Origin: an uncultured Janibacter sp.
Lineage (GTDB): Bacteria > Actinomycetota > Actinomycetes > Actinomycetales > Dermatophilaceae
DNA: 64,000 nt
Assembly: GCA_964430615.1 (NCBI GenBank)
Contig: CAYSGN010000005.1
Coordinates: 3,395 to 67,394 of the forward strand
Direction of reading: 5' to 3'
In this document: piece after piece, positions 1 through 64,000 of the stretch
Numbering within the stretch: position 1 is the stretch's first letter
Layout: each line of letters starts with the position of its first letter
Position numbers and translations under genes: made by a program
The notes under the pieces: model-generated
The model's input: the letters and a program-made list of their open reading frames with translations, nothing else
What the model was told of the DNA's origin: nothing
Databases searched by the model: none

Positions 1-2
1 AC

Positions 3-173
3 GACGGCGAGGTCGGCGATGCACGGGCCGGCCGTCTCGTCGCGGACGACGAGGGCGCCCACGACGACACCGAGGCCGAGACCTGGGGCCGGGACGTCGG
101 CATCGACGGTGGCGCCGCCTCCGCGGAGGAGGCGGCGGTGCACGTCGTCGACGGCGAGGAGGACGAGGCCTGA
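3..173 (+). CDS. DUF5709-like acidic protein, C-terminal fragment (runs off window start)
   Basis: Hand translation of frame 3: DGEVGDARAGRLVADDEG...DVGIDGGAASAEEAAVHVV; TGA at 171-173. The RAGRLV..DEG and GIDGGAASAEEAA motifs are typical of this actinobacterial family. Confidence 0.7.
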   Translation, partial: DGEVGDARAGRLVADDEGAHDDTEAETWGRDVGIDGGAASAEEAAVHVVDGEEDEA

Positions 174-1222
174 GCGCCCGAGGACGGGACCTGCGGGCGC
201 TGCCCAAGGCCCACCTGCACCTGCACTTCACCGGCTCGATGCGGGTCGAGACGGTGCGGGACATGGCGGCCGGGCACGGCCTGCGTCTGCCCGAGGTGCT
301 GCGCGGCGGCTACCCGCCCCGGCTCTCGGCGGCCGACGAGCGGGGGTGGTTCCGCTTCCAGCGCCTCTACGACGCGGCCCGGCACTGCGTGCGCGGCGAG
401 GCCGACATGCGGCGCATCGTGCGCGAGGCGGCCCTGGACGACGGCGCCGAGGGCTCCCGGTGGCTGGAGATCCAGGTCGACCCCACCTCCTACGCGCCCT
501 TCGTCGGCGGCATCACCCCGGCCCTGGAGATCGTCCTCGACGAGGCCCGCCGGGTCAGTGCCGAGGCCCCGCTGACCGGAGCCGCGCGGGTCGGTGTGGT
601 CGTGGCCGCCAGCCGCACCCGGCACCCGCTCGAAGCCCGCACGCTCGCCCGGCTCGCCGCCCGGCACGCCGGCTCGGGCGCCGGCGAGGTGCTCGGCTTC
701 GGCCTCTCGAACGACGAGCGACGAGGGACTACCCCCGACTTCACCAAGGCCTTCCAGATCGCCGAGCGAGCCGGCCTGGCCCTCGTGCCGCACGCCGGTG
801 AGCTGCTGGGGCCAGACGCCGTGGCCGAGACCCTCGACGCGCTGCGCCCGGACCGGCTCGGCCACGGGGTGCGCAGCGTCGAGGACCCGGCCGTGCTCGA
901 GCGGGTCGTCGAGGGTGGGGTCGCGCTCGAGGTGTGCCCCGGGTCGAATGTCTCGCTCGGGGTCTACCGGCAGCCGCCGGAGGTGCCCCTGCGCCACCTG
1001 CTCGACTCGGGCGCGGTGATCGCCCTCGGCGCGGACGACCCGCTGCTCTTCGACTCGCGGCTGCTCGACCAGTACGAGGCGGCCCGCCACGTGCACGACC
1101 TGGACGACGCGCAGATCGCCGAGGTGGCCCGCCGCTCCTTCCGTGCCAGCCGCGCCCCGCGCGAGCTCGTCGACACCGCGCTGGCCGACATCGACGCCTG
1201 GCTGGCCACCCCCGCCCCCTGA
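170..1222 (+). CDS. add: Adenosine deaminase
   Basis: In-frame LPKAHLHLHFTGSM metal-binding motif lies upstream of the ORF-track ATG (239); PHAGE, RLGHG and ADDPLLF motifs present. Start placed at a probable CTG (170), which is uncertain. Confidence 0.88.
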   Translation: MSARGRDLRALPKAHLHLHFTGSMRVETVRDMAAGHGLRLPEVLRGGYPPRLSAADERGWFRFQRLYDAARHCVRGEADMRRIVREAALDDGAEGSRWLEIQVDPTSYAPFVGGITPALEIVLDEARRVSAEAPLTGAARVGVVVAASRTRHPLEARTLARLAARHAGSGAGEVLGFGLSNDERRGTTPDFTKAFQIAERAGLALVPHAGELLGPDAVAETLDALRPDRLGHGVRSVEDPAVLERVVEGGVALEVCPGSNVSLGVYRQPPEVPLRHLLDSGAVIALGADDPLLFDSRLLDQYEAARHVHDLDDAQIAEVARRSFRASRAPRELVDTALADIDAWLATPAP

Positions 1223-1275
1223 GGTCCCGTCCACGCGGCGACGTCGGAGCTGCCGCTCCTGCCTCTCGGCTCGGC

Positions 1276-2349
1276 TCAGAGGTGGTGGCCGACGAAGACC
1301 GGCTCGTTGACGAGCGTGACGCCGAAGGCCTCCTCGACGCCGTCGCGGACCTCACGGGCCAGGGCGGCGACGTCGGCGGCCTTCGCGTCCCCGCGGTTGG
1401 TCACCGCGAGGGTGTGCTTGCTCGAGAGGGCGGCGGGCCCGGGCAGGCCGTGCCCCTTGCCGAAGCCGGCCTTGTCGATGAGCCAGGCCGCACTCGTCTT
1501 GACCATCCCCTCACCCGCGGGGAAGGTCGGCGGGACCGGCCCCTGCGGGCCGAGACGCTCTGCGGCGCGCTCGCGCAGCGCATCCATCCGGTCGGCGGGC
1601 AGGATCGGGTTGGTGAAGAAGGAGCCGCAGCTCCACGTGTCGTGGTCGCCGCCGTCGAGCACCATCCCGCGAAGGGAGCGCTGGGCCAGCACGGCCGCAC
1701 GGGCGTCGGCGAGCGGCACCCGCTCGCCCTGCTCGACGCCCAGCTGCCGGGCGAGGTCGGCGTAGGCCACGGGGGCGGACAGGCCGTCCGTCCCGAGGCG
1801 GAAGGTCACCGCGAGGACGACGTGGCGGCCGGTCTCCTTGAACACCGAGTGGCGGTAGGTGAAGCGGCAGTCGGCGTTCGTGAAGGTCACCCGGGTCTGC
1901 TCCTGACGGTCCCAGGCGGCGACCTCGGTGATCGTCTGGGCGACCTCCTGCCCGTAGGCGCCGACGTTCTGCACCGGGGTGGCCCCGGCGAGCCCGGGGA
2001 TGCCGGAGAGGGCTTCGATGCCGGACCACCCCTCGGCGACGGCACGGGCGACGACGTCGTCCCAGACCTCGCCCGCGGCCACGCGCACCTGCACGAAGTC
2101 CGCGCCGGAGGAGACCACCTCGATCCCCCGCAGGGCGACCCGCACGACGGTGCCGGGGAAGCCGTCGTCGGCGATGACGAGGTTGGAGCCCCCGGAGAGC
2201 AGCAGCAGGGCCTCCCCCGCGTCGTCGGCGCTCCGGACGGCCTCGATGACCTCGTCCTCGGTCCCGGCCGTCACCAGGGTCGCGGCGGGGCCACCGACCC
2301 GCATGGTCGTCAGCGGCGCCAGCGGAGCGCCGTGCTCGATCTGCACCAT
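1276..2349 (-). CDS. murB: UDP-N-acetylmuramate dehydrogenase
   Basis: TTMRVGGPA, GGSNL, LSGIPG, GATPVQNVGAYG, SCGSFFTNP and LVNEP motifs; ATG at 2349 overlaps the upstream TGA. Confidence 0.95.
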   Translation of the reverse strand: MVQIEHGAPLAPLTTMRVGGPAATLVTAGTEDEVIEAVRSADDAGEALLLLSGGSNLVIADDGFPGTVVRVALRGIEVVSSGADFVQVRVAAGEVWDDVVARAVAEGWSGIEALSGIPGLAGATPVQNVGAYGQEVAQTITEVAAWDRQEQTRVTFTNADCRFTYRHSVFKETGRHVVLAVTFRLGTDGLSAPVAYADLARQLGVEQGERVPLADARAAVLAQRSLRGMVLDGGDHDTWSCGSFFTNPILPADRMDALRERAAERLGPQGPVPPTFPAGEGMVKTSAAWLIDKAGFGKGHGLPGPAALSSKHTLAVTNRGDAKAADVAALAREVRDGVEEAFGVTLVNEPVFVGHHL

Positions 2350-2780
2350 CAGTCGAGCTGGGCGATCGCGCGGCACCGGCCGAGGACCTTCGCACCCTCG
2401 CTCGTCACGGTCAGCTCGACCGTGACGCGGCGCTGCTCGGCGTCCAGGTCGCTCACCGTGCCCGAGACCTCGATGCTCGAGCCGCCGTCGTGCGGGACCG
2501 GGACGGGCTTGGTGAAGCGGGTGCCGTAGTCGACGATCCGACCGGCGTCGCCCACCCAGTCGCTGACGACCCGCACAGCGGCCCCCATCGTCCACATGCC
2601 GTGGGCGATGACGTCCGGCAGGCCCACGGACCTGGCCGTCGCCTCGTCCCAGTGGATGACGTTGCGGTCGCCGGAGGCACCCGCGTAGTGGATGAGGGTC
2701 GCCCGGGTCACGGGAACCGTCTGCGTGGGGAGGCTCTCCCCTTCGCGCACGTCCTCGAAGCGGCGCACGGTCATGCTCAC
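2349..2780 (-). CDS. MaoC-family dehydratase (HadB-like)
   Basis: YAGASGDRNVIHWD and AHGM hydratase motifs; position after rpmG and a HadA-like gene. Confidence 0.85.
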   Translation of the reverse strand: MSMTVRRFEDVREGESLPTQTVPVTRATLIHYAGASGDRNVIHWDEATARSVGLPDVIAHGMWTMGAAVRVVSDWVGDAGRIVDYGTRFTKPVPVPHDGGSSIEVSGTVSDLDAEQRRVTVELTVTSEGAKVLGRCRAIAQLD

Positions 2781-3223
2781 TCCCCTCCTCGCACGACGAT
2801 CGTCGAGCGGCTCGTGGCGACCGGCGCGTCGTCGACGTCGATGATCTCGCTGCGCATGGTCACCATCTGGTGGCCACCTGCTCCCCGGATGGCGTCGATG
2901 TGCAGGACGCCGCGCAGCTCGTCGCCGGCGACGATCGGGCGGTGATGGGTGAAGCGCTGCTCACCGTGGACCACCCGCGAGTAGTCGACCCCCGCCTCCG
3001 GGTCCGCCACGAACTGGCGGTCGGTGCGCTGTCCGGGGATGACCGCGAAGGTCGGCGGCGCCACCAGGTCCGGGTACCCGGCGGCACGGGCCGCCTCGAC
3101 GTCGCGGTGGATCGGGTCGCTCGCCCCGACCGCCTCGGCGAAGTCGCGGATGTGCTCGCGCCCCACGGAGAAGGCGGGGGTGGGCGGATAGGTCCGCCCC
3201 AGGAATTCCTCGTTCACGGCCAT
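2777..3223 (-). CDS. Hot-dog fold dehydratase partner (HadA-like / FAS1-like dehydratase N domain)
   Basis: MAVNEEFLGRTYP...REHIRDFAEAVG...APPTF...VVHGEQRF; 4-nt overlap with the HadB-like gene. Confidence 0.85.
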   Translation of the reverse strand: MAVNEEFLGRTYPPTPAFSVGREHIRDFAEAVGASDPIHRDVEAARAAGYPDLVAPPTFAVIPGQRTDRQFVADPEAGVDYSRVVHGEQRFTHHRPIVAGDELRGVLHIDAIRGAGGHQMVTMRSEIIDVDDAPVATSRSTIVVRGGE

Positions 3224-3230
3224 GCGCGTC

Positions 3231-3236
3231 AGTCTA
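3231..3236 (-). promoter_or_regulatory. -10 box (TAGACT) of a probable leaderless hadA-like transcript
   Basis: TAGACT 7 nt before ATG 3223, no Shine-Dalgarno. Confidence 0.5.
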
Positions 3237-3267
3237 GGGAATGCCCTGCGATCCTCCGCGCCGGAAC

Positions 3268-3316
3268 GACGATGCCGCGGCCACCGAGCACGGTGCTCGG
3301 CGACCGCGGCGTCGTC
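3268..3316 (-). terminator. GC-rich hairpin downstream of rpmG
   Basis: GACGATGCCGCGG/CCGCGGCGTCGTC outer stem plus CCGAGCAC/GTGCTCGG inner stem. Confidence 0.55.
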
Positions 3317-3330
3317 AGCGCGGAGGGACC

Positions 3331-3501
3331 TCAGCGGGTCTCGCGGTGCGGGGTGTGCTTGCGGCACCGGGGGCAGAACTTCGCCAGCTCCAACCGGTCG
3401 GGGTTGTTGCGGCGGTTCTTCTTGGTGATGTAGTTCCGCTCCTTGCACTCGGTGCACGCCATGGTGATCTTCGGACGGATGTCGGCGCTCTTCGTGGCCA
3501 T
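3331..3501 (-). CDS. rpmG: 50S ribosomal protein L33 (zinc-ribbon C+ form)
   Basis: Hand translation [56 protein letters not shown] (56 aa; absent from the ORF track). Confidence 0.97.
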
Positions 3502-3618
3502 GGCTCGAACCTGCTCTCAGACACTTCTCGGTGGTACTCGCCTGGCGCCGGGCTGCGCTGGGCGGGAGGTACGTGGTGCCGGTGCCCACCTCGGTGGTCG
3601 CCAACACATCGACGCACA

Positions 3619-3648
3619 AGATTAGTCCACGGTGGGCGCCCGGCCGAA
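3619..3648 (-). promoter_or_regulatory. Putative housekeeping promoter for rpmG
   Basis: TTCGGC-N18-TAATCT on the minus strand; same architecture as the tRNA-Thr promoter. Confidence 0.5.
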
Positions 3649-3686
3649 ATCCTGGGACCTGACTGGGCGCACACCGTGGTCGTCCG

Positions 3687-3760
3687 TAGCGGGAGAGGGA
3701 CTCGATCCCTCGACCTCACGATTATGAGTCGTGCGCTCTAACCAGCTGAGCTACCCCGCC
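3687..3760 (-). tRNA. tRNA-Met (CAT), elongator type
   Basis: GGCGGGGTAGCTCAGCTGGTTAGAGCGCACGACTCATAATCGTGAGGTCGAGGGATCGAGTCCCTCTCCCGCTA folds as a cloverleaf with CAT anticodon; paired 1:72; CCA not encoded. Confidence 0.92.
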
Positions 3761-3798
3761 TCGGGTGGCCGACCCACGATGCTCGTGGACCGAACCAG

Positions 3799-3871
3799 AG
3801 CCCCCTGTCGGAATCGAACCGACGACCTTTTCCTTACCATGGAAACGCTCTGCCGACTGAGCTAAGGGGGC
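3799..3871 (-). tRNA. tRNA-Thr (GGT)
   Basis: GCCCCCTTAGCTCAGTCGGCAGAGCGTTTCCATGGTAAGGAAAAGGTCGTCGGTTCGATTCCGACAGGGGGCT; GGT anticodon, TTCGA T-loop. Confidence 0.96.
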
Positions 3872-3912
3872 GGGTCCGCCGTGGCCTGGGCCGCGGTGGA
3901 TGACCTCGGGAG

Positions 3913-3942
3913 AGATTACACGTAGTCCTCGCCGAGGGCGAA
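3913..3942 (-). promoter_or_regulatory. Putative promoter of the tRNA-Thr/tRNA-Met pair
   Basis: TTCGCC-N18-TAATCT on the minus strand about 40 nt before tRNA-Thr. Confidence 0.55.
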
Positions 3943-3954
3943 ATCGGGCGCGCG

Positions 3955-4670
3955 TCAACCCTCGAGCTCGGCGACCGGACGGTCGGTGAAGGGGTCGATG
4001 CCGGTACCCGCCCGTACCCGCTCGACCCAGTCCGGCGCGAACCAGGTGCACTTCCCCGGGTGCTCCGGGAAGCAGACCTGGATCCACGAGACGAAGACCA
4101 GCTCGGCCCAGTCCGAGATGAAACGCATGCGGACGCTGCCCTCGTCGGTGCGCAGGAGCATGTCCACGGTCGAGGGGCCGACCCACTCGATGGTGTCGAC
4201 GTCTCCCCAGCCCCAGATCAGCAGGCCGTGGCCCTGGGTCTCGACGTAGAGGCCGTGCGTGCTCACCGTGGCGACGCCGTAGGGGAGGAAGTCCATCCAG
4301 CGGTGCTGGGCATCACGCTTGGCCCTCCTGGCGCCGGCCAGGTTCACCGCCAGGTTCCCAGGACGGCTCCGGTCCCGAACGCCATCCCCTGCCGGTTCGC
4401 CACACCGGTGAAGACCATCGGCACCTCGGAGGGCGCGTAGGTCCCGTCCCCGGGGGCGTCCCAGACCAGCGCGCGGCAGGTCCCGGAGGGGATCATCCAC
4501 TCGGGGTCGCCGATGCTGGGCCGGACCGGTCGCAGCATGTGCGGCTCGACGAGCCGGAAGTCCTCCCGGGTCAGCGGCGCACCGGAGTCCATCTTCTTCT
4601 GCAGCGCGAGCGCCTGCAGGATCACGATGTCCGCGTTCGACAGTCCGTGATCACTCGACGGCGCGACCAT
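3955..4670 (-). pseudogene. Frameshifted hypothetical protein (two ORF-track frames joined near 4353)
   Basis: Frame 1 ends ...GMAFGTGAVLGTWR*; frame 2 continues LAVNLAGARRAKRDAQHRW...SDWAELVFVSW. One added base at GGA ACC TGG makes a continuous hydrophobic segment. Confidence 0.6.
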
Positions 4671-4772
4671 GTCCCAGCCCCCTCACAACGGTCCGACCGA
4701 TGGCGCGGCGAGGCTATCAACGGCCCCGCGACGCGTCGACCCGTCCCGACCAGGGGGCCGGCGACCGGCGAC

Positions 4773-5210
4773 TCACCCGAGCAGGCCCTCCAGCCTCGCG
4801 CGCAGGGCGGCGGGGATCGCCGTGGGCCGGCGCGTGGCACCATCGACGAAGACGTGCGCGGACGTGGCCAGGGCGACGAGGGCCTGATCGCTCTGCCGCA
4901 CGAGCGCGCACTCCCAGCGCACGCTCGAGCCACCGACCCTGGTGGCCCGCAGCCCGACCTCGAAGACGTCGGGGTAGGACATCTCCGCGAGATAGCGGCA
5001 GCCGGTCTCGGGGATGAGGTTGATCGTCCCCGCGTCCTGGGTGACGTCGAAGCCGTTGGCCTTGAGCCAGTTGTTGATGGTCGTGTCCATGACCGAGTAG
5101 TGCACCGCGTTGTTGATGTGCCCGAACTGGTCGTTGTCGCTCCAGCGGGTGGGCACGGTGACCCAGTGGGGATAGGCGGCGCGGTCGAAGGAGTCAGTCA
5201 CGGGGCTCAT
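4773..5210 (-). CDS. Acyl-CoA thioesterase (4-HBT/YbgC-like hot-dog fold)
   Basis: RWSDNDQFGHINNAVHY motif. Confidence 0.85.
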   Translation of the reverse strand: MSPVTDSFDRAAYPHWVTVPTRWSDNDQFGHINNAVHYSVMDTTINNWLKANGFDVTQDAGTINLIPETGCRYLAEMSYPDVFEVGLRATRVGGSSVRWECALVRQSDQALVALATSAHVFVDGATRRPTAIPAALRARLEGLLG

Positions 5211-5829
5211 CCTGCACCGGCGTGCCGTCGGGCCGCCAGAGGCCGGAGCTCCCCCTGCGATGACTGCCAACGAGATGCGTGTCGACGATGCCGACGGCCT
5301 CCATGAGCGCGAAGGCGGTCGTCGGGCCGACGAAGGAGAAGCCGCGCGCCTTGAGGGCCGTGGCCATGGCCACGGACTCCGGTGAGGTCGTCGGGACCTC
5401 CTCCACCGTCCGCGGCGCCGGAGTGCGGTCGGGGCGGAAGGACCAGACGAGACGCGGCAGGCCCCCTTCGTCTCGGAGGCTGACCGTGGCGGCGGCGTTG
5501 CGGATCGTCGCCTCGATCTTGGCCCGGTTGCGCACGATGGCGGCGTCGGCGAGCAGGCGCTCACGGTCCCCGTCGTCGTAGCCAGCCACCCGGTCGGGGT
5601 CGAAGCCGTCGAAGGCCGCGCGGAAGGCCTCCCGCTTGCGCAGGATCGTCGCCCACGACAGTCCGGACTGGAAGGCCTCGAGGCTCAGCCGCTCGAAGAG
5701 CCCGCGCTCGTCGGTCACGGGCATGCCCCACTCGGTGTCGTAGTACTCCCGCAGCAGCGCACCGTCGACCCCGGCCCCGGCCGCCCACGGCGGGCGTGCC
5801 AGCCCGTCCTCACCCACGATCAGGTCCAC
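5194..5829 (-). CDS. tag: DNA-3-methyladenine glycosylase I
   Basis: [47 protein letters not shown] motifs; GTG start at 5829. Confidence 0.92.
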
Positions 5830-5917
5830 ACCCGCATCCTGGCACCCGGCGCCGACAGGCCTGCGGAGGGCGGGACCACCCCGCACGCCCCCGGGCCGCC
5901 CGGCACGCCGGTGGACG

Positions 5918-5955
5918 ACGCGAGCCCCGGCCGGGTTCCGGCGCGGGGCTCGCGT
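5918..5955 (-). terminator. Hairpin downstream of tRNA-Tyr
   Basis: ACGCGAGCCCC/GGGGCTCGCGT inverted repeat. Confidence 0.6.
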
Positions 5956-5965
5956 GCACAGACGG

Positions 5966-6048
5966 TGGCAGGTGCAGGATTCGAACCTGCGTAGGGATAA
6001 CCCGACGGATTTACAGTCCGTTTCCATTGGCCACTCGGACAACCTGCC
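5966..6048 (-). tRNA. tRNA-Tyr (GTA)
   Basis: GGCAGGTTGTCCGAGTGGCCAATGGAAACGGACTGTAAATCCGTCGGGTTATCCCTACGCAGGTTCGAATCCTGCACCTGCCA; GTA anticodon and long variable arm. Confidence 0.96.
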
Positions 6049-6118
6049 GTGTGCGCATGGAACGATAGCAAGCCAACCCGGTCACGGAACAATCCGACCC
6101 GAGAGGAACGTCCAGGAC

Positions 6119-6613
6119 ATGGCCAGCAGCAGCTTCGACATCGTCAGCAAGGTCGACCGTCAGGAGGTCGACAACGCGCTGAACCAGGCGGCCAAGGAGG
6201 TCGCCCAGCGCTACGACTTCAAGGGCGTCGGCGCCTCCATCGAGTGGAGCGGCGAGAGCATCGTCATCAAGGCCAACTCCGCCGAGCGGGTCCTGGCGGT
6301 CCTCGACGTCTTCCAGAGCAAGCTCGTGCGCCGCGGTGTCTCGCTCAAGAGCATCGACTTCGGCGACAAGGAGCCCCGGCCCTCGGGCAAGGAGTACGTC
6401 CTCTCCGGCCCGACGAAGGAGGGCATCGACCAGGAGAACGCGAAGAAGATCTCGAAGATCATCCGCGACGAGGGTCCGAAGGGGATCAAGCCCCAGATCC
6501 AGGGCGACGAGCTGCGGGTCACCGGCAAGTCCCGCGACGACCTCCAGGAGGTCATCGCGCTGCTCAAGGGCAAGGACCTCGACGTGGCGGTCCAGTTCGT
6601 CAACTACCGCTGA
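6119..6613 (+). CDS. yajQ: YajQ family nucleotide/cyclic-di-GMP-binding protein
   Basis: [48 protein letters not shown]. Confidence 0.95.
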
Positions 6614-6619
6614 GCCTCC

Positions 6620-6649
6620 CCCGGGCGCCGGCCGGGCCGGCCGCCCGGG
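6620..6649. terminator. Hairpin between convergent yajQ and CoA ligase
   Basis: CCCGGGCG/CGCCCGGG plus CCGGC/GCCGG stems. Confidence 0.55.
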
Positions 6650-6653
6650 ACCG

Positions 6654-8300
6654 TCAGGTGCGCAGCTCCCTTCGCAGGATCTTGCCGGTCACCGTCTTCG
6701 GCAGCTCGTCGATGATCTCCACCTGCCGCGGGTACTTGTAGGCCGACAGCCGCTCCCGGCAGTGGCCGATGAGCTCGTCGGGTGTCGCGGTCGTCCCGGC
6801 GCGCAGGCTGACGAAGGCCTTGACGGTCTCACCGCGCTTCTCGTCCGGCACCCCGACCACGGCCGCCTCCAGGACGGCGGGGTGCTCGGCGAGCACGTCC
6901 TCCACCTCCCGGGGCCACACCTTGTACCCGGAGGCGTTGATCATGTCCTTCTTCCGGTCGACGATGAAGATCCAGCCCTCGGGGCTCATGAACCCCACGT
7001 CGCCGCTCTTGAGCGAGCCCCCGGGGATGCCGGCCGCGGTCTCCTCCGGCTTGTTCCAGTAGCCGGCGACGACCTGGGGCCCCTCGGCCATGATCTCGCC
7101 GACCTCCCCCAGCGGCAGGTCCTCCCCGTCGTCCCCCTGGATCCGCACGACCGTGGAGGGCACGGGCACGCCGACGGAGAGCGCCCCGGACGTCTCGTCG
7201 ACCGGTGATGCGGCGCCGAAGGGGGTCAGCGTCATGGGGCTCGTGGTCTCGGTGAGCCCGTAGGCGTTGTGCACCTGGCGGCCGGTCGCCTCGTGGAAGG
7301 CCCGCTCCGCGGTCGGCGATATCGGCGCGCCTCCGGAGTAGACGGAGCGGAAGGACGCGAAGTGCTCCTCGGTGAAGTCCGGGTGCGCGAGCAGGGCGTT
7401 GAAGGCCGTGATCGCCCCGATCGTGTACGTGGGGCGGTGGCGCAGGAACTCCTCGAGCACGACGCCCGGGTCGAAGCGGTAGGCCAGCACCAGCGGCATC
7501 GGCGCGAGGAGGCTGATGGCGATGTGCCCGATGAGCCCGGTGATGTGGAAGAGCGGCGCGATGCCGAAGACCGAGCCTCCGGGAGCGAAGCGGGCACCGT
7601 CCCGGTAGACGCCAGCGGTGAAGACGACGTTGCGGTGGGTGTTCATCGCCCCCTTCGGCACCCCGGTGGTCCCCGAGGTGTAGGTGAGGAAGGCGACGTC
7701 GTCCGGCCCGAGAGCGGCCCTCGGGGGCGCCTGGCCGCGATGCTCCTCGATGAAGGCGCTCAGGTCCTGCGTACCCTCGTGCCGCACCCGCTCGACCCCG
7801 TCGAAGAGGCCGCGACCGTGCTCCGTGTGGTGCTCCAGCTCACTCGTCGTGAGGACGAGCTGCACCGGGGAGTCGGGGACGACCTGCGCGGCCACCTCCC
7901 CGTAGAGGCTCTCCAGGGAGACCAGGACCTTGGCGCCCGAGTCCTCGAGGAGGTAGGTCAGCTCGCGCTGCCGGCTCATCGGGTTGATGGAGACGAGGAT
8001 GCCTCCGGCCTTCCACGTGGCGAGCACGGCGATGACGAACTGCGGGACGTTCTGGAGGTACACCGCGAGACGGTCTCCGGCGACGAAGCCGTTCGCCGCG
8101 AGGCCGGCCGCGAGCGCATCGCTCTGCTCGTCGAGCTCCCGACGGGTGAGGGAGCCGTCGAAGTAGGTGATGGCCGCCCCGTCCGGGTCGGCCTCGAGAC
8201 CCACCCGGAACATCTCCAGCCCATTGGGGTGGGAGATCTCGATGCGCTCCGGCAGGTCGCCGTAGAGCGCCAGCCACGGCTTGTCGTCGTAGACGGACAT
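6654..8300 (-). CDS. Long-chain acyl-CoA synthetase (AMP-binding)
   Basis: YTSGTTGVPKG, YGLTET, SGDVG, DRKKDMI and TGKILR adenylation motifs. Confidence 0.9.
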   Translation of the reverse strand: MSVYDDKPWLALYGDLPERIEISHPNGLEMFRVGLEADPDGAAITYFDGSLTRRELDEQSDALAAGLAANGFVAGDRLAVYLQNVPQFVIAVLATWKAGGILVSINPMSRQRELTYLLEDSGAKVLVSLESLYGEVAAQVVPDSPVQLVLTTSELEHHTEHGRGLFDGVERVRHEGTQDLSAFIEEHRGQAPPRAALGPDDVAFLTYTSGTTGVPKGAMNTHRNVVFTAGVYRDGARFAPGGSVFGIAPLFHITGLIGHIAISLLAPMPLVLAYRFDPGVVLEEFLRHRPTYTIGAITAFNALLAHPDFTEEHFASFRSVYSGGAPISPTAERAFHEATGRQVHNAYGLTETTSPMTLTPFGAASPVDETSGALSVGVPVPSTVVRIQGDDGEDLPLGEVGEIMAEGPQVVAGYWNKPEETAAGIPGGSLKSGDVGFMSPEGWIFIVDRKKDMINASGYKVWPREVEDVLAEHPAVLEAAVVGVPDEKRGETVKAFVSLRAGTTATPDELIGHCRERLSAYKYPRQVEIIDELPKTVTGKILRRELRT

Positions 8301-8309
8301 GCGCGTGGC

Positions 8310-9266
8310 CTACTTGATGACGACCGGGTTGACGGGCGACCCGCTGCCCTGCGCCACCTTCAGCGGGGCCGCGGCGTAGAAGACCTCGTAGCAGCCGTCC
8401 TCGGCGCAGTCCGCCGCCAGCTCCTCCAGGTCGGTCAGCTCGGTGAAGGCGACCCCGAGGTTGCGCATGAGGGCGTTGTGCAGCACGAGCGCGGCTCCGC
8501 TGTCGGGGTCGGTGGTCACCTCGTTGGCGATGGTGTCGGTCACGAGGTTGGGGATCTCCATGTCGGCGAACCACCGGACGAGCTCCGGGCTGTAGACCAG
8601 GCCCGGCTCGCAGAAGTCCTCGTAGAAGGCGTCACCGAGCTCGAAGAAGAGCTGGAGGTAGTTCGTGCGGATGAGCAGGATGTCGCGCTTGCGCAGCTCG
8701 ACGCCCTGCTGCTCCGCACATGCCTGGAGGTCCTCGTGGGTGAAGGTCTCGGCGGACTCGAGGCTCTCCTTGCCGCGGAAGCGAGCCATGTCCAGGAGCA
8801 CCGCCCGGCCGACGATCCCTCGCTCGGCGATCGGCTGGACACTGGCCTTCTCCATACCGCCGACGGTGGTCCGGGCGTCGAAGCCGTTCCACAGCTTGCC
8901 GTCGTACCAGACGTGGCCGAGCGCGTCGTACTGCGTGGACCCCTGGAGGAAGCACTCCATCTTGTCGTCGGCGTAGTGCAGCCCGCCCGGGAACTGAGGA
9001 GCATCGTCGCCGTCCCAGGTCGCCTCGTCCATGATCTGGGTGCGCACGGCAGGCTTGCGGCTGGGCCAGACGGGGTCGCCCTTCGGGTCGCCGATGAGGC
9101 GTTGGACGGCGAAGACCTTGCCGGACCTGATGAGTCCGGCGGCGGCGATCACCTGCTCCGGCCCCAGGTAGTTCAGGCTTCCGACCTCGTCCTCCGGACC
9201 CCACTTGCCCCAGTTGGACGGGGAGCCCTCGAGCAGGTCGGTCAGGTCGGGCGTTGCGTCGGTCAT
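8310..9266 (-). CDS. Cyclase-family (kynurenine formamidase-like) hydrolase
   Basis: NWGKWGPEDEVGSLNYL, QGSTQYDALGH, GIVGRAVLLD, DILLIRT, GSGSPVNPVVIK. Confidence 0.8.
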   Translation of the reverse strand: MTDATPDLTDLLEGSPSNWGKWGPEDEVGSLNYLGPEQVIAAAGLIRSGKVFAVQRLIGDPKGDPVWPSRKPAVRTQIMDEATWDGDDAPQFPGGLHYADDKMECFLQGSTQYDALGHVWYDGKLWNGFDARTTVGGMEKASVQPIAERGIVGRAVLLDMARFRGKESLESAETFTHEDLQACAEQQGVELRKRDILLIRTNYLQLFFELGDAFYEDFCEPGLVYSPELVRWFADMEIPNLVTDTIANEVTTDPDSGAALVLHNALMRNLGVAFTELTDLEELAADCAEDGCYEVFYAAAPLKVAQGSGSPVNPVVIK

Positions 9267-9423
9267 CGTGCTCCTCCTTGAGCGTGCGGGACGCAGCACC
9301 TCCCGAGCACTCGGTCGGTGCCGTGCAGGTGATCTCCACCGTGGCCCGTGCGGCGACGGGTGTCAACGGTTCGCGGGTGGGGCGCGCACGCCGCGGCGAC
9401 CGCCGACCCAGGGGCCGCTCGGC

Positions 9424-10770
9424 TCAGCGCACACCGGCGGTGGCCGCGTCCGGTGCCACGACCGGCCCCTCCCGGTCGTGGCGGACGAGCAGGACGCGCA
9501 GCAGGGGCACGCAGGCGAGGCCGAGCGCGGTGGCCGCGACGAGCACCCACAGGCCGGAGGACGGCGAGCCGGTCGCCTTCTCGGTGAGCCCGAAGGCGTA
9601 GGGACCCACGAAGGCACCCGTGAGGCCGATCGTGTTGACGAAGGCCAGACCGGCCGCAGCAGCCACCCCACCGAGCCGGGCCATGAGCACCGACCAGTAG
9701 AGCGGCTGCACGCCGACGATGAAGAGCATCGTCAGGCTCAGGATGATCATCTGCGCGACGGGGTCGCCCACGGCGATGAAGAGGAGGGCGCAGACGATCG
9801 CCGCGGCGGTCGTGATGCCGATGAGGGGGACCTCGGCTCCGGGGGCGCGCCGCAGCACCCGCGGGATCACGAGGACACCGATCACGGCGCCGATCCCGAC
9901 GACACCCGAGATGAGTCCGATCATGAAGCTGTCGGTCACGTGCATCGCCTCGACGATCGACGGCACGAAGAAGACCACGCCGTAGGTCGCGATCTGGTTC
10001 ATGAAGTAGATCGCGGCGACGGTGAGCAGGAAGGGCTTGGACATCGCCTGGCGCACGATCGCGCCGGGCCGCCCGACGTGCGGCTCCTGACCGACGGCGC
10101 GACGGGTGAGCTCGGCGGCCTCGTCCTCGTCGAGCCACGTGGCCTTCGCCGGCGAGTCGGGCAGCGTGAAGAAGATGTAGATGCCGAGCAGGACGGTCGG
10201 GATGCCCTCGAGGACGAAGAGCCACTGCCAGCCGTGCAGGCCGGCGAGGCCCTCGAGCTTCATCAGCGCACCGCCGATCGGGTTGGCGACGATGAAGGCG
10301 ACCGAGGACGCGGTGAGGATGAGACCGACGACGGTGGCGCGGTCCTTCTGCGCGAACCACGTCGTGATGAGGTACATGATCCCCGGGTAGAGGCCGGCCT
10401 CGGCCGCACCGAGCAGGAGCCGCAGGACGTAGAAGACCGTCGGGCTCGAGACGAACATCATCGCCATCGTCAGCAGACCCCAGGTGACGGCGATTCGGCT
10501 GATCCACACCTTCGCCCCGATGCGGTGCAGCACGAGGTTGCTCGGGACCTCCAGCGCTGCATAGGTGACGAAGAAGAGCCCCGCCCCGAGGCCGTACGCC
10601 GCAGCGTCGATCCCGGCGTGCAGCTCGAGCGAGGACTTGGCCAGCCCGACATTCGTCCGGTCGACGAAGGCCATGAAGTAGGCGGCCATGAGGAGCGGCA
10701 CCAGCCGCACGAAGGCCTTGCGCGTCGCTCTCGCGTGGACCGAGTCCGACATCGTCGTCGGTGAGGTCAT
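9424..10770 (-). CDS. MFS transporter (anion:cation symporter-like)
   Basis: FVDRTNVG, EVPSN, GAAEAGLYPG, GWQWLFVLEGIP; about 12 TM segments. Confidence 0.9.
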   Translation of the reverse strand: MTSPTTMSDSVHARATRKAFVRLVPLLMAAYFMAFVDRTNVGLAKSSLELHAGIDAAAYGLGAGLFFVTYAALEVPSNLVLHRIGAKVWISRIAVTWGLLTMAMMFVSSPTVFYVLRLLLGAAEAGLYPGIMYLITTWFAQKDRATVVGLILTASSVAFIVANPIGGALMKLEGLAGLHGWQWLFVLEGIPTVLLGIYIFFTLPDSPAKATWLDEDEAAELTRRAVGQEPHVGRPGAIVRQAMSKPFLLTVAAIYFMNQIATYGVVFFVPSIVEAMHVTDSFMIGLISGVVGIGAVIGVLVIPRVLRRAPGAEVPLIGITTAAAIVCALLFIAVGDPVAQMIILSLTMLFIVGVQPLYWSVLMARLGGVAAAAGLAFVNTIGLTGAFVGPYAFGLTEKATGSPSSGLWVLVAATALGLACVPLLRVLLVRHDREGPVVAPDAATAGVR

Positions 10771-10787
10771 GGTGAAACTCCCCTGTA

Positions 10788-10805
10788 CTTGAAGGATGAT
10801 TCAAG
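10788..10805. promoter_or_regulatory. Palindromic operator, copy 1
   Basis: CTTGAA-GGATGA-TTCAAG in the MFS/ligase divergent region. Confidence 0.75.
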
Positions 10806-10809
10806 TTAT

Positions 10810-10827
10810 CTTGAACCTGCATTCAAG
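10810..10827. promoter_or_regulatory. Palindromic operator, copy 2
   Basis: CTTGAA-CCTGCA-TTCAAG, 22 bp from copy 1. Confidence 0.75.
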
Positions 10828-10866
10828 TTGTGTCAAGGATCACCCATCCACCGGACGGAGACACCG

Positions 10867-12525
10867 ATGACGACCACCCCGACCACCGTCGCCGACCTCC
10901 CCTTCGCCGGGGCCGCCACCCACGGCAGCGCACCCGCGCAGGCCTCGCGTCGCGAGGACGGCTCCTGGCCCACGACCTCGTACGCCGAGATGGCGACGGC
11001 CGTCGACGAGCTGGCCCGTGGCCTCATCGCCCTCGACGTGCAGCCCGGCGACCGCGTGGCGCTGCTCGCCGACACCCGCGCCGAGTGGGCGCAGGTCGCC
11101 TACGCCGTGGCCGCGGCCGGCGGGGTCCTCGTCCCGATCTACGCGACGAACAGCCCGCAGGAGTGCCACTGGGTCCTGCAGGACTCCGGTGCGCGGGCCG
11201 TCGTCTGCGAGGACGCCGGCCAGGTCGCCAAGATCCGGGAGGTCACCGCCGACCTCGACGCCCTCGAGCACGTCCTGTCGATCGAGCCGGCGGAGGGCGT
11301 GGAGGACCTGGCCGCCCTGCGGGAGCGCGGTGCAGGCATCACCGAGGAGGCGCGGTCGGCGCGCACCGCCGAGGTCGCCCCGAACGACCTCGCGGTGATC
11401 ATCTACACCTCCGGCACGACCGGCCGGCCCAAGGGCTGCATGCTCACCCACGACAACCTCATGTCGTGCGCCCGTCAGACCGCCGAGCTCGACATCGTGA
11501 CGAGCGAGGACTCGACCTACCTCTTCCTGCCCCTGGCGCACGTCTACGCCCAGACGCAGAACTTCACGGCGCACGCGCTCGGCGGCTGCACCTACTACGC
11601 CTCCGAGGGGCCGGCCCAGGTGATGCGCGACCTCGCCGAGGTGCGGCCGACCTGCTTTCCCTCGGTGCCGCGCATCTACGAGAAGGTCTACGCAGCCTTC
11701 GCCGGGGCACCGCGCACCGAGGAGGTCCTCGCCCGGGCGAAGGGAGCCCTCGGCGGGCGCATCCGCGTCGCCATCAGCGGCGCCGCCCCCATCGCCGGGG
11801 AGATCCTCGAGTTCTTCCACGCAGCGGGCGTCCCCGTCTACGAGGGCTACGGGCTGAGCGAGTCCACCGCCTTCGGCACGGTCAACCTGCCGGACGCGAC
11901 CCGCATCGGCACCATCGGCCGGCCGATGCCCTTCGGCGAGGTCCGCATCGCCGAGGACGGCGAGATCCAGATGCGCGGGCCGCACATCTTCGCCGGCTAC
12001 TGGCACAACGACGAGGCGACGGCGCAGACCTTCACCGAGGACGGCTGGCTGCGCACCGGCGACCTCGGCGAGATCGACGCCGACGGCTACGTGCGGATCA
12101 CCGGCCGCACCAAGGACATCATCATCACCGCAGGCGGCAAGAACATCGCACCGGCCGCCTTCGAGAACGAGCTGCGGCAGTCCCCCTTCGTCTCGCACGT
12201 CGTCATGCACGGCGACCGGCGCCCCTACCCCGTCGCGCTCATCACGCTCGACCCCGACCACGTCGTGCCGTGGGCCCGCGAGCAGGGACTGCCCGAGGAC
12301 CTCGACGCGCTCCGCGAGGACCCGACGCTGCGCGCCCGCCTCCAGGAGGAGGTCGACGCGGCCAACAGCCACCTCGCCCGCGTCGAGCAGGTCAAGCGCT
12401 TCGCGGTCCTGCCGCGCGACTTCTCCCCCGAGACCGGCGAGCTCACCGTGACGCTCAAGCTGCGCCGCTCGGTCGTCGAGGACCGCTACCGGCAGGTCCT
12501 CGACGACCTCTACGCCCAGGAGTGA
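10867..12525 (+). CDS. Long-chain acyl-CoA synthetase (FadD15/ACSL-like)
   Basis: IYTSGTTGRPKGC, FLPLAHVY, EGYGLSES, LRTGDLG, GRTKDIIITAGGKNIAP; start MTTTP at 10867. Confidence 0.88.
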   Translation: MTTTPTTVADLPFAGAATHGSAPAQASRREDGSWPTTSYAEMATAVDELARGLIALDVQPGDRVALLADTRAEWAQVAYAVAAAGGVLVPIYATNSPQECHWVLQDSGARAVVCEDAGQVAKIREVTADLDALEHVLSIEPAEGVEDLAALRERGAGITEEARSARTAEVAPNDLAVIIYTSGTTGRPKGCMLTHDNLMSCARQTAELDIVTSEDSTYLFLPLAHVYAQTQNFTAHALGGCTYYASEGPAQVMRDLAEVRPTCFPSVPRIYEKVYAAFAGAPRTEEVLARAKGALGGRIRVAISGAAPIAGEILEFFHAAGVPVYEGYGLSESTAFGTVNLPDATRIGTIGRPMPFGEVRIAEDGEIQMRGPHIFAGYWHNDEATAQTFTEDGWLRTGDLGEIDADGYVRITGRTKDIIITAGGKNIAPAAFENELRQSPFVSHVVMHGDRRPYPVALITLDPDHVVPWAREQGLPEDLDALREDPTLRARLQEEVDAANSHLARVEQVKRFAVLPRDFSPETGELTVTLKLRRSVVEDRYRQVLDDLYAQE

Positions 12526-12700
12526 GTCACCCGCGGCCGACGGTGATCGGAAGTGACTCGCTGGTAGGACGACCACTACGGATGTCGAGTCCGGCGAGAT
12601 CCCCGATTTCCCGGGGTGCCGTGATCGGCGAGGGCGGCGACATGGTGTCGTACCCGCGAGTAGCTCACGGCGGACCGCAGGAGTGAGTCACCCGCGGCCG
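12517..12700. repeat. 23-bp direct repeat flanking a 138-bp insert
   Basis: CAGGAGTGAGTCACCCGCGGCCG at 12517-12539 and at 12678-12700. Confidence 0.9.
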
Positions 12701-14358
12701 GCGACCACCTCGTCGGCCCGGGCGAGCAGCTCGGCCTTGCGGATCTTGCCGGTGTCGGTGAGCGGGAAGGCCTCGACGACCTCGACGGTCGGCACCTTGT
12801 AGACCGCCATCCGCTCCCGGGCCCACTCCTCGAGCTCGGCGGCGGTGAGGCGAGCGCCGTCGCGGACGCTGACGAAGGCGACCGGACGCTGCCCCGTCTC
12901 GACGTCGTCCGCGGGGACGACCGCGACCGAGGCGATGTCGTCGTGACCGGCGAGCATCATCTCGACCTCGGCCGGGAAGACACTCATGCCGTTGACCTTG
13001 ATCATGTCCTTGGTCCGCGCCAGGTAGTGCAGGCACCCGTCGTCGTCGAGGTAGCCCGTGTCGCCGGTGTGCAGCCACCCGCCGCGCAGCTGCTCGGCGC
13101 TCGCCTGCGGGTTGCGCCAGTAGCCGGTCATGATCGAGGGGCTGCGCAGGAGGATCTCCCCCGCCGTGCCGAAGGGAACGGGGTCGCCGCTCTCGGGGTC
13201 GACGACGACCACGTCGGTACCGGGGACCGGCAGCCCGCAGAAGACCGGCTCGGTGAGCAGGTCGTGGTCGCCGTCGTGGAAGCCGTAGGGGACGACGTCG
13301 ACCGTGTGGCTCTCGGTCATGCCGAAGGAGCCCTCGCGCAGGATCGACCCGGCACCGACGACCTCGGCCCAGCGGTGGCGCACCTCGGGCGTGAGCTTGC
13401 GGATGAAGGACATCGCCATCGGCGCGGTGAAGGAGGTGAGGTCCCGCTCGGCCAGCCCGGGCAGGTCGAGGATGTCGAGATAGCTCTCGACCGTCGCGGC
13501 GGTCGTCGTCACGCGGTACCGCTCGACGAGGTCGACGACGGTGGCGGCGTCCCACCGCTCGAGGAGGACGGTCGTGCCACCCATGACGAGCGGGATGAGG
13601 ATGCCCAGGTCCTCCCCCGCGATCCAGAAGACGGGGATGAAGCACAGCGAGACGATGTGCGTGCCGTCGAAGCCGTTGGCCCCCGAGGCACTCACCGCCG
13701 TGTAGACCATGTGCCGCTGCGTGTGCTCGCAGCCCTTGGGCAGGCCGGTCGTCCCGCCCGTGTAGTTGAGCGCCGCGAGCGCGTCGAGGTCCCGGGCCGG
13801 TTCGACGAGCGGCTCGGCGGTCGTCGTGTCCGACCACCGCACGACCTCGACCCCCTCGACGGCAGGAAGAGGGTCCCCCTCATCTCCCAGCACGACGACC
13901 GTGCGCACGGCGGTCTCGGCGGCGGCATCGCAGAGACGTTGTGCCAGAGGGGCGCTCGTCACGACGACGGTCGTGCCGGAGTCCGCGAGCTCGTGGACGA
14001 GCTCCGCGTGGCGAAACATCGGGTTGACCGGGACGTGCACGCAGCCGGCGCGCAGCGTGCCGAGGAAGGCGAGGACGAACTCGGGCACGTTGCCCAGGTG
14101 GACGCCGACCCGCTCACCGGGGGCGACCCCCTTCGCCCGCAGCCACCCGGCCCACCGCGCATGGCGGTCGGCGAGCTCGCGGTAGGTGATCGTCACGTCG
14201 TCGTGGACGACGGCCGCGTCGATCGGGCGCTGCTGCGCCCACGCGTCGACGTACTCGGGCACGGTGAGACACCCGAGCGGGTGGATGACCTCGCGTGGGG
14301 TGTCGGCGGGGCGCACGCGCTCCTGTCGGCGGCGGATCTCCTGCAGGTGCTGCTCCAT
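12688..14358 (-). CDS. Acyl-CoA synthetase (AMP-binding)
   Basis: NYTGGTTGLPKG, FGMTES, LHTGDTG, RTKDMIK, TGKIRK. Confidence 0.88.
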   Translation of the reverse strand: MEQHLQEIRRRQERVRPADTPREVIHPLGCLTVPEYVDAWAQQRPIDAAVVHDDVTITYRELADRHARWAGWLRAKGVAPGERVGVHLGNVPEFVLAFLGTLRAGCVHVPVNPMFRHAELVHELADSGTTVVVTSAPLAQRLCDAAAETAVRTVVVLGDEGDPLPAVEGVEVVRWSDTTTAEPLVEPARDLDALAALNYTGGTTGLPKGCEHTQRHMVYTAVSASGANGFDGTHIVSLCFIPVFWIAGEDLGILIPLVMGGTTVLLERWDAATVVDLVERYRVTTTAATVESYLDILDLPGLAERDLTSFTAPMAMSFIRKLTPEVRHRWAEVVGAGSILREGSFGMTESHTVDVVPYGFHDGDHDLLTEPVFCGLPVPGTDVVVVDPESGDPVPFGTAGEILLRSPSIMTGYWRNPQASAEQLRGGWLHTGDTGYLDDDGCLHYLARTKDMIKVNGMSVFPAEVEMMLAGHDDIASVAVVPADDVETGQRPVAFVSVRDGARLTAAELEEWARERMAVYKVPTVEVVEAFPLTDTGKIRKAELLARADEVVAGRG

Positions 14359-14373
14359 GTGCGCTCCCTCGCG

Positions 14374-17300
14374 TCACCAGGTGTCGATGTAGCGGACCGG
14401 TCCCTCGTCGGAGACCGAGGTCGGCAGGGCGGTGAGGATCCACTGCCGGGTGTCGGCCGGGTCGATGACGTCGTCGAGCTCGACGACCGCGGCCGCGTTG
14501 ACCGCGCGCCCGCGCTCGTAGAGGTCGTCGAGCAGGCGCTGCTCGAGCTGCCGGCGCTCGGTGGGGTCGGCGACGGCCTCGAGCTCGCGGCGGTAGCCGA
14601 GGCGGACCGCACCCTCGAGCCCCATGCCGCCGACCTCGCCCATCGGCCACGCCACGGTCGCGGCCGGGCGGTGGAAGCTGCCGGCCGCCATCGCCTGCGC
14701 GCCGAGGCCGTAGGCCTTACGCAGCACGACGGTGATGATCGGCACCCGCAGGTGCGCCCCGATGACGAAGAGCCGGGCGAAGTGGCGCACCGTCGCGGTC
14801 CGCTCGTGGTCGGGGCCAACCATGAACCCCGGTGTGTCGCAGAGGGACACGACGGGCAGGCCGTGGGCGTCGCACAGCTGGAGGAAGCGCGCGAGCTTGT
14901 CGGCCGCCGGGGTGTCGATCGCGCCGCCGAGGTGGCGCGGGTTGTTGGCGACGAGGCCCATCGGGCGCCCCTCGATGCGCACGAGGGCCGTGACGACGCC
15001 CGGGGCGAATCCGGCGCGCAGCTCGAGCACGGAGTCCTCGTCGGCGAGCGCGTCGATCGCGGCGTGGACGTCGTAGGCGCGCACCCGGTTGGTCGGCACG
15101 ACGTGGCGCAGCGCGCGCTGGTCGGCCGCCGTCCACTCCTCGTGCGCCCCCTGGAAGTACCCGAGGTAGCGCTGCGCGACGGCGACCGCCTCGGCCTCGT
15201 CGTCGACGACGACGTCGACGACGCCGTTGCTGCCCTGCACCTCGATCGGGCCGACCTCCTCGGGGGCGAAGACGCCGAGGCCGCCCCCTTCGATCATCGC
15301 GGGGCCGCCCATGCCGATCGTCGAGTCGCGGGTGGCGATGACGACGTCGCAGCAGCCGAGGAGCGCGGCGTTGCCGGCGAAGCAGCGCCCGGCGGCGATG
15401 CCGATCGTCGGCACGAGCCCGCTGAGCCGGCCCATCGTCGCGAAGGTCGGGACGTCGAGGCCGCTCGCGACGGTCGTGTCGGTGTCGCCGGGGCGACCAC
15501 CGCCCCCTTCGGCGAAGAGGACGACGGGCAGGCGCTGCTGCTCGGCGATCTCGAGGATCCGGTCGGTCTTCTTGTGGTTGAGGTAGCCCTGGGTGCCCGC
15601 GAGGACCGTGTAGTCGTAGGCGAGGACGGCGCAGCGGGTGTCCTGCGCCGGCGCGGAGGTGATGCGCCCGATCCCGGTGACGATGCCGTCGGCCGGGGTG
15701 TGGGCGATGAGGTCCTCCTCGCTGCGGCGAGCGCGCTGCGCGGCGACGGCGAGGCCGCCGTACTCGACGAAGCTGCCCTCGTCGACGAGGTCGGCGATGT
15801 TGTCCCGCGCGGTGCGCTGCCCGCGTGCGTGGCGCTTGGCGACGGCCTCGGGACGCGCCTCGTCGAGGCGTCGGCGACGGCGCTCCTCGAGCCGGGTGAG
15901 GTCGGGACGCTCCGCGTCGAGGTCGGGGCCGTCGTCGAGCGCACCGACGGTGTCGCCGTCGGACGAAGGGAGCAGCCGCACGAGCAGATCGCCCGGCGAG
16001 GTCGTCTCGCCGGGTCGGACCGTGACGTCCGTGACGACCCCGCTGACGGGGGCGAGGACGAGGTGCTCCATCTTCATCGCCTCGACGACGACGAGCGGTG
16101 TCCCGGCGGCGACCTCGGCGCCCGCCTCGACGTCGACGGACAGGACGGTGCCGGCCATCTCGGCGAGGACCTCGCCGGTGGCCCCTTCGACCGTGTCGGC
16201 CGCGACTGCGAGACCGGCCTGCCCGATCCACCGGGTCGTCACCGCCCAGGTCGCGATGTCGTCGTGGGCGAGCAGCGCGCGCAGGAGCGGCAGGTTGGTC
16301 TCGACGCCGCCGATGGTGCACTCGGCGGCAGCCGCACGGGCCTTGCCGAGCGCCCCGGCGTGACCTGCCCGGCTGTGGACGACGACCTTGGCGACGAGCG
16401 AGTCGAAGGCGCCGTCGATGCGGGTACCCGTGACGAGGTGGGTGTCGACGCGGACGCCGGGTCCGGTGGGCAGGGCCAGCTCGGCGACGACGCCGTGGGC
16501 GGGCAGCGCCTCGCCGGAGCTGCCCGTGTGCTCGGCCGCGACCCGCAGCTCGACGGCCGCGTCGGTCACGGGTAGGGGCGTCGCGAGGCCGACGTCGGCG
16601 AGGGTGTCCCCCGCGGCGAGCCGCAGCTGGGTGAGGACGAGGTCGACGCCCGTGACCATCTCGGTCACCGGGTGCTCGACCTGCAGGCGGGGGTTGACCT
16701 CGATGAACCACCACCGCGTCGGGTCGTCGGCGTCGACGAGGAACTCGACGGTCGCCAGGCCTCGGTAGCCGCGCCCGGAGAGGAGGCGTACGGCGGCGTC
16801 GTGCAGGGCAGCGCGCACCTCGTCCGGCAGGTCGGGGGCCGGCGCGACCTCGACGACCTTCTGGAAGCGCCGCTGGAGCGTGCAGTCCCGCTCGCCGAGG
16901 TGGGTGACGCCCTGGCCGTCGGCGACGACCTGGACCTCGATGTGTCGTGCCCGCTCGACGTAGAGCTCGGCGAAGAGCTCACCGGAGCCGGAGCTGCGCT
17001 CGGCCTCGGAGCGGGCCCGCTCCCAGGCATCGGCGAGCGGCTCTCCGGCGGGCACCGCGCGCATGCCGCGCCCGCCACCACCGGAGGCCGCCTTGATCAT
17101 CACACCGCCGGGGAGCTGCTCCCGGGCGAAGGCCTGGGCCTCCTCCCGGCTCACCCCTGCGGGGGTCGCCGGCAGGACCGGGACCGCCGCCCCCTGCGCG
17201 GCGTCCCGGGCACTGCCCTTGTCGCCGAAGAGCTCGAGCAGCTCGGCGTCCGGTCCGACGAAGGTGATCCCGGCGTCGGCACAGGCCCGGGCGAGGACCG

Positions 17301-17562
17301 GGCTCTCGCTGAGGAAGCCGTAGCCGGGGTGGAGCAGGGTGCACCCGTGCTCCACGGCCCCGGCGACGAGGGCGGCGGCGTCGAGATAGGCCGCCGCCCC
17401 CTCACCGGGCAGCACGTGCACGGAGCTCGCCAGGCGAGCCGCGACGGAGTCCGCCTCCGCCCGCGTGACGGCCACGACGGCGTCGAGGCCGGCCTCACGG
17501 GCCGCCCGGACGACCCGGACGGCGATCTCCCCGCGGTTGGCGACGTAGACCGACTCCGTCAC
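14374..17562 (-). CDS. Single-chain acyl-CoA carboxylase (BC-BCCP-CT fusion, LCC type)
   Basis: ANRGEIA, HPGYGFLSE, IEVNPRLQVEH (BC); EAMKM biotinylation motif; AGTQG, GGGGRPGD, DTPGFMVG (CT); GTG 17562 with GGAGGGAG RBS. Confidence 0.9.
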   Translation of the reverse strand: MTESVYVANRGEIAVRVVRAAREAGLDAVVAVTRAEADSVAARLASSVHVLPGEGAAAYLDAAALVAGAVEHGCTLLHPGYGFLSESPVLARACADAGITFVGPDAELLELFGDKGSARDAAQGAAVPVLPATPAGVSREEAQAFAREQLPGGVMIKAASGGGGRGMRAVPAGEPLADAWERARSEAERSSGSGELFAELYVERARHIEVQVVADGQGVTHLGERDCTLQRRFQKVVEVAPAPDLPDEVRAALHDAAVRLLSGRGYRGLATVEFLVDADDPTRWWFIEVNPRLQVEHPVTEMVTGVDLVLTQLRLAAGDTLADVGLATPLPVTDAAVELRVAAEHTGSSGEALPAHGVVAELALPTGPGVRVDTHLVTGTRIDGAFDSLVAKVVVHSRAGHAGALGKARAAAAECTIGGVETNLPLLRALLAHDDIATWAVTTRWIGQAGLAVAADTVEGATGEVLAEMAGTVLSVDVEAGAEVAAGTPLVVVEAMKMEHLVLAPVSGVVTDVTVRPGETTSPGDLLVRLLPSSDGDTVGALDDGPDLDAERPDLTRLEERRRRRLDEARPEAVAKRHARGQRTARDNIADLVDEGSFVEYGGLAVAAQRARRSEEDLIAHTPADGIVTGIGRITSAPAQDTRCAVLAYDYTVLAGTQGYLNHKKTDRILEIAEQQRLPVVLFAEGGGGRPGDTDTTVASGLDVPTFATMGRLSGLVPTIGIAAGRCFAGNAALLGCCDVVIATRDSTIGMGGPAMIEGGGLGVFAPEEVGPIEVQGSNGVVDVVVDDEAEAVAVAQRYLGYFQGAHEEWTAADQRALRHVVPTNRVRAYDVHAAIDALADEDSVLELRAGFAPGVVTALVRIEGRPMGLVANNPRHLGGAIDTPAADKLARFLQLCDAHGLPVVSLCDTPGFMVGPDHERTATVRHFARLFVIGAHLRVPIITVVLRKAYGLGAQAMAAGSFHRPAATVAWPMGEVGGMGLEGAVRLGYRRELEAVADPTERRQLEQRLLDDLYERGRAVNAAAVVELDDVIDPADTRQWILTALPTSVSDEGPVRYIDTW

Positions 17563-17582
17563 GTGCGACTCCCTCCGTCGGC

Positions 17583-18785
17583 TCAGAAGATCTCGAAGAG
17601 ACCGGCAGCGCCCATGCCGCCGCCGACGCACATCGTCACGACGCCGTACTTCGCGCCGCGGCGACGCCCTTCGATGAGGACGTGGCCGGCCATGCGGGCG
17701 CCGCTCATGCCGTAGGGGTGGCCGACGGAGATCGCGCCGCCGTCGACGTTGAGCTTCTCCGGGTCGATGCCGAGCTGGTCGCGGCAGTAGAGCGTCTGGA
17801 CCGCGAAGGCCTCGTTGAGCTCCCACAGGTCGATGTCGTCGACGCTCAGGCCGTGCTGCTTGAGCAGCTTCGGCACGGCGAAGACGGGACCGATGCCCAT
17901 CTCGTCCGGCTCGCAGCCCGCGACGGCCATCCCGCGGAAGGCTCCGAGCGGGGTCAGGCCGCGCCGCGAGGCCTCGGCGGCCTCCATGACGACCGCGGCG
18001 GAGGCGCCGTCGGAGAGCTGCGAGGCGTTGCCGGCGGTGATCGAGAAGCCCTCGGTGCCGTCCTTGGCGAGGACCGGGTTGAGCTTGCCGAGGTCCTCGA
18101 TCGAGGTGCCTGGGCGGTTGCCCTCGTCGCGGTCGAGGGTCACCTCGCGGGAGGAGACCTCGCCGGTCGCCTTGTCCTTGACGAGCATCGTCGAGGGCAG
18201 CGGCACGATCTCGTCGTCGAAGGCCCCGGCCTCCTGCCCGGCGGCGGTGCGGCGCTGGGACTCGACGGAGTACTCGTCCTGCGCGTCACGCGAGATGCCG
18301 TAGCGCTGCGCGACGACCTCGGCGGTCTCGAGCATCGACATGTACGTCGCGGGGACGTGCTCGACGAGCCACGGGTCCTGGGAGCGGTAGGTGTTCATGT
18401 GCTCGTTCTGCACGAGCGAGATCGACTCGACGCCGCCACCGACGGCGACCTGCTGGCCGTCGAAGACGACCTGCTTGGAGGCGGTGGCGATGGCCATGAG
18501 GCCGCTCGCGCACTGGCGGTCGACGGACATGCCGGCGACGGTGACGGGCAGCCCGGCCCGCAGCGCGGCCTGCCGGCCGATGTTCATCGCGGTCGAGCCC
18601 TGCTGCATCGCGGCGCCGATGACGACGTCCTCGATCTCGGCGCCGTCGACGCCGGCACGCTCGACGGCGTGCCGCACGGCGTGGCCGATGAGCTCCTGGG
18701 CCTGGGTGTCGTTGAAGGCGCCGCGGTAGGCGCGGCCGATCGGGGTGCGAGCGGTGGAGACGATGACTGCTTCGCGCATGGTCAC
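17583..18785 (-). CDS. Acetyl-CoA C-acyltransferase (thiolase)
   Basis: RQCASG catalytic Cys, [22 protein letters not shown]. Confidence 0.93.
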
Positions 18786-18825
18786 TCCTGGTGGTCGAAG
18801 GGGGTGTGGGGTCGAGTCTGTCGGG

Positions 18826-19902
18826 TCAGACGACCGGCAGCTCGACGAGGTCCGCGAGATCCGTGCGGTGCCGGTCGGGCGTGCCGAGGGCGAGCTGGTC
18901 GGCCTTGGCGCGCTTGAGGCGCGGGTGGACCGGCGCCTCCCACGTCATGCCGATGCCGCCGTGCAGCTGGAGGGCCTCCTCGGCCGCGCGGACCGCGGCG
19001 TCGGAGCAGAAGGACTGGGCGACCGCCTGGGCGATGCGCTGCTCCTCCTGCGCGGCACCGTCGGCGAGGTCACCGGCAGCCTGCCGGGCGGCCGCCTGGG
19101 TGTTGACGAGGAGGAGGTAGAGGTCGGCGAGACGGTGCTTGATCGCCTGGAAGGAGCCGATGGGCCGGGCGAACTGCACCCGGGTCTTCGCGTACTCCAC
19201 CGTCGTCTCGAGGCACCACTGCGCGAGGCCGAGCTGCTCGGAGGCGAGCAGCGCCGCACCGGCGGCGAGCCCTGCGTCGACCGCAGCGTCCGCCGTTGCA
19301 CCAGAGGAGATCTCGCGCCCCTCACCGGTCGTCGTCACGCGGGCGAGCGGCCGGGTCGGGTCAAGCGAGGTGATCGGCTCGAGGTCGACCTCGTCGCGGC
19401 CATAGGCACGAAGGGAGGTCACTCGCCCTTCGCCCGTGGTCGGCACGAGGAAGAGGTCGGCGCCGATCGCACCGGCGACCGGCTCGACGGTCCCGGTGAC
19501 GCCGCTCCACGCGCCACGGCGCGCGGTCCACGGCAGGACGAGCGTCGCCGTGCGCTCACCCGAGGCGAGCTGTGGGAGGAGCTCCTCGTCGCCGGCGGCG
19601 AGCAGGGTGGAGGTCGCGATGACGGCGCTCGTGAGGAAGGGGACGGGCGCGACCGTGCGGCCGAGCTCCTCGAGGACGACGGCCGCCTCGCGGGCGCTCG
19701 CCCCGGCCCCACCGAGGGACTCGGGCACGAGCAGGCCGGCGAGGCCGAGCTGCTCGGCGAGCGTGCGCCACAGGCCGCTGACGTCCGTGTCGGGCTCGTC
19801 GGCCAGGCGGGCGGCGAGGCCGTCGTCGAGGGCACGGGCGAGGGTCGAGCGGACGCTGGAGCGCAGCGACTCCTCGACATCGGTGTAGAGCAGATCGGTC
19901 AT
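18826..19902 (-). CDS. Acyl-CoA dehydrogenase, short partner subunit
   Basis: [31 protein letters not shown]; 4-nt overlap with upstream ACAD; no obvious catalytic Glu motif. Confidence 0.85.
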
Positions 19903-21068
19903 CGCGGCACGTCCTTGAAGGCGATCCCCTTGTCGGGGCGGTGGTCCGGGGGCAGGCCGAGCACCCGCTCGGCGATGACATTGCGCATGATCTCGCTCGT
20001 GCCACCCTCGATGCTGTTGCCCTTGGCCCGCAGGTAGCGGTAGCCCGGGCCGTGGCCGAGGAAGGAGCCTCCCTCGGGGCGGACCATGGTCCAGTCGTGG
20101 TAGGTCAGGCCCTCCTCGGGCGCGACCTCGAGGGCGAAGCCGCTCACCTGCTGCGCCTGGTGGGCGAAGGCGAGCTTCATCGCCGAGCTCTCCGGGCCGG
20201 GCTGGCCGGCCTCGAGGCCCTGGCGCAGGCGCTCACCGGCGAGGCGAGTCACCTCGGTCTCGACCCACCACTGCATGAGCTCCGCGTGGTGGCCGGGGGT
20301 GCGCACCGACGGGTCGCGGCGCCAGCGCTCGGTGACGATGCCGATCTGGCCGGCTTCGCGCTCGCTGCCCGCTCCGATGGCGACGCGCTCGTTGTTGAGG
20401 GTCGTCGTCGCGACCTTCCACCCCTCGCCGACCGCGCCGACCCGACGGGAGTCGGGCACGCGCACGCCGGTGAGGAAGACCTCGTTGAACTCCGCCTCAC
20501 CGGTGATCTGGCGCAGCGGACGCACCTCGACGCCGGGGTCGGACATGTCGACGACGAAGTAGGTCATGCCCGCGTGCTTCGGCACGGAGGTGTCGGTGCG
20601 GGCCAGGAGGATCGCGAACTGGGCGTTGTGCGCGCCGGAGGTCCACACCTTCTGCCCGTCGACGACCCACTCGTCGCCCTCGCGGACGGCGCGGGTCGCG
20701 ACGCCGGCGAGGTCCGAGCCGGCACCGGGCTCGCTGAAGAGCTGGCACCAGATCTCGGTGCAGGCGAAGAGCGGTCGCAGGAAGCGCTCCTGCATCTCGG
20801 GCGTGCCGAAGGCGATCATCGTCGGTGCGGCCATGCCGAGACCGATGCTGTTGCGTCCGACGTCCGGTCGCGGCGCGCCGGCGGCCTCGAGGAGGGCGTC
20901 GACCTCGAGCTGGCGCCCGCGGGCCAGGCCCAGTCCCCCCTTCCCCTCCGGGAAGTGCACCCAGGCGAGCCCGGCGTCGAACTGCGCGCCGAGGAACTCG
21001 GCGGGAGGCGTCGTGCTGGGGTCGTGACTCGCGAGGAGCTCCTCGACCCGCTGCTTCAGCTCAGGCAT
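19899..21068 (-). CDS. Acyl-CoA dehydrogenase, catalytic subunit
   Basis: [42 protein letters not shown]. Confidence 0.9.
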
Positions 21069-22278
21069 GCTGCGTCATCCTCCGGATCTCGTGGCGGGCG
21101 AGGGCGTTCTTGTGCACCTCGTCGGGGCCGTCGGCGAAGCGCAGGGTGCGCACCTGGGCGTACCACTCGGCGACGGGGAAGTCCTGGCTCAGGCCGCCGC
21201 CGCCGTGCACCTGCACCGCCTTGTCGACGATCCACTCGACGGTCGACGGGGCAGCGATCTTGATCGCCTGGATCTCGGTGTGCGCGCCCTTGTTGCCCAC
21301 GGTGTCCATGAGCCAGGCGGCCTTGAGGGTGAGCAGGCGCAGCTGCTCGATGCGCACCCGCGACTCGGCGATCCAGTCCCGGATGACGCCCTGGTCGGAC
21401 AGCGGCTTGCCGAAGGCGACGCGGCTCGCGGCCCGCTCGATCATGAGCTCGAGGGAGCGCTCGGCGATGCCGATGAGCCGCATGCAGTGGTGGATGCGGC
21501 CGGGGCCGAGGCGGGCCTGCGCGATGGCGAAGCCGGAGCCCTCCTCACCGATGAGGTTGCTCGCCGGCACCCGCACGTCGGTGAAGTCGATCTCGGCGTG
21601 CCCGCCGTGGTCGCGGTCGTCGTAGCCGAAGACCTTCATCCCGCGGCGCACCTCGACGCCCGGAGTGTCCCGCGGTACGAGGATCATCGACTGCTGCTTG
21701 TGACGGTCGGCCGACGGGTCGGTCTTGCCCATGAGGATGAAGACCTTGGCGTTGGGGTTCATCGCGCCGGAGATGTACCACTTGCGGCCGTTGATGACGT
21801 ACTCGTCGCCGTCGCGGACGATCGAGGTCTCGATGTTGGTCGCGTCCGAGCTGGCGACGCGCGGCTCGGTCATCGCGAAGGCGGAGCGGATCTCGCCGGC
21901 GAGGAGCGGGGTGAGCCACTGCTCCTTCTGCTCGTCGGTGCCGAACATGTGCAGCACCTCCATGTTGCCGGTGTCCGGCGCCGCGCAGTTGGTCGCGACC
22001 GGCGCGATGTGCAGGCTGCGACCGAGGATCTCGCACAGCGGCGCGTACTGGAGGTTGGTCAGGCCCGCGCCGTCCTCGCCGGGGAGGAAGAGGTTCCACA
22101 GCCCCTGGCTGCGGGCGGCCTCCTTCGCCGGCTCGATGATCGGCGGCGGCGACCAGCGGTCGGGCGCCGCGTCGAGCTGCTCCTGGTAGGTCGCCTCGAT
22201 GGGGTAGACGTGCTCGTCCATGAAGGCGGTGAGCCGCTCCTGCAGCTCGGCTGTCGTGGCGTCGGTGGAGAAGTCCAC
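21061..22278 (-). CDS. Acyl-CoA dehydrogenase (ACAD10/11-like subfamily)
   Basis: [54 protein letters not shown]. Confidence 0.9.
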
Positions 22279-22294
22279 GTCTCGCTCCCTTCGG

Positions 22295-23821
22295 TCAGGT
22301 GGTGGGGGCGGCGGCCCGGGCGGGCCGCTCGCCGGTGCTCGAGATGTCGTCGCGGTCGATCTGCCGCTTGAGGATCTTGCCGGTCGCTCCCTTGGGCAGG
22401 GCCTCGACGAAGCGGTAGATGCGCGGGACCTTGTAGGCCGCGACCCGCTCCTCGAGCCAGGCGCGCAGTGCGCCGGCCTCGATGGTGCGGCCCGGCTGCG
22501 GGGTGACGACGGCGGCGATCTCCTCGCCGAGACGCTCGTCGGGGACGCCGATGACGGCGGCCTCGAGGACGTCGGGGTGGCCGTAGAGGACCTCCTCGAC
22601 CTCGCGCGGGTAGACGTTGTAGCCGCCGCGGATGACGAGGTCCTTCATCCGGTCGACGATCCACAGGTCGCCGTCCTCGTCCATCCGGCCGATGTCACCG
22701 GTGAAGAACCACTCACCGTCGCGGACCTGAGCGGTCGCGTCGGGGCGGCCCCAGTACTCACGCATGACGACCGGTCCGGCGATGGCGACCTCGCCGACCT
22801 CGCCCGGGGGCAGGTGGCGGTGCTGCTCGTCGACGATCGAGAGCTTGCAGCCGGCGAGGGCGCGGCCGACGCTCATCTCCTTGCGCGGGTGGATGGCGCG
22901 ATTGAAGCTCGCGGCGCCTGTCGTCTCGCTCAGGCCGTAGCCGTCGAGGACGAGGGCGCCGAAGCGGTCCCGGAAGGCCTTGGCGACCTCGAGGGGAAGG
23001 GCGGCGCCGCCCGAGCAGGCCAGGCGCAGCTGGGTGAAGTCCTCGGCGGTGAGGTCGGTGTCGGCGTGGAGCATGGCATTCCACATCGTCGGCACCCCCG
23101 CGAGCGCGGTGAGCCGCTGCTCGGCGGCGAGGCGCAGCAGCGCACCGGGGTCGAAGGGACGCAGCAGGCTGAGCGTCGCGCCCGGCGTGAAGGTCGTGAA
23201 CATCACCGCGGCCTGGCCGAAGACGTGGAAGAGTGGAAGGGCGGTGCCCATGCGGTCCTCGCTCGTCACCTCGAGCGCGTCGGCGAAGCCGGCGCCACAG
23301 GCCAGGAGGTTGCCGTGGGTGAGGACGGCTCCCTTCGGCGCACCGGTCGTGCCGGAGGTGTAGAGCAGGACGGAGGCGTCGTCGGCCTCCGCCGGCACGG
23401 GGTCGGGTGCGCCCTGCGGCTCGGGGACGCAGCCGGGCTCGAGGAGCCACAGGCCGAGGCCGGCGGCGGCAGCGACCGCGCTGACGGCCGCGTGGTCCTC
23501 GTGCCAGCCGACCGCGAGGGTGCACCCGGCGTCGTCGACGAAGTGGGTGAGCTCGCGGGCCGTGCACAGCGGGTTGACGGTGACGGCGGTCGCGCCGAGC
23601 GCGAGGATCGCGTGGTAGGCGAGGACGAACTCGGCGCTCGTCGGCACGACGACGAGGACCCGGTCACCGGGGCCGACCCCGCGCCCGGAGAGCTCCTCCA
23701 TCGCGCCACGCACGCCCGTGCGCAGCTGCGCCCAGGTCCAGGACCGCTCGCCCTCGCGCAGAGCGACCGCGTCGGGCGTCTCGTCGGCCCAGCGCCAGAC
23801 GAGACCGGCGGCGTTGGCCAT
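22295..23821 (-). CDS. Long-chain fatty acid-CoA ligase
   Basis: [38 protein letters not shown]. Confidence 0.9.
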
Positions 23822-24636
23822 CAGGCGTCTCCCTTCAGGTGGCGCTGGTAGCGCTGCATTCCGTGGATCCAGCGGTCGTGGTCGTCGACCTTGCGCCGGA
23901 GGAACTCGCGGACCTCGGCGTGCGGGGTGATGAGGAAGGTCCCCTCCTGCACCGCGACGAGGACCTGGTCGGCGACGTCGCTCGGGGCGAGCACCTCACC
24001 GGCGCCGGTGACGGCCGCGGCGGCGACCCGGCCCCCTTCGCCTCCGGAGGAGGTCATGCCCGAGCGCAGCAGGTCGGTGTCGACGCCCATCGGGCACAGG
24101 CAGCTGACGCCGATGCCGTCGTCGCCGTAGGTGACGGCGAGCCACTCGGCGAAGCCGACGGCGCCGTGCTTGGAGACGGAGTAGGTCGCCGACCCGATCT
24201 GGGTGAGCAGGCCTGCGGCAGAGGCGGTCGAGACGAAGTAGCCGCTCCCCCGCTCGACCCAGCCGGGCACGAGCCGGCGGGCGGAGCGCACGTGGGCGAG
24301 GAGGTTGACGTCGAGCGCCAGCTGCCACTGCTCGTCGGTGGCGTCGAGACCGGAGCCGTCGCCGACACCGGCATTGGCGAAGAAGAGGTCGACGGGACCG
24401 AAGTGCTCCTCCGCCGCGGCGACCATGGCGTCGATGACGGTCTCACTCGAGGCGTCACCCGCGACGGCGACGGCTCCGAGCCGCTCGGCCGTCGCGGTGA
24501 GGCGCTGCTCGTCGAGGTCCGAGACGACGACCCGGGCGCCTGCCGCGATGAGCGACTCGGCGATGGCCGCGCCGATGCCGCCGGCGGCGCCGGTGACGAC
24601 CGCGACCTTGTCCGTGAGCTGCATGCCGGTGCCCAT
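23821..24636 (-). CDS. SDR-family oxidoreductase
   Basis: TGAAGGIG, NAG, YSVSK; start overlaps the upstream stop (TGATG). Confidence 0.88.
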   Translation of the reverse strand: MGTGMQLTDKVAVVTGAAGGIGAAIAESLIAAGARVVVSDLDEQRLTATAERLGAVAVAGDASSETVIDAMVAAAEEHFGPVDLFFANAGVGDGSGLDATDEQWQLALDVNLLAHVRSARRLVPGWVERGSGYFVSTASAAGLLTQIGSATYSVSKHGAVGFAEWLAVTYGDDGIGVSCLCPMGVDTDLLRSGMTSSGGEGGRVAAAAVTGAGEVLAPSDVADQVLVAVQEGTFLITPHAEVREFLRRKVDDHDRWIHGMQRYQRHLKGDA

Positions 24637-25397
24637 CAGTCGCACGGCCCGCCGGCGACGTAGAGGACCTGGCCGGTGGTGAAGCCGGCACCCTCGCTGA
24701 CGAAGAAGGAGACGGCGTGGGCGATGTCCGCCGGGGCGCCGGTGCGGGCGACGGCGGCCTGCTCGCTCGCCATCTTCTTCAGCTCGTCGAAGCCGATGCC
24801 GATGCGCGCCGCGGTCTCGGCGGTCATCTCGGTCTCGATGAAGCCGGGGGCGATGGCATTGGCCGTCACGCCGAACTTGCCGAGCTCGATGGCCAGCGTC
24901 TTGGTGAAGCCCTGCATCCCGGCCTTGGCCGCGGAGTAGTTGACCTGGCCGCGGTTGCCCTGGGCGGAGGTCGAGGAGAGGTTGACGATGCGGCCGAAGC
25001 GCTCCTGGGTCATGTAGGCCTGGCAGGCCTTGGTCATGAGGAAGGCGCCGCGCAGGTGGACGGCCATGACGGCGTCCCAGTCCTCGACGGACATCTTGAA
25101 GATGAGGTTGTCGCGGATGATGCCGGCGTTGTTGACGAGGACCGTCGGCGCGCCGAGCTCGTCCGCGATGCGCTGGACGGCCGCCTCGACCTGCTCGGCG
25201 TCGGAGACGTCGGCACCGACGGCGAGCGCTCGACCACCGGAGGCGGTGATCTCCTCGACGACGGGCACGCAGGCCGACTCGTCGAGATCGAGGACGGCGA
25301 CGGCCATGCCGTCGGCCGCGAGGCGGCGGGCGACACCCGCGCCGATCCCCCGGGCCGCGCCGGTGACGACGGCGACGCGCTGCTGGTCAGTGGTCAT
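24636..25397 (-). CDS. SDR-family oxidoreductase (FabG-like)
   Basis: TGAARGIG, NNAGIIRD, NYSAAK, NAIAPGFI. Confidence 0.88.
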   Translation of the reverse strand: MTTDQQRVAVVTGAARGIGAGVARRLAADGMAVAVLDLDESACVPVVEEITASGGRALAVGADVSDAEQVEAAVQRIADELGAPTVLVNNAGIIRDNLIFKMSVEDWDAVMAVHLRGAFLMTKACQAYMTQERFGRIVNLSSTSAQGNRGQVNYSAAKAGMQGFTKTLAIELGKFGVTANAIAPGFIETEMTAETAARIGIGFDELKKMASEQAAVARTGAPADIAHAVSFFVSEGAGFTTGQVLYVAGGPCD

Positions 25398-25434
25398 GAG
25401 AGCTCCTGTGGTCTCGACTGCCGATGTGCGCTTC

Positions 25435-25470
25435 ACCGTACTTGAATCCGGCTTCAAGTTCAACTAGGTT
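25435..25470. promoter_or_regulatory. Overlapping divergent promoters containing operator copy 3 (25441-25458)
   Basis: Operator CTTGAA-TCCGGC-TTCAAG; minus promoter TTGAAC-N17-TACGGT; plus promoter TTGAAT-N17-TAGGTT. Confidence 0.75.
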
Positions 25471-25504
25471 TCCGGTCATCCGCACGTGATCGAAGGAGCT
25501 CACC

Positions 25505-25975
25505 ATGACCCAGACCGCACAGCAGCGCCCGACCTCCGTCCAGGACCTCAAGGACCTCGTCGGCGTCGAGCTCGGGCCCACCGAGTGGCACGTCGTCGAC
25601 CAGGCGAAGATCGACGCCTTCGCCGACCTCACGGGTGACCACCAGTGGATCCACGTCGACCCGCAGCGGGCGGCGGACTCCCCCTTCGGCTCGACGATCG
25701 CGCACGGTCTCTACTCGCTCTCGCGCACGCCGGCCTTCCTCGAGGAGCTCATGGCCTTCGACGGCTTCGCGCACAGCCTCAACTACGGCTACGACAAGGT
25801 GCGCTTCATCCACCCGCTGCCCGTGGACTCGCGGATCCGTCTGCGCGCCACCCTCACCTCCGTCGAGGAGACCGCGCCCGGCGCGGTCAAGGTCGTGACG
25901 ACGCTGACCGTCGAGGCCGACGGCATCGACAAGCCGATCCTCGTCGCCGAGTCGATCGGCCGCTTCAGCTCCTGA
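25505..25975 (+). CDS. MaoC-family (R)-specific enoyl-CoA hydratase
   Basis: FADLTGDHQWIHVD, TIAHG, NYGYDKVRF. Confidence 0.88.
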   Translation: MTQTAQQRPTSVQDLKDLVGVELGPTEWHVVDQAKIDAFADLTGDHQWIHVDPQRAADSPFGSTIAHGLYSLSRTPAFLEELMAFDGFAHSLNYGYDKVRFIHPLPVDSRIRLRATLTSVEETAPGAVKVVTTLTVEADGIDKPILVAESIGRFSS

Positions 25976-25983
25976 CGTGAAGC

Positions 25984-26091
25984 TGCATTCCCCTAGGGCA
26001 ATGCGCGCTCACCGTGCATTCCCCTAGGGCAATGCACGCCAACGGCCCCCTGTTCCTGCATTGCCCTAGGGGAATGCAGGAACAGGGGGCC
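25984..26091. repeat. Cluster of three ~22-bp imperfect palindromes (REP-like); third copy in a long hairpin
   Basis: TGCATTCCCCTAGGGCAATGC(A) at 25984 and 26015; exact reverse complement at 26057-26078 inside a 19-bp perfect stem 26044-26091. Confidence 0.85.
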
Positions 26092-26099
26092 GAGTCGTG

Positions 26100-26600
26100 T
26101 CAGCGGCGGACGCCGATGGCGCCGGAGAGCGGCAGCTGCCAGGGCAGCGCCCGGTGCTCGGCGACGAGCGCGTCGATCCGCTCCGCAAGGTCGGGCGGGA
26201 AGGGGGCGGAGCGCCGGGTCGCGAGGTCGACGTGCCCCTCGAGCACCTCGAGCGTGTTGGCGATCCGCCCCGTCGTGCGGTTGACGAGGATCGAGATGCC
26301 GTGGAAGACCTTGTCCCCACGGTCGAGCCACCGCACGTGCGCGGAGACCTCCTCACCGACGTGCACCTCGGCGAGGAAGCGCAGGTGCTGCTCCATGCTG
26401 AAGACGCTCAGCCCGCGCCCGCTCCGGTAGGCGTCGTCGAGCCCCATCTGCTCGAGCGCGGCCCCTGCGGCCCGGATGTGGAAGCCGTAGAAGTGGGCGA
26501 CGTTGACGTGCCCGTTGCCGTCCTCCCACTCGGGGCCGGCGACGGTGCGCACGGCCGCCGGGATCTGGTCGACCTCCTCGACGGTGACGGACGCGCTCAC
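26100..26600 (-). CDS. Thioesterase-family protein
   Basis: EWEDGNGHVNV hot-dog thioesterase motif; GTGA overlap with the upstream gene. Confidence 0.8.
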   Translation of the reverse strand: MSASVTVEEVDQIPAAVRTVAGPEWEDGNGHVNVAHFYGFHIRAAGAALEQMGLDDAYRSGRGLSVFSMEQHLRFLAEVHVGEEVSAHVRWLDRGDKVFHGISILVNRTTGRIANTLEVLEGHVDLATRRSAPFPPDLAERIDALVAEHRALPWQLPLSGAIGVRR

Positions 26601-27550
26601 GGGACGAGGACGACCTTGCCGGTCACCGTGCGCCCCTCGAGCGAGGCGATCGCCGTCGCGGCGTCCTCGAGCGGGTGCGTGGCACCGACGACCGGTCGCA
26701 GGGCTCCGCTGCGCAGGTGCGGGAGCATCGCCTCCCACTCACGGGCGATGTGACCCGGCTTGGACAGCGCGTAGGCGCCCCAGCCGACGCCGACGACCGA
26801 GACGTTGTTGAGCAGCAGCCGGTTGACCTTGACCTCGGGGATCGAGCCGGCGGTGAAGCCGATGACGAGCAGGCGACCGTGCTCGCGCAGCGAGCGCAGC
26901 GAGTCGGTGAAGCGGTCGCCGCCGACGGGGTCGACGACGACGTCGACCTGCGCCTTGCCGACCGTCTCGAGGAAGCCGTCCGCGAGGACCACCTCGTCGG
27001 CACCCGCGGCCCGGGCGATCTCCCCCTTCGCCTCGGTCGAGACGACACCGATGACGCGGCCGGCACCGAAGGCCTTGGCCATCTGGATGGCCGCGGTCCC
27101 GATGCCGCCGGCGGCCCCGTGGACGAGGACGGTCTCACCCTCGGCCAGGTGGCCGCGCTCGACGAGCGCGAAGTAGACGGTCGCGTAGTTGAAGGTGAAG
27201 GAGGCCGCCTCCTCGAAGCCGACCTCGTCGGGCAGCGCGAAGGTGAGGTCGGGGCGGGCGAGCGCCTTCTCGGCGAAGCCGCCCAGGAGCGTGAGCGCGG
27301 CGACCCGATCACCCACGGACAGCCCGCTGCCCTCGGGGGCGGCGGTGACGACGCCGGCGACCTCGGCCCCCGGGACGAAGGGGAGGTCGGGCTTGATCTG
27401 GTAGAGCCCCCGGGTCTGGAGCAGCTCGGGGAAGGCGACCCCGGCCGCCTTGACGTCGATGGCGACGAACCGGTCGTCGCTCGGGTCGGGCAGGTCGACG
27501 ACCTCGACCGCCTCGGGCCCGTCGAGGGAGGAGATGTGGATGGCGCGCAT
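26597..27550 (-). CDS. NADPH:quinone oxidoreductase-family MDR
   Basis: PFVPGAEVAG, VLVHGAAGGIG, DPVGG, GRLLVIGF. Confidence 0.88.
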   Translation of the reverse strand: MRAIHISSLDGPEAVEVVDLPDPSDDRFVAIDVKAAGVAFPELLQTRGLYQIKPDLPFVPGAEVAGVVTAAPEGSGLSVGDRVAALTLLGGFAEKALARPDLTFALPDEVGFEEAASFTFNYATVYFALVERGHLAEGETVLVHGAAGGIGTAAIQMAKAFGAGRVIGVVSTEAKGEIARAAGADEVVLADGFLETVGKAQVDVVVDPVGGDRFTDSLRSLREHGRLLVIGFTAGSIPEVKVNRLLLNNVSVVGVGWGAYALSKPGHIAREWEAMLPHLRSGALRPVVGATHPLEDAATAIASLEGRTVTGKVVLVP

Positions 27551-27570
27551 GAGGGGGTCCCTTCGTGACG

Positions 27571-28572
27571 TCAGAGCTGGAGGAGGAGCTTGCCCGTGTT
27601 GACCCCGTCGAAGAGGCCGAGCAGGGCGTCGGGGAAGGCAGCGACGCCACCCTCGAGGACGGTCTCGGTCGCGACGAAGCGGCCGTCGGCGATGAGCTCG
27701 CTGATGCCGGCGATGGCCTCGGGGTAGCGGTCGGCGTAGTCCATGACGAGGAAACCTTGCATGCTCGCGCGGAAGACGAGCAGGGCCATGTAGCGACGCG
27801 GCCCCTCGGCGAGGGTCTCGTCGTTGTACGTCGAGATCGCGCCGCAGATGGCGATGCGGGCACCGTGGGCGAGGTTGGCCAGGGCGGCGTCGAGCAGCTC
27901 GCCGCCGACGTTGTCGAAGTAGACGTCGACCCCGTCGGGGGCCGCGGCGCGGACCTGGCGCAGCAGGTCGCCCTCGCGCCGGTCGATGACCTCGTCGAGG
28001 CCGAGCTCGCGCAGCCATTCGACCTTGTCCGGGCCGCCCGCGACGCCGATGACCCGGCAGCCCTTGGCCTTGGCGAGCTGGGCGACGGTGCTGCCGACGG
28101 CTCCGGCCGCGGCGGAGACGAGCACGGTGTCGCCCGGCTGCGCCCGACCGACGTCCTCGAGGCCGAACCACGCGGTCATGCCGGGCATGCCGAGCGCGCC
28201 CAGCCAGGTGCTCATCGGGGCGACGTCGAGGTCGAGGCGGGTGACTCCCTTCCCGTCGGAGATCGCGTACTCGCGCACCCCGAAGGTGCCGCTCACGACG
28301 TCGCCGACGGCGAAGTCGTCGTGCTGCGAGGCGATGACCGTGCCGGCGCCGAAGGCGCGCATGACGGCCCCGATCTTCACCGGCGGCAGGTAGGAGCGCA
28401 CGTCGTTGAGCCAGCCGCGCATCGCCGGGTCGAGGGAGATCTGCTGCATCTCGACGAGGAACTCTCCGGGCCCCGGGTCCGGGACCTCGCTCGTGGCGAG
28501 CTCCCAGGTGCTCGCGTCGGGGCGGCCCTGGGGGCGGGCGGCGAGGCGGATCTCCTGCGAGGTCCGGGTCAT
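27571..28572 (-). CDS. NADP-dependent oxidoreductase (PGR/LTB4DH-like alkenal reductase)
   Basis: SLDPAMRGW, LGMPGMTAWFGL, VSAAAGAVGS, YFDNVGG, NTGKL. Confidence 0.88.
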   Translation of the reverse strand: MTRTSQEIRLAARPQGRPDASTWELATSEVPDPGPGEFLVEMQQISLDPAMRGWLNDVRSYLPPVKIGAVMRAFGAGTVIASQHDDFAVGDVVSGTFGVREYAISDGKGVTRLDLDVAPMSTWLGALGMPGMTAWFGLEDVGRAQPGDTVLVSAAAGAVGSTVAQLAKAKGCRVIGVAGGPDKVEWLRELGLDEVIDRREGDLLRQVRAAAPDGVDVYFDNVGGELLDAALANLAHGARIAICGAISTYNDETLAEGPRRYMALLVFRASMQGFLVMDYADRYPEAIAGISELIADGRFVATETVLEGGVAAFPDALLGLFDGVNTGKLLLQL

Positions 28573-28619
28573 GGGGACTCCTGAGGTCGGGCGAGCGGGT
28601 CGTCGCCACCCTCCCACAA

Positions 28620-28671
28620 CGTGAATCGAGGTTCAACTACTCTTGAACCGAGATTCATGTCCGGCTACGGT
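28620..28671. promoter_or_regulatory. Operator copies 4 and 5 plus plus-strand promoter
   Basis: CGTGAA-TCGAGG-TTCAAC (28620) and CTTGAA-CCGAGA-TTCATG (28642), 22 bp apart; TTGAAC-N17-TACGGT. Confidence 0.7.
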
Positions 28672-28707
28672 CGGGGGCGGACCTCCCCTTCGACACCAAG
28701 GACAGCC

Positions 28708-29493
28708 ATGGACTTCTCCGCCCTGTTTTCCCTCGACGGTCGCGTCGCCCTCGTCACCGGAGGCTCCCGCGGCATCGGCCGGATGATCACCGAGGGCCTC
28801 CTCGCCCAGGGGGCGCGGGTCTACATCACCGCCCGCAAGGAGGACGCCTGCCGCGCGACGGCCGCTGAGCTGTCGCAGCAGTACGGCGAAGGGCGGTGCG
28901 TCGCCCTCCCTTGTGACGTCTCGACGACCGAGGGCATCGCGAGCCTGCTCGCCGCCTTCGGCGAGCACGAGGACCACCTCGACGTCCTCGTCAACAACGC
29001 CGGCGCGGCGTGGGGCGCGCCCTTCGACGAGTTCCCCGAGAGCGGCTGGGACAAGGTGATGGACCTCAACGTCAAGGCGCCCTTCTTCCTCACCCAGGCG
29101 GCCAAGGGCCTGCTCTTCGCCGGCCGCGAGCGCAGCGGGCACCTCGCCAAGGTCATCAACATCGCCTCGATCGACGGCCTCTCGCTCAACCCGGGGCAGA
29201 CCTACAGCTACCACGCGAGCAAGGCGGGGGTCGTCCACCTCACCAAGCGGATGTCGGTCGAGCTGGCACCGCAGGGCATCGTCGTCAGCGCCATCGCGCC
29301 CGGCGCCTTTGCCTCGACGATGAACAAGGACGCCCGCGACCACGCCGACGAGATCTCCGCGCAGATCCCCTCCGGCCGGATCGGCCGCCCCGAGGACATG
29401 GCAGCCGCCGCGGTCTACCTCGCCTCGGACGCCGGTGACTACGTCGTCGGCAGCACGCTCACCGTCGACGGTGGGGTCAACATCGCGCGTTGA
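28708..29493 (+). CDS. SDR-family oxidoreductase
   Basis: TGGSRGIG, NNAG, YSYHASK, SAIAPG; ATG at 28708. Confidence 0.88.
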   Translation: MDFSALFSLDGRVALVTGGSRGIGRMITEGLLAQGARVYITARKEDACRATAAELSQQYGEGRCVALPCDVSTTEGIASLLAAFGEHEDHLDVLVNNAGAAWGAPFDEFPESGWDKVMDLNVKAPFFLTQAAKGLLFAGRERSGHLAKVINIASIDGLSLNPGQTYSYHASKAGVVHLTKRMSVELAPQGIVVSAIAPGAFASTMNKDARDHADEISAQIPSGRIGRPEDMAAAAVYLASDAGDYVVGSTLTVDGGVNIAR

Positions 29494-29509
29494 CGGCACC
29501 CCCGGCCCC

Positions 29510-29559
29510 CGGGTCGATGTATCCAGGTGCGTCCGACGTCACCGAGCAACATCGACCCG
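29510..29559. terminator. Hairpin between convergent SDR and TetR genes
   Basis: CGGGTCGATGT/ACATCGACCCG 11-bp perfect stem. Confidence 0.55.
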
Positions 29560-29572
29560 TAGGGGCGGTCGC

Positions 29573-30253
29573 TCAGTCGGCGCGCAGCTCGGGGCTGGTG
29601 AGCCCGAGCGCGTTGGTCCACAGGCGCGTGGCGGTGTCGACGAGCCCATCGACGTCGTCGACAGCGCCACCGCCGAAGGACTCGTAGGCCAGGCGGGCGA
29701 CCATGCCGGAGAGGGCCATCGCGGCCATCGTCGCGTCGACGCCCCGGTCGGCGAGGCCCCGCTCCTGGAGATCGGCGATCGCCCGGGCGTTGCGGTGGAC
29801 GAAGGCGAGGCTGCGTGCGTTGCGCACCTCGCGGAAGCGCGGGTCGACGGCGGCGACCTGTTGGAGCAGCAGGTTGAGCCGCGCATTGCGCCGGTAGGCC
29901 TCGAAGTAGGCCCGGTTGCTCGCCGCGATGATCGCGACCGGGTCGTCGGTCGCCTCCATGCGGTTGGTGCCCGGGTGGAGCATCTCGCTCTGCGCCTCGT
30001 GGAGGACCGCGGCGAAGACCTCGTCCTTGCTGTCGAACCACGTGTAGAAGCTGCCGATCGAGCACTTCGCCTCGGCGGCGATGTCGACCAGGCGCGAGTC
30101 GACGTAGCCGTCCCGCTCGAAGACGGTGCGGGCGGCGGCGATGAGCGCGTCGCGGGTGCGCTTGCCGCGCGGCGTCTGGGGCTGGGTCCCCAGCTTCGCC
30201 GCATCGACGAGGTCGGGGACCTCGCTGGCGGCGGTGTCGCTCTCGCTCGGCAT
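29573..30253 (-). CDS. TetR/AcrR family transcriptional regulator
   Basis: RTRDALIAAARTVFERDGY...DIAAEAKCSIGSFYTWFDSKDEVF HTH; possible leaderless start (TAGGGT-N7-ATG). Confidence 0.92.
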   Translation of the reverse strand: MPSESDTAASEVPDLVDAAKLGTQPQTPRGKRTRDALIAAARTVFERDGYVDSRLVDIAAEAKCSIGSFYTWFDSKDEVFAAVLHEAQSEMLHPGTNRMEATDDPVAIIAASNRAYFEAYRRNARLNLLLQQVAAVDPRFREVRNARSLAFVHRNARAIADLQERGLADRGVDATMAAMALSGMVARLAYESFGGGAVDDVDGLVDTATRLWTNALGLTSPELRAD

Positions 30254-30263
30254 GGCGGCCACC

Positions 30264-31301
30264 CTAACCCGCCTCGTCGAGCACGACGTGCGCACAGGTG
30301 ACGAGCTCGTCGACGGCCGCGGCCGGGATGACCCCGGCCGCGGTGAGGTTGCGTGGGTCGTCCTGCTGACGCCGACGCACCCCCTCGAGGATGATCGCGA
30401 GCTTCCACAGCCCCAGCCCGTGCCAGAAGGTGACCGCCGAGACGTCCCGACCGGAGACGGCGGCGTAGTGCTCGACGAGCTCGGACCGGGTCGCGAAACC
30501 CGGTACCGACGAGGCGTCGAAGCGCATCGTCGGCGGGTCGCCGGCCATCGGCCAGTACGCGAGCAGGGTCCCGAGGTCGGCCAGGGGGTCGCCCAGCGTC
30601 GACAGCTCCCAGTCGAGGATCGCGCGCACCGTGGCCTCGTGCGGGTCGATGATGACATTGCGCAGGTGGCTGTCCCCGTGGACGAGCGCCACCTCGCCGG
30701 GCCCGGGGTCGCTGGCGGAGAGCCGCCTGGTGAGCCGCTCGAGGTCCGGCAGGTCACGGGTCCGCGAGAGGTCCCACTGACGCGACCACCTGCGCAGCTG
30801 CCGTGCGCCGTAGGGCTTGTGGCTGGCGAGGTCGGCGAGCCCGGCGTCGTCGAGGTCGACCGCGTGGATCCGGGCCAGGGTGTCGACGAGCGAGAGGCCG
30901 GCGCGGTGCCGAGCGGCCGGGGGGAGTCGCTCGGCGTCCGCGCGGCTGTCGAGGACCTCCCCGTCGACGAAGGAGACCGCGAGCAGGGGCACGTCGCTCA
31001 CGGTGGGGTCATCGCAGAGCCCGTGCACGACGGGGAGCGGGACATCCGTGCCCTGGAGGGCGGAGAGGATCCGGTGCTCACGCGCCACGTCGTGGGCGGA
31101 GGCGAGCAGCTCGCCCAGGGGTGGACGCCGCAGGACCAGGCGCTCCCCCTTCGCGTCCGTCGCCAGATACGTGAGGTTGGACTGCCCGAGGCCGACCCGG
31201 GCGAAGGACAGGGGCGGCTGCATGCCGATCCCCAACCCCTCGATCCATCCGGTCACGGCCTCGGCGTCCAGGCCCTCGGTGACGTCGCTCTCGTGGCTCA
31301 T
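30264..31301 (-). CDS. APH-family phosphotransferase (ACAD10/11 kinase-like)
   Basis: GQSNLTY, RRPPLG..SAHDVAREHRIL, HGDSHLRNV, LDWELSTLGDPLADLG. Confidence 0.88.
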   Translation of the reverse strand: MSHESDVTEGLDAEAVTGWIEGLGIGMQPPLSFARVGLGQSNLTYLATDAKGERLVLRRPPLGELLASAHDVAREHRILSALQGTDVPLPVVHGLCDDPTVSDVPLLAVSFVDGEVLDSRADAERLPPAARHRAGLSLVDTLARIHAVDLDDAGLADLASHKPYGARQLRRWSRQWDLSRTRDLPDLERLTRRLSASDPGPGEVALVHGDSHLRNVIIDPHEATVRAILDWELSTLGDPLADLGTLLAYWPMAGDPPTMRFDASSVPGFATRSELVEHYAAVSGRDVSAVTFWHGLGLWKLAIILEGVRRRQQDDPRNLTAAGVIPAAAVDELVTCAHVVLDEAG

Positions 31302-31326
31302 GGCGCTCCTCCCGGGCGTCCGTGCA

Positions 31327-32550
31327 CTACTTCGTCCGGCCCCACTCCGGCGCGCGGCGGCGGTACTCGCGGCGCGCGATGGTCCTCTTGTGCACCTCGT
31401 CGGGGCCATCGGCGAGGCGCAGGGTGCGCATGTGCGCATACCACTGGGCCAGCGGGAAGTCGTCGCTCACCCCACCGCCACCGTGCACCTGGATCGCGCG
31501 GTCGATGACCTTGAGCGCCACCTGCGGGGCAGCCACCTTGATCGCTGCGATCTCGGTCCGGGCGACCTTGTTACCGACCGTGTCCATCATGTGCGCCGTC
31601 TTGAGGGTGAGCAGCCGGGCCATCTCGATCTCGATGCGCGCCTCGGCGACCCAGTCCATGATGTTCGCCCGGTCGGCGACCGGCTCGCCGAAGGTGACCC
31701 GGGACTGCGCCCGGTCGATCATCAGGTCCAGGGCCCGCTCGGCGACGCCGATGGCGCGCATGCAGTGGTGGATGCGGCCGGGCCCCAGCCGGGCCTGGCT
31801 GATCATGAAGCCGTCGCCCTCCCCCGCGAGGAGCGCCTCCTTGGGGACCCGGACGTCCTCGAGGACGACCTCCGCGTGGCCCTCGCGGTCCTGGTAGCCG
31901 AAGACGGGCAGCCCGCGCTCGATCCTCACCCCCGGCGTGTCGAGCGGGACGACCATCATCGACTGCTGACGGTGGGTCGGTGCCTCCGGGTCGGTCTTGC
32001 CCATGACGATGAGCACCTTGCAGTTCTTGTGCAGGGCGTTCGAGGTCCACCACTTGCGACCGTTGATGACGTACTCGTCCCCGTCGCGGACCATCGAGGT
32101 CTCGATCTTCGTCGCGTCCGAGCTCGCGACGGCCGGCTCGGTCATGGCGAAGGCGGAGCGGATCTCCCCCGCGAGGAGGGGCTCCAGCCAGGTCCTCTTG
32201 TGCTCCTCGGTCCCGAAGAGGGTGAGCACCTCCATGTTGCCCGTGTCCGGCGCACTGCAGTTGATGGACTCGGGCGCGATCTCGATGCTGCGGCCGGTGA
32301 TCTCCGCCAGGTGCGCGTACTCGAGGTTGGTCAGGCCCGGGCCCCACTCGGGGTGGGGGTGGAAGAGGTTCCACAGCCCGCGGCCGCGGGCCTCGGCCTT
32401 GAGGTCCTCGAGGACCTGCGGGTGGTGGTTGGGGTCGCCGGACTCGCGCATCTGCCGGCGGTAGACGCTCTCCGCCGGGTAGACGTGCTCGTCCATGAAG
32501 GCGAGCAGGCGGTCGCGGTAGTCCTGGCCGCGGTCACTGAGGTCGAACAT
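31327..32550 (-). CDS. Acyl-CoA dehydrogenase (ACAD10/11-like subfamily)
   Basis: [46 protein letters not shown]. Confidence 0.9.
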
Positions 32551-33247
32551 CGTGGTGGTCCTTCTCCTGGCGGGTGGTGGGTGTGGTCGTGGACGAAGGG
32601 AGACCCAGCGCCTCACGGATGCGCGGGATGCTCTCCTGCGCGCTGCGATGGAAGATGCCCCGGATGCCGAGGCGTGCCGCCCCGACGAGGTTGTGCTCGA
32701 GGTCGTCGACGAGCACGCAGGCCTCGGGCCGGACCCCGAGGCGCTCGCAGGCGATCCGGTAGATCCCGCGAGAGGGCTTGCGGACACCGACCTGCCCCGA
32801 GACGACCGTGACGTCGACGAGCTCGTCGAGGTCGATACGGGCGTAGCAGTCGCGCCCGAGGGAGTTGGAGACCAGAGCGACGGGGACCCCGGCGGCCCGG
32901 ACCTCGCGCACGAGGTCGATCATCGCCCGGTCCGGGTGCAGGTGGCTGCCGAGCCGGGCGAGCAGCCCTCGTGCCTCGACGTGCGCCCCGACCTCGGAGA
33001 GTGCCGCGGCGAAGACGTCCTCGAAGCCCTCGTCGTCCAGCCGACCGAGCTCGTGCTCGACGAGCGCCGTCCGAGCAGCCTCGTGGGTCGCCAGCACGCG
33101 CAGGGCCTGGTCCGGGTCGAGCCCGGTCCCGGCCCCGAGCGCCCGGAAGGCCTCTGCCAGCGGGAGGGTGAGCACTCCCCCGAAGTCGACGAGGAGGGCA
33201 TGGGCGCGCGAGCCGGTGCCGAGGACGGGTGTGGGCGGTGACGACAC
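32534..33247 (-). CDS. HAD-superfamily phosphatase (subfamily IA)
   Basis: LVDFGGVL motif I, LVSNS, RKP, VDDL..N; GTG 33247 with GAGGAGG RBS. Confidence 0.85.
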
Positions 33248-33281
33248 GGGCGCCTCCTCATGGTTCGCGGGCACGACCACA

Positions 33282-33310
33282 GGTATACTTGAATTCAGAT
33301 TCATATACAA
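33282..33310 (-). promoter_or_regulatory. Promoter of HAD-ACAD-kinase(-TetR) operon with operator copy 6 (33288-33305)
   Basis: TTGTAT-N17-TATACC on the minus strand; operator CTTGAA-TTCAGA-TTCATA overlaps the spacer. Confidence 0.7.
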
Positions 33311-33329
33311 GGACTGCCGAGGAGACCGC

Positions 33330-34682
33330 ATCCCCACCGCCACCGTCTCACCCCAGCCGTACCGGGGCGTCCTGGCGGGCGCCTTCGCGGTGCTCTTCGG
33401 CGTGACCGGCCTGGGCAGCGCGGCCGTGGCGGTCGCCGTGCCCGCCATCTCCGACGATCTCGGTCTCACCACGGGCCGGGCCGCCCTCGTCGTCAGCTGC
33501 TACTCCCTCTCCCTGGCAGTCGGGAGCGCGGTCTTCGGCCGGCTCGGTGACCTCGTCGGCCTCCGGGCGCCGCTGCTCCTCGGGATGTCGGTCATGGTGG
33601 CCGCCGCGTGCGCCGGTGCGCTCGTGGACACCCTCCCGGCGCTCATCGCCACCCGGATGCTCCAGGGCCTCGGGGCAGCGGCCGTCCCGGTGCTGACCCT
33701 GGCCGCCGTCCAGGCACTCTTCGCCGGTGACAGCCGGGCCCGGGCCCTCGCCACCTACTCGGGGATCGGTGCCACGGTGAACACCGTCGGGCCGGTGATC
33801 GGCGCGACCCTCGTCGACCCCTTCGGCTGGCGCCCCGTGGTGGCGATCCCCGCGGTGACCCTGGCCGTCCTCCCCTTCGTCTGGCGCGACGTCCCGACCG
33901 AACGTCAGCCGGGGGCGGCCCTCGACCCCGTCGGCACCCTCCTCGTGGCGGGCGCAGCCATCGGCGCCGTGCTCTCCCTCCAGGCGGCGACCCTGGGGAC
34001 GACCACGGCGCTCGTGGGCGTGCTCCTGCTCCTCGTCGGCGCCCCGGGCGCGGCGGCGCGCTCGCGGACCCGACCCGAGGGCGTGGTGCCGCAGGCCCTG
34101 GTCCGCGACCCCAGCGCCCGCCGCAGCCTGCTGACCGCGGTCAGTCTCTCGTCGGCCTGGTTCGGGATGCTCGTGGCGATCCCGGCGGTGCTCATCGCCC
34201 ACGGCTGGACGGGGGTCGAGGTGGGGATGCTGCTGCTGCCGTGCGCCGCCCTGGGCCTGGTCGCGCCGCGCGTCACGGGCCCGGCGCTCATCGCCCTGGG
34301 GGCGGCTCGCGGTCAGCTCGTCGCAGGGGTGGGGGTGGCCGCCGCGGTCGTGTGCGCCGCGGTCGGGGTCGCCGTCGTGCAGCCGGTCCCGCTCGTCGCC
34401 GCGACCCTGCTGCTCATGCTCTCCTTCGGGCTCGGCCAGCCGGCGATGACCTCTCTCGTCGCGGACTCGGTCCCGGCGCGCACGCGCGGCAGCGCGCTCG
34501 GTCTGCTCACGCTCGTCTTCCTCCTCGGCGGCAGCCTCGGCGCCGCCACCGTCGGCGGCCTCGGCGAGACCTTCGGTTTCGCCCGCGCACTCCTGCTCCT
34601 GGCCACCCTGCCGGCTCTCGCCGCGCTCGCCTTCGCCCTCCCACGCACTCCCATCCGCACCCGAGCACAGGAGATCCCGTGA
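33330..34682 (+). CDS. MFS transporter (DHA2-like)
   Basis: FGRLGDLVG, RMLQGLGAA, about 14 hydrophobic segments; start placed at ATC 33330 behind GAGGAG (uncertain). Confidence 0.82.
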   Translation: MPTATVSPQPYRGVLAGAFAVLFGVTGLGSAAVAVAVPAISDDLGLTTGRAALVVSCYSLSLAVGSAVFGRLGDLVGLRAPLLLGMSVMVAAACAGALVDTLPALIATRMLQGLGAAAVPVLTLAAVQALFAGDSRARALATYSGIGATVNTVGPVIGATLVDPFGWRPVVAIPAVTLAVLPFVWRDVPTERQPGAALDPVGTLLVAGAAIGAVLSLQAATLGTTTALVGVLLLLVGAPGAAARSRTRPEGVVPQALVRDPSARRSLLTAVSLSSAWFGMLVAIPAVLIAHGWTGVEVGMLLLPCAALGLVAPRVTGPALIALGAARGQLVAGVGVAAAVVCAAVGVAVVQPVPLVAATLLLMLSFGLGQPAMTSLVADSVPARTRGSALGLLTLVFLLGGSLGAATVGGLGETFGFARALLLLATLPALAALAFALPRTPIRTRAQEIP

Positions 34683-35488
34683 CCGACCGCACCGACCACG
34701 TCCTCTTCGACCTGACCGACGGCATCGCGACCGTGACGCTCAACCGGCCCGAGCGGCGCAACGCGATGTCGGTGCCCATGATCGAGCGCCTCGGCGAGCT
34801 GCTGGCCCGCACCGACGAGGATCCCGACGTGCGCGTGCTCGTCCTGACCGGTGCGGGGCGTGCCTTCTGCGCCGGAGGTGATGTCCAGCAGTTCGACGCC
34901 GACGGCGGCGAGGGCGGGGGTGCGAGCGAGGTCGACCCCCGGGCCGTGGCCGAGCAGCTGCGCCACCAGGAGCTGACCGTCGGTCGCATCCACGCCTTCA
35001 CCAAGCCGGTCATCGCCGCCCTCCCCGGCGCGGCGGCCGGTGCGGGACTGGGGCTGGCCCTCGCAGCGGACCTGCGCATCGGCACCCCGCGCACCGTGGT
35101 GGCCACCGCCTTCGCCGGGGTGGCGCTCTCGGGCGACTTCGGCGTCGTCTGGCTCCTCGACCGGCTGCTCGGCCCCGCGCGGGCCCGCGAGCTGCTCCTG
35201 CTCAACCCGAGGGTGTCGGGCCAGGAGTGCCTCGACCTCGGGCTGCTCACCCGGCTCGTGCCCGAGGAGGAGCTGGAGGAGCGCACGCGGGAGCTGGCCG
35301 CCCGGCTGGCTGCCGGGCCCGCTCGCGCGCTGGCCGGGATCAAGCGCAACCTGCTCGAGGCCCCCACCCAGAGCCTGTCCGAGTCGATGGCCGCCGAGAT
35401 CCCCCGGCACAAGGACTGCGGCCTGACCAGCGACCACGTCGAGGCGGCGCGGGCGTTCGTGGAGAAGCGCCCTCCGGTCTTCGGGTGA
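34679..35488 (+). CDS. Enoyl-CoA hydratase/isomerase family protein
   Basis: NRPERRNAM, AFCAGGD, GAAAGAG, DLRI; GTGA overlap with the MFS stop. Confidence 0.9.
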   Translation: MTDRTDHVLFDLTDGIATVTLNRPERRNAMSVPMIERLGELLARTDEDPDVRVLVLTGAGRAFCAGGDVQQFDADGGEGGGASEVDPRAVAEQLRHQELTVGRIHAFTKPVIAALPGAAAGAGLGLALAADLRIGTPRTVVATAFAGVALSGDFGVVWLLDRLLGPARARELLLLNPRVSGQECLDLGLLTRLVPEEELEERTRELAARLAAGPARALAGIKRNLLEAPTQSLSESMAAEIPRHKDCGLTSDHVEAARAFVEKRPPVFG

Positions 35489-35500
35489 GGGCCCGGCCGG

Positions 35501-36352
35501 CTAGCTCTTCCTCGCGCGGCGGCCGACCCACCTGCCCATCTTCCAGCCGAGGCGCCAGCCGATGACCAGGCCGAGCAGCGCGGCTCCGGCGTGGGGGAGG
35601 TAGCCGCGCACCATGCCGGGCACGAGCATCCCGCCGAGATCGATCGCGTCGTCCGAGCCGGAGTCGGCGGAGCCGCTGGATGCAGCGGAGGACCGGGCGG
35701 GGGACCCCGCGCCCGGGGCCTCGGGACGTGCCGGGGACTCCGGGCCGGGCGCCGCCGGGGTCGCCACGGCCGCGGCCGGTGCCGCGGCGCCGGCCGCCTC
35801 GCTCCCTTCGCCGGCTGCGGGCGTGGCCGACGAGCCCCCGGCCGCCGACCCGCTCGCCGCGGTCTCCGCCGTGGCCGGCGCGGCGGTCGTCTCCGACTCC
35901 GCGCCCGTCGGCTCCTCGAAGCGCCGTGCGAGGCAGTCGGTGAACTGCCCGAGCAGCTTGTCCGAGACGTCCTGCATGACGCCGCGGCCGAACTGCGCCG
36001 GCTTGCCGGTGACGTTGAGGTCCGTGGTCACGTCGACGCGCGTGCCGGAGCCCTCGCTCGTCATGACCATGACGACCTCGGCACCGGCGGTCCCGTTGCC
36101 GCGCTTGTCGCGGCCCTTGGCCTCGATGACCGCACGGCGGCCCGACTCGTCCTTCTCGACGAAGGACCCGCTCCCCTTGTAGACCATCGCGATCGGTCCG
36201 AGCTTGACCTTGACGGTCCCCTCGAAGGAGTCCCCGTCGGCGTTGGTCAGGGTCGCGCCGGGGAAGCACTCCGCGACGCTCTCGAGGTCCATCATCGTCG
36301 ACCAGACGGTCTCGACGGGGGCCTCGACGGTGAACTCGTGCTTCAGATCCAT
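35501..36352 (-). CDS. coxG: CoxG-like SRPBCC protein with Ala-rich linker and C-terminal membrane anchor
   Basis: VKVKLGPI, GKPAQFGRGVMQDVS; follows coxM. Confidence 0.82.
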   Translation of the reverse strand: MDLKHEFTVEAPVETVWSTMMDLESVAECFPGATLTNADGDSFEGTVKVKLGPIAMVYKGSGSFVEKDESGRRAVIEAKGRDKRGNGTAGAEVVMVMTSEGSGTRVDVTTDLNVTGKPAQFGRGVMQDVSDKLLGQFTDCLARRFEEPTGAESETTAAPATAETAASGSAAGGSSATPAAGEGSEAAGAAAPAAAVATPAAPGPESPARPEAPGAGSPARSSAASSGSADSGSDDAIDLGGMLVPGMVRGYLPHAGAALLGLVIGWRLGWKMGRWVGRRARKS

Positions 36353-36357
36353 GGATG

Positions 36358-37212
36358 TCATCCCTCCATTGCGGCGGTCAGGGCTCGGCGGGTGAGGACC
36401 CCCGCCAGGTGCTTGCGGTAGTCGGCAGCGCCGTTGAGGTCGCTGGGTGGGTCGGTCCCCTCGGCCGCGGCGGCGGCGGCCGAGGCGACCAGCTCGGCGG
36501 ACGGGGGCTTCCCGACCAGGGCCTCCTCCACCCCCTTCGCCCGAAGGGGGGTCGAGCCCATGTTCGTCAGCGCCACCCGGGCATCGGCGATGCTGCCGCC
36601 GTCGACACGGACCGTGGCGGCCACGGCGACGATCGACCACTGCTGGGCGGAGCGGATGAACTTCTCGTAGTGCGACCCCCAGCCGGTGTGCTTCGGGATG
36701 CGCACGTGCGTGAGCAGCTCGTCCTCTCCGACGACGGTCTCGAAGATGCCGGTGAAGAAGTCCCCGGCCGGGACCGTCCGCGTGCCGTCCGGTCCGGCGA
36801 TGACCATCTCGGCGTCCAGGGCGAGCGCGGCCGTGCCGATGTCCCCGGCCGGGTCCCCGTGCACGAGCGCCCCGCCGACCGTGCCGCGGTGGCGCACCTG
36901 CGGGTCGGCGACCTGCTCGAGGGTCTGCGCCAGCAGCGCGGCGTGCTCCCGCACCAGGGGGTCGCGCATCGCCTGGTGGTGGGTCGCGGTGGCCCCGACG
37001 ACGACGGCCTCGCCGTCGTCGGTGATCGCGCGCAGGTCCTCGATGCGGCCGAGGTCGATCACGGTCTCCGGGGAGTTCATCCGCAGCCGGAGGATGGGCA
37101 GCAGGCTCTGCCCTCCCGCGAGGACCTTGCCCCAGTCACCCGCCTCGGCGATCGCGGACAGCGCCTCGTCGACGCTCTCCGGCGCGACGTAGTCGAACTG
37201 CGAGGGGATCAT
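36358..37212 (-). CDS. coxM: Molybdo-hydroxylase FAD subunit (CoxM/CutM)
   Basis: LAGGQSL, DPQVRHRGTVGG, HGDPAGD. Confidence 0.88.
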   Translation of the reverse strand: MIPSQFDYVAPESVDEALSAIAEAGDWGKVLAGGQSLLPILRLRMNSPETVIDLGRIEDLRAITDDGEAVVVGATATHHQAMRDPLVREHAALLAQTLEQVADPQVRHRGTVGGALVHGDPAGDIGTAALALDAEMVIAGPDGTRTVPAGDFFTGIFETVVGEDELLTHVRIPKHTGWGSHYEKFIRSAQQWSIVAVAATVRVDGGSIADARVALTNMGSTPLRAKGVEEALVGKPPSAELVASAAAAAAEGTDPPSDLNGAADYRKHLAGVLTRRALTAAMEG

Positions 37213-39605
37213 GACGTAGCTCCTTCCGAGCCACCGGTGTGGGACTGGATCGCCCGCCACACCCGTTCGGGCGTGCACGGCATGGGGACGTCGGTGACCC
37301 CGAAGGGCCGAAGGGCGTCCACGACGGCGTTGACGACCGCCGGGGTGGAGGCGATGGTGCCCGCCTCGCCGACCCCCTTCACGCCGAGCGGGTTGTCCGT
37401 GGAGGGCGTGACCGTCCGATCGGTGTCGAAGTGCGGCAGGTCGGCTGCGGTCGGCACGAGGTAGTCCACGAAGGAGCCGGTGACGAGGTTGCCCTCGTCG
37501 TCGTAGACCGCCTCCTCGAAGAGGGCCTGGGCGATGCCCTGCGCCAGCCCGCCGTGCACCTGACCGTCGATGAGCATCGGGTTCACCGGGGTGCCGATGT
37601 CGTCGACGCAGGCGTAGGTGCGGATGCGTACCTGACCGGTCTCGGTGTCGACCTCCACCGCGCACAGGTGCGTCCCGTGCGGGAAGGAGAAGTTCACCGG
37701 GTCGTAGGTGGCCTCCGAGTTCAGCGTCGGCTCCATGCCCTCCGGGAGGTCGTGGGCGGTGAAGACCGCGAAGGCGGTCTCGGCGATGGTGACCGAGGAC
37801 CCCGGCGCGCCGGCGACGGTGAACCTGCCGTCCGCGAACTCGAGGTCCTCCTCGTTCGCCTCGAGCTGGTGCGCGGCCACGCGCTTGGCCTTCTCGATGA
37901 CCTTGTCCACCGCCTGCATCACCGCGACGCCCCCGACCGAGAGGGAGCGCGAGCCGTAGGTGTCCAGGCCCTTGGGTGAGGAGGCGGTGTCGCCGTGGAT
38001 GATCTCGACGTCCTCGAAGGGGACCCCGAGCCGGTCGGCGACGATCTGGCTGAAGCCGGTCACGTGCCCCTGGCCGTGCGGGCTGATCCCGGTGACGACC
38101 TCGACCTTGCCGGTGGGCAGCATCCGGACCGAGGCGCTCTCCCAGCCGCCGGCCCCGAAGTCCAGCGAGCCGAGCACCCGTGACGGGGCCAGGCCGCACA
38201 TCTCGGTGAAGGTCGAGACCCCGAGCCCGAGCTGGACCGGGTCCTGGGACTCCCGGCGCCTCGCCTGCTCGGCCCGGAGCTCCTCCCAGCCTGCGAGCGC
38301 GACCGCCTTGTCGGTCGCCGCCTCGTAGTTGCCGCTGTCGTAGGTCAGGCCCGCGACGGTGGTGAAGGGGAACTCCTCGTGGGTGATCCAGTTCTTCCGG
38401 CGCAGCTCGAGCGGATCCATGCCCAGCTCGGCGGCGAGCTCGTCCATGATCCGCTCGATGCCGAAGGTGGCCTCCGGCCTGCCCGCGCCCCGGTAGGCAT
38501 CCGTGGGCACCTTCGTCGTGAAGACCCCCTCGCACCGGAAGCGGTAGGCCGGGAACTTGTAGATCGCGGGGAACATGAAGGCACCGAGGACGGGCACGCC
38601 CGGGGTGAGCAGGCGCAGGTACCCGCCCATGTCGGCGAGCAGGTGCACGTCGAGCCCGGTGACCCGACCGTCCCGCGTCGCGGTGATGGTCAGGTCCTGG
38701 ATCTGGCCGCGTCCGTGGTGGGCGGCGGCCAAGGTCTCCGAGCGGGACTCGGTGTACTTCGCCGGCCGGCCGAGCCGGCGGGCGACGATGGTGGTAATGA
38801 CCTCCTCCGGGGTGATCGTGATCTTGCCCCCGAAACCGCCTCCCACGTCGGGGGCGACGACCCGCACCTTGTGCTCGGGGATCCCGAGCGTCATGCCGAG
38901 CATGGTGCGCAGGATGTGCGGGATCTGCGTGGACGACCACATCGTCACGCCCTCGTCGGTGGGCTGGACCAGGACCGAGCGTGGCTCCATGAAGGCGGGG
39001 CTCAGCCGCTGCTGGGTGAACCGCCGACGGACGGTGACCTCGGCGTCACGCAGTGCGTCGTCGACCGACCCGCCAGAACCTGCCGTCGCGGAGTCGAGCT
39101 CCCAGGTGTAGCAGCGGTTGGACTCGGTGTTCGGGTGGACCAGCGGCGCCCCGTCCGCGAGGGCCTCCTCGAGGTCGAGGACCGGGGGCAGCGGCTCGTA
39201 CTCGATGTCGATCTCCTCGAGCGCGTCCGCCGCCTCGGCGCGGGTGCGCGCGGCGACCACGGCCACCGCGTCCCCGGCGAAGTTGACCTGGTCGACGGCA
39301 ACGGAGGGCGCCCCCGGGTTGACCATGTCCGGTGTGACCGGCCACGCGCACGGCAGGTCGCCCTGCTCGGCGAGGTCGGCGCCGGACCAGGCACCGAGGA
39401 CCCCGGGTGCCGAGCGGGCGTCGCCGACGTCGATGGAGGTGATCCTCGCGTGCGCCATCGGGCTGCGCAGGATCGCCAGGTGCACCATCCCCGGCAGGGT
39501 CATGTTGTCCACGTAGGTGCTGCGCCCGGTGGTCAGGTGCCGGTCCTCCTTGCGCTTGCGGGAGGCCCCGATCTCCTGGGTCGGCTGGTCGTCGACGGCG
39601 GTCAT
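37209..39605 (-). CDS. coxL: Molybdo-hydroxylase large subunit, form II CODH-like (CoxL)
   Basis: [17 protein letters not shown] active-site loop, HGQG, TYGSRS, GQVHGG, KGVGE. Confidence 0.88.
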
Positions 39606-40069
39606 GACCGCTCACCCCCTGCGACCTGCTGCACGGCGCTGACGATGTTCTGGTACCCCGTGCACCGGCAGAGGTTGCCCTCCAGCCCCTCGCGGATCTC
39701 CTGCTCCGTCGGGTCGGGGTTGTCCTCGAGCAGGTCGATGGAGGACATGATCATCCCGGGCGTGCAGTAGCCGCACTGGAGCGAGTGGCAGTCGTTGAAG
39801 GCCTGCTGCATGGGGTGCAGCCGGCCGTCCGTCGCGATCCCCTCGATGGTCGTGACCTCGTGGCCGTCGGCCTGGACCGCGAGCACCGTGCAGGACTTCA
39901 CGCTCGTCCCGTCGAGGTGGACGGTGCAGGCACCGCAGTTGCTCGTGTCGCAGCCGACGAGGGTCCCGGTCTTGCCCAGGGTCTCCCGCAGGTAGTGCAC
40001 CAGCAGCGTGCGTGGCTCGACGTCGTCGGTGTACTGGACACCGTCGACCTGGACAGTGATTCGGGTCAT
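39602..40069 (-). CDS. coxS: (2Fe-2S) small subunit (CoxS)
   Basis: [25 protein letters not shown]. Confidence 0.92.
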
Positions 40070-40094
40070 CGTCGACTCCTCGGGTTGGTTTCGC

Positions 40095-41276
40095 TCAGGT
40101 CAGGAGCTGGTCGTGGGATCGCAGCGGGCGGTCGGGGTCGCCGGGCGAGTCGCTCCGACCGGCGCGATGGATCGGTCCGTCGAGGTCGCTGAGCGGCTCT
40201 CCGCCGCCGCCCCAGCGGTGGGCGATGATCTCGGCGGCGATGCTCACCGCGGTCTCCTCGGGGGTACGGGCCCCGAGGTCGAGACCGATCGGGCTGGAGA
40301 GGCGGGCGAGCTCCGCCTCGGTCAGCCCGGCCTCGCGCAGACGGGCCAGGCGGTCCTCGTGGGTGCGCCGGGAGCCCATGGCGCCGATGTAGTCGATCGC
40401 CGGGATCCGCAGGGCCACCTCCAGCAGCGGCACGTCGAACTTGGGGTCGTGGGCGAGCACGCAGACGACGGTGCGCTCGTCGACCGCTCCCGCGTCGACC
40501 TGCGCCTGGAGGTAGCGGTGCGGCCAGTCGACGACGACCTCGTCCGCCTCGGGGAAGCGGGTGGCGGTCGCGAAGACCGGCCGGGCGTCGCAGACGGTCA
40601 CGGTGTACCCGAGGAACTTCCCGATCCGGGCGCAGGCGGCGGCGAAGTCGATCGCGCCGAAGACGAACATCCGGGGGGCGGGGGCGTGCACGGACGCGAA
40701 GACCCGCATGCCCTCTCCCCTTCGCTGCCCGTCGGGGCCGTAGGTGAGGGTCTCGCTGTGGCCCGCCGCGAGCAGGCCGCGCACGTCGTCGAGCACGGCC
40801 GCATCGGCGCGCTCGCTGCCGATCGACCCGGAGCTGTCGTCCTGGTGGATGACCATCCGTCGGCCCACCCGCTCCAGGTCCGGGTGCTCGATGACGGTGG
40901 CGACGGCGACGGCCCGGCCCGCCTCGATCTCCTCCGCGACCGCGGCCAGGTCCGGGAAGGTGTCGCGGGAGACCTTCTCGACGTAGACGTCCATGATCCC
41001 GCCGCAGGTCAGGCCGACCGACATCGCGTCCTCGTCGCTGATGCCGTAGCGGTGCAGCTGAGGGGCGCCGGAGGCGAGCACCTCCTCCCCCGTCTCGTAG
41101 ACCGCGCCCTCGACGCAGCCACCGGAGACGGACCCGACCGCCTCGCCGCGCGGCCCGACGAGCATGGAGGCGCCGGGCGGTCGGGGGGAGGATCGCCACG
41201 TGGCCACGACGGTGCCGAGGGCGACGTCCTCACCCTGGCGCCACCACTCCAGCAGCTCGTCGAGGACGTCACGCAC
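40095..41276 (-). CDS. XdhC/CoxF-family molybdenum cofactor chaperone
   Basis: [43 protein letters not shown]. Confidence 0.9.
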
Positions 41277-41366
41277 AGCTGTGGCTCTTCGCGCCGTGGC
41301 GGTCGGTCAGGTCATCGACCGACGACTCTGTCGATTCCATGTGCTGAGCATCATCCATCCGGGCAC

Positions 41367-41948
41367 TCAGGGCAAGGGGTGGGGGCGGTCCACGTCCTCC
41401 CCCGAGGCCAGGTCGGCGCAGTCCACCGTCGTCACCGCGTGGGTGGCGAGATGGTCCCGGGCCCCCCGGTCGCCGACGGCCACCTCGAGGACGCCGGCCC
41501 AGTGCTCGGACCCGATGAGCACCGGGTGGCCCGGCCCGTCCCGGTAGTGGGCCCGGGCCAGGGAGGCCGCTCCGGCCCATCCCTCGGTGAGGACCCGTCG
41601 CACGACGGCCGCCCCGACGTCGGGCAGGTCCACGAGGGAGACGAGGGCCGCGGGTGCGCCCGTGCCGGGCACCGCCTCGAGACCGGCACGAAGGGAGGCC
41701 CCCATCCCCTGCGCCCAGTCCCGCGCGAGGACGGCCCGCACGTCGAGGCCGGTGAGCAGGTCCCGCGCGGCCTCGTGCTCGCAGCCGAGGACGACGACGA
41801 CGGGATCGCAGCCCCCGTCGCCCAGTGCGGTGGCCGCGCGCCGCAGCCACGAGGTGCCGTCGGCGTCCCGGACGAGCGCCTTGGGGCGGCCCATCCGGGT
41901 GCCGGCTCCGGCAGCCAGCAGCACCCCCGCGGCACGCGGTGGGGTCAT
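41367..41948 (-). CDS. Molybdenum cofactor cytidylyltransferase (MocA-like)
   Basis: LLAAGAGTRMGRPKAL, GMGASL, LVDLP, GHPVL, GDRGAR, DVD. Confidence 0.85.
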   Translation of the reverse strand: MTPPRAAGVLLAAGAGTRMGRPKALVRDADGTSWLRRAATALGDGGCDPVVVVLGCEHEAARDLLTGLDVRAVLARDWAQGMGASLRAGLEAVPGTGAPAALVSLVDLPDVGAAVVRRVLTEGWAGAASLARAHYRDGPGHPVLIGSEHWAGVLEVAVGDRGARDHLATHAVTTVDCADLASGEDVDRPHPLP

Positions 41949-41959
41949 CCTCGGCCCGC

Positions 41960-42799
41960 TCAGACCCTGTCGAAGGTGTCCGGGTCGGGCCCGAGCCGTC
42001 CCTCGGCGCCGCGGTCCAGGGCGCTCAGCCGGTCCATGTCCGCGTCGGTCAGGGTGAAGTCGAAGATCTGGGCGTTCTCCTGCATCCGCTCGACGCGGGA
42101 GGACTTCGGGAAGACGACGTGGCCCAGCTGGAGGTGCCAGCGCAGGGCCACCTGCGCCGGCGTGCGACCGAGCCGCTGCGCGATGTCGCGCACCGTCGGG
42201 TCGTCGGCGACCTGTCCCTTGGCGATCGGCGACCAGGCCTCGGTGACGACGCGCGCCGCGGCATTGGCCTCGCGCACGCTCGAGTTGGTGAAGAAGGGGT
42301 GCACCTCGACCTGGTTGACCGCGGGCACGACGCCCGACTCGGCGAGCAGTCGCTCGAGGTGGGCGGGCTGGAAGTTCGACACGCCGATCGAGCGGGCCCG
42401 CCCCTGCTCCCGCATCTCGACCAGGGCCTGCCACGTGGAGACGAAGTCACCGTCGTAGCGGGTGGGCAGGGGCCAGTGGATGAGGAAGAGGTCGACGTGG
42501 TCGGTGCCCAGCCGCTCCAGGGTCTGCTCCATGCTGCGGTGGGCGTCTGCGGGCGCGTGGTGGCCGTTGTCCAGCTTGCTCGTGACGAAGACCTCGGAGC
42601 GCTCGAGCCCGGAGTCGCGCAGGGCGGCGCCCACGCCCTCCTCGTTGCCGTACATCTGGGCGGTGTCGATGTGTCGGTAGCCCACCTCGAGGGCCTGCCG
42701 GACGACGTCCGCGGTCTCTGCCGGAGGGACCTGGAAGACGCCGAAGCCCAGCTGGGGGATGGTGTGTCCGTCGTTGAGTGTCAGTGCGGGAACGTCCAT
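41960..42799 (-). CDS. Aldo/keto reductase (2,5-DKG reductase-like)
   Basis: LGFGVFQ, GYRHIDTAQMY, LFLIHWP, IGVSNF, FPKSS. Confidence 0.9.
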   Translation of the reverse strand: MDVPALTLNDGHTIPQLGFGVFQVPPAETADVVRQALEVGYRHIDTAQMYGNEEGVGAALRDSGLERSEVFVTSKLDNGHHAPADAHRSMEQTLERLGTDHVDLFLIHWPLPTRYDGDFVSTWQALVEMREQGRARSIGVSNFQPAHLERLLAESGVVPAVNQVEVHPFFTNSSVREANAAARVVTEAWSPIAKGQVADDPTVRDIAQRLGRTPAQVALRWHLQLGHVVFPKSSRVERMQENAQIFDFTLTDADMDRLSALDRGAEGRLGPDPDTFDRV

Positions 42800-42803
42800 G
42801 CCC

Positions 42804-43832
42804 TCACCCTGGCACAGCACCCGGCCCTCGGTCCTCGCCCATGGCCGCGGCCAGGGCCTCCAGCCCGTCGACCCCTAGGACCTCCCGGGGCAGCAGCGGC
42901 ACCTCCACGAGGGGCAGCTGCGGCAGCTGTGAGCGGAGGGAGGCCAGGTGCCCGTCCTCCACGTCGCGGCGGGCGGCGAGCAGCTCGCCCGCGGGTGCGG
43001 GCGAGCGCTTGTTGACCACGAGCGCACCGACGCGCATCCCGGCACGTCCGAGCTGCTCGTGCAGCTCGACCGTCTCGAGCACCGGCAGGCGCTCGGCGGC
43101 GAGGACGATGACGAAGGCGGAGCGCGCCGGGTCCTGGAGCTGCTCGCGCAGCCCCCGGAAGCGGGCCTGCCGACGGTCGAGGATCTCGCGGATCTCGGCG
43201 TCTCGGCGCTCCCGGCGGTCACGCGGCCGGCGTGCCCCGACGACGTCCGCGGCCGCCCGCTCCCCCTGGTCGCCCCCGAGTCCGCGCAGCGCGGCGCCGA
43301 AGCCGGCCGAGCGCTCCTGGCGCCGCAGCAGCCCCCCGGTCCAGGCCTGCATGAGCTCCGGCAGGGCGATGAGCCGTGAGGTGTGCCCGGAGGGGGCGGT
43401 GTCGACGATGACGAGCTCACCCGTGCGCCGCTGCTCGACGACCTCGCACAGCCGCTCGAGGACGGCCGCCTCGTGGGTGCCGGGCGCGTCCCGGGCCAGG
43501 TCGAGGTGCCCCGCGATCTCCCCGCGCAGGTGCTCGGGCATGAGGCGCTCCATCGTGTGCCGGACCGCTCCCAGGTGCTCCTCCGTCGTCCGGACGGGGT
43601 CGATCTCGAGGCCGCGCAGCCCGGGGAGCAGCTCCACCGGGTCGGGGCCGACCGGCCGGCCCCACAGGTGACCGAGGTTGTGCGCGGGGTCGGTCGAGAC
43701 GAGCAGCACCTCCCGGCCGGACCGCGCGAGCGTCAGGGCGAGGGCGGCGGCCACCGAGGTCTTGCCGACACCACCCTTGCCACCGACGAAGAGCAGTTCC
43801 CGCGTGGCGGTCAGCTCGCCGAGCAGCCCCAT
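42804..43832 (-). CDS. ArsA/Get3-family ATPase (single domain)
   Basis: GGKGGVGKTS deviant Walker A, STDPAH, DTAPSGHT. Confidence 0.88.
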   Translation of the reverse strand: MGLLGELTATRELLFVGGKGGVGKTSVAAALALTLARSGREVLLVSTDPAHNLGHLWGRPVGPDPVELLPGLRGLEIDPVRTTEEHLGAVRHTMERLMPEHLRGEIAGHLDLARDAPGTHEAAVLERLCEVVEQRRTGELVIVDTAPSGHTSRLIALPELMQAWTGGLLRRQERSAGFGAALRGLGGDQGERAAADVVGARRPRDRRERRDAEIREILDRRQARFRGLREQLQDPARSAFVIVLAAERLPVLETVELHEQLGRAGMRVGALVVNKRSPAPAGELLAARRDVEDGHLASLRSQLPQLPLVEVPLLPREVLGVDGLEALAAAMGEDRGPGAVPG

Positions 43833-43833
43833 C

Positions 43834-44100
43834 TCAGCAGCAGGTGAAGTGGTCGAGCGGGCTGCGGTCCAGGCCCATCCTGCGGTGCCAGTCGTGGACC
43901 TCGTCGTAGATCACCGGGAGCAGCTCGACGGTGTAGTAGCTCGCCGGGTTGGGCACGCCGAGGGCCTCCGCGAGGACGATGACCCGGAAGAGGTCGTCCT
44001 CGTCCTGGCGGGCCCGGGCGAAGGTCTGACGGTACGGCCCGACGTAGGCCTCACCGATCCCCCGGGCCACCGCCTCCAGGCGGGCGCGCAGCCGCGTCAC
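43834..44100 (-). CDS. Small CstA-associated protein ending in Cys-Cys-stop (CC-star type)
   Basis: 88 aa, LGVPNPASYYTVELLP...HRRMG..SPLDHFTCC*; GTGA coupling to cstA. Confidence 0.8.
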   Translation of the reverse strand: MTRLRARLEAVARGIGEAYVGPYRQTFARARQDEDDLFRVIVLAEALGVPNPASYYTVELLPVIYDEVHDWHRRMGLDRSPLDHFTCC

Positions 44101-45815
44101 CGTCGCTCGCCGGCCCTCTGCGCCTCGGCCGCGGCGATGTCGGCGAGCTCGGCGTCGTCGTCACCCTCGTAGTGCCGTGCCCGACGCATCGCGCCGACCG
44201 ACTCGACGATGACCCACAGGGCCGCGACGAGGATGATGAGGTCGAGCACGAGGAGGAGCCAGTTGCGGTCCGCGTAGAAGGTGCCCAGCTGGATGAAGAG
44301 GGCGTAGATCGTCACGACGCCGACGAAGACGAGCGGGACGAGCGCGGGCAGCGGGCTGCGTCGACGGCGCAGCAGCATGATCGCGATGATCGCCAGGGTG
44401 AGCGCGGCCATGAGCTGGTTGGTCGTGCCGAAGAGCGGCCAGATGAGCATGCCGCCGGACCCGTCCGCGCCGGCCCCGAAGGTCAGCGCGAGCGCGATGC
44501 CGACCGCCAGCAGGGTCGCCGAGGTCTTGCCGAGCCAGACCCCCATGACCTCGCCGATCTCCTGGACGACGAAGCGCTGGAGGCGCACACCGGTGTCCAT
44601 CGTCGTCGCGGCGAAGAGGATCGCCGTCGTGGCCATGACCGTCGCGGCGAGGGACTGCGGCAGCCCCAGCCCCGCCTCGACGATGGCCCCGCCACCGTCG
44701 ACGAAGGCGGTGACGCCTCCGTCGTTGAAGGCCTGGTAGACCGCCTCCCAGTCGGCGAGGGTGCGGAAGCCCGCGGTCGTGGCGACGATCGCGCCCAGGG
44801 CCAGCAGCCCCTCGCCGACCGCGCCGAAGTAGCCGACGAACCGCGCGTCCCCCTCCGTGCCCAGCTGCTTGGAGCTCGTGCCGGAGCTGACCATGCCGTG
44901 GAAGCCGGAGATGGCGCCGCAGGCGATGGTGACGAAGAGGAGCGGGACGATCGACGGGGTACCCGCCGGGACGTCGGAGTTCCAGGCGGGGGCGACGACG
45001 TCGGGACGGGCGATGAGGACCGAGCCGTAGAGGATGCCCAGGGCGATGAAGAGCTGGAGCCCGTTGATGTAGTCCCGCGGCTGGAGGAGCACCCACACCG
45101 GCAGCATCGAGGCGATGCCCGCGTAGACGAAGAGCAGGATGATCCACACCGCGTCGTCCGGCAGGCCCATGACCGTCTCCGGCAGCGCCAGCGGCACCTG
45201 GTCACCGACCCAGATGACGGCGTACAGCGCGACGACGCCGACGATCGAGACGATCGGGAGGTTCCAGTGCAGCCGGTAGATCGCCTGGCCGATGAGGACG
45301 GCGACGGCGAGCGCGCCCCAGGTGGGGATGACGGCGCTCGGGGTGGAGATGAGCAGCCCGGCGATGACCACCGCGAAGGCGGCGTTGACCATGAGGAGCA
45401 GGAGGAAGATGACGACGAGGAAGAGGTTGCGCCCCCGGGCCCCGATGTAGCGACCGGAGAGGGCCCCGATGGACTGGCCCCGGTTGCGCACCGAGGCCCA
45501 CAGGGCGCCGAGGTCGTGCATCCCGGCGAAGAACACCGTGCCGAGCGTCACCCAGAGGAAGGCCGGGAGCCACCCCCAGATGACGGCGACGGCAGGACCG
45601 ACGATGGGTGCGGCACCTGCCACCGACGTGAAGTGGTGGCCCCAGAGGACGTACTTGTTCGTCGGCACGAAGTCGACGCCGTCCTCGAACTGGTGCGCCG
45701 GGGTCGGTCGCGAGTCGTCGAGGGCGTACACCCGCTGTGCGAGGTACTTCGAGTAGAGGAGGTAGCCCGCGATGATCATCGCGACACCGATGGCGGCGAG
45801 CAGCAGGGAGTTCAA
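44097..45815 (-). CDS. cstA: Carbon starvation protein A family transporter
   Basis: DGVDFVPT, GHHFTSVAGAAPIVGP, WVLLQPRDYIN, ACGAISGFH, FGTTNQL; TTG 45815 (MNSLLL) with GGAAGG RBS is preferred over GTG 45830. Confidence 0.9.
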   Translation of the reverse strand: MNSLLLAAIGVAMIIAGYLLYSKYLAQRVYALDDSRPTPAHQFEDGVDFVPTNKYVLWGHHFTSVAGAAPIVGPAVAVIWGWLPAFLWVTLGTVFFAGMHDLGALWASVRNRGQSIGALSGRYIGARGRNLFLVVIFLLLLMVNAAFAVVIAGLLISTPSAVIPTWGALAVAVLIGQAIYRLHWNLPIVSIVGVVALYAVIWVGDQVPLALPETVMGLPDDAVWIILLFVYAGIASMLPVWVLLQPRDYINGLQLFIALGILYGSVLIARPDVVAPAWNSDVPAGTPSIVPLLFVTIACGAISGFHGMVSSGTSSKQLGTEGDARFVGYFGAVGEGLLALGAIVATTAGFRTLADWEAVYQAFNDGGVTAFVDGGGAIVEAGLGLPQSLAATVMATTAILFAATTMDTGVRLQRFVVQEIGEVMGVWLGKTSATLLAVGIALALTFGAGADGSGGMLIWPLFGTTNQLMAALTLAIIAIMLLRRRRSPLPALVPLVFVGVVTIYALFIQLGTFYADRNWLLLVLDLIILVAALWVIVESVGAMRRARHYEGDDDAELADIAAAEAQRAGERR

Positions 45816-45831
45816 GGGAGCGCCTTCCACA

Positions 45832-45847
45832 TGTGATCCGTCTCACG
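45832..45847. promoter_or_regulatory. CRP/GlxR-type binding site upstream of cstA
   Basis: TGTGA-TCCGTC-TCACG, one mismatch to TGTGA-N6-TCACA; a -10-like TACCCT lies at 45850-45855 on the minus strand. Confidence 0.6.
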
Positions 45848-45884
45848 TGAGGGTAGTCGCACCCGCCACAGGAGTGTCCAGGGG

Positions 45885-46496
45885 TCACGCGTCCGGTGGA
45901 GGGTCCTCGTCGGTGAACGGTCCGCGGGCGTGCCGGCGCTCCATCTCGAGCAGACGGTGCTTGGCGTCGGGGCCGCCGCGGTAGCCCCCTTCGCTCCCGT
46001 CGCTGCGGACCACCCGGTGGCAGGGCAGGAGCAGCGGCACGGGGTTGTTCGCGCACGCCCCGGCCGCCGCCCGCACGGCGCGCGGTCGCCCGGTCCCGGC
46101 CGCCAGCTGGGCGTAGGTCGCCGTGCGCCCGTAGCCGATCGTCGGCAGCGTGGCGACGACCTCACGGCGGTACCCCGCGACCAGCCGCAGGTCGAGGGGC
46201 ACGTCGATGTCGGTGGCCCGACCCTCGAGGTAGGCGGCGACGGCCCGGGAGGCGGTGTCCAGGCGGGCGGGCGCCCGCAGCACCCGCGGGCTGACCCGTG
46301 CCGCGAGGTCGGCGAGCACGGCGTCGTGGTCCTCCAGCTCGAAGGCGAGGCGCACGACCCCCACGTCGGTGGCCGCCAGCAGCAGGGGGCCGAGCGGGGA
46401 GTCCATCCGCCGGTAGGCCACGTCGAGGATGCCCTCGTCCGCCGCCTTCGTCGCCAGCCGGTCGTGGAGACGGGTGAGCAGGTCCTGGTCGTTCAT
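45885..46496 (-). CDS. ogt: Methylated-DNA-protein-cysteine methyltransferase with N-terminal extension
   Basis: YGRTATY, RAAAGAC..NP, PCHRVV active site. Confidence 0.9.
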   Translation of the reverse strand: MNDQDLLTRLHDRLATKAADEGILDVAYRRMDSPLGPLLLAATDVGVVRLAFELEDHDAVLADLAARVSPRVLRAPARLDTASRAVAAYLEGRATDIDVPLDLRLVAGYRREVVATLPTIGYGRTATYAQLAAGTGRPRAVRAAAGACANNPVPLLLPCHRVVRSDGSEGGYRGGPDAKHRLLEMERRHARGPFTDEDPPPDA

Positions 46497-46957
46497 CGGA
46501 TCTCCTTCGTGCGCAGGGTCTTCAGCCCGTCCGCTGCCGCTCGGCGGGCGGCGGCCTCGCTGCCGCCGACGAGGTCGGCGATCCTCGCGTAGGACAGTCC
46601 CCCGAGGTACCGGTAGGTGACGACGTGGCGCTGCTTGGTGGGCAGCTCGGCGACGTGCGCCCAGACCCCTTCGTCCTCGTGGCGGTCCTCGGTCGCCACC
46701 TCCGGCGGCTCGGCCACCGGGTCCGTGCGGCTGCGCGCACGCGCCCGGTGCACGTCGACGCACTTGCGCCGGGCGACGGTCACGAGCCAGGCCCGCACGT
46801 CCACGTCCTCCGGCAGGTCGGGCCAGGCGCGCAGTGCGGCGAGGAAGGTCTCGCTCCACGCGTCGTCGACGTCGGCGGCCGGCAGCGCGCCCCGGCACAC
46901 GCCGAGCACGAGCGGCCCGTGCTCGCGGACCACCTGGTCGAAGGGGGGCAGGCTCAC
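46493..46957 (-). CDS. ECF RNA polymerase sigma factor
   Basis: DDAWSETFLAA, RAWLVTVARR (region 2); LP.KQR, SYARIA..VG (region 4); 154 aa. Confidence 0.88.
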   Translation of the reverse strand: MSLPPFDQVVREHGPLVLGVCRGALPAADVDDAWSETFLAALRAWPDLPEDVDVRAWLVTVARRKCVDVHRARARSRTDPVAEPPEVATEDRHEDEGVWAHVAELPTKQRHVVTYRYLGGLSYARIADLVGGSEAAARRAAADGLKTLRTKEIR

Positions 46958-46966
46958 CGTGACCCC

Positions 46967-47485
46967 TCAGAAGAGCGCATCGCGCTCCGCCGCCGGCGGG
47001 CGCTCCAGGTCGAGCAGGCGGCGCTTGCGCTCCAGGCCCCCGGCGTAGCCGGTGAGCGACCCGTCGCTGCCGACGACGCGGTGGCAGGGCACGAGGACCG
47101 AGATCGGGTTGGCCCCGACGGCCCGTCCGACGGCCTGGGCGGCGCCTCCGGTCTGCGCCGCGATCTCCCCGTAGGTCGTGGTGCGGCCGTAGGGGATGCG
47201 CTCGAGCAGGCGCCAGACCTCGCGGTGGTGCTCGCCGCCACGCAGGGCGTAGGGGATGTCGAAGGCGCGCCGTCCGCCGCCGAGGTACTCCTCGAGCTGC
47301 TCCGTGAGGTGCGCTAGGAGGGGCTCGTCCGCGAGGGTGACCTCCGGCCCGTGGTCGGCGCCCTGCGGCAGGGTCCAGTGACCGGGGAAGTACAGCCCGA
47401 CGAGGACCGTGCCCGCAGCCGATGTGTCGACGACCGCGGTGAGGTCGCCGAGGCCGGTCGGGAGGGTCGCGTGCCGCATGGTCAT
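46967..47485 (-). CDS. ogt: Methylated-DNA-protein-cysteine methyltransferase
   Basis: IPYGRTTTYGEIA, AVGRAVGANP, VPCHRVV, GYAGG. Confidence 0.9.
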   Translation of the reverse strand: MTMRHATLPTGLGDLTAVVDTSAAGTVLVGLYFPGHWTLPQGADHGPEVTLADEPLLAHLTEQLEEYLGGGRRAFDIPYALRGGEHHREVWRLLERIPYGRTTTYGEIAAQTGGAAQAVGRAVGANPISVLVPCHRVVGSDGSLTGYAGGLERKRRLLDLERPPAAERDALF

Positions 47486-47580
47486 GCTCTCGATCATCGT
47501 CGATCCCGGTGCGAGGTGTACGTCCATGCCCCGTGGACGCGCGGGAGCAGGGTTTCGTGAGATGGGTAGCCTTGCGCGCC

Positions 47581-48570
47581 ATGAGCATCCGCGCATGGCA
47601 GGTCCAGCAGCTCGGTGAGCCCGCCGACGTCCTCACCCTCGTCGACGTCTCGGTGCCGGAGCCCCGCCCCGGGCAGGTGCGGGTGGCGGTGCGCTCCCGC
47701 GCGCTGAACTTCGCGGACATCCTCCTCTGCCGCGGCGAGTACCAGGTCCGGCCGGAGCCTCCCTTCGTCCCCGGTCTGGAGGTGTGCGGCGACGTCCTCG
47801 CCGTCGGCGAGGGGGTCGATCACGTCGAGGTCGGTGACCGGGTGCTCGGGGGGACCGACCTCCCCTTCGGCGGGTACGCCACGGAGTGCCTCATGGAGGC
47901 CGACGCGACCTTCGCGGCACCGGAGGGCCTCGACGACGCCGCTGCCGCGGCGCTCATGGTCAGCTATCAGACGGGGTGGTTCGGGCTGCACCGCCGCGCC
48001 GGCCTGCGCGACAGGGAGCACCTCCTCGTCCACGCCGCCTCCGGCGGTGTCGGCTCGGCCGCCGTGCAGCTGGGCAAGGCCGCCGGTGCGCACGTCATCG
48101 GGGTCGTCGGCGGGGCGGACAAGGTGGCGATCGCCCACGACCTCGGGTGCGACGTGGTCATCGACCGTCGCGAGGAGGACGTCATCGGGCGGGTCAAGGA
48201 GGCCACGGGCGGCCGTGGCGCCGACGTGGTCTACGACCCGGTCGGTGGCAGCGCCTACCAGCAGAGCACGAAGTGCATCGCCTTCGAGGGACGCATCGTC
48301 GTCGTCGGCTTCGCCAGCGGCCGGGTGCCAGAGCCGCGCCTGAACCACGCGCTCGTCAAGAACTACTCGGTCCTCGGCCTGCACTGGGGCCTCTACCGCG
48401 AGCACGACCTGCCTCTGGTGCGCCGGTGCCACGACGAGCTGGTCCGGCTCGCCGACGACGGGCGGATCGCGCCCCTCGTCACCGAGCGCTTCCCCTTCGA
48501 GGAGACGCCGGCCGCGTTCGCCCGTCTGGCCGGGGGCTCGAGCACCGGACGCATCGTCATCGAGGGCTGA
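47581..48570 (+). CDS. NADPH:quinone oxidoreductase-family MDR
   Basis: PFVPGLE, LVHAASGGVGS, YDPVGG, GRIVVVGF. Confidence 0.88.
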   Translation: MSIRAWQVQQLGEPADVLTLVDVSVPEPRPGQVRVAVRSRALNFADILLCRGEYQVRPEPPFVPGLEVCGDVLAVGEGVDHVEVGDRVLGGTDLPFGGYATECLMEADATFAAPEGLDDAAAAALMVSYQTGWFGLHRRAGLRDREHLLVHAASGGVGSAAVQLGKAAGAHVIGVVGGADKVAIAHDLGCDVVIDRREEDVIGRVKEATGGRGADVVYDPVGGSAYQQSTKCIAFEGRIVVVGFASGRVPEPRLNHALVKNYSVLGLHWGLYREHDLPLVRRCHDELVRLADDGRIAPLVTERFPFEETPAAFARLAGGSSTGRIVIEG

Positions 48571-48607
48571 GGGTCCTCGCTCGGCACCTCGTCGACCGGG
48601 CCCGCGG

Positions 48608-49519
48608 TCAGGGTGCCGTCAGCGGCTCGGCCAGCCGGCTCAGCTCCGCGAGGGCGTGCGCGACCGGGCGACGCCGCTGGGCACCGGCTCGGGTGACGGC
48701 GGCGATCCGTCGGGACGGCGCGTGCTCCCCGGACAGCGGGATCCGGGCCACCGGGTGCAGGTCGGGCCACCGGGAGAGCCGGGAGACGACGCACACCCCG
48801 AAGCCGGCGGAGACCAGGGCGATGCCGGTCTCCCACTCGTCGGCGTGGTGGGCGATCTTCGGGGTGAACCCCGCGCCCGCGCAGGAGGCCATGACGAGCT
48901 GGTGGTACGTGCCGCCCGGGCGCCCGATGATCCAGTCCTCCTCGGCGGCGTCGGCGATGGACACCGACGCCTGGCGGGCCAGCGGGTGGTCCTGCGGGAC
49001 GACGAGGTCCAGCGGGTCGTCCAGGAGCAGGTGCTGCGCGAAGCGCCCCTCCGTCCGCGGTGGGGTCGAGGCGGTCACGACCACCACGCCGAGATCGGCG
49101 TCACCGGCGAGCACGAGGTCGTAGCACTCGCTCGGCTCGGCCTCCACCAGACGGGTCTCCAGCTGCGGGTACTCGAGCGTCAGCGCGCGCATGACCGGGG
49201 GGAGGAGAGCGCTGGCGGCGGTCGAGAAGCCGCAGACGGTGAAGGTGCCCTGGACCGTGTCGGTGTAGGCGTCCAGGGCCGCCCGTGCCCGCTCCCACTC
49301 CTCGGACATGACGTCGATGTGCCCCAGCAGGGTCCGCGCGGCCGGGGTGAGCCGCACATTCCGGCCGTGCCGCTCGAGCAGGTCGACGCGCAGCTCGTCC
49401 GCGAGCTGGGCGACCCGCTGCGAGACCGTCGACGGCGAGTACCGCAACGCCTCGGCGGCGCCGGTCACCGTGCCGTGCCGGTCGATCATCTCGAGCATGG
49501 TGAGCCGGACATCGATCAT
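48608..49519 (-). CDS. LysR family transcriptional regulator
   Basis: N-terminal GTVTGAAEALRYSPSTVSQ HTH, LLER..R..RLT. Confidence 0.9.
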   Translation of the reverse strand: MIDVRLTMLEMIDRHGTVTGAAEALRYSPSTVSQRVAQLADELRVDLLERHGRNVRLTPAARTLLGHIDVMSEEWERARAALDAYTDTVQGTFTVCGFSTAASALLPPVMRALTLEYPQLETRLVEAEPSECYDLVLAGDADLGVVVVTASTPPRTEGRFAQHLLLDDPLDLVVPQDHPLARQASVSIADAAEEDWIIGRPGGTYHQLVMASCAGAGFTPKIAHHADEWETGIALVSAGFGVCVVSRLSRWPDLHPVARIPLSGEHAPSRRIAAVTRAGAQRRRPVAHALAELSRLAEPLTAP

Positions 49520-50874
49520 GCGGCTGGACCGAAGGGTTTCAATCGAGATCCTGTGACGGTCAAGAAGGGTCGGTTCGTCGCATCCTACGTGCGGGACACC
49601 TCACGTGTCCGTTCCCACACCTCGCAGAAGGAGTTCTGGTGTCCGACCGCGCCGTCGCTGCGGGCTCGTCCCGGCAGCTGCGGGTCGGCGCAGGCGCCCT
49701 GGCCGCCCTGTCCGCCGCCGCCAACATGGCCAGCCCTCTCTACCCGCTCCACCAGCAGGCCCACACGATGTCGGACCTGTCGATGACCCTGCTCCACGCC
49801 ACCTTCGCCGCGGCCGCGCTGCCGGCGCTGCTGCTCTTCGGCTCCGCAGCCGACTCGTTCGGCCGGCGCCCCGTGCTGCTGGCGGGCCTGGGGGTCGCCG
49901 CCCTCGGGTCGACGGCCTTCGCGCTGGACCTGGGCGGCGTCGCCGGACTCTTCCTGGGGCGGGTGCTGCTCGGGGTCGGCCTGGGTCTGGGCACCGGCGG
50001 TGGGATCGCGCTCATGGTCGAGGCGTCGCCGGCGCACCGCCCCTCGCTCGGCTCGACGACGGCCACGGTCGCCTTCGTCGCGGGGACCGGGCTGGGGCCG
50101 GCACTCGCCGGGGAGGTCGCCGAGCTCTCCGGCAGCACCCGCACCCCCTACCTCACCGCGCTCGCTGTCCTGGCCCTCGTGGCGTGGCGGGTCCGGCGAC
50201 TGCCGGCGTACCGCCCGGTCACCCAGCAGCGCTGGCGGCCCACACGGCCGGCCGTCCCCGCCTCGATGCGCGAGACCTTCGCGGTGGCCTCCGCCACCGG
50301 ATTCCTCGGGTGGGCCGCCGTGGGGATCATCCTCGGGGTGCTGCCCGCGGTGGTCACGGACGCGCTCCCCGGCGCCGGTCCCGCGCTGACCGGCACCGTG
50401 GCGGGCTCGGTCCTCCTCGTGTCCGCCGCCAGCCAGGTCCCCGCCCCGTGGCTGCGCCCCCGCGCCGCGCAGACGATCGGCCTCGCCCTCCTCGCCCTGG
50501 GCGCCACGCTGCTGCTCATGGCCCAGCTCGTGGTGCTCGGCGACGGACGGGTCATCGCGGTGACGGTGGTCGCCGCGATCGTCACGGGCGCCGGGCACGG
50601 GCTGAGCTACTGGGGCGCCAACCGGGAGACCGACGTGCTGACGCCCCCGGCCCGCCGCGCCGAGGTCACGGCCGCGCTCTACCTCGCCTTCTACCTGGGG
50701 TCCGGGCTGCCGTCCGTGGCCATCGGCCTGCTGTCGGCGACGATCTCCCTGGAGGCGGCCTTCGTCGTGGTCCTCCTGACCCTGCTGCTGGCCACCATCG
50801 CCTTCATGCCGGTCCCCGGCCTGACCGTCGTCGGTCTCCGGCCCCCTCGTGCCGCCGGCGGGCCCGAGGGGTCC

Positions 50875-53340
<2,466 letters not shown>

Positions 53341-53352
53341 CCGGGCATCGTG

Positions 53353-54204
53353 TCAGAAGCGGTGGGGTCCTTGGGCCATCCCCTGGAGGCGAGCGATCCG
53401 CTGGTCCATCGGCGGGTGGGTGGACATCAGCCTGGAGACGTCCCGCGCGCTGAAGGGGTTGGCGATCATCATGTGGCTGGCGTTCTGGAGCTGCGGGGTC
53501 GGCTCGAGCGGGGCGGCGGCCACCCCGTGCTGGAGCTTGTCGAGCGCCGACGCGAGCGCCATCGGGTCACCGGTGAGCTTCGCGCCGTCCTCGTCCGCGT
53601 CGTACTCACGGGTGCGGCTGATCGCCATCTGGATGACCATCGCCCCCACGGGCGCGAGCAGGGCGACGAGGATCGCGGCGACGGGGTTGCGGTCCCGGCC
53701 GCCGAACCACAGGCCGATCGAAGCGACGGAGGAGATGACCCCGGCCACGGCACCGGCGACCGAGCTGGTGAGGATGTCGCGGTTGTAGACGTGCATCAGC
53801 TCGTGGCCGAGGACGCCGCGCAGCTCGCGCTCGTCGAGCAGCTCGAGGATCCCCTCGGTGCAGCACACGGCCGCGTGCTCGGGGTTGCGGCCGGTCGCGA
53901 AGGCGTTCGGAGCCCGCGTCGGCGAGACGTACAGACTCGGCATCGGCTGCCCGGCGCGCTGGCTCAGCTCCTGGACGATCCGGTGGATCTGCGGGAACTG
54001 CTGCGGGTCGGCCGGGTAGGCGCGCATCGCCTTGATGGCCAGCTTGTCGGAGTTCCAGTAGGAGTACGCGGTCATCCCGACGCCGACGAGGCCGAAGAGC
54101 CACATGAACATGCTGCCGCCGAGCGCGTACCCGACGAGCAGGAGCAGCGTGAAGATCCCGCCGAAGAGGGCGGCGGTCTTCAACCCGTTGAAATGCCTGT
54201 GCAT
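53353..54204 (-). CDS. htpX: Zinc metalloprotease HtpX
   Basis: PNAFATGRNP, HELMH, SRTREY.AD, THPP; ATG 54204 (MHRHFNGLKT). Confidence 0.93.
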   Translation of the reverse strand: MHRHFNGLKTAALFGGIFTLLLLVGYALGGSMFMWLFGLVGVGMTAYSYWNSDKLAIKAMRAYPADPQQFPQIHRIVQELSQRAGQPMPSLYVSPTRAPNAFATGRNPEHAAVCCTEGILELLDERELRGVLGHELMHVYNRDILTSSVAGAVAGVISSVASIGLWFGGRDRNPVAAILVALLAPVGAMVIQMAISRTREYDADEDGAKLTGDPMALASALDKLQHGVAAAPLEPTPQLQNASHMMIANPFSARDVSRLMSTHPPMDQRIARLQGMAQGPHRF

Positions 54205-54213
54205 GTCGTGCAC

Positions 54214-54240
54214 AACGTTCGGAGAGAGCGGTTACGTTCC
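54214..54240 (-). promoter_or_regulatory. ECF (SigE/SigH-like) promoter of htpX
   Basis: GGAAC-N18-CGTT on the minus strand, overlapping the nuoN stop and 9 nt before the ATG. Confidence 0.6.
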
Positions 54241-55752
54241 CACGCCGAGCAGCAGGACGGGCACGAAGGTGGCGGCGACGAGCAGCAGCCCGGTCGCCAC
54301 GCTCACCGCGGTCCCTGCCCGTCGGACCGGCTCCACCGCCCTCGGGCCCTCGTCGGGCAGGATCACCAGGGCCAGCCACCGCAGGTAGACCGCGATGCCG
54401 AGGACTGCCGCGGCGACGGCCGGGAGGGCGACCCACCAGACCCCCTCCGCAGCGAGGGGCCGCAGCACGACGATCTTCGCGAGGAGCCCGGCGACGCCGG
54501 GAGGCAGCCCGGCGAGCGTCAGCAGCCCCAGCCCGAGGACGGCGGCGTGGACGGGCCGGCGGCGCAGCAGTCCGCGGTCTTGCCCGAGGGTGCGTCGCCC
54601 GTCCGACGAGAGCGAGGCGACGACCGCCAGCACGGCGGCGGACGCGACGACGTAGACCGCGAGGTAGCCGACCGCGGCGGCGATGTCGCCGCCGGCCAGC
54701 GCCGCGACGACCCAGCCTGCCTGGGTCACCCCGGACCAGGCCATGAGGCGGAGGGGGTCGGTCGCGGTGAGCGCGAGGACGGCACCGACGAGCATGGAGA
54801 CCACCGCGAGGGCACCGAGCAGCGGGGTGAGCAGCTCGGCGACGCCCGTGGCGGCCCGCACGACGGCGACCAGGGCGCCGAGTGCGGCGACGCTCGAGAC
54901 GGTGGCGAGCAGCAGGGCGACGACGGTGCCGGACCGCGGGTAGGTGGCCGGGGCCCAGGCGTGGAAGGGCACGAGCGAGAGCTTGAAGGCCACCCCGGCG
55001 ACGAGGAGCACGGCGCCGAGGGTCAGGACCGCCGGCGCCTGGTCCCCCTGGACGGCGGACCACGCGGAGGCCTCGTCCAACCGGATGCTGCCGGTGGCGA
55101 GGGTCCACGCACCGGCCCCGACGACCGCGATGGCGAAGGAGGTCACCGAGGTGGTGATCAGATGCATCGCCCCGCTGTCGGCGAGATGGCCGCGCAGCAC
55201 GGCCAGGGCGACGATCGGCAGCGTCGCCAGCTCGAGGCCGACGAGCCAGCTGCCCAGGTCGTGGGCCCCCGCGACGACCGTGGCCCCGGTGACGGTGGCC
55301 AGCAGCAGCGCCGCGTCCACACCGGGCCCGCCGTCGTCCCGCTCCTCTCCCGGACGGTCGTCGGCGTCGGCGGGGATCCCGAGCAGCAGCCAGAGGACCG
55401 CGAGGCCGGCGGCCGACGCGAGCGCCATGAGGGTCGCGCCGGACCCGTCGACGCGCAGCAGGCACTCGGACAGCTCGCTGCCCGGAGGCACGGTGACCGA
55501 CATCGCGGGGTCGCCGGGCACGCAGACGGTGGCCAGGCTCCCCTCCGAGGCGGAGCGCACCCGCAGCACCACGGAGGCGACGAGAGAGACGAGCAGTGCC
55601 AGCGCGCCGAGCCCGAGGACGGCGGTGCGCCGCCGGGGCCACACGGCGTCGAGCGCGAGGACGAGGACGGCGCCGACGGCCGGGCCGAGGACGGGGGCGG
55701 CGACGAGCAGGTCGATGCGCGGGGCCCCTCCGAGCGCGGTCAGGGCGGTCAT
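54232..55752 (-). CDS. nuoN: NADH-quinone oxidoreductase subunit N
   Basis: FKLSLVPFHAWAP, LAGLPP, multi-TM antiporter-like subunit. Confidence 0.85.
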   Translation of the reverse strand: MTALTALGGAPRIDLLVAAPVLGPAVGAVLVLALDAVWPRRRTAVLGLGALALLVSLVASVVLRVRSASEGSLATVCVPGDPAMSVTVPPGSELSECLLRVDGSGATLMALASAAGLAVLWLLLGIPADADDRPGEERDDGGPGVDAALLLATVTGATVVAGAHDLGSWLVGLELATLPIVALAVLRGHLADSGAMHLITTSVTSFAIAVVGAGAWTLATGSIRLDEASAWSAVQGDQAPAVLTLGAVLLVAGVAFKLSLVPFHAWAPATYPRSGTVVALLLATVSSVAALGALVAVVRAATGVAELLTPLLGALAVVSMLVGAVLALTATDPLRLMAWSGVTQAGWVVAALAGGDIAAAVGYLAVYVVASAAVLAVVASLSSDGRRTLGQDRGLLRRRPVHAAVLGLGLLTLAGLPPGVAGLLAKIVVLRPLAAEGVWWVALPAVAAAVLGIAVYLRWLALVILPDEGPRAVEPVRRAGTAVSVATGLLLVAATFVPVLLLGVGT

Positions 55753-57242
55753 CGGGTCACCACGCTCGTGAGGGCGGGGTCGGTCACGGCGAGCAGCAGG
55801 CCCGGTGCGATCCCGAGGGCGACGATCGTCACGGCGAGCACCGCGCCGGGCACGAGGTCGGTCCCGGCGAGCTCGTCGACGAGCCCGTCGTGCTCCGCGG
55901 TGCCGGAGGTCCGGTCGTGGCCCTCACCGAGCCAGACGAGGCGGGCCACCCGCAGGGCGTAGCCCGCCGCGAGGGCTCCTCCGACCGCGGCGGCCGCGGC
56001 GCACCCGACGAAGAGCCGGTGCGGACGGTCCGCTGCCGGGTCCAGCGCCGCGACCACGGTGATGAACTCGCCCCAGAAGGCCGCGAGCCCCGGCAGGCCG
56101 AGGCCCGCCGCGAGACCGATGACGAGCAGCAGACCGGTCTTCGGGGCGTGCTCGCGCAGCGCGGTGCGCGGCACGCTCAGGTCGTCCCCGCCCCAGCGGT
56201 GCTTCAGGCCGCCGACGACGAGGAAGAGCAGCGCGGAGATCACCCCGTGGGCGATGTTGCCGTAGACGGCGGCGGCCACACCGGTCGCCGTCCCGGTCGC
56301 GAGCGCGAGCACGACGAAGCCCATGTGCGCGATCGAGGACCAGGCGATCAGACGCTTGAGCTCCCGCTCGACGAGGCAGACCAGACCACCCCAGACGATG
56401 CCGACCGCGCCGCACACGGCCAGCACGGGCGAGAGCGTCGCGAAGCCCTCCGGGACGGTGGCCAGCGGCAGCCGGATGATGCCGTAGGTGCCCATCTTCA
56501 GCAGCACCGCGGCCAGCAGCATCGAGCCGGCGGTCGGCGCGGTGGTGTGCGCGAGCGGCAGCCACGAGTGGAGCGGCCACACGGGCACCTTGACCGCGAG
56601 CCCGAGGGTGAGCAGCACGGCGATGACGGTCTGGGTCGTCGTGTCGATGCCCTGGCCGCGGGCGGCCCCGAGCGTGGCCAGGTCCGCGGTGCCGGCGCTG
56701 CTGACGAGCAGCAGCACCCCGAGCAGCATGAGCGTCGAGCCGAAGCCGGTGTAGAGCACGAAGCGGGCACCAGCGGCGGCCCGCTGCCCGGGTCGACGGT
56801 CGTCGCCGAAGCGGGTGATGAGCACCCACATCGGCACGAGCACGAGCTCGAAGGCGACGACGAAGAGGACCGCGTCACGGGCGGCGAAGGTGGCGACCGC
56901 ACCGGCGAGGGTCAGCAGCAGGCACCCGACGAAGGTGGCCCCGCTGCCACCCCGCGGCCCGTCGTCGAGGGCGGTGTAGCAGGCGGCGGAGGTGACGAGC
57001 GCGGACAGGGCCGCGAGCGGCCCCCCGATGCCGTCGAGGGCCAGGTGCAGGCGCAGCCCGAGCGCCGGCAGCCACGGGATGTCGACCCCGGCGCCCGACC
57101 ACCAGGAGAAGGCGACGAGCGCGAGCGTCGTGAGCGAGAGGGCCAGTCCCACGCGGGCGGCCACCCGGTGGTTCATCTCGGTACCGCCGCCGAGCAGCAC
57201 GACCCCCGCGAGCAGGGGCACGAGGCAGGCCAGGACGATCAT
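55749..57242 (-). CDS. nuoM: NADH-quinone oxidoreductase subunit M
   Basis: FELVLVP, VKVPVWPLHSWLP.AH, LLKMGTYG, SSIAHMG. Confidence 0.9.
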   Translation of the reverse strand: MIVLACLVPLLAGVVLLGGGTEMNHRVAARVGLALSLTTLALVAFSWWSGAGVDIPWLPALGLRLHLALDGIGGPLAALSALVTSAACYTALDDGPRGGSGATFVGCLLLTLAGAVATFAARDAVLFVVAFELVLVPMWVLITRFGDDRRPGQRAAAGARFVLYTGFGSTLMLLGVLLLVSSAGTADLATLGAARGQGIDTTTQTVIAVLLTLGLAVKVPVWPLHSWLPLAHTTAPTAGSMLLAAVLLKMGTYGIIRLPLATVPEGFATLSPVLAVCGAVGIVWGGLVCLVERELKRLIAWSSIAHMGFVVLALATGTATGVAAAVYGNIAHGVISALLFLVVGGLKHRWGGDDLSVPRTALREHAPKTGLLLVIGLAAGLGLPGLAAFWGEFITVVAALDPAADRPHRLFVGCAAAAAVGGALAAGYALRVARLVWLGEGHDRTSGTAEHDGLVDELAGTDLVPGAVLAVTIVALGIAPGLLLAVTDPALTSVVTR

Positions 57243-59086
57243 GCGAGCACCCCCGTGACGAGGCCGGTGAGCGCCACTGCGGCGACGAGGCCGACCCCGA
57301 CGAGGGTCAGGCCGATCGTCGGCCGCGCCCGCCGGTGGGCACGCTCACCGGCTGCGCTGCTCCCGAGGGCGGCGCGGGTGAGGGCGCCGACGTAGGAGTC
57401 GAGCAGGTCGCGGTCGGCGTAGGCGACGAGCCGCGCCAGGGCCAGGACGGGGCGCACGACGGTGACCCGGTAGACGGTGTCGACACCGAGCCCGGCGCCG
57501 ACCCCGGCCCCGACCCGCCCCTCGAGGAGCCGGTCCAGCCCGAGGCGGGTGTGCAGCAGCCAGCCCAACCCGATCCCGGCGAGCACCGCGAGGATCATCA
57601 GACCGAAGAGCGGCAGGGGCACGTGCGCGGCCTCCGGCAGACGCCCGAGGCCGAGGCCACCGAGGAGGCTGAGCACGCCGAGGACGACGAGCACGACGGC
57701 GACGGCGGAGGGCATGACGGCACGGCGGCCGTCCCGCCCCTCGTCCCCGGTCGTCGCGATGAGCAGTGCGCGCGTGGCGTAGGCCGCGGAGAGCACGGCG
57801 GTGGCGACGAGCGCGACGAGGACCACCTGCGCGAGTGTGCTCCCGGTCTCGGCGCCGTGGGCGGCGGAGGCGACGACCTCCTCCTTCGTCATCCCTCCGA
57901 GGACCATCGGGACGCCGGCGAGCGAGGCCAGGCCGGCGGCCCAGGCACCGAGCGCGACCGGATGTTGCCGGGCGCTGCCGGAGAGGGCCGCGATGCGGGT
58001 CGAGCCACGGGTCAGCGCCAGCCAGCCGACGACGAGGAAGAGCAGCGCCTTGAAGATCGCGTGACCGTAGAGGTGGCCGAGCGCGCTGCCGGCGGCGCCG
58101 TCGCCGACGACGGCGAGCGGGGCGAGCATGACGCCGATCTGGCTGATCGTCGACCAGGCGAGCAGTCGCTTCAGGTCCGGCTCGAGCAGGGCGCAGACGG
58201 CGGCGAGGACCATCGTCGCGGCGACGACGCCCCCGAGCACCGTGCGGGCGACCACCCCGTCCTCCCTCTGGAGCAGCGGCAGCAGCTGGGCGAGCACGAC
58301 CGTCCCGGCGGCGACCATCGTCGCTGCGTGGATGAGCGCCGAGGCGGGCGTCGGGCCCTCCATCGCGTCGAGCAGCCAGTTGTGGAAGGGCAGCTGGGCG
58401 GCCTTGCCGAGGACGCCGACGACGAGGAGCACGAGGGCCGCCGCCAGGGCGACGTGGTGCAGGTCGCCGCCCCCGCCGCTCCAGTGCTCGAGGACCCGCG
58501 CACGGTCGGTGCTGCCCGCACCCGCGACGAGCACGGCCGCCCCGAGGAGGAAGCCGATGTCGCTGATCCGGGTGACGATGAAGGAGCTGTGCGCCGCCCG
58601 TCGCGGGCCGGGCCGGTGCGACCAGTGGCCGATGAGCAGGTAGGAGCACCAGCCCATGACCTCCCAGCCGACGACGGTGAGGACGAGGTCCGCGGAGAGG
58701 ACGACCAGCACCATCGCCGCGCCGAAGAGGGAGATCGTCGCGTGGAAGACCCCCCGCCGGGAGTCCTCCGCGAGGTACCACGCCGCGTACGCCTGGACGG
58801 CAGCCACGACGAGCGCGACGACGAGGACGAGGAAGGTACTCGTGGCCGAGAGCGAGAGGCCGAGCGGGAGGTCCAGGCCCCCCATGACGTGGCCGGGACC
58901 GACCGCCGCCTCCTCGGCGAAGGGGGCCCTGCTCCCCGTCGACATGTGGAAGGCGCTCACGCCTGCGAGCGCCAGGGAGGTGGTGGAGGAGGCGATCGCC
59001 AGCGCCGCGGCGAGCGCGCCGAAGCGGGCGAGGAGCAGCAGGACCACGGCCGTCAGGGCCGGCAGCGCGACGAGGGACCAGGCCAT
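57239..59086 (-). CDS. nuoL: NADH-quinone oxidoreductase subunit L
   Basis: GWEVMGWCSYLLIG, GKAAQLP.H.WL.DAMEGPTPASALIHAATMV, HAIFKALLFL. Confidence 0.9.
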   Translation of the reverse strand: MAWSLVALPALTAVVLLLLARFGALAAALAIASSTTSLALAGVSAFHMSTGSRAPFAEEAAVGPGHVMGGLDLPLGLSLSATSTFLVLVVALVVAAVQAYAAWYLAEDSRRGVFHATISLFGAAMVLVVLSADLVLTVVGWEVMGWCSYLLIGHWSHRPGPRRAAHSSFIVTRISDIGFLLGAAVLVAGAGSTDRARVLEHWSGGGGDLHHVALAAALVLLVVGVLGKAAQLPFHNWLLDAMEGPTPASALIHAATMVAAGTVVLAQLLPLLQREDGVVARTVLGGVVAATMVLAAVCALLEPDLKRLLAWSTISQIGVMLAPLAVVGDGAAGSALGHLYGHAIFKALLFLVVGWLALTRGSTRIAALSGSARQHPVALGAWAAGLASLAGVPMVLGGMTKEEVVASAAHGAETGSTLAQVVLVALVATAVLSAAYATRALLIATTGDEGRDGRRAVMPSAVAVVLVVLGVLSLLGGLGLGRLPEAAHVPLPLFGLMILAVLAGIGLGWLLHTRLGLDRLLEGRVGAGVGAGLGVDTVYRVTVVRPVLALARLVAYADRDLLDSYVGALTRAALGSSAAGERAHRRARPTIGLTLVGVGLVAAVALTGLVTGVLA

Positions 59087-59385
59087 CACCCGGCGTCCTC
59101 CGCGAGGTCGATGCGGCCGCGGCGCCGGTAGGCGGCGACGATGACGGCCAGGGCGATGACGACCTCGGCGGCCGCGATGGTGATGACGAAGAGGGTGAGC
59201 ACCTGCCCGCTCCACGACTCGTCGCGACCGAGCGCACCGGCGGTGACGAGCAGGAGGCTCCCTCCGCCCAGGACGAGCTCGGCACCGACGAGCATGAGCA
59301 CGGCGTTGCGCCGGGCGAGGATGCCGTAGAGGCCCAGCCCCACGAGGAGGCTGGCGAGCACGTAGGGGCCGGCGAGGTGGATCAT
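59086..59385 (-). CDS. nuoK: NADH-quinone oxidoreductase subunit K
   Basis: GLYGILARRNAVLMLVGAEL, AAAEVVIAL; 99 aa. Confidence 0.9.
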   Translation of the reverse strand: MIHLAGPYVLASLLVGLGLYGILARRNAVLMLVGAELVLGGGSLLLVTAGALGRDESWSGQVLTLFVITIAAAEVVIALAVIVAAYRRRGRIDLAEDAG

Positions 59386-59900
59386 CCGCTCCCCTCCTCG
59401 GCACGGGTGCGCCCGCTCAGCCCGGAGACGGCGAAGGCGCCGACGAGGGCGGCGAGCAGGAGGAGGGAGAGCAGCTCGAAGGGCCACACCCAGGTCGCGA
59501 AGACCTGACGGGCCAGCTCCGCGGTCCCACCCGGGCGGACCTTCTCGTAGCCGGCCGTCGGCACGAGGACCGCCGCGACGAGCCCGGCCGTGCCGGCGCC
59601 GACGAGCGCCGCGAGCAGCCGGTGGAGCCGCGAGGTGGAGTGCTCGGAGCGCCGACCGATCGGCGCCCGGGTGAGCATGAGCGCCACGAGGACGAGCACG
59701 ACCACCGCGCCGACGTAGACGAGCACCTGGACGAGCGCGACGAGCTCGGCGCCGAGCACGAGGTAGCACCCGGCGAGGCCGAGCAGCGCGACGACGAGCC
59801 AGAGCGCGGAGTGGACGACCTGGCGGGTGGTGACGGCGAGGGCGGCGGAGCCGGCCGTGATGACGCCGGTGGCGACGAAGGCGAGGTCCAGCCCGGTCAC
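59382..59900 (-). CDS. nuoJ: NADH-quinone oxidoreductase subunit J
   Basis: [31 protein letters not shown]. Confidence 0.88.
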
Positions 59901-60457
59901 GTCCCCTCCCCCCGGCGCGGACGGGAGCTGCGCCGCGGACGCTCCAGCGCCTGCACCTCGGCCGGGTCGGCGGCGGCGGGGTCGAGCTCGGGCGGGGCGG
60001 GGACCTCCTGCGCCCACTCCCCGAGTCGCTCCTTCTCGTGGAGCAGGTCACGGATGTCGGTCTCGGCGTATTCGAACTGGGGGCTCCAGAAGAGCGCGTC
60101 GAACGGGCAGACCTCGACGCAGATGCCGCAGTACATGCACAGCGAGAAGTCGATGGCGAAGCGGTCGAGCACGTTGCGCTGCCGCGCCCGGCCCCCTTCG
60201 GTCGCCGGAGGCACCTCCTCCTTGTGGGAGTCGATGTAGATGCACCAGTCCGGGCACTCACGGGCGCAGAGCATGCAGGAGGTGCAGTTCTGCTCGATGA
60301 GCGCGATGACGCCACGGGAGCGGGCGGGCAGGTCCGGCGCGACGTGCGGGTACTCCCGGGTGTGCGACGGCGAGACCAGCTGCCTGGCGGTGGCGGCCAT
60401 CCCCTGGACGAGGCCGGGGAGTGCGCCCGGGGCCTTCGGCCGGTGCTCCTCGGTCAT
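59897..60457 (-). CDS. nuoI: NADH-quinone oxidoreductase subunit I (2x[4Fe-4S])
   Basis: [12 protein letters not shown] and [12 protein letters not shown]. Confidence 0.9.
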
Positions 60458-61410
60458 GACACGATCACCACCCCGACTGCCGTGACGGCCAACTGGACGA
60501 GGGCGAGCGGGACGAGGACGAGCCACGCGAGGCGCTGGATCTGGTCCTCGCGCAGCCGCGGCCAGGCGACCCGCATCCAGATGATGAGCAGCACGACGAC
60601 CAGACCCTTGAGCAGGGTCCACAGCCAGCCGAGCAGGTCCTCCGCCGGGCCGTGCCAGCCGCCCAGCCACAGCACGGCGAAGAAGATCCCCATGACGACC
60701 ATCCCGGCGTACTCCGCGAGCATGAAGAAGGCGAAGCGCAGGCCGGAGTACTCCGTCCACGGGCCCATCACGAGCTCGCTGTCGGCGATCGGCGCGTCGA
60801 AGGGGACCCGCTGCAGCTCGGCGGTCGCGGCGACGAGGAAGACGATCGCCCCGGGCAGCTGCCACAGCAGCCACCACGGGGTCCACTCCTCGACCACCGT
60901 GACGAGGGAGAGGGTGCCGGCGGCCATCGCGACCGATGCGACGGAGAGCACGAGCGGCAGCTCGTAGGCGAGCAGCTGGGCGGCGGCCCGCATGCCGCCG
61001 ACGAGCGCGTACTTGTTGGCGCTCGCCCAGCCGGCCATGAGGGTGCCGAGCACGCCGACCGCGGTCACCGCGAGGACGAGGAGGATGCTGCCGGGCACGT
61101 CCGCGGCGACCAGGCCGGGGTGGATCGGCAGCAGCGCGATCGCGACGAGGTAGGGGATGAGCGCGACGGCCGGCGCGAGACGGAAGACCCCACGGTCCGC
61201 GGCGGCGGGGGTGATGTCCTCCTTCTGGACGAACTTCACCCCGTCCGCCACGAGCTGGGCCCACCCGTGGAAGCCGCCGGCGTACATCGGGCCGAGCCGG
61301 CCCTGCATGTGCGCCATGACCTTGTGCTCGGTCTGCCCGGCGACGAGCGGCAGCACGAGCACCGCGACGAGCGCGGCCAGGGAGCGCAGCGCGATCTCGA
61401 GGACGCTCAT
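60454..61410 (-). CDS. nuoH: NADH-quinone oxidoreductase subunit H
   Basis: [49 protein letters not shown]. Confidence 0.92.
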
Positions 61411-62027
61411 CGTTCCTCCCCCTTCGCCGGGCCCCGCTCGTCGTCCGCGGGCCCCGCTGCGCGCGGAGCCCCCGTCGCGGACCCCGAGCGGGGCTCGGGG
61501 GGACGGGGACCCCAGTCCGGGCCCGGGACGCCGGGAGCGGTCACCCGGCGGCGGCTCGGGGAGCGCTTGGAACCGCGCCCCTCACCGGGCTCCTTGCCGC
61601 CCGGCCACGGCTTGGTCGCCCGGGAGGCGAGCACGAAGGACTTGCGCAGCGGGTGCCCCTCGAAGCCCTCCGGCAGGAGCAGCGGCCGCAGCCCCTCGCC
61701 CGTCCCGTCGTCGAAGCCGGTGACCTCCAGGCCGAACATCTCGTGGGTCTCGCGCTCGTGCCAGGCCGCCCCGGCGAAGACACCGGTGAGGCTGGGCAGG
61801 CCGACGCGGGCGGGGACCCGGACGCGCAGCAGCAACGTGCGCTGGTCGCGCTCCGGGGTCGGTCGCGGGTCGAGGAGGTGGCAGACGACGTCGAGGCCCG
61901 GGTCCTCCTCGCGGTCGGTCTCGTCGACCGCGCTGAGCCAGTCGAAGAAGGTGTACCCCTCCTCCTTCGCGGCGACGGCGCTCGCGACCCACTCCTGCGG
62001 GGTCGTGGCACGGCTCTCCAGGGGCAC
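61407..62027 (-). CDS. nuoC: NADH-quinone oxidoreductase subunit C
   Basis: [19 protein letters not shown]; low-complexity C-terminal tail. Confidence 0.85.
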
Positions 62028-62028
62028 C

Positions 62029-62610
62029 TCAGGCCCCCTTCGTCGGTCGGCGCAGCAGGCCGCGGCGCACCTCTCCGGCGCCGGCGGCGCGGTGGCCGGC
62101 GTACTTGGCGCGCAACGTCCTCGTCGTCAGCGACTCGGCAGCGATCTGCTCCTGGAGGGTGAGGATGCCGTGGAGCAGCGCCTCGGGACGCGGCGGGCAG
62201 CCGGGCACGTAGACATCGACCGGCACGAGCTGGTCCACGCCCTTGGTCACCGAGTAGGAGTCCCAGTACGGGCCGCCGGAGTTGGAGCAGGCACCGAAGG
62301 AGATGACGTACTTCGGCTCGGGCATCTGGTCGTACAGACGGCGGATGGCCGGCGCCATCTTGTCGGTCACCGTGCCGGAGACGACCATGAGGTCCGCCTG
62401 CCGCGGGCCAGGGGCGAAGGGGATGACCCCCAGCCTGATGAAGTCGTGCCGGGCCATCGAGGCCGCGATGAACTCGATGGCGCAGCAGGCCAGCCCGAAG
62501 TTGAAGACCCACAGGCTGTAGCGACGGCCCCAGTTGAGCACGACCTTCATCGGCCGCGGGGCGAAGGCGCCCGCGGCCCCCACGCGCGGCATCGGCAGGT
62601 CGGTCGTCAT
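62029..62610 (-). CDS. nuoB: NADH-quinone oxidoreductase subunit B
   Basis: [35 protein letters not shown]. Confidence 0.92.
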
Positions 62611-62625
62611 CCCGGACACCCTAGG

Positions 62626-62982
62626 TCAGGTCCACCGCAGCAGCCCGCGACGCACCGCGTGCAGCAGGCCGATGAGGATCACACCGATGAAGATCGCCAC
62701 CTCGACGAGGCTGGCCGCCCCGAGGTCCGTGCGCAGCACGAGCGCCCAGGGGAAGAGGTAGACCACGTCGACGGCGAAGACGACGTAGAGGAAGGCGTAG
62801 GCCAGGTAGCGCACCCGCGTCTGCGCCCAGTGCTCGCCGACGGGGTCGATGCCGGACTCGTAGGTGGTCAGCTTCGCGCGGGTCGGGGCGCGCGGCGCGA
62901 GCAGCCGCCGTGCGGAGTACGCGGCGACGACGAGGAGGACGCCGATGACCAGCACTCCCGCGACGACCAGATAACCATCCAC
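62626..62982 (-). CDS. nuoA: NADH-quinone oxidoreductase subunit A
   Basis: TTYESG, FLYVVFAVD..YL.PWA; GTG 62982 preceded by TATGGT-N6. Confidence 0.88.
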   Translation of the reverse strand: MDGYLVVAGVLVIGVLLVVAAYSARRLLAPRAPTRAKLTTYESGIDPVGEHWAQTRVRYLAYAFLYVVFAVDVVYLFPWALVLRTDLGAASLVEVAIFIGVILIGLLHAVRRGLLRWT

Positions 62983-63109
62983 GCCGACACCATAAACGCG
63001 GGTCCCCGGCGGCGTCGGGAGGTCCCAGAACATGCGGACCCGTCGTGGTGGCCCTAACCTCGGTCCATCGCCGGGCAACGGGGCCCGGCCGAGACACGGA
63101 GGAACCCCT

Positions 63110-64000
63110 GTGCGTCCATCAGCCGCAGCCACCACCGCAGCAGCCGCCACCGCGGCGCTGGCCCTGACCGCCCTCGCCAGCGCTCCCGCGCAGGCGAAGA
63201 ACCCGAACAACTCGAAGAAGATGACCCAGGCGGTCACCGTCGAGAACGTCCACGACCACCTCGAGGCCCTCCAGTCCATCGCGGACGCGCACGACGGCAA
63301 CCGCGCCGCCGGGACCTCGGGGTACGAGGCCAGCGCCGACTACGTCGAGAAGACCCTGCGTGACGCCGGCTACGAGACGGAGCGGCAGTACTTCCCCTTC
63401 GTCTTCGAGGAGGTCCACTCGAGCAGCCTCACCGAGGTCTCCCCCGACGCCCGCGAGGTCGAGCACGTCCCGATGTCCTACAGCCAGCCGACCCCCGCGG
63501 ACGGGGTCACCGGCGACCTGGTCGCCCCCGCGACCGCGACCGGGTGCGATGCGGCCGCCTACGACGGCGCGGACCTCTCCGGCAGCATCGCCCTCGTCAG
63601 CCGCGGCACGTGCAGCTTCGGCGAGAAGGCCGTGGCCGCCGGTGAGGCCGGCGCCGAGGCGGTCATCGTCTACAACAACGAGTCCGGCCCGCTCAACGGC
63701 ACCCTCGGCGGGATCGAGCCGGACAGCGCCCCGGCCACCGGCATCACCCAGGCCGAGGGCGAGGCCCTCCTCGAGAAGATGCAGGCCGGGCCGGTGACGA
63801 TGACCTTCGTCCTCGAGAAGACCATGGAGGAGCGCGAGACCTTCAACGTCATCGCCGAGACCGACACCGGCCGGGACGACAACGTCGTGATGCTCGGGGC
63901 CCACCTGGACAGCGTCATCGACGGGCCGGGCATCAACGACAACGGCTCCGGCACCGCGGCGATCCTCGAGACCGCCGTCCAGCTGAGCAAGGTCAACAAG
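63110..64000 (+). CDS. Secreted M28-family aminopeptidase with PA domain (partial, runs off window end)
   Basis: Hand translation from GTG 63110 (GGAGGA RBS): Ala-rich signal peptide AQA|KNP, GNRAAGTSGY, IALVSRGTCSF.EK (PA domain), LGAHLDSV..GPGINDNGSG. Confidence 0.85.
   Translation, partial: MRPSAAATTAAAATAALALTALASAPAQAKNPNNSKKMTQAVTVENVHDHLEALQSIADAHDGNRAAGTSGYEASADYVEKTLRDAGYETERQYFPFVFEEVHSSSLTEVSPDAREVEHVPMSYSQPTPADGVTGDLVAPATATGCDAAAYDGADLSGSIALVSRGTCSFGEKAVAAGEAGAEAVIVYNNESGPLNGTLGGIEPDSAPATGITQAEGEALLEKMQAGPVTMTFVLEKTMEERETFNVIAETDTGRDDNVVMLGAHLDSVIDGPGINDNGSGTAAILETAVQLSKVNK

Follow-up and report, generated by a model that had tools for sequence, protein, structure and literature searches.

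An acyl-CoA regulon in Janibacter with a predicted TetR repressor and a predicted 4-phosphoacyl-CoA route for 4-hydroxy and 4-oxo acids

Background

What would a bacterium gain from keeping 24 genes of acyl-CoA metabolism together around four divergent promoter regions? The question is raised by positions 6654-35488 of a 64,000-nucleotide stretch of DNA (hereafter, the window) from an uncultured Janibacter sp. A first-pass annotation proposed that this block encodes a complete pathway, from uptake to beta-oxidation, for substrates that are blocked for normal beta-oxidation. We find that the 29-kb block is a real regulon, and we consider it probable, if some way from assured, that it forms one catabolic regulon under TetR control, centred on a 4-phosphoacyl-CoA route for C4-hydroxy and C4-keto fatty acids and probably extending to gamma-lactones and 2-enoyl derivatives.

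Results and discussion

Gene content and a shared operator

Gene calling based on GC3, combined with Pfam assignments, recovered all 24 genes of the annotated inventory, in exactly the classes listed beforehand: four AMP-forming CoA ligases (g11, g14, g15, g21), four ACADs (g18, g19, g20, g31), three SDRs (g22, g23, g28), two MDRs (g26, g27), two MFS transporters (g13, g33), one TetR gene (g29), and single copies in the block of a thiolase (g17), a MaoC protein (g24), a crotonase (g34), a 4HBT_2 thioesterase (g25), a fused BC-BCCP-CT carboxylase (g16), an APH kinase (g30), a HAD protein (g32) and a PF04199 "cyclase" protein (g12). The genes form eight transcription units that leave four divergent intergenic regions, and spacing within units is -17 to +40 nt, with the exception of g13/g12 (157 nt). 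No recognisable lactonase or aldehyde dehydrogenase is encoded in the 29-kb cluster, and no oleate hydratase in the whole genome of this Janibacter, a point against the 4-phosphoacyl-CoA reading.

The palindrome CTTGAA-N6-TTCAAG occurs in six copies with zero to two mismatches (starts 10788, 10810, 25441, 28620, 28642 and 33288), all confined to the four divergent intergenic regions, compared with a chance expectation of 0.23 copies at up to two mismatches in the 64-kb window. Two perfect copies, O1a (10788-10805) and O1b (10810-10827), lie between g13 and g14, and a third, O2 (25441-25458), between g23 and g24; O3a (28620-28637, two mismatches) and O3b (28642-28659, one mismatch) separate g27 from g28, and O4 (33288-33305, two mismatches) separates g32 from g33. 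All four palindromes with at most one mismatch in the 3.17-Mb genome are located within the cluster, and a scan of the rest of the genome found none with zero or one mismatch. Operator sites are present at orthologous intergenic positions in J. limosus, J. indicus and two complete Janibacter genomes (G412 and G401). O2 is kept in G412, G401 and the loci L006 and L007; the O3 position has paired sites in L006, L007 and G412 and one site within two mismatches in G401; the O4 position is kept in G412 and G401; and two operator-like sites precede the g13 orthologue in G412. Dietzia sp. E1 has the sites in degenerate form. The six palindromes and their conservation in other Janibacter genomes bear out the proposal of one operator common to the four promoter regions.

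The predicted binder of this operator is the TetR-family repressor g29 (29573-30262, minus strand; TetR_N and EthR_C domains), a role suggested by the co-occurrence of gene and palindrome. It is the final gene of the HAD-ACAD-kinase operon and hence predicted to be autoregulated. It has no close relative that is solved (E values of at least 4e-8) or characterised. Orthologues were found in 20 of 20 Janibacter genomes and in 2 of 16 other genera of the family, whereas all 25 genomes sampled from the order's other families lack one. According to the proposed mechanism, g29 would repress all eight transcription units via the six operators, and binding of an intermediate of the pathway, probably an acyl-CoA, would relieve the repression.

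ACAD11-type enzymes, kinase and HAD protein

The likely chemistry is indicated by two ACAD11/LvaC-type enzymes that are 64% identical to each other, g20 ("A11a"; 21061-22278, minus strand) and g31 ("A11b"; 31327-32550, minus strand). They score 476 bits (g20, structure 8v3u) and 448 bits (g31) against ACAD11, versus at most 166 bits against any ordinary ACAD. Both keep R626, R631, H634 and R637 (motif [12 protein letters not shown]) and the catalytic D753 (motif ADGPDEVH), that is, all five diagnostic residues, which are required for turnover of 4-phosphoacyl-CoA (PMC12440821). These Arg/His/Arg phosphate-binding residues and catalytic Asp are the ones that define the 4-phosphoacyl-CoA-eliminating LvaC of P. 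putida and mammalian ACAD10/11, and we predict the same activity for g20 and g31. Orthologues of g20 are 70-80% identical across Actinomycetota.

The APH-fold protein g30 (30264-31301, minus strand; PF01636) is a homologue of LvaA and of the ACAD10/11 kinase domain, and a predicted 4-hydroxyacyl-CoA kinase. Its PDB matches include 9o56 (1e-51), 3dxp (1e-41) and the ACAD11 kinase domain (2.5e-32); the alignment keeps HGD...N, DWE, LRRPP and the beta3 Arg, and the catalytic Asp/Asn and both CoA-contacting Arg (equivalents of R86 and R176) are retained. It carries the variant motif HGDSHLRN as opposed to HGDYRLDN in 63 of 73 orthologues, and shares only about 40% identity with the kinases found alongside orthologues of g20 in other loci. 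This divergence, and the presence of a single kinase for two ACAD11-type enzymes, count against the 4-phosphoacyl-CoA reading.

The HAD-family protein of the HAD-ACAD-kinase operon, g32 (32534-33280, minus strand, with an alternative start at 33247 where the gene may begin instead), is of the EPHX2-N-terminal/ACAD10-HAD type. Its best NCBIfam match is the EPHX2-N-like phosphatase model TIGR02247 (85 bits, cut-off 125.4 bits), and motif I reads DFGG, lacking the second Asp, with DxGGV conserved in orthologues. The AF2 model (pLDDT 78) has as its top fold match the soluble epoxide hydrolase phosphatase domain (TM 0.70), which is also reported as the nearest fold for ACAD10 (PMC13596139), and the ACAD10 motif I likewise lacks the second Asp (PMC11342911). 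Family match, fold match and motif I place g32 in one subtype with the HAD domain of ACAD10, and g32, g31 and g30 together correspond to a split-gene form of ACAD10, an animal enzyme. Split kinase and ACAD orthologues of Burkholderia pseudomallei complement ACAD10 domains experimentally (PMC11342911). Corresponding to the HAD domain in ACAD10, g32 would probably restrain or proofread the phospho-intermediate. The ACAD11-type residues, the kinase and the HAD protein favour the earlier suggestion of blocked substrates, most likely 4-hydroxy and 4-oxo acids and possibly the lactones of 4-hydroxy acids.

Activation, transport and beta-oxidation genes

Three of the ligases have sub-threshold NCBIfam matches: g11 (ligase 1; 6654-8300, minus strand; PF00501/PF13193), with long-chain ligase matches only; g14 (ligase 2; 10867-12525, plus strand; PF00501 and PF23562), with a FadD11-like C-terminal domain and a match to NF038343; and g21 (ligase 4; 22295-23821, minus strand). 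Ligase 3, g15 (12688-14358, minus strand), is the last gene of a nine-gene operon and scores 686 bits against NF004822 (cut-off 782 bits). The PF04199 protein g12 (8310-9266, minus strand) has no NCBIfam match and a sole PDB relative, the uncharacterised 5ibz (190 bits); the hydrolase activity implied by the annotation "cyclase-family hydrolase" is putative. Orthologues of g11 and g12 are absent at the locus from both complete Janibacter genomes checked (G412, G401), and in all four Janibacter checked (L006, L007, G412, G401) the orthologues of g15 and g13 have no g14 between them; g11, g12 and g14 are therefore strain-level additions.

The MFS protein g13 (9424-10752, minus strand; PF07690) is of the anion:cation symporter type, its top NCBIfam matches being the D-galactonate transporter and HpaX (both under the cut-off); it is conserved in every Janibacter locus examined and is likely a carboxylate importer. 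The second one, g33 (33390-34682, plus strand; PF07690), belongs to the drug:H+ antiporter (efflux) type, with sub-threshold matches to BagJ/FevB, Tet(L) and Bcr/CflA. The uptake function that had been called complete thus has a likely importer in g13 and is made uncertain by the efflux-like g33.

The carboxylase g16 (14374-17562, minus strand) has the Pfam domain order BC-BCCP-CT and the biotinylation motif EAMKME at residue 497, belongs to the LCC family, and would probably carboxylate an acyl-CoA product of the pathway, for example propionyl-CoA or a longer acyl-CoA. The thiolase g17 (17583-18785, minus strand; Thiolase_N/C) is assigned as a 3-ketoacyl-CoA thiolase and exceeds the 615-bit cut-off of NF005494 (616.8 bits). 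The ACAD subunit genes g18 (18826-19902) and g19 (19899-21068), both on the minus strand, overlap by 4 nt and appear to encode a PimD/PimC- and IpdE2-like heteromeric ACAD, judging from sub-threshold NCBIfam matches to PimC, PimD and IpdE2.

Among the SDRs, g22 (SDR1; 23821-24645, minus strand) is a candidate 4-oxoacyl-CoA reductase; g23 (SDR2; 24636-25397, minus strand) is FabG-like, a candidate (R)-3-hydroxyacyl-CoA dehydrogenase with sub-threshold FabG/acetoacetyl-CoA reductase matches and orthologues 67-80% identical in extended operons; and g28 (SDR3; 28708-29493, plus strand) has sub-threshold NCBIfam matches. The MDR g26 (26597-27550, minus strand) is of the quinone-oxidoreductase/enoyl-(acrylyl-)CoA-reductase type (TIGR02824 and acryloyl-CoA reductase models, sub-threshold), and g27 (27571-28572, minus strand; PF16884) is a double-bond reductase of the PTGR1/leukotriene-B4 12-hydroxydehydrogenase/2-alkenal reductase/CurA family (348 bits to NF058644, cut-off 440 bits; PDB matches 4b7c, PTGR1 and plant alkenal reductases), a membership that speaks for the 4-phosphoacyl-CoA reading. 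The remaining genes encode a MaoC-type (R-specific) enoyl-CoA hydratase, g24 (25505-25975, plus strand; PF01575), a crotonase-family enoyl-CoA hydratase/isomerase, g34 (34679-35488, plus strand; PF00378; enoyl-CoA hydratase NCBIfam models sub-threshold), and a 4HBT_2 hot-dog thioesterase, g25 (26100-26600, minus strand; PF13279).

One pathway or several

Comparison across genomes favours the 4-phosphoacyl-CoA reading. Of 75 actinobacterial loci, 68 have the kinase gene as the immediate upstream neighbour of the ACAD11-type gene; an SDR1-like gene occurs no more than 8 kb away in 58 of 77, and a ligase is nearby in 36 of 77. Two other genera of the family have minimal units, TetR-ACAD-kinase and ligase-SDR-ACAD-kinase-TetR, that carry TGAA-N6-TTCA-like sites. 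One uncultured actinobacterium (a MAG, locus L100) has a single compact operon, thiolase-SDR-SDR-MDR-HAD-SDR-MaoC-APH-ACAD11-ACAD-ACAD-MDR, with a g24 homologue immediately upstream of the kinase; it adjoins ligase and TetR genes and comes close to the Janibacter gene set without the LCC. We have seen the LCC joined to this gene set only in Janibacter, where nothing in the sequence accounts for it, a further point against the 4-phosphoacyl-CoA reading.

The most serious alternative is that the block is a co-regulated set of separate acyl-CoA branches, a general regulon for odd lipids linked by the TetR alone, in which a kinase/ACAD11 module would serve 4-hydroxy acids while LCC, heteromeric ACAD, thiolase and ligase would handle a different class, such as acyl-CoAs that are long-chain, bulky or dicarboxylic. 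In genome G178 the g18/g19 orthologues are within an LCC operon of the order ligase-LCC-SDR-PimC-PimD. Separate branches are favoured by a mycobacterium-like genome in which this module has neither a kinase nor an ACAD11-type gene with it, by a kinase-ACAD pair standing alone in Streptomyces, by the four ligases from different subfamilies, by the strain-specific g11, g12 and g14, and by the match of g18/g19 to pimeloyl-CoA dehydrogenase subunits, which is below threshold. The presence of four ligases and three SDRs would likewise be compatible with several substrates or branches as opposed to one linear pathway. Against this, nine of 71 loci, all nine independent, have g18/g19 orthologues directly after an ACAD11-type gene; L100 has the PimCD-like pair, an ACAD11-type gene and the kinase in one operon; g20 is embedded in the Janibacter LCC operon, 16 nt from one neighbour and overlapping the other by 8 nt; and one operator type spans all units. 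We regard separate branches as a possibility to be taken seriously, yet on balance unlikely.

It is improbable that the kinase and HAD protein act on lipid alcohols or phospholipid-like molecules, so that the cluster would remodel or salvage glycerolipids instead of degrading 4-hydroxy acids. ACAD10 has recently been reported to act as a kinase on alkyl-/acylglycerols and as a phosphatase on lipid phosphates. The C. thermarum kinase 9o56, to which g30 is closest among solved structures, was likewise reported to phosphorylate alkylglycerols in vitro, which counts against the 4-phosphoacyl-CoA reading, and it shares chimyl alcohol as a substrate with other prokaryotic homologues; the relation between the two activities was left open by the original authors (PMC13596139). 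The fold of g32, nearest to a lipid phosphatase domain, points the same way. However, an ACAD with an intact phosphate-binding triad for phospho-acyl-CoA lies next to the kinase or is fused to it, and the remaining genes are CoA ligases, hydratases, a thiolase and ACADs, with no glycerolipid enzyme in the cluster according to Pfam.

The atu cluster (atuR/atuA-H) combines a carboxylase, ACADs, a hydratase, SDRs, a ligase and a TetR gene, as the present block does. Steroid side-chain degradation typically employs heteromeric ACADs and MaoC hydratases, and g18 has a sub-threshold match to IpdE2. An Atu/Liu-like route for branched (isoprenoid) acids, with the carboxylase lifting a beta-methyl block, or a steroid side-chain route, with heteromeric ACAD and MaoC taking bulky CoA esters, is nonetheless very improbable: g16 is homologous to the LCC structure 4rcn (1079 bits across residues 1-1043), the LCC carboxyltransferase group is distinct from that of the gamma-carboxylating geranyl-/methylcrotonyl-CoA carboxylases (PMC6491548), so that the branched acids named in the first-pass annotation receive no specific support, Pfam reveals no ring-degrading or lyase genes in the cluster, and the kinase/ACAD11/HAD trio is left unexplained.

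A proposed route

Under the 4-phosphoacyl-CoA reading, a carboxylate would be imported by g13 and activated by one of the four CoA ligases, after which the ene-reductases g27 and g26 would saturate carbonyl-conjugated double bonds and SDR g22 or g28 would reduce the 4-oxo group, the role of LvaD in P. putida. The 4-hydroxyacyl-CoA would then be phosphorylated by g30, and g31 and g20 would eliminate the phosphate in a redox-neutral reaction to give 2-enoyl-CoA. Hydration (g24 or g34), oxidation (g23) and thiolysis (g17) would close the cycle, and the heteromeric ACAD g18/g19 would drive further ordinary cycles. Set beside the observed gene content, operator and its conservation, diagnostic residues and synteny, we infer every substrate assignment, the order of import/activation, ene-reduction and 4-oxo reduction, the roles of the HAD protein, LCC, heteromeric ACAD, g12, g25 and g33, and the pairing of TetR with the operator.

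Conclusions

The first-pass annotation did not recognise the cluster as a described pathway. The core step is in fact known, from the P. putida lva operon and mammalian ACAD10/11, and to that extent the cluster matches a characterised pathway; for the enlarged regulon the view stands, literature searches having found no description of a 24-gene TetR regulon with an LCC, a PimCD-like ACAD and two ene-reductases. What appears new in Janibacter is the enlarged gene set assembled around a probable Lva/ACAD10-11 route, the 4-phosphoacyl-CoA step at its core being known already.

Gene content, borders and operator of the cluster

Since the GC content of the window is 72%, genes were called with a codon-position GC model; they were named with Pfam and NCBIfam. 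The first-pass annotation had described an acyl-CoA catabolic cluster at 6654-35488 with a common operator, and the Pfam inventory agrees with it exactly, giving 24 genes (g11 to g34) between these positions. They encode four ACADs, four AMP-forming CoA ligases, two MDRs, three SDRs, two MFS transporters, two hydratases (one MaoC, one crotonase), and one each of a thiolase, a carboxylase with fused BC-BCCP-CT domains, a hot-dog thioesterase, a HAD protein, an APH kinase, a TetR and a PF04199 'cyclase' protein. NCBIfam provides an equivalog-level name for none of them, a generic thiolase model excepted. The cluster consists of eight tightly packed transcription units separated in pairs by four divergent intergenic regions: g13-g12-g11 (MFS transporter, PF04199 'cyclase' protein and CoA ligase) opposite g14 (CoA ligase); a nine-gene unit from g23 (SDR) to g15 (CoA ligase) opposite g24 (MaoC protein); g27-g26-g25 (two MDR ene-reductases and a thioesterase) opposite g28 (SDR); and g32-g31-g30-g29 (HAD protein, ACAD, APH kinase and TetR) opposite g33-g34 (MFS transporter and crotonase). 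The cluster is flanked by a DUF520 gene and a tRNA on one side and by a CoxG/Mo-hydroxylase/XdhC operon on the other, and the borders were placed correctly, because these neighbours converge on it and lack the operator.

The tRNA gene (window 5966-6048, minus strand, Rfam 57 bits) lies just past DUF520 and is the only Rfam match, there being none in the cluster itself. It is located at the end where g11 and g12 have been inserted and may mark an integration hotspot. The operon at the other border (window 35501-41276, minus strand) encodes CoxG, a FAD subunit, a Mo-hydroxylase large subunit, a 2Fe-2S subunit and XdhC of the xanthine/aldehyde/CO-dehydrogenase family; it is directly downstream of and convergent with g34 and is free of operator copies. 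A palindrome of ~22 bp with the core CCCTAGGG occurs three times in the space between g24 and g25, which converge (window 25984-26092), and its last copy is contained in a 25-nt inverted repeat with 96% complementarity, which resembles a REP element.

The common operator, CTTGAA-N6-TTCAAG, is indeed found in all four divergent regions, in six copies with 0-2 mismatches, including tandem pairs in two of the four regions. The regions span 10753-10866, 25398-25504, 28573-28707 and 33281-33389. Based on nucleotide composition, 0.23 sites with up to two mismatches would be expected by chance in the 64-kb window. In the whole 3.17-Mb genome there are four sites with at most one mismatch, all of them in the cluster, and nine other sites with two mismatches, compared to a chance expectation of ~11. 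Four other Janibacter genomes likewise have operators at the corresponding intergenic positions. The sole regulator gene of the cluster is g29, which closes the HAD-ACAD-kinase operon and encodes a protein with a TetR_N helix-turn-helix domain. From this combination of a TetR-type protein and a repeated, conserved promoter palindrome we infer that g29 would bind CTTGAA-N6-TTCAAG. The search for solved relatives of g29 returned no informative structure, and the protein is not a convincing gamma-butyrolactone receptor, its match to the ScbR family scoring only 57 bits against a cut-off of 150 bits. A sigma-70 consensus scan of the intergenic regions found no promoters, such a scan being uninformative for an actinobacterium with 72% GC.

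ACAD11-type dehydrogenases, kinase and HAD protein

Two of the acyl-CoA dehydrogenases, g20 and g31, are 64% identical to each other and align with mouse ACAD11 (8v3u) at 476 and 448 bits, respectively, whereas ordinary ACADs, which are not of the ACAD11 type, reach at most 166 bits. In ACAD11, D753 serves as the catalytic base instead of the usual Glu, and R626, H634 and R637, located on one helix, hold the 4-phosphate; mutation of these residues blocks turnover (PMC12440821). The segment ADGPDEVH of both proteins aligns with LADGPDEVH of ACAD11, which contains D753, and both retain R626, H634 and R637 (the 'HCMR' helix) as well as R631. The 12-residue phosphate-binding motif is present in g20, g31 and 81 of 82 actinobacterial orthologues. 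The two proteins are, by the residues that define membership, predicted phosphate-eliminating ACADs of the ACAD10/ACAD11/LvaC type. The gene for g31 is 25 nt from the kinase gene g30, and g20 belongs to the same regulon as g30. Elsewhere in the genome, a short contig carries a third ACAD11-like gene (C81:241-1440), whose product is 45% identical to g20 and g31.

The kinase g30 belongs to PF01636, and its solved relatives are the ACAD10-type kinase of C. thermarum (9o56, 1e-51), 3dxp and the kinase domain of ACAD11 (2.5e-32), with all of which its HGDSHLRN, DWE and LRRPP segments align. It keeps the catalytic Asp-Asn (D220/N225), the DWE metal motif and the beta3 Arg. In addition, its ARE and GARQ segments align with DRE and CKRQ of ACAD11, which include R86 and R176, modelled as residues that hold CoA (PMC12440821). 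HGDSHLRN differs from HGDYRLDN of most relatives in having His for Lys/Arg two residues past the catalytic Asp; ACAD11, with HGDFKLDN, has Lys at this position. These features point to g30 as a predicted 4-hydroxyacyl-CoA kinase of the LvaA or ACAD10/11 type, a type defined by acting on 4-hydroxyacyl-CoA and not on the free acid. The genome encodes two other APH paralogues (contigs C50 and C13; 35-39% identical by tblastn), neither of which adjoins an ACAD11-type gene.

The HAD protein g32, whose gene shares 17 nt with the beginning of g31, has its best NCBIfam match to TIGR02247, an epoxide-hydrolase-N-terminal-like phosphatase model, at 85 bits, which is below the 125.4-bit cut-off. An AlphaFold (AF2) model was built from five sequences (pLDDT 78), and its top Foldseek matches are phosphatase domains of human soluble epoxide hydrolase (E 1e-11, TM 0.70), the same domain that a preprint gives as the nearest fold for the ACAD10 HAD domain (PMC13596139). 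Motif I of g32 is DFGGV, and the five orthologues recovered all read D[YFW]GGV, in agreement, so far as a published description allows the comparison, with the ACAD10 HAD domain, which has only the first Asp of DxD (PMC11342911). Because family, fold and motif I all place g32 with the ACAD10 HAD domain, the g32-g31-g30 set is predicted to be a split ACAD10. Separate kinase and ACAD orthologues from Burkholderia can replace the corresponding ACAD10 domains in vitro (PMC11342911).

The cluster thus has the same domain set as the mammalian proteins, namely HAD, kinase and ACAD in ACAD10 and kinase and ACAD in ACAD11 (PMC12440821, PMC11342911; 8v3u/8v3v), and it shares with both the catalytic Asp, the R/H/R phosphate-binding cluster and the catalytic and CoA-binding residues of the kinase, and with ACAD10 also a HAD part of EPHX2-like fold whose motif I has only the first Asp of DxD. 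In contrast to ACAD10, the three domains are here encoded by three genes in the order HAD-ACAD-kinase within a dedicated bacterial regulon.

Carboxylase g16 and the heteromeric dehydrogenase

Long-chain acyl-CoA carboxylases (LCCs) are homohexamers with a preference for long-chain acyl-CoA, and g16 is placed with them by its sequence. It is a single chain of 1062 aa with the domain order BC-BCCP-CT (Pfam) and the biotinylation motif EAMKME, like the M. avium enzyme MapLCC (4rcn; Tran et al. 2015 as cited in PMC6491548), with which it aligns end to end (1079 bits over residues 1-1043). g16 is unlikely to be the housekeeping acetyl-CoA carboxylase, because the genome has five other full carboxyltransferase genes; there is also one fragment at a contig end. 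Full-length fused homologues of LCC are rare, being present in 3 of 400 sampled genomes of the phylum. The literature consulted assigns no defined role to LCC (PMC6491548), whereas g16 sits within a defined TetR regulon, as the eighth gene of the nine-gene operon. Our guess is that it would carboxylate propionyl-CoA or a longer product of the pathway.

The same operon contains the adjacent genes g18 and g19, which encode a heteromeric ACAD resembling PimD and PimC. The Rhodopseudomonas palustris pimFABCDE operon for dicarboxylate beta-oxidation likewise combines a two-subunit ACAD from adjacent genes with a ligase, a thiolase, a hydratase and a dehydrogenase. The matches of g18 and g19 to TIGR03203 and TIGR03204 (NCBIfam) reach 161 bits against a cut-off of 624 and 104 bits against a cut-off of 653. 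Because these scores are far below the equivalog cut-offs, we regard the two proteins as relatives of PimCD rather than PimCD proper. In one of the three genomes with a fused LCC homologue, a mycobacterium-like one (locus L132, G178:C24:123901-143900; positions 6012-15096), a thioesterase gene is divergent from an operon of ligase, LCC, SDR, PimC-like and PimD-like genes, an independent case. Linkage of the LCC to this heteromeric ACAD family, whose genes elsewhere come after the ACAD11-type gene, therefore recurs.

Distribution of the regulon

Proteins of Janibacter limosus and J. indicus match g20 at 95% identity. An orthologue of g29 occurs in all 20 Janibacter genomes and in 2 of 16 other genera of the family; none turned up in 25 genomes sampled from the order's remaining families. 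Two complete Janibacter genomes have the same gene order from g34 to g13, including the LCC, without g11 and g12, and g14 is missing from all four Janibacter genomes checked. Because of these absences, g11, g12 and g14 are interpreted as additions in this strain, which leaves a predicted conserved regulon of 21 genes. At the g14 locus itself (window 10867-12700), nothing corresponding to this gene lies between the orthologues of g15 and g13 in the four other Janibacter genomes, so g14 represents an insertion in this lineage. On its 3' side an insert of ~138 bp is bordered by a 23-bp direct repeat, CAGGAGTGAGTCACCCGCGGCCG, which contains the stop codons of both convergent genes. The g15 orthologue of J. 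indicus (locus L007, 17990-20971) matches as two pieces ~1.3 kb apart, from which we conclude that it is probably interrupted by an insertion.

Beyond the order, Dietzia sp. E1 (locus L009, NZ_JAALDU010000156.1) shares much of the cluster, with protein identities of 52-80% (75% for the TetR) and degenerate operators at the same intergenic positions. The occurrence of so much of the cluster at this identity in a different order suggests horizontal transfer.

We also surveyed the neighbourhoods of g20 orthologues at 77 loci outside Janibacter. The kinase is directly upstream of the ACAD11-type gene at 68 of 75 loci, an SDR1-like gene occurs within 8 kb at 58 of 77 and a CoA ligase within 8 kb at 36 of 77, and a PimC/PimD-like ACAD pair directly follows at 9 of 71. 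The smallest arrangements include kinase-ACAD-TetR-SDR, and no more, in Streptomyces venezuelae, and TetR-ACAD-kinase and ligase-SDR-ACAD-kinase-TetR in two other genera of the Janibacter family, both of the latter with sites resembling TGAA-N6-TTCA. At the other extreme, an operon in an actinobacterial MAG, flanked by ligase and TetR genes, consists of thiolase, SDR, SDR, MDR, HAD, SDR, MaoC, APH, ACAD11-type, ACAD, ACAD and an ADH_N_2-type MDR, that is, the Janibacter set minus LCC, transporters, thioesterase, crotonase and strain-specific genes. The picture that emerges is of a minimal lva-like unit with its TetR, to which several lineages would have added a recurring accessory set; the Janibacter version is distributed over eight units, each of which would have retained the ancestral operator. 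Because it forms a compact operon conserved in other Actinomycetota, the accessory set (two ene-reductases, three SDRs, MaoC, heteromeric ACAD and thiolase) is a recurring functional unit rather than a chance neighbourhood.

Relation to known pathways and alternative interpretations

The levulinate operon lvaABCDE of Pseudomonas putida (Rand et al. 2017, as summarised in PMC12440821 and PMC11342911) and, by prediction, the cluster both contain a CoA ligase, a reductase, an APH-type kinase yielding 4-phosphoacyl-CoA and an atypical phosphate-eliminating ACAD that feeds beta-oxidation, all as separate genes under one regulator. Candidate functional counterparts in the cluster are g30 for LvaA, g31 and g20 for LvaC, an SDR for LvaD and the ligases for LvaE, homology being inferred through ACAD11, and the ligase-SDR-ACAD-kinase-TetR unit of a relative has the same composition as the lva operon. 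The cluster would be expected to work like the lva operon and ACAD10/11, its possible substrates being read from enzyme families only. The regulator in P. putida is LvaR (PMC12440821, PMC11342911), whereas here it is a TetR with a palindromic operator; there are two ACAD11-type paralogues per kinase, unlike in the lva operon; a HAD protein is present, which the lva operon lacks (PMC12440821); and at least 18 further genes are added, including the LCC, the heteromeric ACAD, two ene-reductases, a thioesterase and two transporters. At the level of the system, the cluster therefore departs from lva and ACAD10/11 in regulator type, HAD, duplicated eliminating enzyme, large conserved accessory set and LCC.

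The first-pass annotation did not recognize a described pathway here. This holds for the enlarged cluster, which we did not find in the literature, and not for the core step, which is known from lva and ACAD10/11. A homologue search at the level of the whole cluster had also been proposed; the survey of g20 loci recovered the compact operon and the minimal units, and the cluster matches in part the characterised lva/ACAD10-11 pathway. Our literature search found no characterised actinobacterial version of the pathway, no such cluster in Actinomycetota and no work on it in Janibacter.

It is conceivable, although on balance doubtful, that the Janibacter regulon and the compact actinobacterial operon of 13 genes constitute a dedicated, so far undescribed bacterial pathway for oxidised lipids, with roles for the HAD protein, the PimCD-like ACAD and the LCC included. 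The substrates would be 4-oxo and 4-hydroxy acyl chains, including their 2-enoyl forms, arising from lipid peroxidation or from hydroxy fatty acids. As to an endogenous source of 4-hydroxy acids, no oleate hydratase (PF06100) was found in the genome. The units could instead represent two or more branches with the regulator alone in common, as the independent existence of the LCC module and the kinase-ACAD module would allow, but the repeated physical linkage of these modules speaks against such a division. The kinase and the HAD protein could also act on lipid alcohols, as reported for ACAD10, homologues of g30 being reported to act on alkylglycerols in vitro (PMC13596139); this is at odds with the acyl-CoA context of the genes and with the phosphate-binding ACAD. 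An isoprenoid (Atu-like) or steroid pathway can be dismissed, the matching type of carboxylase and any ring or lyase genes being missing.

If the oxidised-lipid pathway exists, the ACAD10-type HAD protein would act on, or control, the 4-phosphoacyl-CoA intermediate, the PimCD-like heteromeric ACAD would be a specific partner of the ACAD11-type enzyme, and the LCC would carboxylate a product of the pathway, which would be the first defined metabolic context for this carboxylase. It would also bear on the dispute over the functions of the ACAD10 kinase and HAD domains. The route for 4-hydroxy acids via phosphorylated acyl-CoA is a recent discovery, dating from 2017 in P. putida and from 2024-25 in mammals, and the cluster touches on the function of the ACAD10 HAD domain, the action of the kinase on acyl-CoAs versus ether-lipid alcohols and the purpose of the LCC. 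It is genetically tractable and non-pathogenic as a system, with the ACAD10 domains as separate proteins, one repressor and co-regulated accessory enzymes, the LCC among them. On the practical side, it relates to catabolism of levulinate, gamma-valerolactone, flavour lactones and lipid-peroxidation products. Its main interest is that a single bacterial regulon makes it possible to test what the ACAD10 HAD domain and the LCC do.

Follow-up and report, generated by a model that had tools for sequence, protein, structure and literature searches.

Six copies of a palindrome with the core TTGAA-N6-TTCAA are located in a 29-kb fatty-acid-type, or acyl-CoA, catabolic cluster of an uncultured Janibacter sp., and comparison of sequences indicates that they are very probably the operators of the TetR-family regulator encoded in the same cluster (29573..30262, minus strand). 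This pair of regulator and operator is conserved across Actinobacteria and seems to be previously undescribed; a literature search found no publication on this TetR regulator or on the TTGAA-N6-TTCAA operator. The cluster lies in a window of 64,000 nucleotides, that is, the whole stretch of DNA analysed here, and comprises 24 genes in eight transcription units, with gene calls based on GC3 and families assigned by Pfam.

The pattern TTGAANNNNNNTTCAA has three exact matches in the window, at 10789, 10811 and 25442, and three further sites, at 28621, 28643 and 33289, are found when one mismatch is allowed. Compared with these 3 and 6 sites, 100 dinucleotide shuffles gave expectations of 0.00 and 0.03, respectively. 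Together with the flanking C and G, the matches are the six copies that the original prediction had placed at 10788, 10810, 25441, 28620, 28642 and 33288. The full motif is a 20-bp palindrome, ACTTGAA-N6-TTCAAGT, and the centres of its TTGAA half-sites are 11 bp apart, corresponding to one helical turn, which fits one TetR homodimer per site. Two tandem pairs are present in the window (10789 to 10811 and 28621 to 28643), and the spacing of both, when measured again, was the predicted 22 bp. Then, could the copies stem from a repetitive or mobile element of the REP or MITE kind, or be a chance cluster of AT-rich intergenic palindromes? Intergenic DNA is relatively AT-rich in this genome of 72.5% GC, and a separate REP-like palindrome cluster occurs at 25984-26091. 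However, the shuffle expectation is far below the number of sites, their positions are syntenic and stable across Janibacter and beyond, and the genome has no copies elsewhere. Moreover, the half-site spacers differ between sites, which are therefore not copies of one element, and such an origin is hardly conceivable.

The stretch from 6654 to 35488 has four divergent intergenic regions and no more (MFS/ligase, SDR/MaoC, QOR/SDR and HAD/MFS). All four carry the motif, so the claim that it marks every divergent promoter of the cluster is correct. In the first region, sites 1 and 2 precede the minus-strand genes for an MFS transporter, a putative cyclase (PF04199) and a CoA ligase (6654..10770), of which the ligase and the cyclase are missing in most other Janibacter species. 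Divergent from the MFS gene is lig2 (10867..12525, plus strand), an accessory CoA ligase gene present in only one (G016) of the nine other Janibacter genomes compared. Site 1 (ACTTGAAGGATGATTCAAGT, 10787..10806, no strand being assigned to this or any other site; exact core, 35.9 bits) adjoins the MFS gene, overlies the region where transcription from the MFS-cyclase-ligase promoter is predicted to start, and has been retained ahead of the MFS gene in every Janibacter genome having that gene. Site 2 (TCTTGAACCTGCATTCAAGT, 10809..10828; exact core, 34.8 bits), 22 bp from site 1, lies between a minus-strand -35 TTGACA (10836 to 10831) and a -10-like CAAGAT (10813 to 10808), whose 17-bp spacer it fills. 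The GTGTCAAGG block, which reads TTGACA on the minus strand, is conserved across all Janibacter alignments, and site 2 is lost in some species.

Site 3 (ACTTGAATCCGGCTTCAAGT, 25440..25459; exact core, 37.2 bits) is common to two overlapping divergent promoters, each with a 17-bp spacer. One, composed of TTGAAT (25442-47) and TAGGTT (25465-70), faces the gene of a MaoC-type hydratase (25505..25975, plus strand). The other, on the minus strand, is composed of TTGAAC (25463 to 25458) and TACGGT (25440 to 25435) and precedes a 13-kb operon of nine genes (12688..25397, minus strand), which was delineated by GC3 calls, Pfam and genus synteny. The operon encodes SDR2, SDR1, a CoA ligase, three ACADs, a thiolase, a single-chain BC-BCCP-CT carboxylase (14374-17562, minus strand) and a CoA ligase, and its genes overlap or are separated by gaps of no more than 40 bp. 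In 10 of 10 Janibacter genomes, conservation extends over the site 3 block (TACTTGAA..TTCAxGTTCAAyTAG) and the TANNNT hexamers of both strands.

The third region contains site 4 (ACGTGAATCGAGGTTCAACT, 28619..28638; one mismatch, 31.0 bits), the QOR2-side member of the tandem pair, and, 22 bp away, site 5 (TCTTGAACCGAGATTCATGT, 28641..28660; one mismatch, 27.1 bits). From both sites run the minus-strand genes QOR2 (enone-reductase-like), QOR1 and a 4HBT thioesterase (26100..28572), while SDR3 (28708..29493, plus strand) starts from site 5, whose left half TTGAAC (28643-48) doubles as the -35 element, 17 bp from TACGGT (28666-71). This -10-like hexamer, TAC(G/C/T)GT, is conserved across Janibacter, as is site 4, and the tandem pair before QOR2 also occurs in Dietzia, Marihabitans and Nocardioides.

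In the fourth region, site 6 (ACTTGAATTCAGATTCATAT, 33287..33306; one mismatch, 35.9 bits) fills the 17-bp spacer between the minus-strand hexamers TTGTAT (33310 to 33305) and TATACC (33287 to 33282). This promoter serves the minus-strand operon of a HAD phosphatase (32534-33247), the acyl-CoA dehydrogenase ACADd (31327-32550) and an APH-type kinase (30264-31301), all three identified by Pfam, and finally TetR. A conserved plus-strand TATACT (33284-89), with site 6 directly downstream of it, faces the genes of the transporter MFS2 and an enoyl-CoA hydratase, ECH (33330..35488, plus strand), where MFS2 starts with GTG at 33390 or, by alignment with relatives, with ATC at 33330. The sequence GTATACTTGAAyTCnGATTCAnATnCAAG at site 6 is conserved in 10 of 10 Janibacter genomes. 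Among the targets of the regulon, the APH-ACADd-HAD genes (30264..33247) form the module with the widest conservation, and ACADd and APH travel with TetR and the motif in other genera.

The palindrome has one of two positions: it occupies the whole 17-bp spacer that separates a TTGAAC-type -35 from a TA-initial -10, or it provides the -35 with its left half. This composite of promoter and operator is conserved within Janibacter and across genera; for example, in Streptomyces and other genera the order TTGAAC, operator, TATACA is also found ahead of the orthologous SDR-ACAD-APH operon. The original prediction had the site filling the spacer at 25441 and 33288 and the TTGAA half acting as the -35 box at 25442 and 28643. 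The conserved hexamers agree with both arrangements, but none of the four divergent regions gave a promoter in a scan for the strict sigma-70 consensus. Many of the conserved -10-like hexamers (TATAAC, TATACA and TATACC) do not have the usually invariant final T; consequently, the promoters may have been misassigned, and the bases in question could instead flank the operator.

Since TTGAA resembles the -35 consensus TTGACA, the palindrome could also be regarded as a promoter element rather than an operator, namely two divergent TTGAA-type -35 boxes or the element of an alternative sigma factor; a half-site coincides with a plausible -35 in two regions, and an extra TTGAAC hexamer abuts most sites. 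However, both half-sites, at the fixed N6, are conserved at 31 sites that face one gene only, and the right half TTCAA falls within the spacer, a stretch for which promoters have no sequence requirement. In addition, tandem copies are spaced by 22 or 23 bp, and by no other distance, in 19 cases, and the motif vanishes along with the TetR gene. A promoter element is therefore highly improbable, and the palindromes are better read as operators.

The regulator itself has 226-229 aa (alternative start at 30253) and, as the last gene of an operon preceded by site 6, would be autoregulated through that site. Between about 1.2 and 43 kb of the window, none of the other called genes encodes a transcription factor; Pfam gives no match for two small ORFs at 3955-4670. 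With one match in the genome at E<=1e-20, the TetR has no close paralogue, and orthologues are present in 20 of 20 Janibacter genomes. The protein contains the helix-turn-helix (HTH) domain of the TetR family (TetR_N, PF00440, residues 40-86, 36.8 bits against a cut-off of 24) and an EthR-type C-terminal domain (EthR_C, PF21313, 35.3 bits against a cut-off of 27), and its AF2 model (pLDDT 88.5) shows an all-helical two-domain fold of nine helices. A structure search with this model gave 235 PDB matches at E<=0.001, of which the top 50 are all TetR-family proteins. The nearest folds are EthR (TM 0.72/0.85), followed by FasR and FadR, with 16-23% identity; at just 22-23% identity to EthR, the label EthR-like denotes a domain type, not orthology. 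The ScbR or gamma-butyrolactone receptor family was also considered and rejected, the NCBIfam model NF041196 scoring 57.5 bits, under its cut-off of 150. Across 65 homologues the HTH (residues 57-81) is nearly invariant, which parallels the invariant TTGA/TCAA core of the sites.

To what extent is the motif confined to the cluster? In a PWM scan of the whole Janibacter assembly (3.17 Mb, 99.97% complete), the six cluster sites score 27-37 bits, the next best match genome-wide scores 17.7 bits, and no further operator copies were found outside the cluster. Note that the six sites also served to train the PWM, which makes these within-genome scores partly circular; this does not apply to the cross-genus matches below. 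In three other Janibacter genomes, the motif excess over the control falls inside the cluster. In three relatives, out-of-cluster matches of the 16-mer are few, several of them represent a different palindrome, TTGAACAnnTGTKCAA, and none has the extended ACTTGAA...TTCAAGT form. The motif is therefore not scattered over the genome, and the proposal of a self-contained, local regulon is borne out.

Phylogenetic footprinting gave a consistent picture. In every Janibacter genome checked (nine others, syntenic), each of these four regions has its sites as the conserved core, and further Janibacter loci (L041-L045) agree. Outside the genus, 75 actinobacterial loci were picked by TetR homology alone, and at a threshold of at least 18 bits the motif is present in 71 of them, with 135 sites against 0.6 in shuffles. 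TetR orthologues and the motif together span at least 15 actinobacterial genera, and the gene families downstream of the cross-genus sites match those of the cluster and include SDR1 (29), thiolase (28), ACADd (8) and TetR (7). One genus (G024) keeps just TetR-APH-ACAD-SDR, with a site directly upstream of that operon. Conversely, the motif is absent from 14 loci with the APH-ACAD pair and no TetR orthologue (best score no more than 8.5 bits), compared with sites of 17-40 bits at 7 TetR-bearing loci, and in three TetR-less genera of the same family (G021-G023) its counts equal those of the reversed-pattern control. The ACADs of the TetR-less APH-ACAD loci are 63-73% identical and most are closer to the cluster ACADc than to ACADd; being more distant homologues, they make these loci an imperfect control for the same targets without the regulator.

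These data also bear on whether another regulator encoded elsewhere, global or pathway-specific, binds the palindrome while the cluster TetR has a different target. The link between protein and site is comparative, and palindromes of similar composition (TTGAACAnnTGTGCAA) elsewhere in Janibacter genomes must belong to other regulators. However, the motif is confined to the cluster, accompanies TetR at loci picked without regard to it, and is gone where TetR is gone; minimal loci show TetR as the only regulator gene in the site-controlled operon, and the near-invariant HTH keeps step with the core of the sites. Another regulator is thus very unlikely. The predicted binding of the sites by the cluster TetR is well supported by its position as the only regulator, by its association with the motif across loci, and by the absence of the motif from TetR-less loci. 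A dimer-sized palindrome near the regulator's own and divergent target genes is also what characterizes TetR-family operators, although here the association is a statistical one.

Repression probably proceeds by promoter occlusion. Without inducer, TetR dimers on the sites would shut RNA polymerase out of all eight units and their 24 genes: MFS-cyclase-ligase; ligase; the 13-kb SDR...carboxylase...ligase operon; MaoC; QOR2-QOR1-thioesterase; SDR3; HAD-ACAD-APH-TetR, by which TetR would repress its own operon; and MFS2-ECH. In two of the regions, two dimers 22 bp apart, which is two turns and hence the same helix face, would bind, probably cooperatively. A few TetR-family proteins activate, among them FasR of M. 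tuberculosis, one of the structural neighbours, which has been described as an activator, and the sites overlap weak, non-consensus promoters; the cluster TetR might accordingly be an activator or a dual regulator with ligand-dependent recruitment. However, sites within a -35/-10 spacer of the optimal 17 bp, or over the predicted start, would block RNA polymerase, and TetR-family regulators of catabolic clusters are mostly repressors, AccR being an example. Activation or a dual role is thus very unlikely, and simple repression is preferred.

The N6-spaced operator layout is established for the actinobacterial TetR proteins AccR, McbR and AmtR. AccR of Streptomyces avermitilis represses accD1A1-hmgL-fadE4, echA8, echA9 and fadE2 through a 16-nt palindrome of the 5-N6-5 type in the promoter regions (PMC10933834). 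As proposed for the cluster TetR, this actinobacterial regulator represses genes for acyl-CoA carboxylase, acyl-CoA dehydrogenase and enoyl-CoA hydratase. However, its half-site is GTTAA (GTTAA-N6-TTAAC), compared with TTGAA here and TTGAA/TTGAC...TTCAA in Streptomyces orthologues. Its regulon serves a short-chain pathway of the leucine or methylcrotonyl-CoA type, including hmgL and a carboxylase of two subunits, whereas the present regulon has a single-chain carboxylase, the APH kinase and ACAD module, enone reductases and transporters, and is without HMG-CoA lyase. The cluster TetR is therefore not an AccR orthologue by operator or regulon, and since Streptomyces has its own orthologue of the cluster TetR with a TTGAC/TTCAA motif, the two are distinct. 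McbR and AmtR, TetR-family proteins of Corynebacterium glutamicum, bind TAGAC-N6-GTCTA and CTAT-N6-ATAG with one HTH per major groove (PMC2723105). These are also inverted repeats with a 6-bp spacer, but of different half-site sequence, and their regulators are global sulphur and nitrogen regulators with many dispersed sites, in contrast to the local regulon described here.

Which molecule, then, could release the repressor? A pathway substrate or intermediate would enter the C-terminal pocket, the likeliest inducers being an acyl-CoA (for example, a branched one or one with a 4-oxo or 4-hydroxy group) or the free acid that corresponds to it. Release by an acyl-CoA, as originally proposed, is plausible, and an acyl-CoA can be named as the effector only tentatively. 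FadR (Thermus, Bacillus and Sulfolobus), FasR and EthR share the fold (with TM scores of 0.6-0.75 for the query and up to 0.85 for the target) and control lipid-metabolic genes, and the ligand of FadR and FasR is acyl-CoA; however, the best structural match is EthR and not one of the acyl-CoA sensors, the operators are different, and ligand specificity is not transferable at such low identity.

The lva operon of Pseudomonas putida and mammalian ACAD10/ACAD11 both act in 4-hydroxy acid catabolism; their likeness to the present cluster is in the regulated enzymes, not in the regulator. The regulator of the lva operon is LvaR, which is not known to belong to the TetR family. The CoA ligase, SDR, APH-type kinase and ACAD of the regulon core belong to the enzyme families of Pseudomonas putida LvaE/D/A/C (PMC12440821, PMC11342911), a likeness at the family level to which the cluster adds a HAD hydrolase. 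The three domains of ACAD10 are those of HAD, APH kinase and ACADd here (PMC12440821), and the conserved core of the regulon combines a split bacterial equivalent of ACAD10 with a single-chain acyl-CoA carboxylase. It is conceivable, but rather speculative, that this is a class-wide actinobacterial TetR regulon for the catabolism of 4-oxo-/4-hydroxy-type (oxidised or lactone-derived) fatty acids, with a 4-hydroxy-/4-phospho-acyl-CoA or a precursor as the inducer. In that reading, the core consists of the split ACAD10 equivalent (kinase and ACAD, with or without HAD), the enone reductases and the single-chain long-chain acyl-CoA carboxylase, and the genera concerned are Janibacter, Dietzia, Gordonia, Mycobacterium, Rhodococcus, Nocardia, Streptomyces, Aeromicrobium, Nesterenkonia, Brevibacterium and others.

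Catabolic clusters controlled by a TetR repressor through a palindromic operator are textbook knowledge, and the value lies in the genes that the pair delimits. Here it marks 24 co-acting genes without any experiment, with homologous sets in many Actinobacteria, including Streptomyces and Mycobacterium. The regulon unites three enzyme sets with poorly defined bacterial roles, namely the ACAD10/11-equivalent module of kinase and ACAD (with or without HAD), the single-chain acyl-CoA carboxylase and the PTGR1-like enone reductases, and the operator offers a handle for the search for their substrate via the inducer. The compact cassette of promoter and operator may serve as an inducible system in high-GC Gram-positive bacteria. 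If the class-wide 4-oxo/4-hydroxy regulon is true, it would provide a physiological context for the orphan carboxylase and the bacterial ACAD10-like module, together with a ready inducible switch.

A pattern search of the window recovered three exact copies of TTGAA-N6-TTCAA, at 10789, 10811 and 25442, and three more with one mismatch, at 28621, 28643 and 33289, while dinucleotide shuffles of the window gave chance expectations of 0.00 and 0.03, respectively. The six copies of the original prediction are thus confirmed, each at its predicted position. The sequence could be read further as a 20-bp inverted repeat, ACTTGAA-N6-TTCAAGT, and in this form the copies (sites 1 to 6) are located at 10787, 10809, 25440, 28619, 28641 and 33287. 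The centres of the half-sites are 11 bp, or one helical turn, apart, a distance that would suit the paired HTH motifs of one TetR dimer. The two tandem pairs, sites 1 and 2 and sites 4 and 5, both have the predicted spacing of 22 bp.

Genes were called by the third-position GC bias (the window has 72.5% G+C) and named by Pfam. Between 6654 and 35488 there are 24 genes, that is, four AMP-forming CoA ligases, two MFS transporters, one PF04199 cyclase, one single-chain BC-BCCP-CT carboxylase of 1062 aa, one thiolase, four acyl-CoA dehydrogenases (ACADs), three SDRs, one MaoC hydratase, one enoyl-CoA hydratase (ECH), one thioesterase, two zinc-independent quinone/enone reductases (QOR1 and QOR2), one APH-type kinase, one HAD hydrolase and one TetR-family regulator (29573-30262, minus strand). 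They form eight transcription units, with exactly four divergent intergenic regions between them (MFS|ligase, SDR|MaoC, QOR|SDR and HAD|MFS), and the motif is present in all four, so that it does mark every divergent promoter. Gene calls and Pfam revealed no second regulator gene between about 1.2 and 43 kb of the window, and neither the TetR nor the APH kinase nor the cyclase reached the cut-off of any NCBIfam family. The TetR gene, which lies no more than about 10 bp past the APH gene, is the last of a HAD-ACAD-APH-TetR operon starting at site 6; therefore, binding at this site would mean autoregulation. On the other side of site 6, alignment with relatives would place the start of the second MFS gene (MFS2; window 33320-33392) at an in-frame ATC at 33330, with an alternative GTG at 33390. 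In the relatives, the MFS2 start codon is GTG or ATG and lies some 5-6 nt past a GAGG Shine-Dalgarno sequence, and the in-frame ATC is also found at the aligned position in three other Janibacter species; as a start codon it would be a rare, non-canonical one.

Could the motif be scattered over the genome and belong to a global regulator? The assembly (3.17 Mb, 274 contigs, 99.97% complete) was scanned with a symmetrised PWM, which scores the six sites, from which it was itself built, at 27-37 bits, and the best match elsewhere in the assembly at 17.7 bits. Consequently, the motif is confined to the cluster, in agreement with the self-contained regulon that had been proposed. The 17.7-bit match (C51:10633) lies between DoxX-like and flavin-reductase-like genes and fits one half-site only, and it was rejected as a member of the regulon. 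A 16-mer search with one mismatch gave three out-of-cluster matches in the assembly, equal to the control count, of which one is part of a different palindrome, TTGAACACCTGTGCAA. In lower-GC relatives this search is too loose, with control counts up to 26, and PWM scans and shuffles took its place. In addition, a second palindrome, TTGAACAnnTGTGCAA / TTGAACACGCGTTCAA, recurs in several Janibacter genomes at positions outside the cluster (G000 C19:5594; G016:C1:3152380; G012:C1:50234, 2317887 and 2132388; G011:C2:369149, C7:819933 and C3:58745), and is probably the operator of another regulator.

An orthologue of the TetR is encoded in 20 of 20 Janibacter genomes, with 73-84% identity. For nine of them, about 33 kb around the gene were fetched, and genes and PWM matches were mapped. 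The motif occupies the same four intergenic regions throughout, with the exceptions of G006, where the MFS gene is missing and no clear site is seen at that region, and G001, where all that remains at QOR2|SDR3 is a weak site of 17.8 bits; five other Janibacter contigs fit the four-region pattern. Intergenic alignments within the genus display the palindromes as conserved cores inside otherwise diverged spacers. The MFS-proximal site 1 is kept, and site 2 is lost in several species. The pair formed by the ligase at 6654-8300 and the cyclase (6654-9266 together) and the ligase transcribed divergently to MFS (10867-12525) are missing from most other Janibacter species, so the left arm is a variable, accessory part of the regulon. 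In G006 (L023/L024), about 3.6 kb are inserted between the TetR and APH orthologues, and the regulator is split from its usual operon. Some species carry an additional site, scoring 17-28 bits, near the ECH gene or past it (G016, region 32027; G017, region 32968; G001, region 30568), towards the side that in the window is occupied by CoxG and molybdenum-hydroxylase genes; the window itself has no equivalent scoring 16 bits or more.

Beyond the genus, 80 loci were retrieved from species-representative genomes with an alignment of diverse TetR homologues, selected by the TetR gene only. Among them, 75 are non-Janibacter, with TetR identities of 54-75%, and come from Dietzia, Marihabitans, Gordonia, Mycobacterium, Mycolicibacter, Rhodococcus, Nocardia, Antrihabitans, Streptomyces, Amycolatopsis, Prauserella, Nocardioides, Aeromicrobium, Nesterenkonia, Brevibacterium and Conexibacter. 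Of the 75, 71 have one or more sites that score at least 18 bits, and the 75 together contain 135 such sites in 1.4 Mb, compared with 0.6 in shuffled copies. The genes downstream of these sites include SDR1 (29), thiolase (28), the dehydrogenase ACADd (8) and the TetR itself (7), while CoA ligase, MaoC, QOR, SDR3 and ECH genes are also preceded by sites, as in the window. For three genera of the same family without the TetR, counts of the motif are level with those of a reversed-pattern control (0/1, 16/12 and 19/11). A 200-genome sample of the class was searched for ACADd homologues; in each of the four genomes where identity reached 74% or more, a TetR orthologue lies a few kb away at most, and sites scoring 17-40 bits accompany it. 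At 14 APH-ACAD loci without a TetR orthologue, no position in the 4-13 kb covered scores above 8.5 bits; the homologues at these loci are more distant (ACAD identity 63-73%, most nearer to the dehydrogenase ACADc of the cluster than to ACADd), so the comparison demonstrates the joint presence or absence of regulator, motif and this enzyme lineage. The presence of the motif at TetR-selected loci and its absence from TetR-less ones support the cluster TetR as the cognate regulator, and putative repressor, of the sites.

The TetR of Dietzia sp. E1 (L046; P0041, P0044) is 83-84% identical to the Janibacter protein, within the Janibacter interspecies range, and this member of the Mycobacteriales has a syntenic SDR3 / QOR2-QOR1-TE (TE, 4HBT thioesterase) / MaoC / SDR2-SDR1-ACAD cluster with the same sites, which suggests that the whole regulon moved between orders by recent horizontal transfer. 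Some Rhodococcus, Nocardia and Aeromicrobium loci (L071, L086, L110, L136/L137) have two or three TetR paralogues, adjoining or a few kb apart, each beside motif-bearing operons, and these copies may reflect sub-functionalisation of the regulon.

Across 65 homologues, with identities down to 55%, the HTH of the regulator (residues 57-81) hardly varies, in parallel with the near-invariant TTGA...TCAA core of the sites. An AF2 model (pLDDT 88.5) has the nine-helix TetR fold, and the nearest solved structure is EthR (TM 0.72/0.85, 22-23% identity), followed by FasR with C20-CoA and the FadR proteins of Thermus, Sulfolobus and Bacillus with acyl-CoAs. A sequence search found no orthologue in the PDB, the best hits being generic TetR matches (best E 4e-8), and the score against the NCBIfam model of the ScbR family was 57.5, below the cut-off of 150. 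The homologue alignments contain an unusual run of invariant arginines in helices 6-7 (R147, R150, R157 and R168), which would suit a phosphorylated or CoA ligand, though this is only a hint. Release of the TetR by an acyl-CoA, as proposed, would therefore be plausible.

A strict sigma-70 consensus scan of the four divergent regions found no promoter, and candidate promoters were assigned by the conservation of hexamers in alignments instead. The palindrome might be merely two divergent -35 boxes; at 31 sites between co-directional genes, however, where only one gene is faced, the right half is TTGAA in 28 and the left half TTGAC or TTGAA in 20, and the conservation of both halves rules this out. 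Over 87 sites oriented by the downstream gene, the composite is TTGAAC (52/87 exact), then the palindrome core filling 17 bp, and then a TA-initial hexamer (TATAAC, TATACA, TATAAA or TACGGT) starting within the palindrome, at its last two positions. The Janibacter regions share this layout; in the window, the candidate promoters are TTGAAC/17/TACGGT at site 3 (minus strand), TTGTAT/17/TATACC at site 6 and TTGACA/17/CAAGAT around site 2, and, reading the opposite way, a left half-site could serve as the -35 box for MaoC (TTGAAT/17/TAGGTT) and SDR3 (TTGAAC/17/TACGGT). The four promoter statements of the original prediction, with sites filling the 17-bp spacer or lending a half-site as the -35 box, therefore match conserved sequence, including TANNNT hexamers conserved across Janibacter, but not the strict consensus, and several -10-like hexamers are without the final T. 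Tandem sites are 22 or 23 bp apart in 19 of 19 cases, never 18-21 or at least 24; this corresponds to two helical turns and hence to two dimers on one face, which probably bind cooperatively. The pair ahead of QOR2 is common to Janibacter, Dietzia, Marihabitans and Nocardioides. The most likely mechanism would be repression by promoter occlusion of the classical type, with autoregulation via site 6 and ligand-induced release of the TetR.

The 5-N6-5 inverted repeat is an established layout of actinobacterial TetR operators, such as those of McbR (TAGAC-N6-GTCTA) and AmtR (CTAT-N6-ATAG) (PMC2723105) and of AccR (GTTAA-N6-TTAAC), which represses acc, fadE and ech genes (PMC10933834). As published, AccR differs from the cluster TetR in both half-site sequence and regulon, and Streptomyces has its own orthologue of the latter with TTGAC/TTCAA; therefore, the two are distinct regulators. 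We found no published description of the present operator or regulator in the open-access literature.

What may the regulon do? Among its targets, the SDR, ACAD and APH kinase genes with a CoA ligase are conserved most widely, and in Janibacter the HAD hydrolase joins them. The SDR-ACAD-(SDR)-APH module is the one kept most widely in Actinobacteria (e.g., L050, L052, L053, L080 and L139). The same enzyme families make up the lva pathway of P. putida, in which LvaA phosphorylates the 4-hydroxyacyl-CoA obtained by reduction of levulinyl-CoA and the ACAD LvaC then eliminates the phosphate, and mammalian ACAD10 and ACAD11 together feed 4-hydroxy acids into beta-oxidation (PMC12440821; PMC11342911). 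ACAD10 has the same three domains as the HAD, ACAD and APH genes of the window's operon (30264-33247). The analogy suggests that the regulon may serve a 4-hydroxy/4-oxo-acid pathway of the lva type. QOR2 (27571-28572, ADH_N_2 type) best resembles NADPH-dependent curcumin reductase (348 bits) and, next to it, leukotriene-B4 12-hydroxydehydrogenase / 15-oxoprostaglandin 13-reductase (209 bits), both below the cut-off, which points to an enone or alkenal reductase and would fit an oxidised-lipid substrate. The carboxylase and the thiolase/ACAD/hydratase set would handle a branched or otherwise blocked chain. The proposed mechanism, a local TetR repressor-operator pair, is ordinary, but conservation of the pair extends over a whole class. 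The pair marks out a regulon in which enone reductases and an orphan single-chain carboxylase are linked to an ACAD10-like module, and offers a direct route to finding the substrate of these enzymes.

Follow-up and report, generated by a model that had tools for sequence, protein, structure and literature searches.

A four-gene HAD-ACAD-kinase-TetR operon in Janibacter as a probable split counterpart of ACAD10

A four-gene operon in the window (the whole 64,000-nucleotide stretch of Janibacter DNA analysed here) encodes a HAD-superfamily protein, an acyl-CoA dehydrogenase (ACAD)-fold enzyme, an APH-fold kinase and a TetR-family regulator, and probably supplies the three catalytic modules of animal ACAD10 as separate proteins within a 4-hydroxyacyl-CoA pathway. 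Kinase/ACAD pairs are already known in bacteria and their chemistry is established, so this part is no discovery; just the HAD partner is new, and a conserved bacterial HAD of this kind appears to be undescribed. A wider proposal is put forward tentatively: that ACAD10/11-type kinases have the D-x-G-G HAD as their dedicated partner, a phosphatase or brake controlling the 4-phosphoacyl intermediate; that the couple is ancient; that animal ACAD10 looks like the fused form of such a three-gene set; and that the set, joined by the phosphotriesterase-like lactonase and the ligase, supplies the downstream half so far missing from the actinobacterial qsd (quorum-quenching) pathway of γ-lactone catabolism.

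Table 1. Positions and assignments of the operon genes and their surroundings in the window.
Feature	Position	Strand	Details
HAD-superfamily phosphatase-like protein	33247-32534	-	237 aa; Pfam Hydrolase 2.8e-13 / HAD_2; start GTG, stop TGA 32536-32534
ACAD11/LvaC-type acyl-CoA dehydrogenase-fold enzyme	32550-31327	-	407 aa; all four Acyl-CoA_dh Pfam domains; start ATG, stop TAG
APH-fold small-molecule kinase, ACAD10/11 type	31301-30264	-	345 aa; Pfam APH 1.3e-46; start ATG, stop TAG
TetR-family regulator, final operon gene	30253-29573	-	Pfam TetR_N + EthR_C; start ATG
Divergent HAD/MFS intergenic region	33248-33329	.	AT-rich near-palindrome TTGTATATGAATCTGAATTCAAGTATAC at about 33286-33313, read by eye
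MFS transporter, divergent from HAD	33330-34682	+	Pfam MFS_1 1.7e-38
SDR oxidoreductase adjoining the TetR gene	28621-29493	+	Pfam adh_short 2.8e-48
Medium-chain reductase, PTGR1/curcumin-reductase (alkenal/one reductase) type	27571-28617	-	NCBIfam profiles
4HBT_2 thioesterase	26100-26738	-	Pfam 4.6e-21
MaoC-type enoyl-CoA hydratase	25505-25975	+	Pfam 2.5e-22
FabG-like SDR	24636-25463	-	Pfam
Second SDR	23821-24645	-	Pfam; resembles the SDR usually next to HAD in other genomes
Acyl-CoA ligase	22295-23995	-	Pfam AMP-binding 1.2e-85
Second ACAD11-type paralog	21109-22248	-	65% identical to operon ACAD (tblastn)

The three catalytic genes are adjacent and co-oriented, and the HAD gene overlaps the start of the ACAD gene, both as a sequence-only reading of this DNA had described; they lie on the minus strand, and the overlap is 17 nt (Table 1). 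The ACAD stop and the kinase start are separated by 25 nt; the TetR gene, which was missing from the list of the sequence-only reading, begins 10 nt past the kinase stop and is thus the fourth member of the unit. Each gene is preceded by its own Shine-Dalgarno sequence, among them GAGGAGG for HAD, GGAGAAGGA for ACAD (located within the 3′ end of HAD) and GGGAGGAG for the kinase; the HAD start is supported by its Shine-Dalgarno sequence and the N-termini of homologs. Junctions of −17, 25 and 10 nt are too tight for a small LvaB-like ORF to fit between the genes; its absence had been remarked upon before. All operon frames have a GC3 of 0.88-0.92 in a genome of 72% GC. No promoter, terminator or inverted repeat turned up in scans that covered the operon and the region upstream of it. 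The near-palindrome in the divergent intergenic region is a candidate promoter or TetR operator, a role proposed by inference only since the consensus promoter and inverted-repeat scans were empty.

The assignment of the ACAD to the ACAD10/11-LvaC clade, suggested earlier, is borne out by its matches in the PDB (mouse ACAD11 8v3u, E=2.7e-133; 4hr3, 6e-124; ordinary ACADs, 1e-44) and by its motifs. A phosphate-binding cluster formed by R626 and HCMR (H634, R637) has been reported as unique to the ACAD10/ACAD11/LvaC clade (PMC12440821). The 12-residue segment of the operon enzyme that carries R...HCMR aligns to R626/R631/H634/R637 of ACAD11 and matches the aligned ACAD11 segment letter for letter; none of the six other ACADs of the genome has it, whereas at least 46 ACADs of related loci do. 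Likewise, LADGPDEVH is shared with ACAD11, where it contains the catalytic D753, an Asp at a position where Glu is usual; the ordinary ACADs of the same genome carry E-G-T at this position. From these residues the enzyme is predicted to be a 4-phosphoacyl-CoA phosphate eliminase.

The kinase was also placed correctly by the sequence-only reading as an ACAD10/11-type enzyme: its PDB matches were 9o56 (1.2e-51), 3dxp (1e-41) and the ACAD11 kinase domain (2.5e-32). The kinase core could be aligned throughout, with the β3 Arg (VLRRPPLG), the αC Glu (AREH), the catalytic Asp and Asn (HGDSHLRN) and the metal site (LDWE). The CoA-contacting R86 and R176 of ACAD11 correspond, by alignment, to the Arg of AREH and the Arg of GARQL. 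The basic residue two positions past the catalytic Asp was not found; HGDSHLRN has His where HYDYKLNN of the C. thermarum enzyme has Lys. Kinases of the Janibacter/Nocardia/Rhodococcus clade all share this His (HGD[SF]H[LI]RN), in HAD-linked kinases farther away the motif reads HGDY[KR]LDN, and ACAD11 and 3dxp have Lys or Arg at the position. The protein is predicted to be a 4-hydroxyacyl-CoA kinase.

The HAD protein retains motif I as LVDFGGVLT (D-x-G, with the second Asp gone), motif III as RKPS and motif IV as VDDLEHN. The 21 close homologs and the 12 distant ones that were examined all have D[FYW]GGV as motif I; D21, K157 and D181 do not vary among the 21, and over an identity range of 35-78% there is little or no variation in the nucleophile Asp, in motif II, in the Lys of motif III or in the DD of motif IV. 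The best NCBIfam profile was TIGR02247 ("epoxide hydrolase N-terminal domain-like phosphatase"; 85.2 bits, under the cutoff of 125.4). An AF2 model (pLDDT 88.8) has a fold like that of the soluble epoxide hydrolase (sEH) phosphatase, with a helical cap; in Foldseek the phosphatase domain of human sEH was the closest match (E=1e-12, TM 0.70-0.81), and human sEH structures filled the first 18 places among the PDB matches, one of them being 5mwa, the phosphatase domain by itself (TMt 0.81). For the ACAD10 HAD, a motif I holding just the first Asp of DxD (PMC11342911) and an sEH-phosphatase-like fold (PMC13596139) have been reported, so that the common loss of the second Asp and the common fold favour the counterpart relationship claimed by the sequence-only reading. 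No ACAD10 chain was among the PDB matches; when the HAD part of a HAD-APH fusion served as query in a word-based homolog search, the matches were prokaryotic proteins only, and the best 150 matches of an exhaustive homolog search were nearly all stand-alone HADs. The link to ACAD10 is thus a probable one, drawn from what has been published on the motif, from TIGR02247 and from the modelled fold, and not from direct alignment. Because the ACAD10 HAD had negligible phosphatase activity on 4-phosphohexanoyl-CoA (PMC11342911), a role of the bacterial HAD as phosphatase on the intermediate may be wrong; "proofreading", as proposed earlier, is a guess.

Co-occurrence in other genomes, the absence of which had been named as grounds for abandoning the idea, was found. 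Genes in related loci were counted by tblastn with defined queries; a GC3-filtered ORF clustering was set aside, as overlaps between stop-to-stop frames led it to merge families and it overlooked Rhodococcus genes of lower GC. An ACAD11-type ACAD and/or kinase lies within 6 kb of HAD in 63 of 80 other genomes with the HAD subfamily, which argues that the arrangement is not due to chance; gene order around HAD varies among these 63 loci. In an evenly drawn sample of 250 Actinomycetota, the kinase was present in 33/35 genomes with HAD vs. 82/215 without it (Fisher p=1.4e-10), at a distance from HAD of about 1 kb or less in 23 of the 35 and of <200 bp in 21 of those 23. Fusions of HAD and APH into one protein are found in MAGs of Actinomycetota (e.g., P0250). 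Many of the more distant Actinomycetota have an APH-HAD pair that does not adjoin the ACAD, and an ACAD11-type match at E<=1e-90 is missing in 10 of the 35 HAD genomes; the partner of HAD is therefore taken to be the kinase and not the whole three-enzyme set. A TetR homolog accompanies HAD in 54 of the 80 related loci and a phosphotriesterase-like (PLL) lactonase lies within 6 kb of it in 27, such lactonases and acyl-CoA ligases being frequent in these loci. The context, here and in the 80 loci, comprises acyl-CoA ligases, SDRs, MaoC, ECH, thiolase and thioesterases. The bacterial HAD is sometimes found next to a thioesterase.

The nearby SDRs and ligases to which the sequence-only reading had pointed are present in the window, and in relatives a ligase and an SDR directly flank HAD. 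The operon itself contains neither: an SDR adjoins it on the opposite strand, and 7 kb separate it from the orthologous ligase. The adjoining SDR, a candidate LvaD-like reductase or other dehydrogenase, is kept after the TetR gene in 15 related loci (tblastn). In the pair of SDR genes farther away, one product has 58% identity to the HAD-adjacent SDR of locus L023 (tblastn), a type present in 38/80 loci. The ligase is the best match in the genome to HAD-adjacent ligases elsewhere (49-51% identity to those of L044 and L049) and is a candidate LvaE-like activating enzyme. The second ACAD11-type gene is without an adjacent kinase; its product conserves the 12-residue phosphate-binding segment and FADGPDEVH. 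The MFS gene occupies the same place in Janibacter, Dietzia and Marihabitans loci (16/80 HAD loci; tblastn), the PTGR1/curcumin-reductase-type gene (NF058644 4.9e-104 and TIGR02825 1.6e-61, both under their NCBIfam cutoffs) recurs in 22/80 and the MaoC-type hydratase in 18/80. No PLL lactonase was found in the window; the only PLL gene of the genome (71-75% identity) is on a 1,041-bp contig (C272) of the same assembly.

In the proposed pathway, a 4-hydroxy acid, arising by opening of a γ-lactone, by reduction of a 4-oxo acid or by direct uptake, would be converted into its CoA ester by one of the neighbouring acyl-CoA ligases, and the APH-fold kinase would phosphorylate the 4-hydroxyl group of the acyl-CoA at the expense of ATP. 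The R...HCMR cluster of the ACAD11-type flavoenzyme would hold the 4-phosphate while phosphate is eliminated with the aid of the catalytic Asp and FAD, to yield a 2-enoyl-CoA for β-oxidation. The HAD protein would be an sEH-type, Mg-dependent phosphatase-like partner of the kinase, with nucleophile Asp, Lys and DD kept and the general-acid Asp gone; most likely it slowly hydrolyses 4-phosphoacyl-CoA, or the 4-phospho acid freed from it by a thioesterase, or else restrains the kinase, so that the phospho-intermediate would be kept from accumulating. TetR may repress the operon until a pathway metabolite is present. Gene order and coupling, family membership by motif, fold and conserved linkage are observed; all enzymatic activities, the substrate range, the HAD role and the regulation are inferred.

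A different function for two of the proteins is suggested by a 2026 preprint, in which the kinase and HAD of ACAD10 were assigned to ether-lipid metabolism (PMC13596139): the kinase would act on monoalkyl- or monoacylglycerols and HAD on short-chain lysophosphatidate-type lipids, with the ACAD working on something else. Prokaryotic homologs of the ACAD10 kinase phosphorylated chimyl alcohol in vitro, the HAD of C. elegans ACAD10 dephosphorylated 1-O-alkyl-2-acetyl-glycerophosphate, and the C. thermarum protein, the best solved relative of the operon kinase in the PDB search, was reported as a 1-O-alkylglycerol kinase (all PMC13596139). The closeness of the HAD fold to the sEH lipid phosphatase and the frequent occurrence of APH-HAD pairs and HAD-APH fusions with no ACAD adjoining them point the same way. 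This function is nevertheless improbable for the Janibacter operon, which is translationally coupled to an ACAD with the full 4-phosphate-binding motif and lies, as do the 80 related loci, in a context of acyl-CoA catabolism devoid of glycerolipid genes; moreover, the CoA-contact arginines are conserved in the kinase, and K216, essential in the C. thermarum alkylglycerol kinase (PMC13596139), is replaced by His. A slightly better, though still low, probability is given to HAD being a non-catalytic allosteric brake on the kinase, with the 4-hydroxyacyl-CoA pathway otherwise as proposed. The general-acid Asp (+2) is Gly in every member, in ACAD10 the kinase became more active on mutation of the remaining Asp, with negligible phosphatase activity (PMC11342911), and immediate APH-HAD adjacency and fusions would suit a physical complex. 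Against a non-catalytic role stand the invariant or near-invariant nucleophile Asp, motif II, motif III Lys and motif IV DD, as expected where selection maintains an active site, and the HAD of C. elegans ACAD10, which was an active Mg-dependent phosphatase (PMC13596139).

HAD, ACAD and APH proteins belong to large and common families, so a chance neighbourhood of a housekeeping HAD, an ordinary β-oxidation ACAD and an antibiotic-type APH was weighed as well. Synteny and motifs effectively refute it: the ACAD bears the ACAD10/11-specific motifs, and the linkage is kept in differing gene orders across classes of Actinomycetota and extends to fusions. The weak NCBIfam matches of the kinase to APH(3′) and macrolide phosphotransferases scored 36 bits, far under the cutoff of 205 bits, and aminoglycoside or macrolide resistance was rejected for this reason.

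The function of the HAD in ACAD10 is disputed, one group describing a non-catalytic kinase brake and another an ether-lipid phosphatase. A free-standing bacterial HAD tied to the kinase in many Actinomycetota offers simple proteins and tractable genetics with which the function of the module could be settled. The linkage to lactonase and ligase suggests how actinobacteria, including the biocontrol agent R. erythropolis, may finish the breakdown of γ-lactones after ring opening; no description of these later steps was found in the qsd papers searched, and a literature search found no paper joining 4-hydroxyacyl-CoA, lactonase and Rhodococcus.

In mammals, ACAD10 (a HAD-kinase-ACAD fusion) and ACAD11 (kinase-ACAD) act as 4-hydroxyacyl-CoA kinase/4-phosphoacyl-CoA eliminase (PMC12440821, PMC11342911). 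All three modules of ACAD10 are present in the Janibacter operon, with R...HCMR and the catalytic Asp of the ACAD and the catalytic and CoA-contact residues of the kinase kept; the HAD likewise has just the first Asp, an sEH-phosphatase-like fold and a helical cap. In contrast to ACAD10, the modules are separate polypeptides encoded in the order HAD-ACAD-kinase, under a TetR regulator that belongs to the operon, and in the HGDSHLRN motif of the kinase His and Arg take the places of the Lys and Asp of ACAD11. The structure nearest to the HAD model is the sEH N-terminal lipid-phosphate phosphatase (EPHX2; 5mwa, 1vj5), which shares its NCBIfam neighbourhood (TIGR02247), at about 20% identity; the Janibacter HAD has no epoxide hydrolase fused to it and has D-x-G in motif I, whereas sEH has the full DxD motif.

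Among bacterial systems, the lva operon of P. putida, as summarised in later papers, encodes a kinase (LvaA), LvaB, an ACAD (LvaC), an SDR (LvaD) and a ligase (LvaE) (Rand et al. 2017, in PMC12440821, PMC11342911). The phosphorylation and phosphate elimination steps have been shown biochemically for bacterial split kinase + ACAD pairs (PMC11342911, PMC12440821), and the pair from B. pseudomallei replaced the ACAD10 domains in vitro (PMC11342911). Common to lva and the Janibacter locus are a split kinase and an LvaC/ACAD11-type flavoenzyme in one operon, with SDR and ligases nearby; in Janibacter, LvaB is lacking, the ligase and SDR are outside the operon, and there is an additional HAD gene, for which the ACAD10 literature notes no counterpart in lva (PMC12440821). 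The γ-lactone qsd operon of R. erythropolis comprises qsdR (TetR), qsdA (phosphotriesterase-like lactonase) and qsdC (acyl-CoA ligase) (PMC6262395). The genes of locus L049 are apparently the published qsd genes, as judged by architecture and length and not by sequence comparison with strain R138. The window is without a lactonase, whereas the R. erythropolis locus has a qsdA-like one: in R. erythropolis NBRC 15567, which is among the 27 loci with a lactonase near HAD, a qsdR/qsdA (323 aa)/qsdC-like locus is directly upstream of MFS-TetR-HAD, with SDR-ECH-ACAD11-type-SDR-kinase within 10-14 kb.

A run of minus-strand genes was revealed in the window (GC ~72 % by base composition; source assembly 3.17 Mb in 274 contigs) by GC3 analysis and ORF listing, and the unit it contains is HAD-ACAD-APH-TetR. 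The TetR gene was absent from the sequence-only reading; the three adjacent, co-oriented genes described there, with HAD overlapping the ACAD start, were confirmed by the ORFs, the Pfam assignments and a 17 nt overlap read at the junction. The absence of an LvaB-like small ORF was confirmed as well, the operon junctions being too tight to hold one. The GTG start of HAD is consistent with homolog N-termini. The gene call in a public protein collection (P0001, 213 aa) begins at an internal codon past motif I and thus is without DFGGV and the nucleophile Asp; the 237 aa form is backed by homologs and the Shine-Dalgarno sequence.

Coordinates of the operon and associated features in the window
Feature	Position	Strand	Remarks
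HAD	33247-32534	-	GTG start, GAGGAGG a few bases 5'; TGA 32536-32534; Pfam Hydrolase/HAD_2
ACAD	32550-31327	-	ATG within HAD 3' end, GGAGAAGGA ahead; TAG stop; all four ACAD Pfam domains
APH (kinase)	31301-30264	-	ATG 25 nt past ACAD, GGGAGGAG ahead; Pfam APH 1.3e-46
TetR	30253-29573	-	10 nt past APH; Pfam TetR_N/EthR_C
AT-rich island	about 33286-33313		TTGTATATGAATCTGAATTCAAGTATAC
Start region of divergent MFS gene	33319-33332	+	GAGGAG Shine-Dalgarno; candidate start ATC at 33330
Acyl-CoA ligase	22295-23995	-	
ACAD11-type paralog	21109-22248	-	HCMR segment and FADGPDEVH kept
Ordinary ACAD	19899-21074	-	
MFS transporter	9424-10800	-	
'Putative cyclase' family hydrolase	8310-9362	-	
Acyl-CoA ligase	6654-8309	-	

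In this genome of 72 % GC, the intergenic region of the divergent HAD-MFS pair contains an AT-rich, near-palindromic island, a candidate operator to which the TetR of the operon could bind; automatic scans gave no flag on this near-palindrome. The first in-frame ATG, GTG or TTG past the MFS Shine-Dalgarno sequence would remove the first transmembrane helix. The best-placed candidate start, 5 nt past that sequence, is ATC and would be non-canonical.

Sequence searches of the PDB placed the ACAD with mouse ACAD11 (8v3u, E=2.7e-133) and a M. abscessus homolog (4hr3, 6e-124), ordinary ACADs matching from 1e-44 downward in strength. Equivalents of the ACAD11 determinants R626, R631, the HCMR motif (H634, R637) and the catalytic D753 (PMC12440821) are all present (HCMR segment and LADGPDEVH); the genome's six other ACADs have neither segment. 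A second ACAD11-type paralog in the window, 65 % identical to the operon ACAD, has an acyl-CoA ligase on one side and an ordinary ACAD on the other, and no kinase adjoins it; a third ACAD11-type ACAD is found on another contig of the assembly (C81). Kinases of the operon-kinase clade also number three, including C50:11315-12235 and C13:22329-23168 on further contigs; the former runs into an ACAD fragment that stops short of the contig end.

The operon kinase matches three solved relatives: 9o56 (1.2e-51), 3dxp (1e-41) and the ACAD11 kinase domain (2.5e-32). Alignment recovered the kinase core (VLRRPP with the β3 Arg, the αC R-E pair, HGD...N and DWE) and placed Arg residues at the ACAD11 CoA contacts R86/R176. 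Residues 206-213 read HGDSHLRN, with His at the position of K216, reported to be essential in the C. thermarum kinase (9o56), a position that is K/R in ACAD11 and 3dxp; the motif in these three proteins is HGD/HYD-x-K/R-L-D/N-N. HGD[SF]H[LI]RN is kept across kinases of the Janibacter/Nocardia/Rhodococcus clade, and HAD-linked kinases from other actinobacterial families retain K/R at the His position.

The best NCBIfam model for HAD was TIGR02247, 'epoxide hydrolase N-terminal domain-like phosphatase' (85 bits, under the 125 bit cutoff), and its closest homologs are from Janibacter (75-78 % identity), which points to a Janibacter-like actinobacterium as the source of the window. Gly replaces the second Asp of DxD in motif I (DFGGV); D21, K157 (RKPS), D181/D182 and N186 showed little or no variation among 21 homologs, the most distant at 46 % identity. 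The AlphaFold2 model (pLDDT 88.8, pTM 0.81) has a multi-helix cap, and its top Foldseek matches were human soluble epoxide hydrolase and the isolated phosphatase domain of that enzyme (E about 1e-12, TM 0.70-0.81). ACAD10's HAD likewise retains the first Asp only (PMC11342911) and has the soluble epoxide hydrolase phosphatase as nearest structural neighbour (PMC13596139); single-Asp motif I and fold are thus shared, on the ACAD10 side according to these papers.

Close relatives were scanned for by HAD-specific peptide patterns, with one genome per species. The pattern was found in 94 genomes, all Actinomycetota, including Janibacter, Dietzia, Nocardioides, Nocardia, Rhodococcus, Gordonia, Aeromicrobium, Streptomyces, Actinomadura, Mycobacterium MAGs and Solirubrobacterales. 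Neighbours were counted within ±6 kb of HAD at 80 retained loci: an ACAD11-type ACAD (≥60 % identity) was present at 55, a kinase at 40, both at 32 and at least one of the two at 63. Gene orders included HAD-ACAD-APH, ACAD-x-APH-MDR-HAD and SDR-HAD-ECH-ACAD-SDR-APH-TetR, a variety that argues for functional, not merely inherited, linkage. A second, even sample comprised 250 other Actinomycetota, with HAD relatives defined by E≤1e-30 (35-46 % identity). The kinase was present in 33 and the ACAD11-type ACAD in 25 of the 35 genomes with a HAD relative, compared with 82 each of the 215 genomes where it was absent (Fisher p=1.4e-10 and 3.5e-4, respectively, uncorrected for phylogeny). Co-occurrence in other genomes, set beforehand as a refuting test of the split-ACAD10 interpretation, was thus upheld in both samples.

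The kinase lay within about 1 kb of HAD in 23 of these 35 genomes, across seven families, with a gap of <200 bp in 21 of the 23 close pairs and usually with APH preceding HAD in the same orientation. D[FYW]GGV, RKP and VDD were present in all 12 close-pair HADs fetched, and the adjoining kinases carry HGDY[KR]LDN. Since the ACAD is often elsewhere in the genome in such pairs, the tightest partner of HAD is the kinase. When 1.84 billion representatives were searched exhaustively, the matches listed were nearly exclusively stand-alone HADs of about 220 aa, together with a natural HAD-APH fusion of 575 aa (P0250; DWGGV and HGDYRLDN). Its cluster has 56 members from Actinomycetota MAGs under the IMG name 'epoxide hydrolase-like predicted phosphatase'. 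On MAG contigs of Actinomycetota (loci L085-L088) the fusion gene occupies 6001-7728 (+) and precedes an acyl-CoA thioesterase II, with no ACAD nearby. A HAD-SDR fusion of 477 aa (P0286) was also recorded.

The window is rich in acyl-CoA metabolism genes over ~6.6-33.2 kb: four acyl-CoA ligases, a single-chain acyl-CoA carboxylase, a thiolase, two further ACADs (one being the ACAD11-type paralog), SDRs, a MaoC hydratase, a thioesterase and a PTGR1/curcumin-reductase-like enone reductase. The following genes recur near HAD at the 80 loci: TetR (54), SDR (38), acyl-CoA ligase (35), phosphotriesterase-family lactonase (27), enone reductase (22), MaoC (18), MFS (16) and thiolase (12); enoyl-CoA hydratase recurs too, and acyl-CoA thioesterase II is directly upstream of HAD in some Rhodococcus loci. 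Within the genome, the ligase at 22295-23995 comes closest (49-51 % identity) to the HAD-flanking ligase of other genomes. For the QsdC-like ligase of R. erythropolis, the best counterpart in the genome (54 %) is the ligase at 6654-8309, which is followed by the 'putative cyclase' family hydrolase and an MFS transporter; the stretch 6654-10800 (-) may represent a further unit for the uptake and activation of hydroxy acids or lactone-related compounds.

A link to lactones is suggested by R. erythropolis NBRC 15567 (L049 186-12574; L081), where a TetR_C_36 regulator is divergent from a 323 aa PTE lactonase (4e-128 to Mtb PPH, 4if2), followed by a 551 aa ligase, MFS, TetR, HAD, ligase (-), TetR, MaoC (-), and then SDR, ECH, ACAD11-type, SDR, kinase and SDR. 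The first three genes fit the qsdR/qsdA/qsdC layout published for γ-lactone and AHL catabolism (PMC6262395), an assignment made from architecture rather than from comparison with R138 sequences. MFS-TetR-HAD immediately follows these qsd-like genes, and SDR-ECH-ACAD11-type-SDR-kinase is about 10 kb away from them; this arrangement suggests that the 4-hydroxyacyl-CoA kinase/eliminase route is the downstream half of the rhodococcal γ-lactone pathway. The only PLL gene of the window's genome, 71-75 % identical to those of Janibacter and Rhodococcus, is on a contig of 1041 bp (C272) that barely exceeds it in length. The PLL gene of Janibacter relatives is ~3 kb upstream of HAD; here, CoxG and molybdopterin oxidoreductase genes are upstream of MFS.

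According to the proposed mechanism, 4-hydroxy acids would arise by lactone opening, reduction of 4-oxo or enone precursors, or uptake, and would be ligated to CoA. The kinase would then yield 4-phosphoacyl-CoA, from which the ACAD11-type enzyme would eliminate phosphate to give 2-enoyl-CoA for β-oxidation. The kinase and eliminase steps are already established in P. putida (LvaA/LvaC), in a split pair from B. pseudomallei and in ACAD10/11 (PMC12440821, PMC11342911); for the window operon we infer them from motif conservation. The conserved nucleophile, Lys and DD, the lipid-phosphatase-like fold, the kinase coupling and the occasional thioesterase neighbour make HAD fit a phosphatase, which would remove the 4-phospho intermediate or its de-esterified form, the 4-phospho acid, under conditions of limiting eliminase. 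HAD also fits a slow enzyme or a kinase brake, because the general acid is missing and in view of the ACAD10 data (PMC11342911). An ether-lipid role for HAD and kinase (PMC13596139) fits the genomic context poorly and is considered improbable.

The homology part of the split-ACAD10 interpretation (ACAD11-type ACAD, ACAD10/11-type kinase, single-Asp HAD) stands; the support for this interpretation comes from homology and co-occurrence. The kinase and ACAD pair is a further case of the known bacterial and mammalian system, both of its parts being present in about 43-46 % of sampled Actinomycetota. Neither a free-standing D-x-G-G HAD as a conserved, sometimes fused, bacterial kinase partner nor a HAD-kinase-ACAD module beside qsd-type lactonase and ligase genes was found in the ACAD10/11 and qsd literature searched. 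Rashan et al. noted that ACAD10's HAD is without counterpart in the lva operon of P. putida (PMC12440821); the operon described here has a HAD gene and no LvaB-like ORF.

Follow-up and report, generated by a model that had tools for sequence, protein, structure and literature searches.

Three genes in the order ogt1, ECF sigma factor gene, and ogt2 were located in the window, the whole 64,000-nucleotide stretch of DNA that was analyzed, all of them on its minus strand, as are the other features of the locus given below. The first gene, ogt1 (46967..47527; PF01035, E 3e-33; TIGR00589), encodes a canonical O6-alkylguanine alkyltransferase without an N-terminal helix, and its PCHRV motif lies at 47089..47075. 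It is followed by the sigma factor gene (46493..46957), which begins with GTG and encodes 154 amino acids, and by ogt2 (45885..46496; PF02870 and PF01035), encoding a second alkyltransferase of 203 amino acids with an N-terminal extension and with the PCHRV active-site motif at 46011..46025, where the acceptor Cys159 is encoded at 46022..46020. The placement of an ECF sigma factor between two PCHRV alkyltransferases, proposed in an earlier sequence-only reading of this DNA, was confirmed by the coordinates, the Pfam matches, and both motif sites. As also described there, the sigma stop codon TGA (46495..46493) overlaps the ogt2 start codon ATG (46496..46494) in the 4-nt sequence ATGA (46493..46496), which suggests translational coupling. 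The same reading was right about the presence of ogt1 and put its start at 47485 (47485..46967); the start is probably at 47527, giving a protein of 186 amino acids, because this ATG lies exactly 8 nt past the conserved −10 element, as the start codon also does in leaderless relatives (see below).

Anti-sigma Pfam domains were found in none of the eight flanking genes, in agreement with the initial statement that no further anti-sigma gene is nearby. These genes include those for CstA, an 88-amino-acid protein without Pfam match, an ArsA-like ATPase, a Zn-dependent dehydrogenase, and LysR. The membership of cstA and the genes downstream of it in the operon was considered and rejected: cstA lies 3′ of ogt2 in the window only and is absent from this position even in other Janibacter. 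No terminator was predicted in the 54-nt gap between ogt2 and cstA.

The sigma factor consists of Sigma70_r2 and r4_2 only (PF04542, residues 10 to 75; PF08281, residues 102 to 148; TIGR02937, E 1.7e-17), that is, of sigma2 and sigma4 without region 1.1 or region 3, as in ECF (group 4) sigma factors. In keeping with this group, a promoter with a conserved −35 element and a CGT-containing −10 element, predicted to be autoregulatory, precedes its operon. Of 401 Actinomycetota genomes sampled, 86 carried the gene, each in one copy, and 80 orthologous loci from more than 14 genera were collected. Cys20 of the sigma factor was invariant in the orthologue alignment.

The pairing of the sigma factor with Ogt2 was conserved across these loci. 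An Ogt2 orthologue is encoded directly 3′ of the sigma gene in 79 of the 80, and its start codon occupies the 4-nt overlap position in 75 of the 77 loci analyzed; both adjacency and overlap are also kept in a more divergent sigma clade. Overlaps of 4 nt are common in high-GC and actinobacterial operons. Sequence comparison indicates that the sigma-ogt2 arrangement is far beyond chance, because adjacency and overlap recur together across related loci. Among the sampled genomes, ogt2 was directly downstream in approximately 84 of the 86 that carry the sigma gene, and the pair occurs in about a quarter (approximately 24%) of the 401, including Nocardia, Mycolicibacterium, Streptomyces, and Arthrobacter relatives. 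The ogt1 gene is found 5′ of the sigma gene in a subset of genera only, and no third gene was conserved beside the pair across the loci. In two genomes, sigma and ogt2 were decaying together.

The motif (A/G)TCTCAC-N17-CGTC(T)A was found 5′ of the operon in 78 to 79 of the 80 related loci as well as in the window, where the −35 element TCTCAC lies at 47557..47562 and the −10 element CGTCCA, 17 nt past it, at 47534..47539. In 52 loci the start codon follows the −10 element by 8 to 9 nt, from which a leaderless mRNA is predicted. TCTCAC-N17-CGTC is thus the predicted ECF-type promoter of the operon, with a mostly leaderless transcript, and we infer that the sigma factor drives transcription of its own operon. 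In its own genome (3.17 Mb), the operon promoter was the sole strong match to the promoter matrix (24.3 bits); the next-best match with a 17-nt spacer reached 14.4 bits, and matches with 16- or 18-nt spacers reached up to 21.0 bits and were apparently intragenic. Additional promoter sites in other genomes lie 5′ of further ogt genes, and ogt3, alkB, tag, a PF09859 oxygenase gene, and a gene for a small Ada-Zn protein share the promoter or operon in other genera. The predicted targets are alkylation-repair genes only, here ogt1 and ogt2.

The motif search recommended in the sequence-only reading recovered the operon's own promoter and did not support the tag gene at 5194, which had been named as a candidate target. 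The region upstream of this tag scored −13.5 bits at best versus 24.3 bits for the operon promoter, and other convincing sites were absent from the genome. Because the one strong match genome-wide belongs to the operon itself, this tag is not predicted to be a target. In other genera, tag is located within or near the operon. A site 5′ of an Rv2175c-like gene in Nocardia was kept in two species with a differing −35 context and is doubtful.

Ogt2 has the two domains of the alkyltransferase (AGT) fold, an N-terminal RNase-like domain (PF02870, residues 28 to 103) and a C-terminal helix-turn-helix domain (PF01035, residues 110 to 187), according to Pfam and to the models of relatives. Equivalents of the PCHRV motif, the Asn hinge, Tyr114, the Arg128 finger, and Glu172 predict a catalytic enzyme; among 71 orthologues, P158, C159, H160, R161, V162, N151, Y128, and R142 were invariant and E186 nearly so. 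About 27 residues come before the strand with which the canonical Ogt fold begins. An extra amphipathic helix of approximately 22 amino acids had been noticed here before, and the present analysis agrees: residues 5 to 26, encoded at 46419..46484, form a moderately amphipathic helix (μH 0.41 to 0.48), the hydrophobic face of which (L7, L10, L14, and A18) is invariant or nearly invariant in the 71 orthologues.

This helix was missing from Ogt1, Nocardia Ogt3, and canonical Ogts, and in the 401 genomes helix-bearing Ogts adjoin a sigma gene or a sigma remnant only. Three loci without a sigma gene (L108, L110, and L111), in which Ogt HMM matches extended into the helix region, were inspected and discarded as canonical Ogts lacking the helix. 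One relative (G240) has kept a helix-bearing Ogt2 after the loss of sigma. No match to zf-HC2, RskA, or other anti-sigma Pfam domains was obtained in Ogt2, which lies outside the class I (ASD/ZAS) anti-sigma factors; its action may be anti-sigma-like. To our knowledge, a single helix is not among the known anti-sigma domains.

The Ada_Zn_binding domain (PF02805) was not found anywhere in the genome, which is 99.97% complete, and was detected in control genomes, and an Ada regulon of the E. coli type, with a Zn-Cys4 domain and an AraC helix-turn-helix, is accordingly lacking. The catalytic alkyltransferases of the genome are Ogt1 and Ogt2 only. The absence of the Ada_Zn_binding domain supports the earlier description of the system as Ada independent.

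A search with the concatenated sigma-Ogt2 pair returned more than 10 fused open reading frames, region 4 being frameshifted in several of them. In the best of the fusions, a Shine-Dalgarno sequence and ATGA are still present at the junction; their source is metagenome assemblies with long-read-like naming. One relative has internal compensating frameshifts. The fusions are probably indel artifacts of assembly and, therefore, were not taken as Rosetta-stone evidence.

Two such fusion reads of relatives were the subject of AlphaFold2 models, which are tethered proxies and not the proteins of the window, and the alignments held only 6 paired rows. Both models were compact, with pTM values of 0.74 and 0.71 despite approximately 13% disordered residues, so that, by our arithmetic, sigma2, sigma4, and Ogt2 appear confidently placed relative to each other. 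The Ogt2 part resembled M. tuberculosis OGT (TM 0.82 to 0.88). In model 1, the predicted sigma conformation resembled anti-sigma-bound, closed ECF sigma factors (TM 0.68 to 0.77 to 5WUQ, 5UXX, and 4CXF) and was unlike holoenzyme forms (TM 0.31 to 0.44). This closed geometry was not reproduced by model 2, which was compact and unlike known inhibited sigma conformations; the two geometries disagree.

The locus is best explained as a self-contained, Ada-independent alkylation-damage module, and Ogt2, being both translationally coupled and helix bearing, is the best candidate for its damage sensor. Our leading proposal, held tentatively and at slightly less than an even chance, is that Ogt2 is a self-consuming ("suicide") anti-sigma factor, whose own alkylation frees the co-translated sigma factor. 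Unalkylated Ogt2 would bind sigma 1:1 through the N-terminal helix and the protein body and keep it off RNA polymerase. Repair of O6-alkylguanine would then alkylate Ogt2 irreversibly on Cys159, and the released sigma would direct the synthesis of more Ogt1, sigma, and Ogt2, with Ogt1 acting as a pure effector, until fresh Ogt2 again exceeded free sigma. Suicide alkyltransferases are consumed at one molecule per lesion; in such a circuit one sigma would be released per lesion repaired, and the enzyme would be replenished in proportion to its consumption. If Ogt2 alkylation frees sigma, what the circuit would sense and make good is therefore the depletion of a single-turnover enzyme. Because the two proteins would be co-translated 1:1, induction would require their differential turnover. 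In alkylated AGTs, the contact between the N- and C-terminal domains is lost. Upon alkylation, AGTs are destabilized and degraded, not stabilized (PMC10779285). The idea that the downstream Ogt serves as anti-sigma factor and alkylation sensor, already voiced in the sequence-only reading, is partly supported by the coupling, the sigma-linked helix, the lack of another conserved partner, and the compact proxy models; the disagreement between the model geometries counts against it.

The same operon could arise if the sigma factor were simply a dedicated ogt activator and Ogt2 its main target, with sigma activity set by an unlinked regulator, by turnover, or by direct modification, e.g., of the invariant Cys20, and with the helix serving Ogt2 stability, DNA binding, or oligomerization. 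The promoter and regulon evidence demands just a sigma factor and its targets, the frequency of 4-nt overlaps in actinobacteria and the helix-bearing Ogt2 without sigma in G240 also fit, and the ECF122 group considered below was reviewed as having no anti-sigma factor (PMC8999054). Such a positively autoregulated ECF sigma would, however, have no brake and would be locked on or bistable, and no further gene is conserved with the pair. The helix, moreover, is confined to the Ogt that is co-translated with sigma and missing from the co-regulated Ogt1 and Ogt3, and AlphaFold2 predicts Ogt2 confidently set against sigma in two fusions. We consider this explanation rather unlikely.

Methylated E. 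coli Ada activates transcription by contacts to sigma70 region 4 and alpha-CTD, and this precedent of an alkyl-accepting Ada touching a sigma factor raises the alternative that alkylated Ogt2 binds sigma or RNA polymerase and turns transcription on. The linkage, the helix, and the catalytic conservation suit a co-activator as well as an inhibitor, and model 2, compact and unlike known inhibited sigmas, would agree with it. It is nonetheless improbable in our estimation, given that alkylated AGTs are destabilized and degraded (PMC10779285), that ECF sigma factors require no activator at their cognate promoters, that the predicted sigma of model 1 is closed and anti-sigma-like, and that sigma/anti-sigma pairs typically show this gene order and coupling. 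Least probable, and hardly to be expected, is an operon without damage signaling, in which the sigma factor would provide growth-phase or general-stress expression of the alkyltransferases as a constitutive housekeeping function; the predicted dedicated single-operon regulons with alkylation-repair genes only and the absence of an Ada sensor from the genome argue against it.

The association of such a sigma factor with a methyltransferase is already known and is catalogued as ECF122, an actinobacterial minimal ECF group with a conserved O6-methylguanine-DNA methyltransferase nearby, no recognizable anti-sigma factor, and an "unknown mechanism" (PMC8999054; group from Casas-Pastor et al. 2021, NAR, PMC7826278). 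The model protein of the group is from Cellulomonas (WP_057211282.1; PMC8999054), and Cellulomonas homologues of Ogt2 with 63 to 66% identity were found here. With a methyltransferase neighbor in 79 of the 80 loci and approximately 84 of the 86 genomes and without a cognate anti-sigma gene, the present locus is ECF122-like; assigned by the context description in PMC8999054, it would be one more member and nothing different in kind. Added here are the predicted promoter, leaderless start, and ogt-only regulon, the helix that distinguishes the coupled Ogt, and an estimate of how often the pair occurs. The question at stake is how bacteria without Ada gauge the need for new alkyltransferase. If the suicide anti-sigma proposal is true, Ogt2 would represent a structurally new anti-sigma class, an enzyme that signals by its own catalytic event, and DNA damage would be sensed by a new logic, stoichiometric lesion counting; the catalogued ECF122 would be explained as the main Ada-independent adaptive response in about a quarter of Actinomycetota. 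The defined promoter TCTCAC-N17-CGTC opens the hypothesis to reporter testing, and promoter, sigma, and helix-bearing Ogt together could form an orthogonal biosensor that reports alkylating agents.

As with E. coli Ada, the signal inducing ogt/ada, alkB, and alkA/tag would be that a repair protein has irreversibly alkylated itself, and the response would be autoregulated. Ada senses methylphosphotriesters with its Zn-Cys4 N-terminal domain and is an AraC-type activator working with sigma70, whereas here the acceptor domain for O6-alkylguanine would itself be the sensor, with an ECF sigma factor as the output. With the ZAS systems (e.g., RsrA-SigR, RshA-SigH, and ChrR-RpoE), whose soluble anti-sigma factors sense redox state or electrophiles, the proposed circuit would share a cytoplasmic co-transcribed anti-sigma factor, covalent cysteine inactivation, and a positively autoregulated sigma. 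In the ZAS proteins, an anti-sigma domain of four helices carries the zinc site HxxxCxxC, and the modification is reversible; Ogt2, in contrast, has the AGT fold and one helix, and its modification would be enzymatic, lesion dependent, and irreversible. In CnrY (class II) and NepR, a very short helical peptide is enough to hold sigma2 and sigma4 in a clamp, and neither an enzyme body nor covalent sensing is involved; the sigma of model 1, a predicted structure unlike model 2, superposes on the CnrH-CnrY and RpoE-NepR chains (TM 0.68 to 0.77). The adaA-alkA-ogt operon of M. tuberculosis and M. smegmatis is likewise an actinobacterial alkylation-repair operon with an Ogt and is inducible, but its Ogt lacks the N-terminal helix (L111), and its regulation is of the AdaA type with no ECF sigma. 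The closest solved structure to the Ogt2 orthologues was the canonical Ogt 4BHB (TM 0.87, 39% identity).

The ECF sigma factor gene (46957..46493, minus strand; 154 aa, GTG start) lies between two alkyltransferase genes on the same strand of the window, which has an actinobacterial GC content of 73% and whose nearest relatives are Janibacter species, with sigma identities of 75-79%. Gene calls, Pfam matches and the PCHRV motif in both Ogts agreed with this arrangement as proposed by the sequence-only reading, and so did the ATGA shared by the sigma stop and the ogt2 start (46496..46493, minus strand). The sigma is minimal, with Sigma70_r2 and r4_2 only and no regulatory extension. Downstream, ogt2 (46496..45885, minus strand; 203 aa) encodes PF02870 at residues 28-103 and PF01035 at residues 110-187. 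Upstream, ogt1 (minus strand, end 46967; PF01035, E 3e-33) probably starts at 47527 (186 aa) rather than at the earlier proposed 47485, judging by an in-frame ATG 8 nt past the -10 element in the window. The Pfam search found no anti-sigma domain in the eight genes flanking the trio, as expected from the earlier remark that no other anti-sigma gene was nearby.

On the 3' side of ogt2 (43834-45830, minus strand), cstA, a gene for an 88-aa protein without a Pfam match and an ArsA-like ATPase gene form a neighborhood specific to this genome; no terminator was predicted in the 54-nt gap between ogt2 and these genes, and in Janibacter sp. GS2 a phosphotriesterase-family gene follows ogt2 instead of cstA. 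For the divergent Zn-dependent dehydrogenase/quinone oxidoreductase gene, the probable start is the ATG at 47581 (plus strand, MSIRAWQVQQ) instead of the GTG upstream, at 47509. Since no more than 18 nt separate this ATG from the -35 element of the ogt operon, overlap between the two divergent promoters is unavoidable.

Sigma orthologues (identity 51-79%) were found at 80 loci, with one genome surveyed per species, in Janibacter, Marihabitans, Enemella, Leucobacter, Mycolicibacterium/Mycobacterium, Nocardia, Gordonia, Dactylosporangium, Micromonospora, Streptomyces, Actinoallomurus, Brevibacterium, Arthrobacter, and Citricoccus. An Ogt2 orthologue (identity 51-71%) was encoded immediately 3' of sigma on the same strand at 79 of them, the remaining locus being interrupted by a contig end, and at 75 of the 77 loci analyzed a start codon opens a 4-nt overlap with the sigma gene (ATGA, GTGA, or TTGA). 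As ogt1 precedes sigma in some genera only and is missing from Nocardia and mycobacteria, the invariant core is sigma-ogt2, a conserved module and not a local accident. In 401 evenly sampled Actinomycetota genomes searched with a sigma profile and for Ogt2, sigma matched in 86 genomes (58 of 249 genera), each time as a single copy, with Ogt2 directly 3' in approximately 84 of the 86 when the coordinates of both searches were compared. At least nine more genomes have, at the corresponding position, a sigma that has diverged further (E 1e-18 to 1e-25), and with these the pair occurs in roughly 24% of the sampled genomes. The divergent sigma clade, with approximately 30-35% identity, is likewise coupled to a helix-bearing Ogt2.

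The motif (A/G)TCTCAC(G/A)T, a 17-nt spacer and CGTC(T)A precede the first gene of the operon at 78-79 of the 80 loci and in the window, where the -35 element is at 47562..47557 and the -10 element at 47539..47534 (both minus strand). Such a layout is typical ECF promoter architecture. The start codon falls 8-9 nt past CGTC in 52 loci, implying leaderless mRNAs there. In the divergent clade the promoter reads CTCACA-N16/17-GGTTA; sigma and promoter apparently co-vary, with the -35 kept and the -10 changed.

A position weight matrix of the promoter run over the entire 3.17-Mb genome scored the operon's own promoter at 24.3 bits and the runner-up with a 17-nt spacer at 14.4 bits; 16- and 18-nt spacers gave scores up to 21.0 bits, and the sites inspected look intragenic or atypical. 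The gene tag at 5194, which had been put forward as a target, is not a predicted one in this genome, since its upstream region (5194..~5826) scored -13.5 bits. The proposed motif search upstream of repair genes recovered the operon itself and, in other genomes, further ogt genes with exact promoter matches, but not tag here. In Nocardia a 169-aa Ogt3 is encoded behind such a promoter 2.2 kb downstream, and in Dactylosporangium an exact match precedes an Ogt1-like ORF, perhaps an additional ogt that is truncated or in decay. This match (G003:C1:7230240) is 2 Mb from the operon, and the ORF stops after 105 aa. Elsewhere the operon takes in more genes, often overlapping by 4 nt, for an AlkB-type oxygenase, a PF09859 oxygenase, a small Ada_Zn_binding protein, and Tag. 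As far as we can see, the predicted output of sigma is alkylation repair and nothing else. A candidate site, TCTCACGAC-N-CCGTCTA, is kept in two Nocardia species (loci L084 and L092, ~1501-1529), 11 nt 5' of an Rv2175c-like wHTH gene.

Among 71 Ogt2 orthologues, P158, C159, H160, R161, V162, N151, Y128, and R142 do not vary and E186 hardly does. They comprise the acceptor Cys and the equivalents of the Asn hinge, Tyr114, Arg128, and Glu172 in human AGT, and because they are conserved, Ogt2 looks like a working alkyltransferase in all orthologues. The extra N-terminal segment noted before was confirmed: approximately 27 residues precede the point where canonical Ogts begin, and a conserved helix lies before the first strand. 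Its L10 and A18 are invariant and L7 and L14 nearly so, and all four fall at 140-220 degrees of the helical wheel, on a single face; the N-terminus ahead of it varies from 0 to approximately 60 residues. The helix was not found in Ogt1, Nocardia Ogt3 or canonical Ogts, including the adaA-alkA-linked mycobacterial one. Each genuine helix-bearing Ogt inspected among the matches in the 401 genomes adjoins sigma, with one real exception, G240, a genome of the same family; three other apparent cases proved to be canonical Ogts whose alignments had been extended spuriously. The gene order in G240 is ogt1, a 26-codon sigma remnant, ogt2, and tag, and the -35 is mutated to TCTCGC; the sigma gene of G240 has undergone a natural internal deletion, and the helix-bearing Ogt2 has been kept. 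The remnant (G240:C1:342000-347000, ~2230-2330, minus strand) reads MTTPPGPFDRV...EEDS, the sigma N-terminus, and keeps the GTGA overlap with ogt2. In two further genomes, G148 and G301, sigma and ogt2 both contain stops or frameshifts, and the pair appears to be decaying jointly or to reflect MAG errors. In both, ogt2 is split across two frames, and the G301 sigma has an in-frame TGA.

The model best supported is that unalkylated Ogt2 would sequester sigma, that self-alkylation during repair would release it, and that the circuit would make good the consumption of a single-turnover enzyme. An ECF sigma under positive autoregulation requires a brake, and the sole conserved partner of this minimal sigma is Ogt2, placed and coupled as an anti-sigma would be; the ECF-type promoter makes control by another activator unlikely. 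The model draws on all of these points and on the instability of alkylated AGTs, which are destabilized, lose the contact between N- and C-terminal domains and are degraded (PMC10779285). The earlier interpretation is partly supported: the proposal of Ogt2 as sensor and anti-sigma was strengthened, and tag as a target was rejected. What sequence comparison shows is the linkage, the conservation, and the promoter; binding, release, and induction we infer. The proposed logic, a self-alkylated repair protein inducing repair genes, is like that of Ada, but Ada_Zn_binding is missing from the whole genome, so that the module is not Ada-family and the Ada independence suggested before is supported. 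The proposed wiring, a cytoplasmic anti-sigma modified at a cysteine, resembles that of ZAS anti-sigmas, although Ogt2 has no anti-sigma domain and is therefore not ZAS-family. Ogt1 and Ogt2 are the only catalytic alkyltransferases of the genome. The sole other PF01035 protein (C73:1696-1872, minus strand, on a contig outside the window) is an alkyltransferase-like protein of approximately 105 aa with WWRVV for PCHRV and no acceptor cysteine.

Such a gene pairing had been catalogued before, as group ECF122 in the Casas-Pastor 2021 classification. A 2022 review (PMC8999054) places this group with the ECFs that lack an anti-sigma and whose mechanism is unknown, and gives O6-methylguanine-DNA methyltransferases as its conserved neighbors and a Cellulomonas protein as its model. 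The pair in the window fits ECF122, assigned by the described gene context of the group, and adds a member to a mechanistically unexplained group; Cellulomonas Ogt2 homologues show 63-66% identity. Full-text literature searches found no experimental study, and sigma factors go unmentioned in a 2023 review of alkyltransferases as a family (PMC10779285). It is plausible that the sigma-Ogt group hides anti-sigma factors of a new class. Within that group this locus is unremarkable, and the promoter and regulon now supplied make the anti-sigma idea testable.

As structural proxies, two fused sigma-Ogt2 ORFs of relatives were folded as tethered chains with AlphaFold2 from alignments of only six paired rows, giving pTM 0.74 and pLDDT 83.9 for P0003 (model 1) and pTM 0.71 and pLDDT 86.1 for P0004 (model 2). 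Disorder was predicted in the two linkers, and the conserved helix reached pLDDT 80-98. By our own arithmetic the Ogt2 part alone could give only ~0.45-0.5 of pTM, so the values imply that sigma2, sigma4, and Ogt2 are confidently placed relative to each other. As a whole, the model 1 sigma resembles anti-sigma-complexed ECFs (TM 0.71 to SigW-RsiW, 0.77 to RpoE-NepR, 0.68 to CnrH-CnrY) and not holoenzyme-bound ones (TM 0.31-0.44, rmsd >20 Å); the model 2 sigma fits neither class (TM 0.32-0.41). Compactness is thus reproducible between the models and geometry is not, and their predicted bearing on a sigma-Ogt2 association is supportive, not decisive.

The fused ORFs, more than 10 metagenome-derived entries retrieved from the protein collection with a concatenated sigma and Ogt2 query, were rejected as evolutionary evidence. 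They are probably assembly frameshifts, because a Shine-Dalgarno motif and ATGA can still be recognized where the two parts join, region 4 is garbled in several and the sources are metagenome assemblies resembling long-read data. No stop codon closes the ogt2 frame ahead of its ATG, so single-base indels yield fused calls, and these ORFs could mislead domain-architecture surveys.
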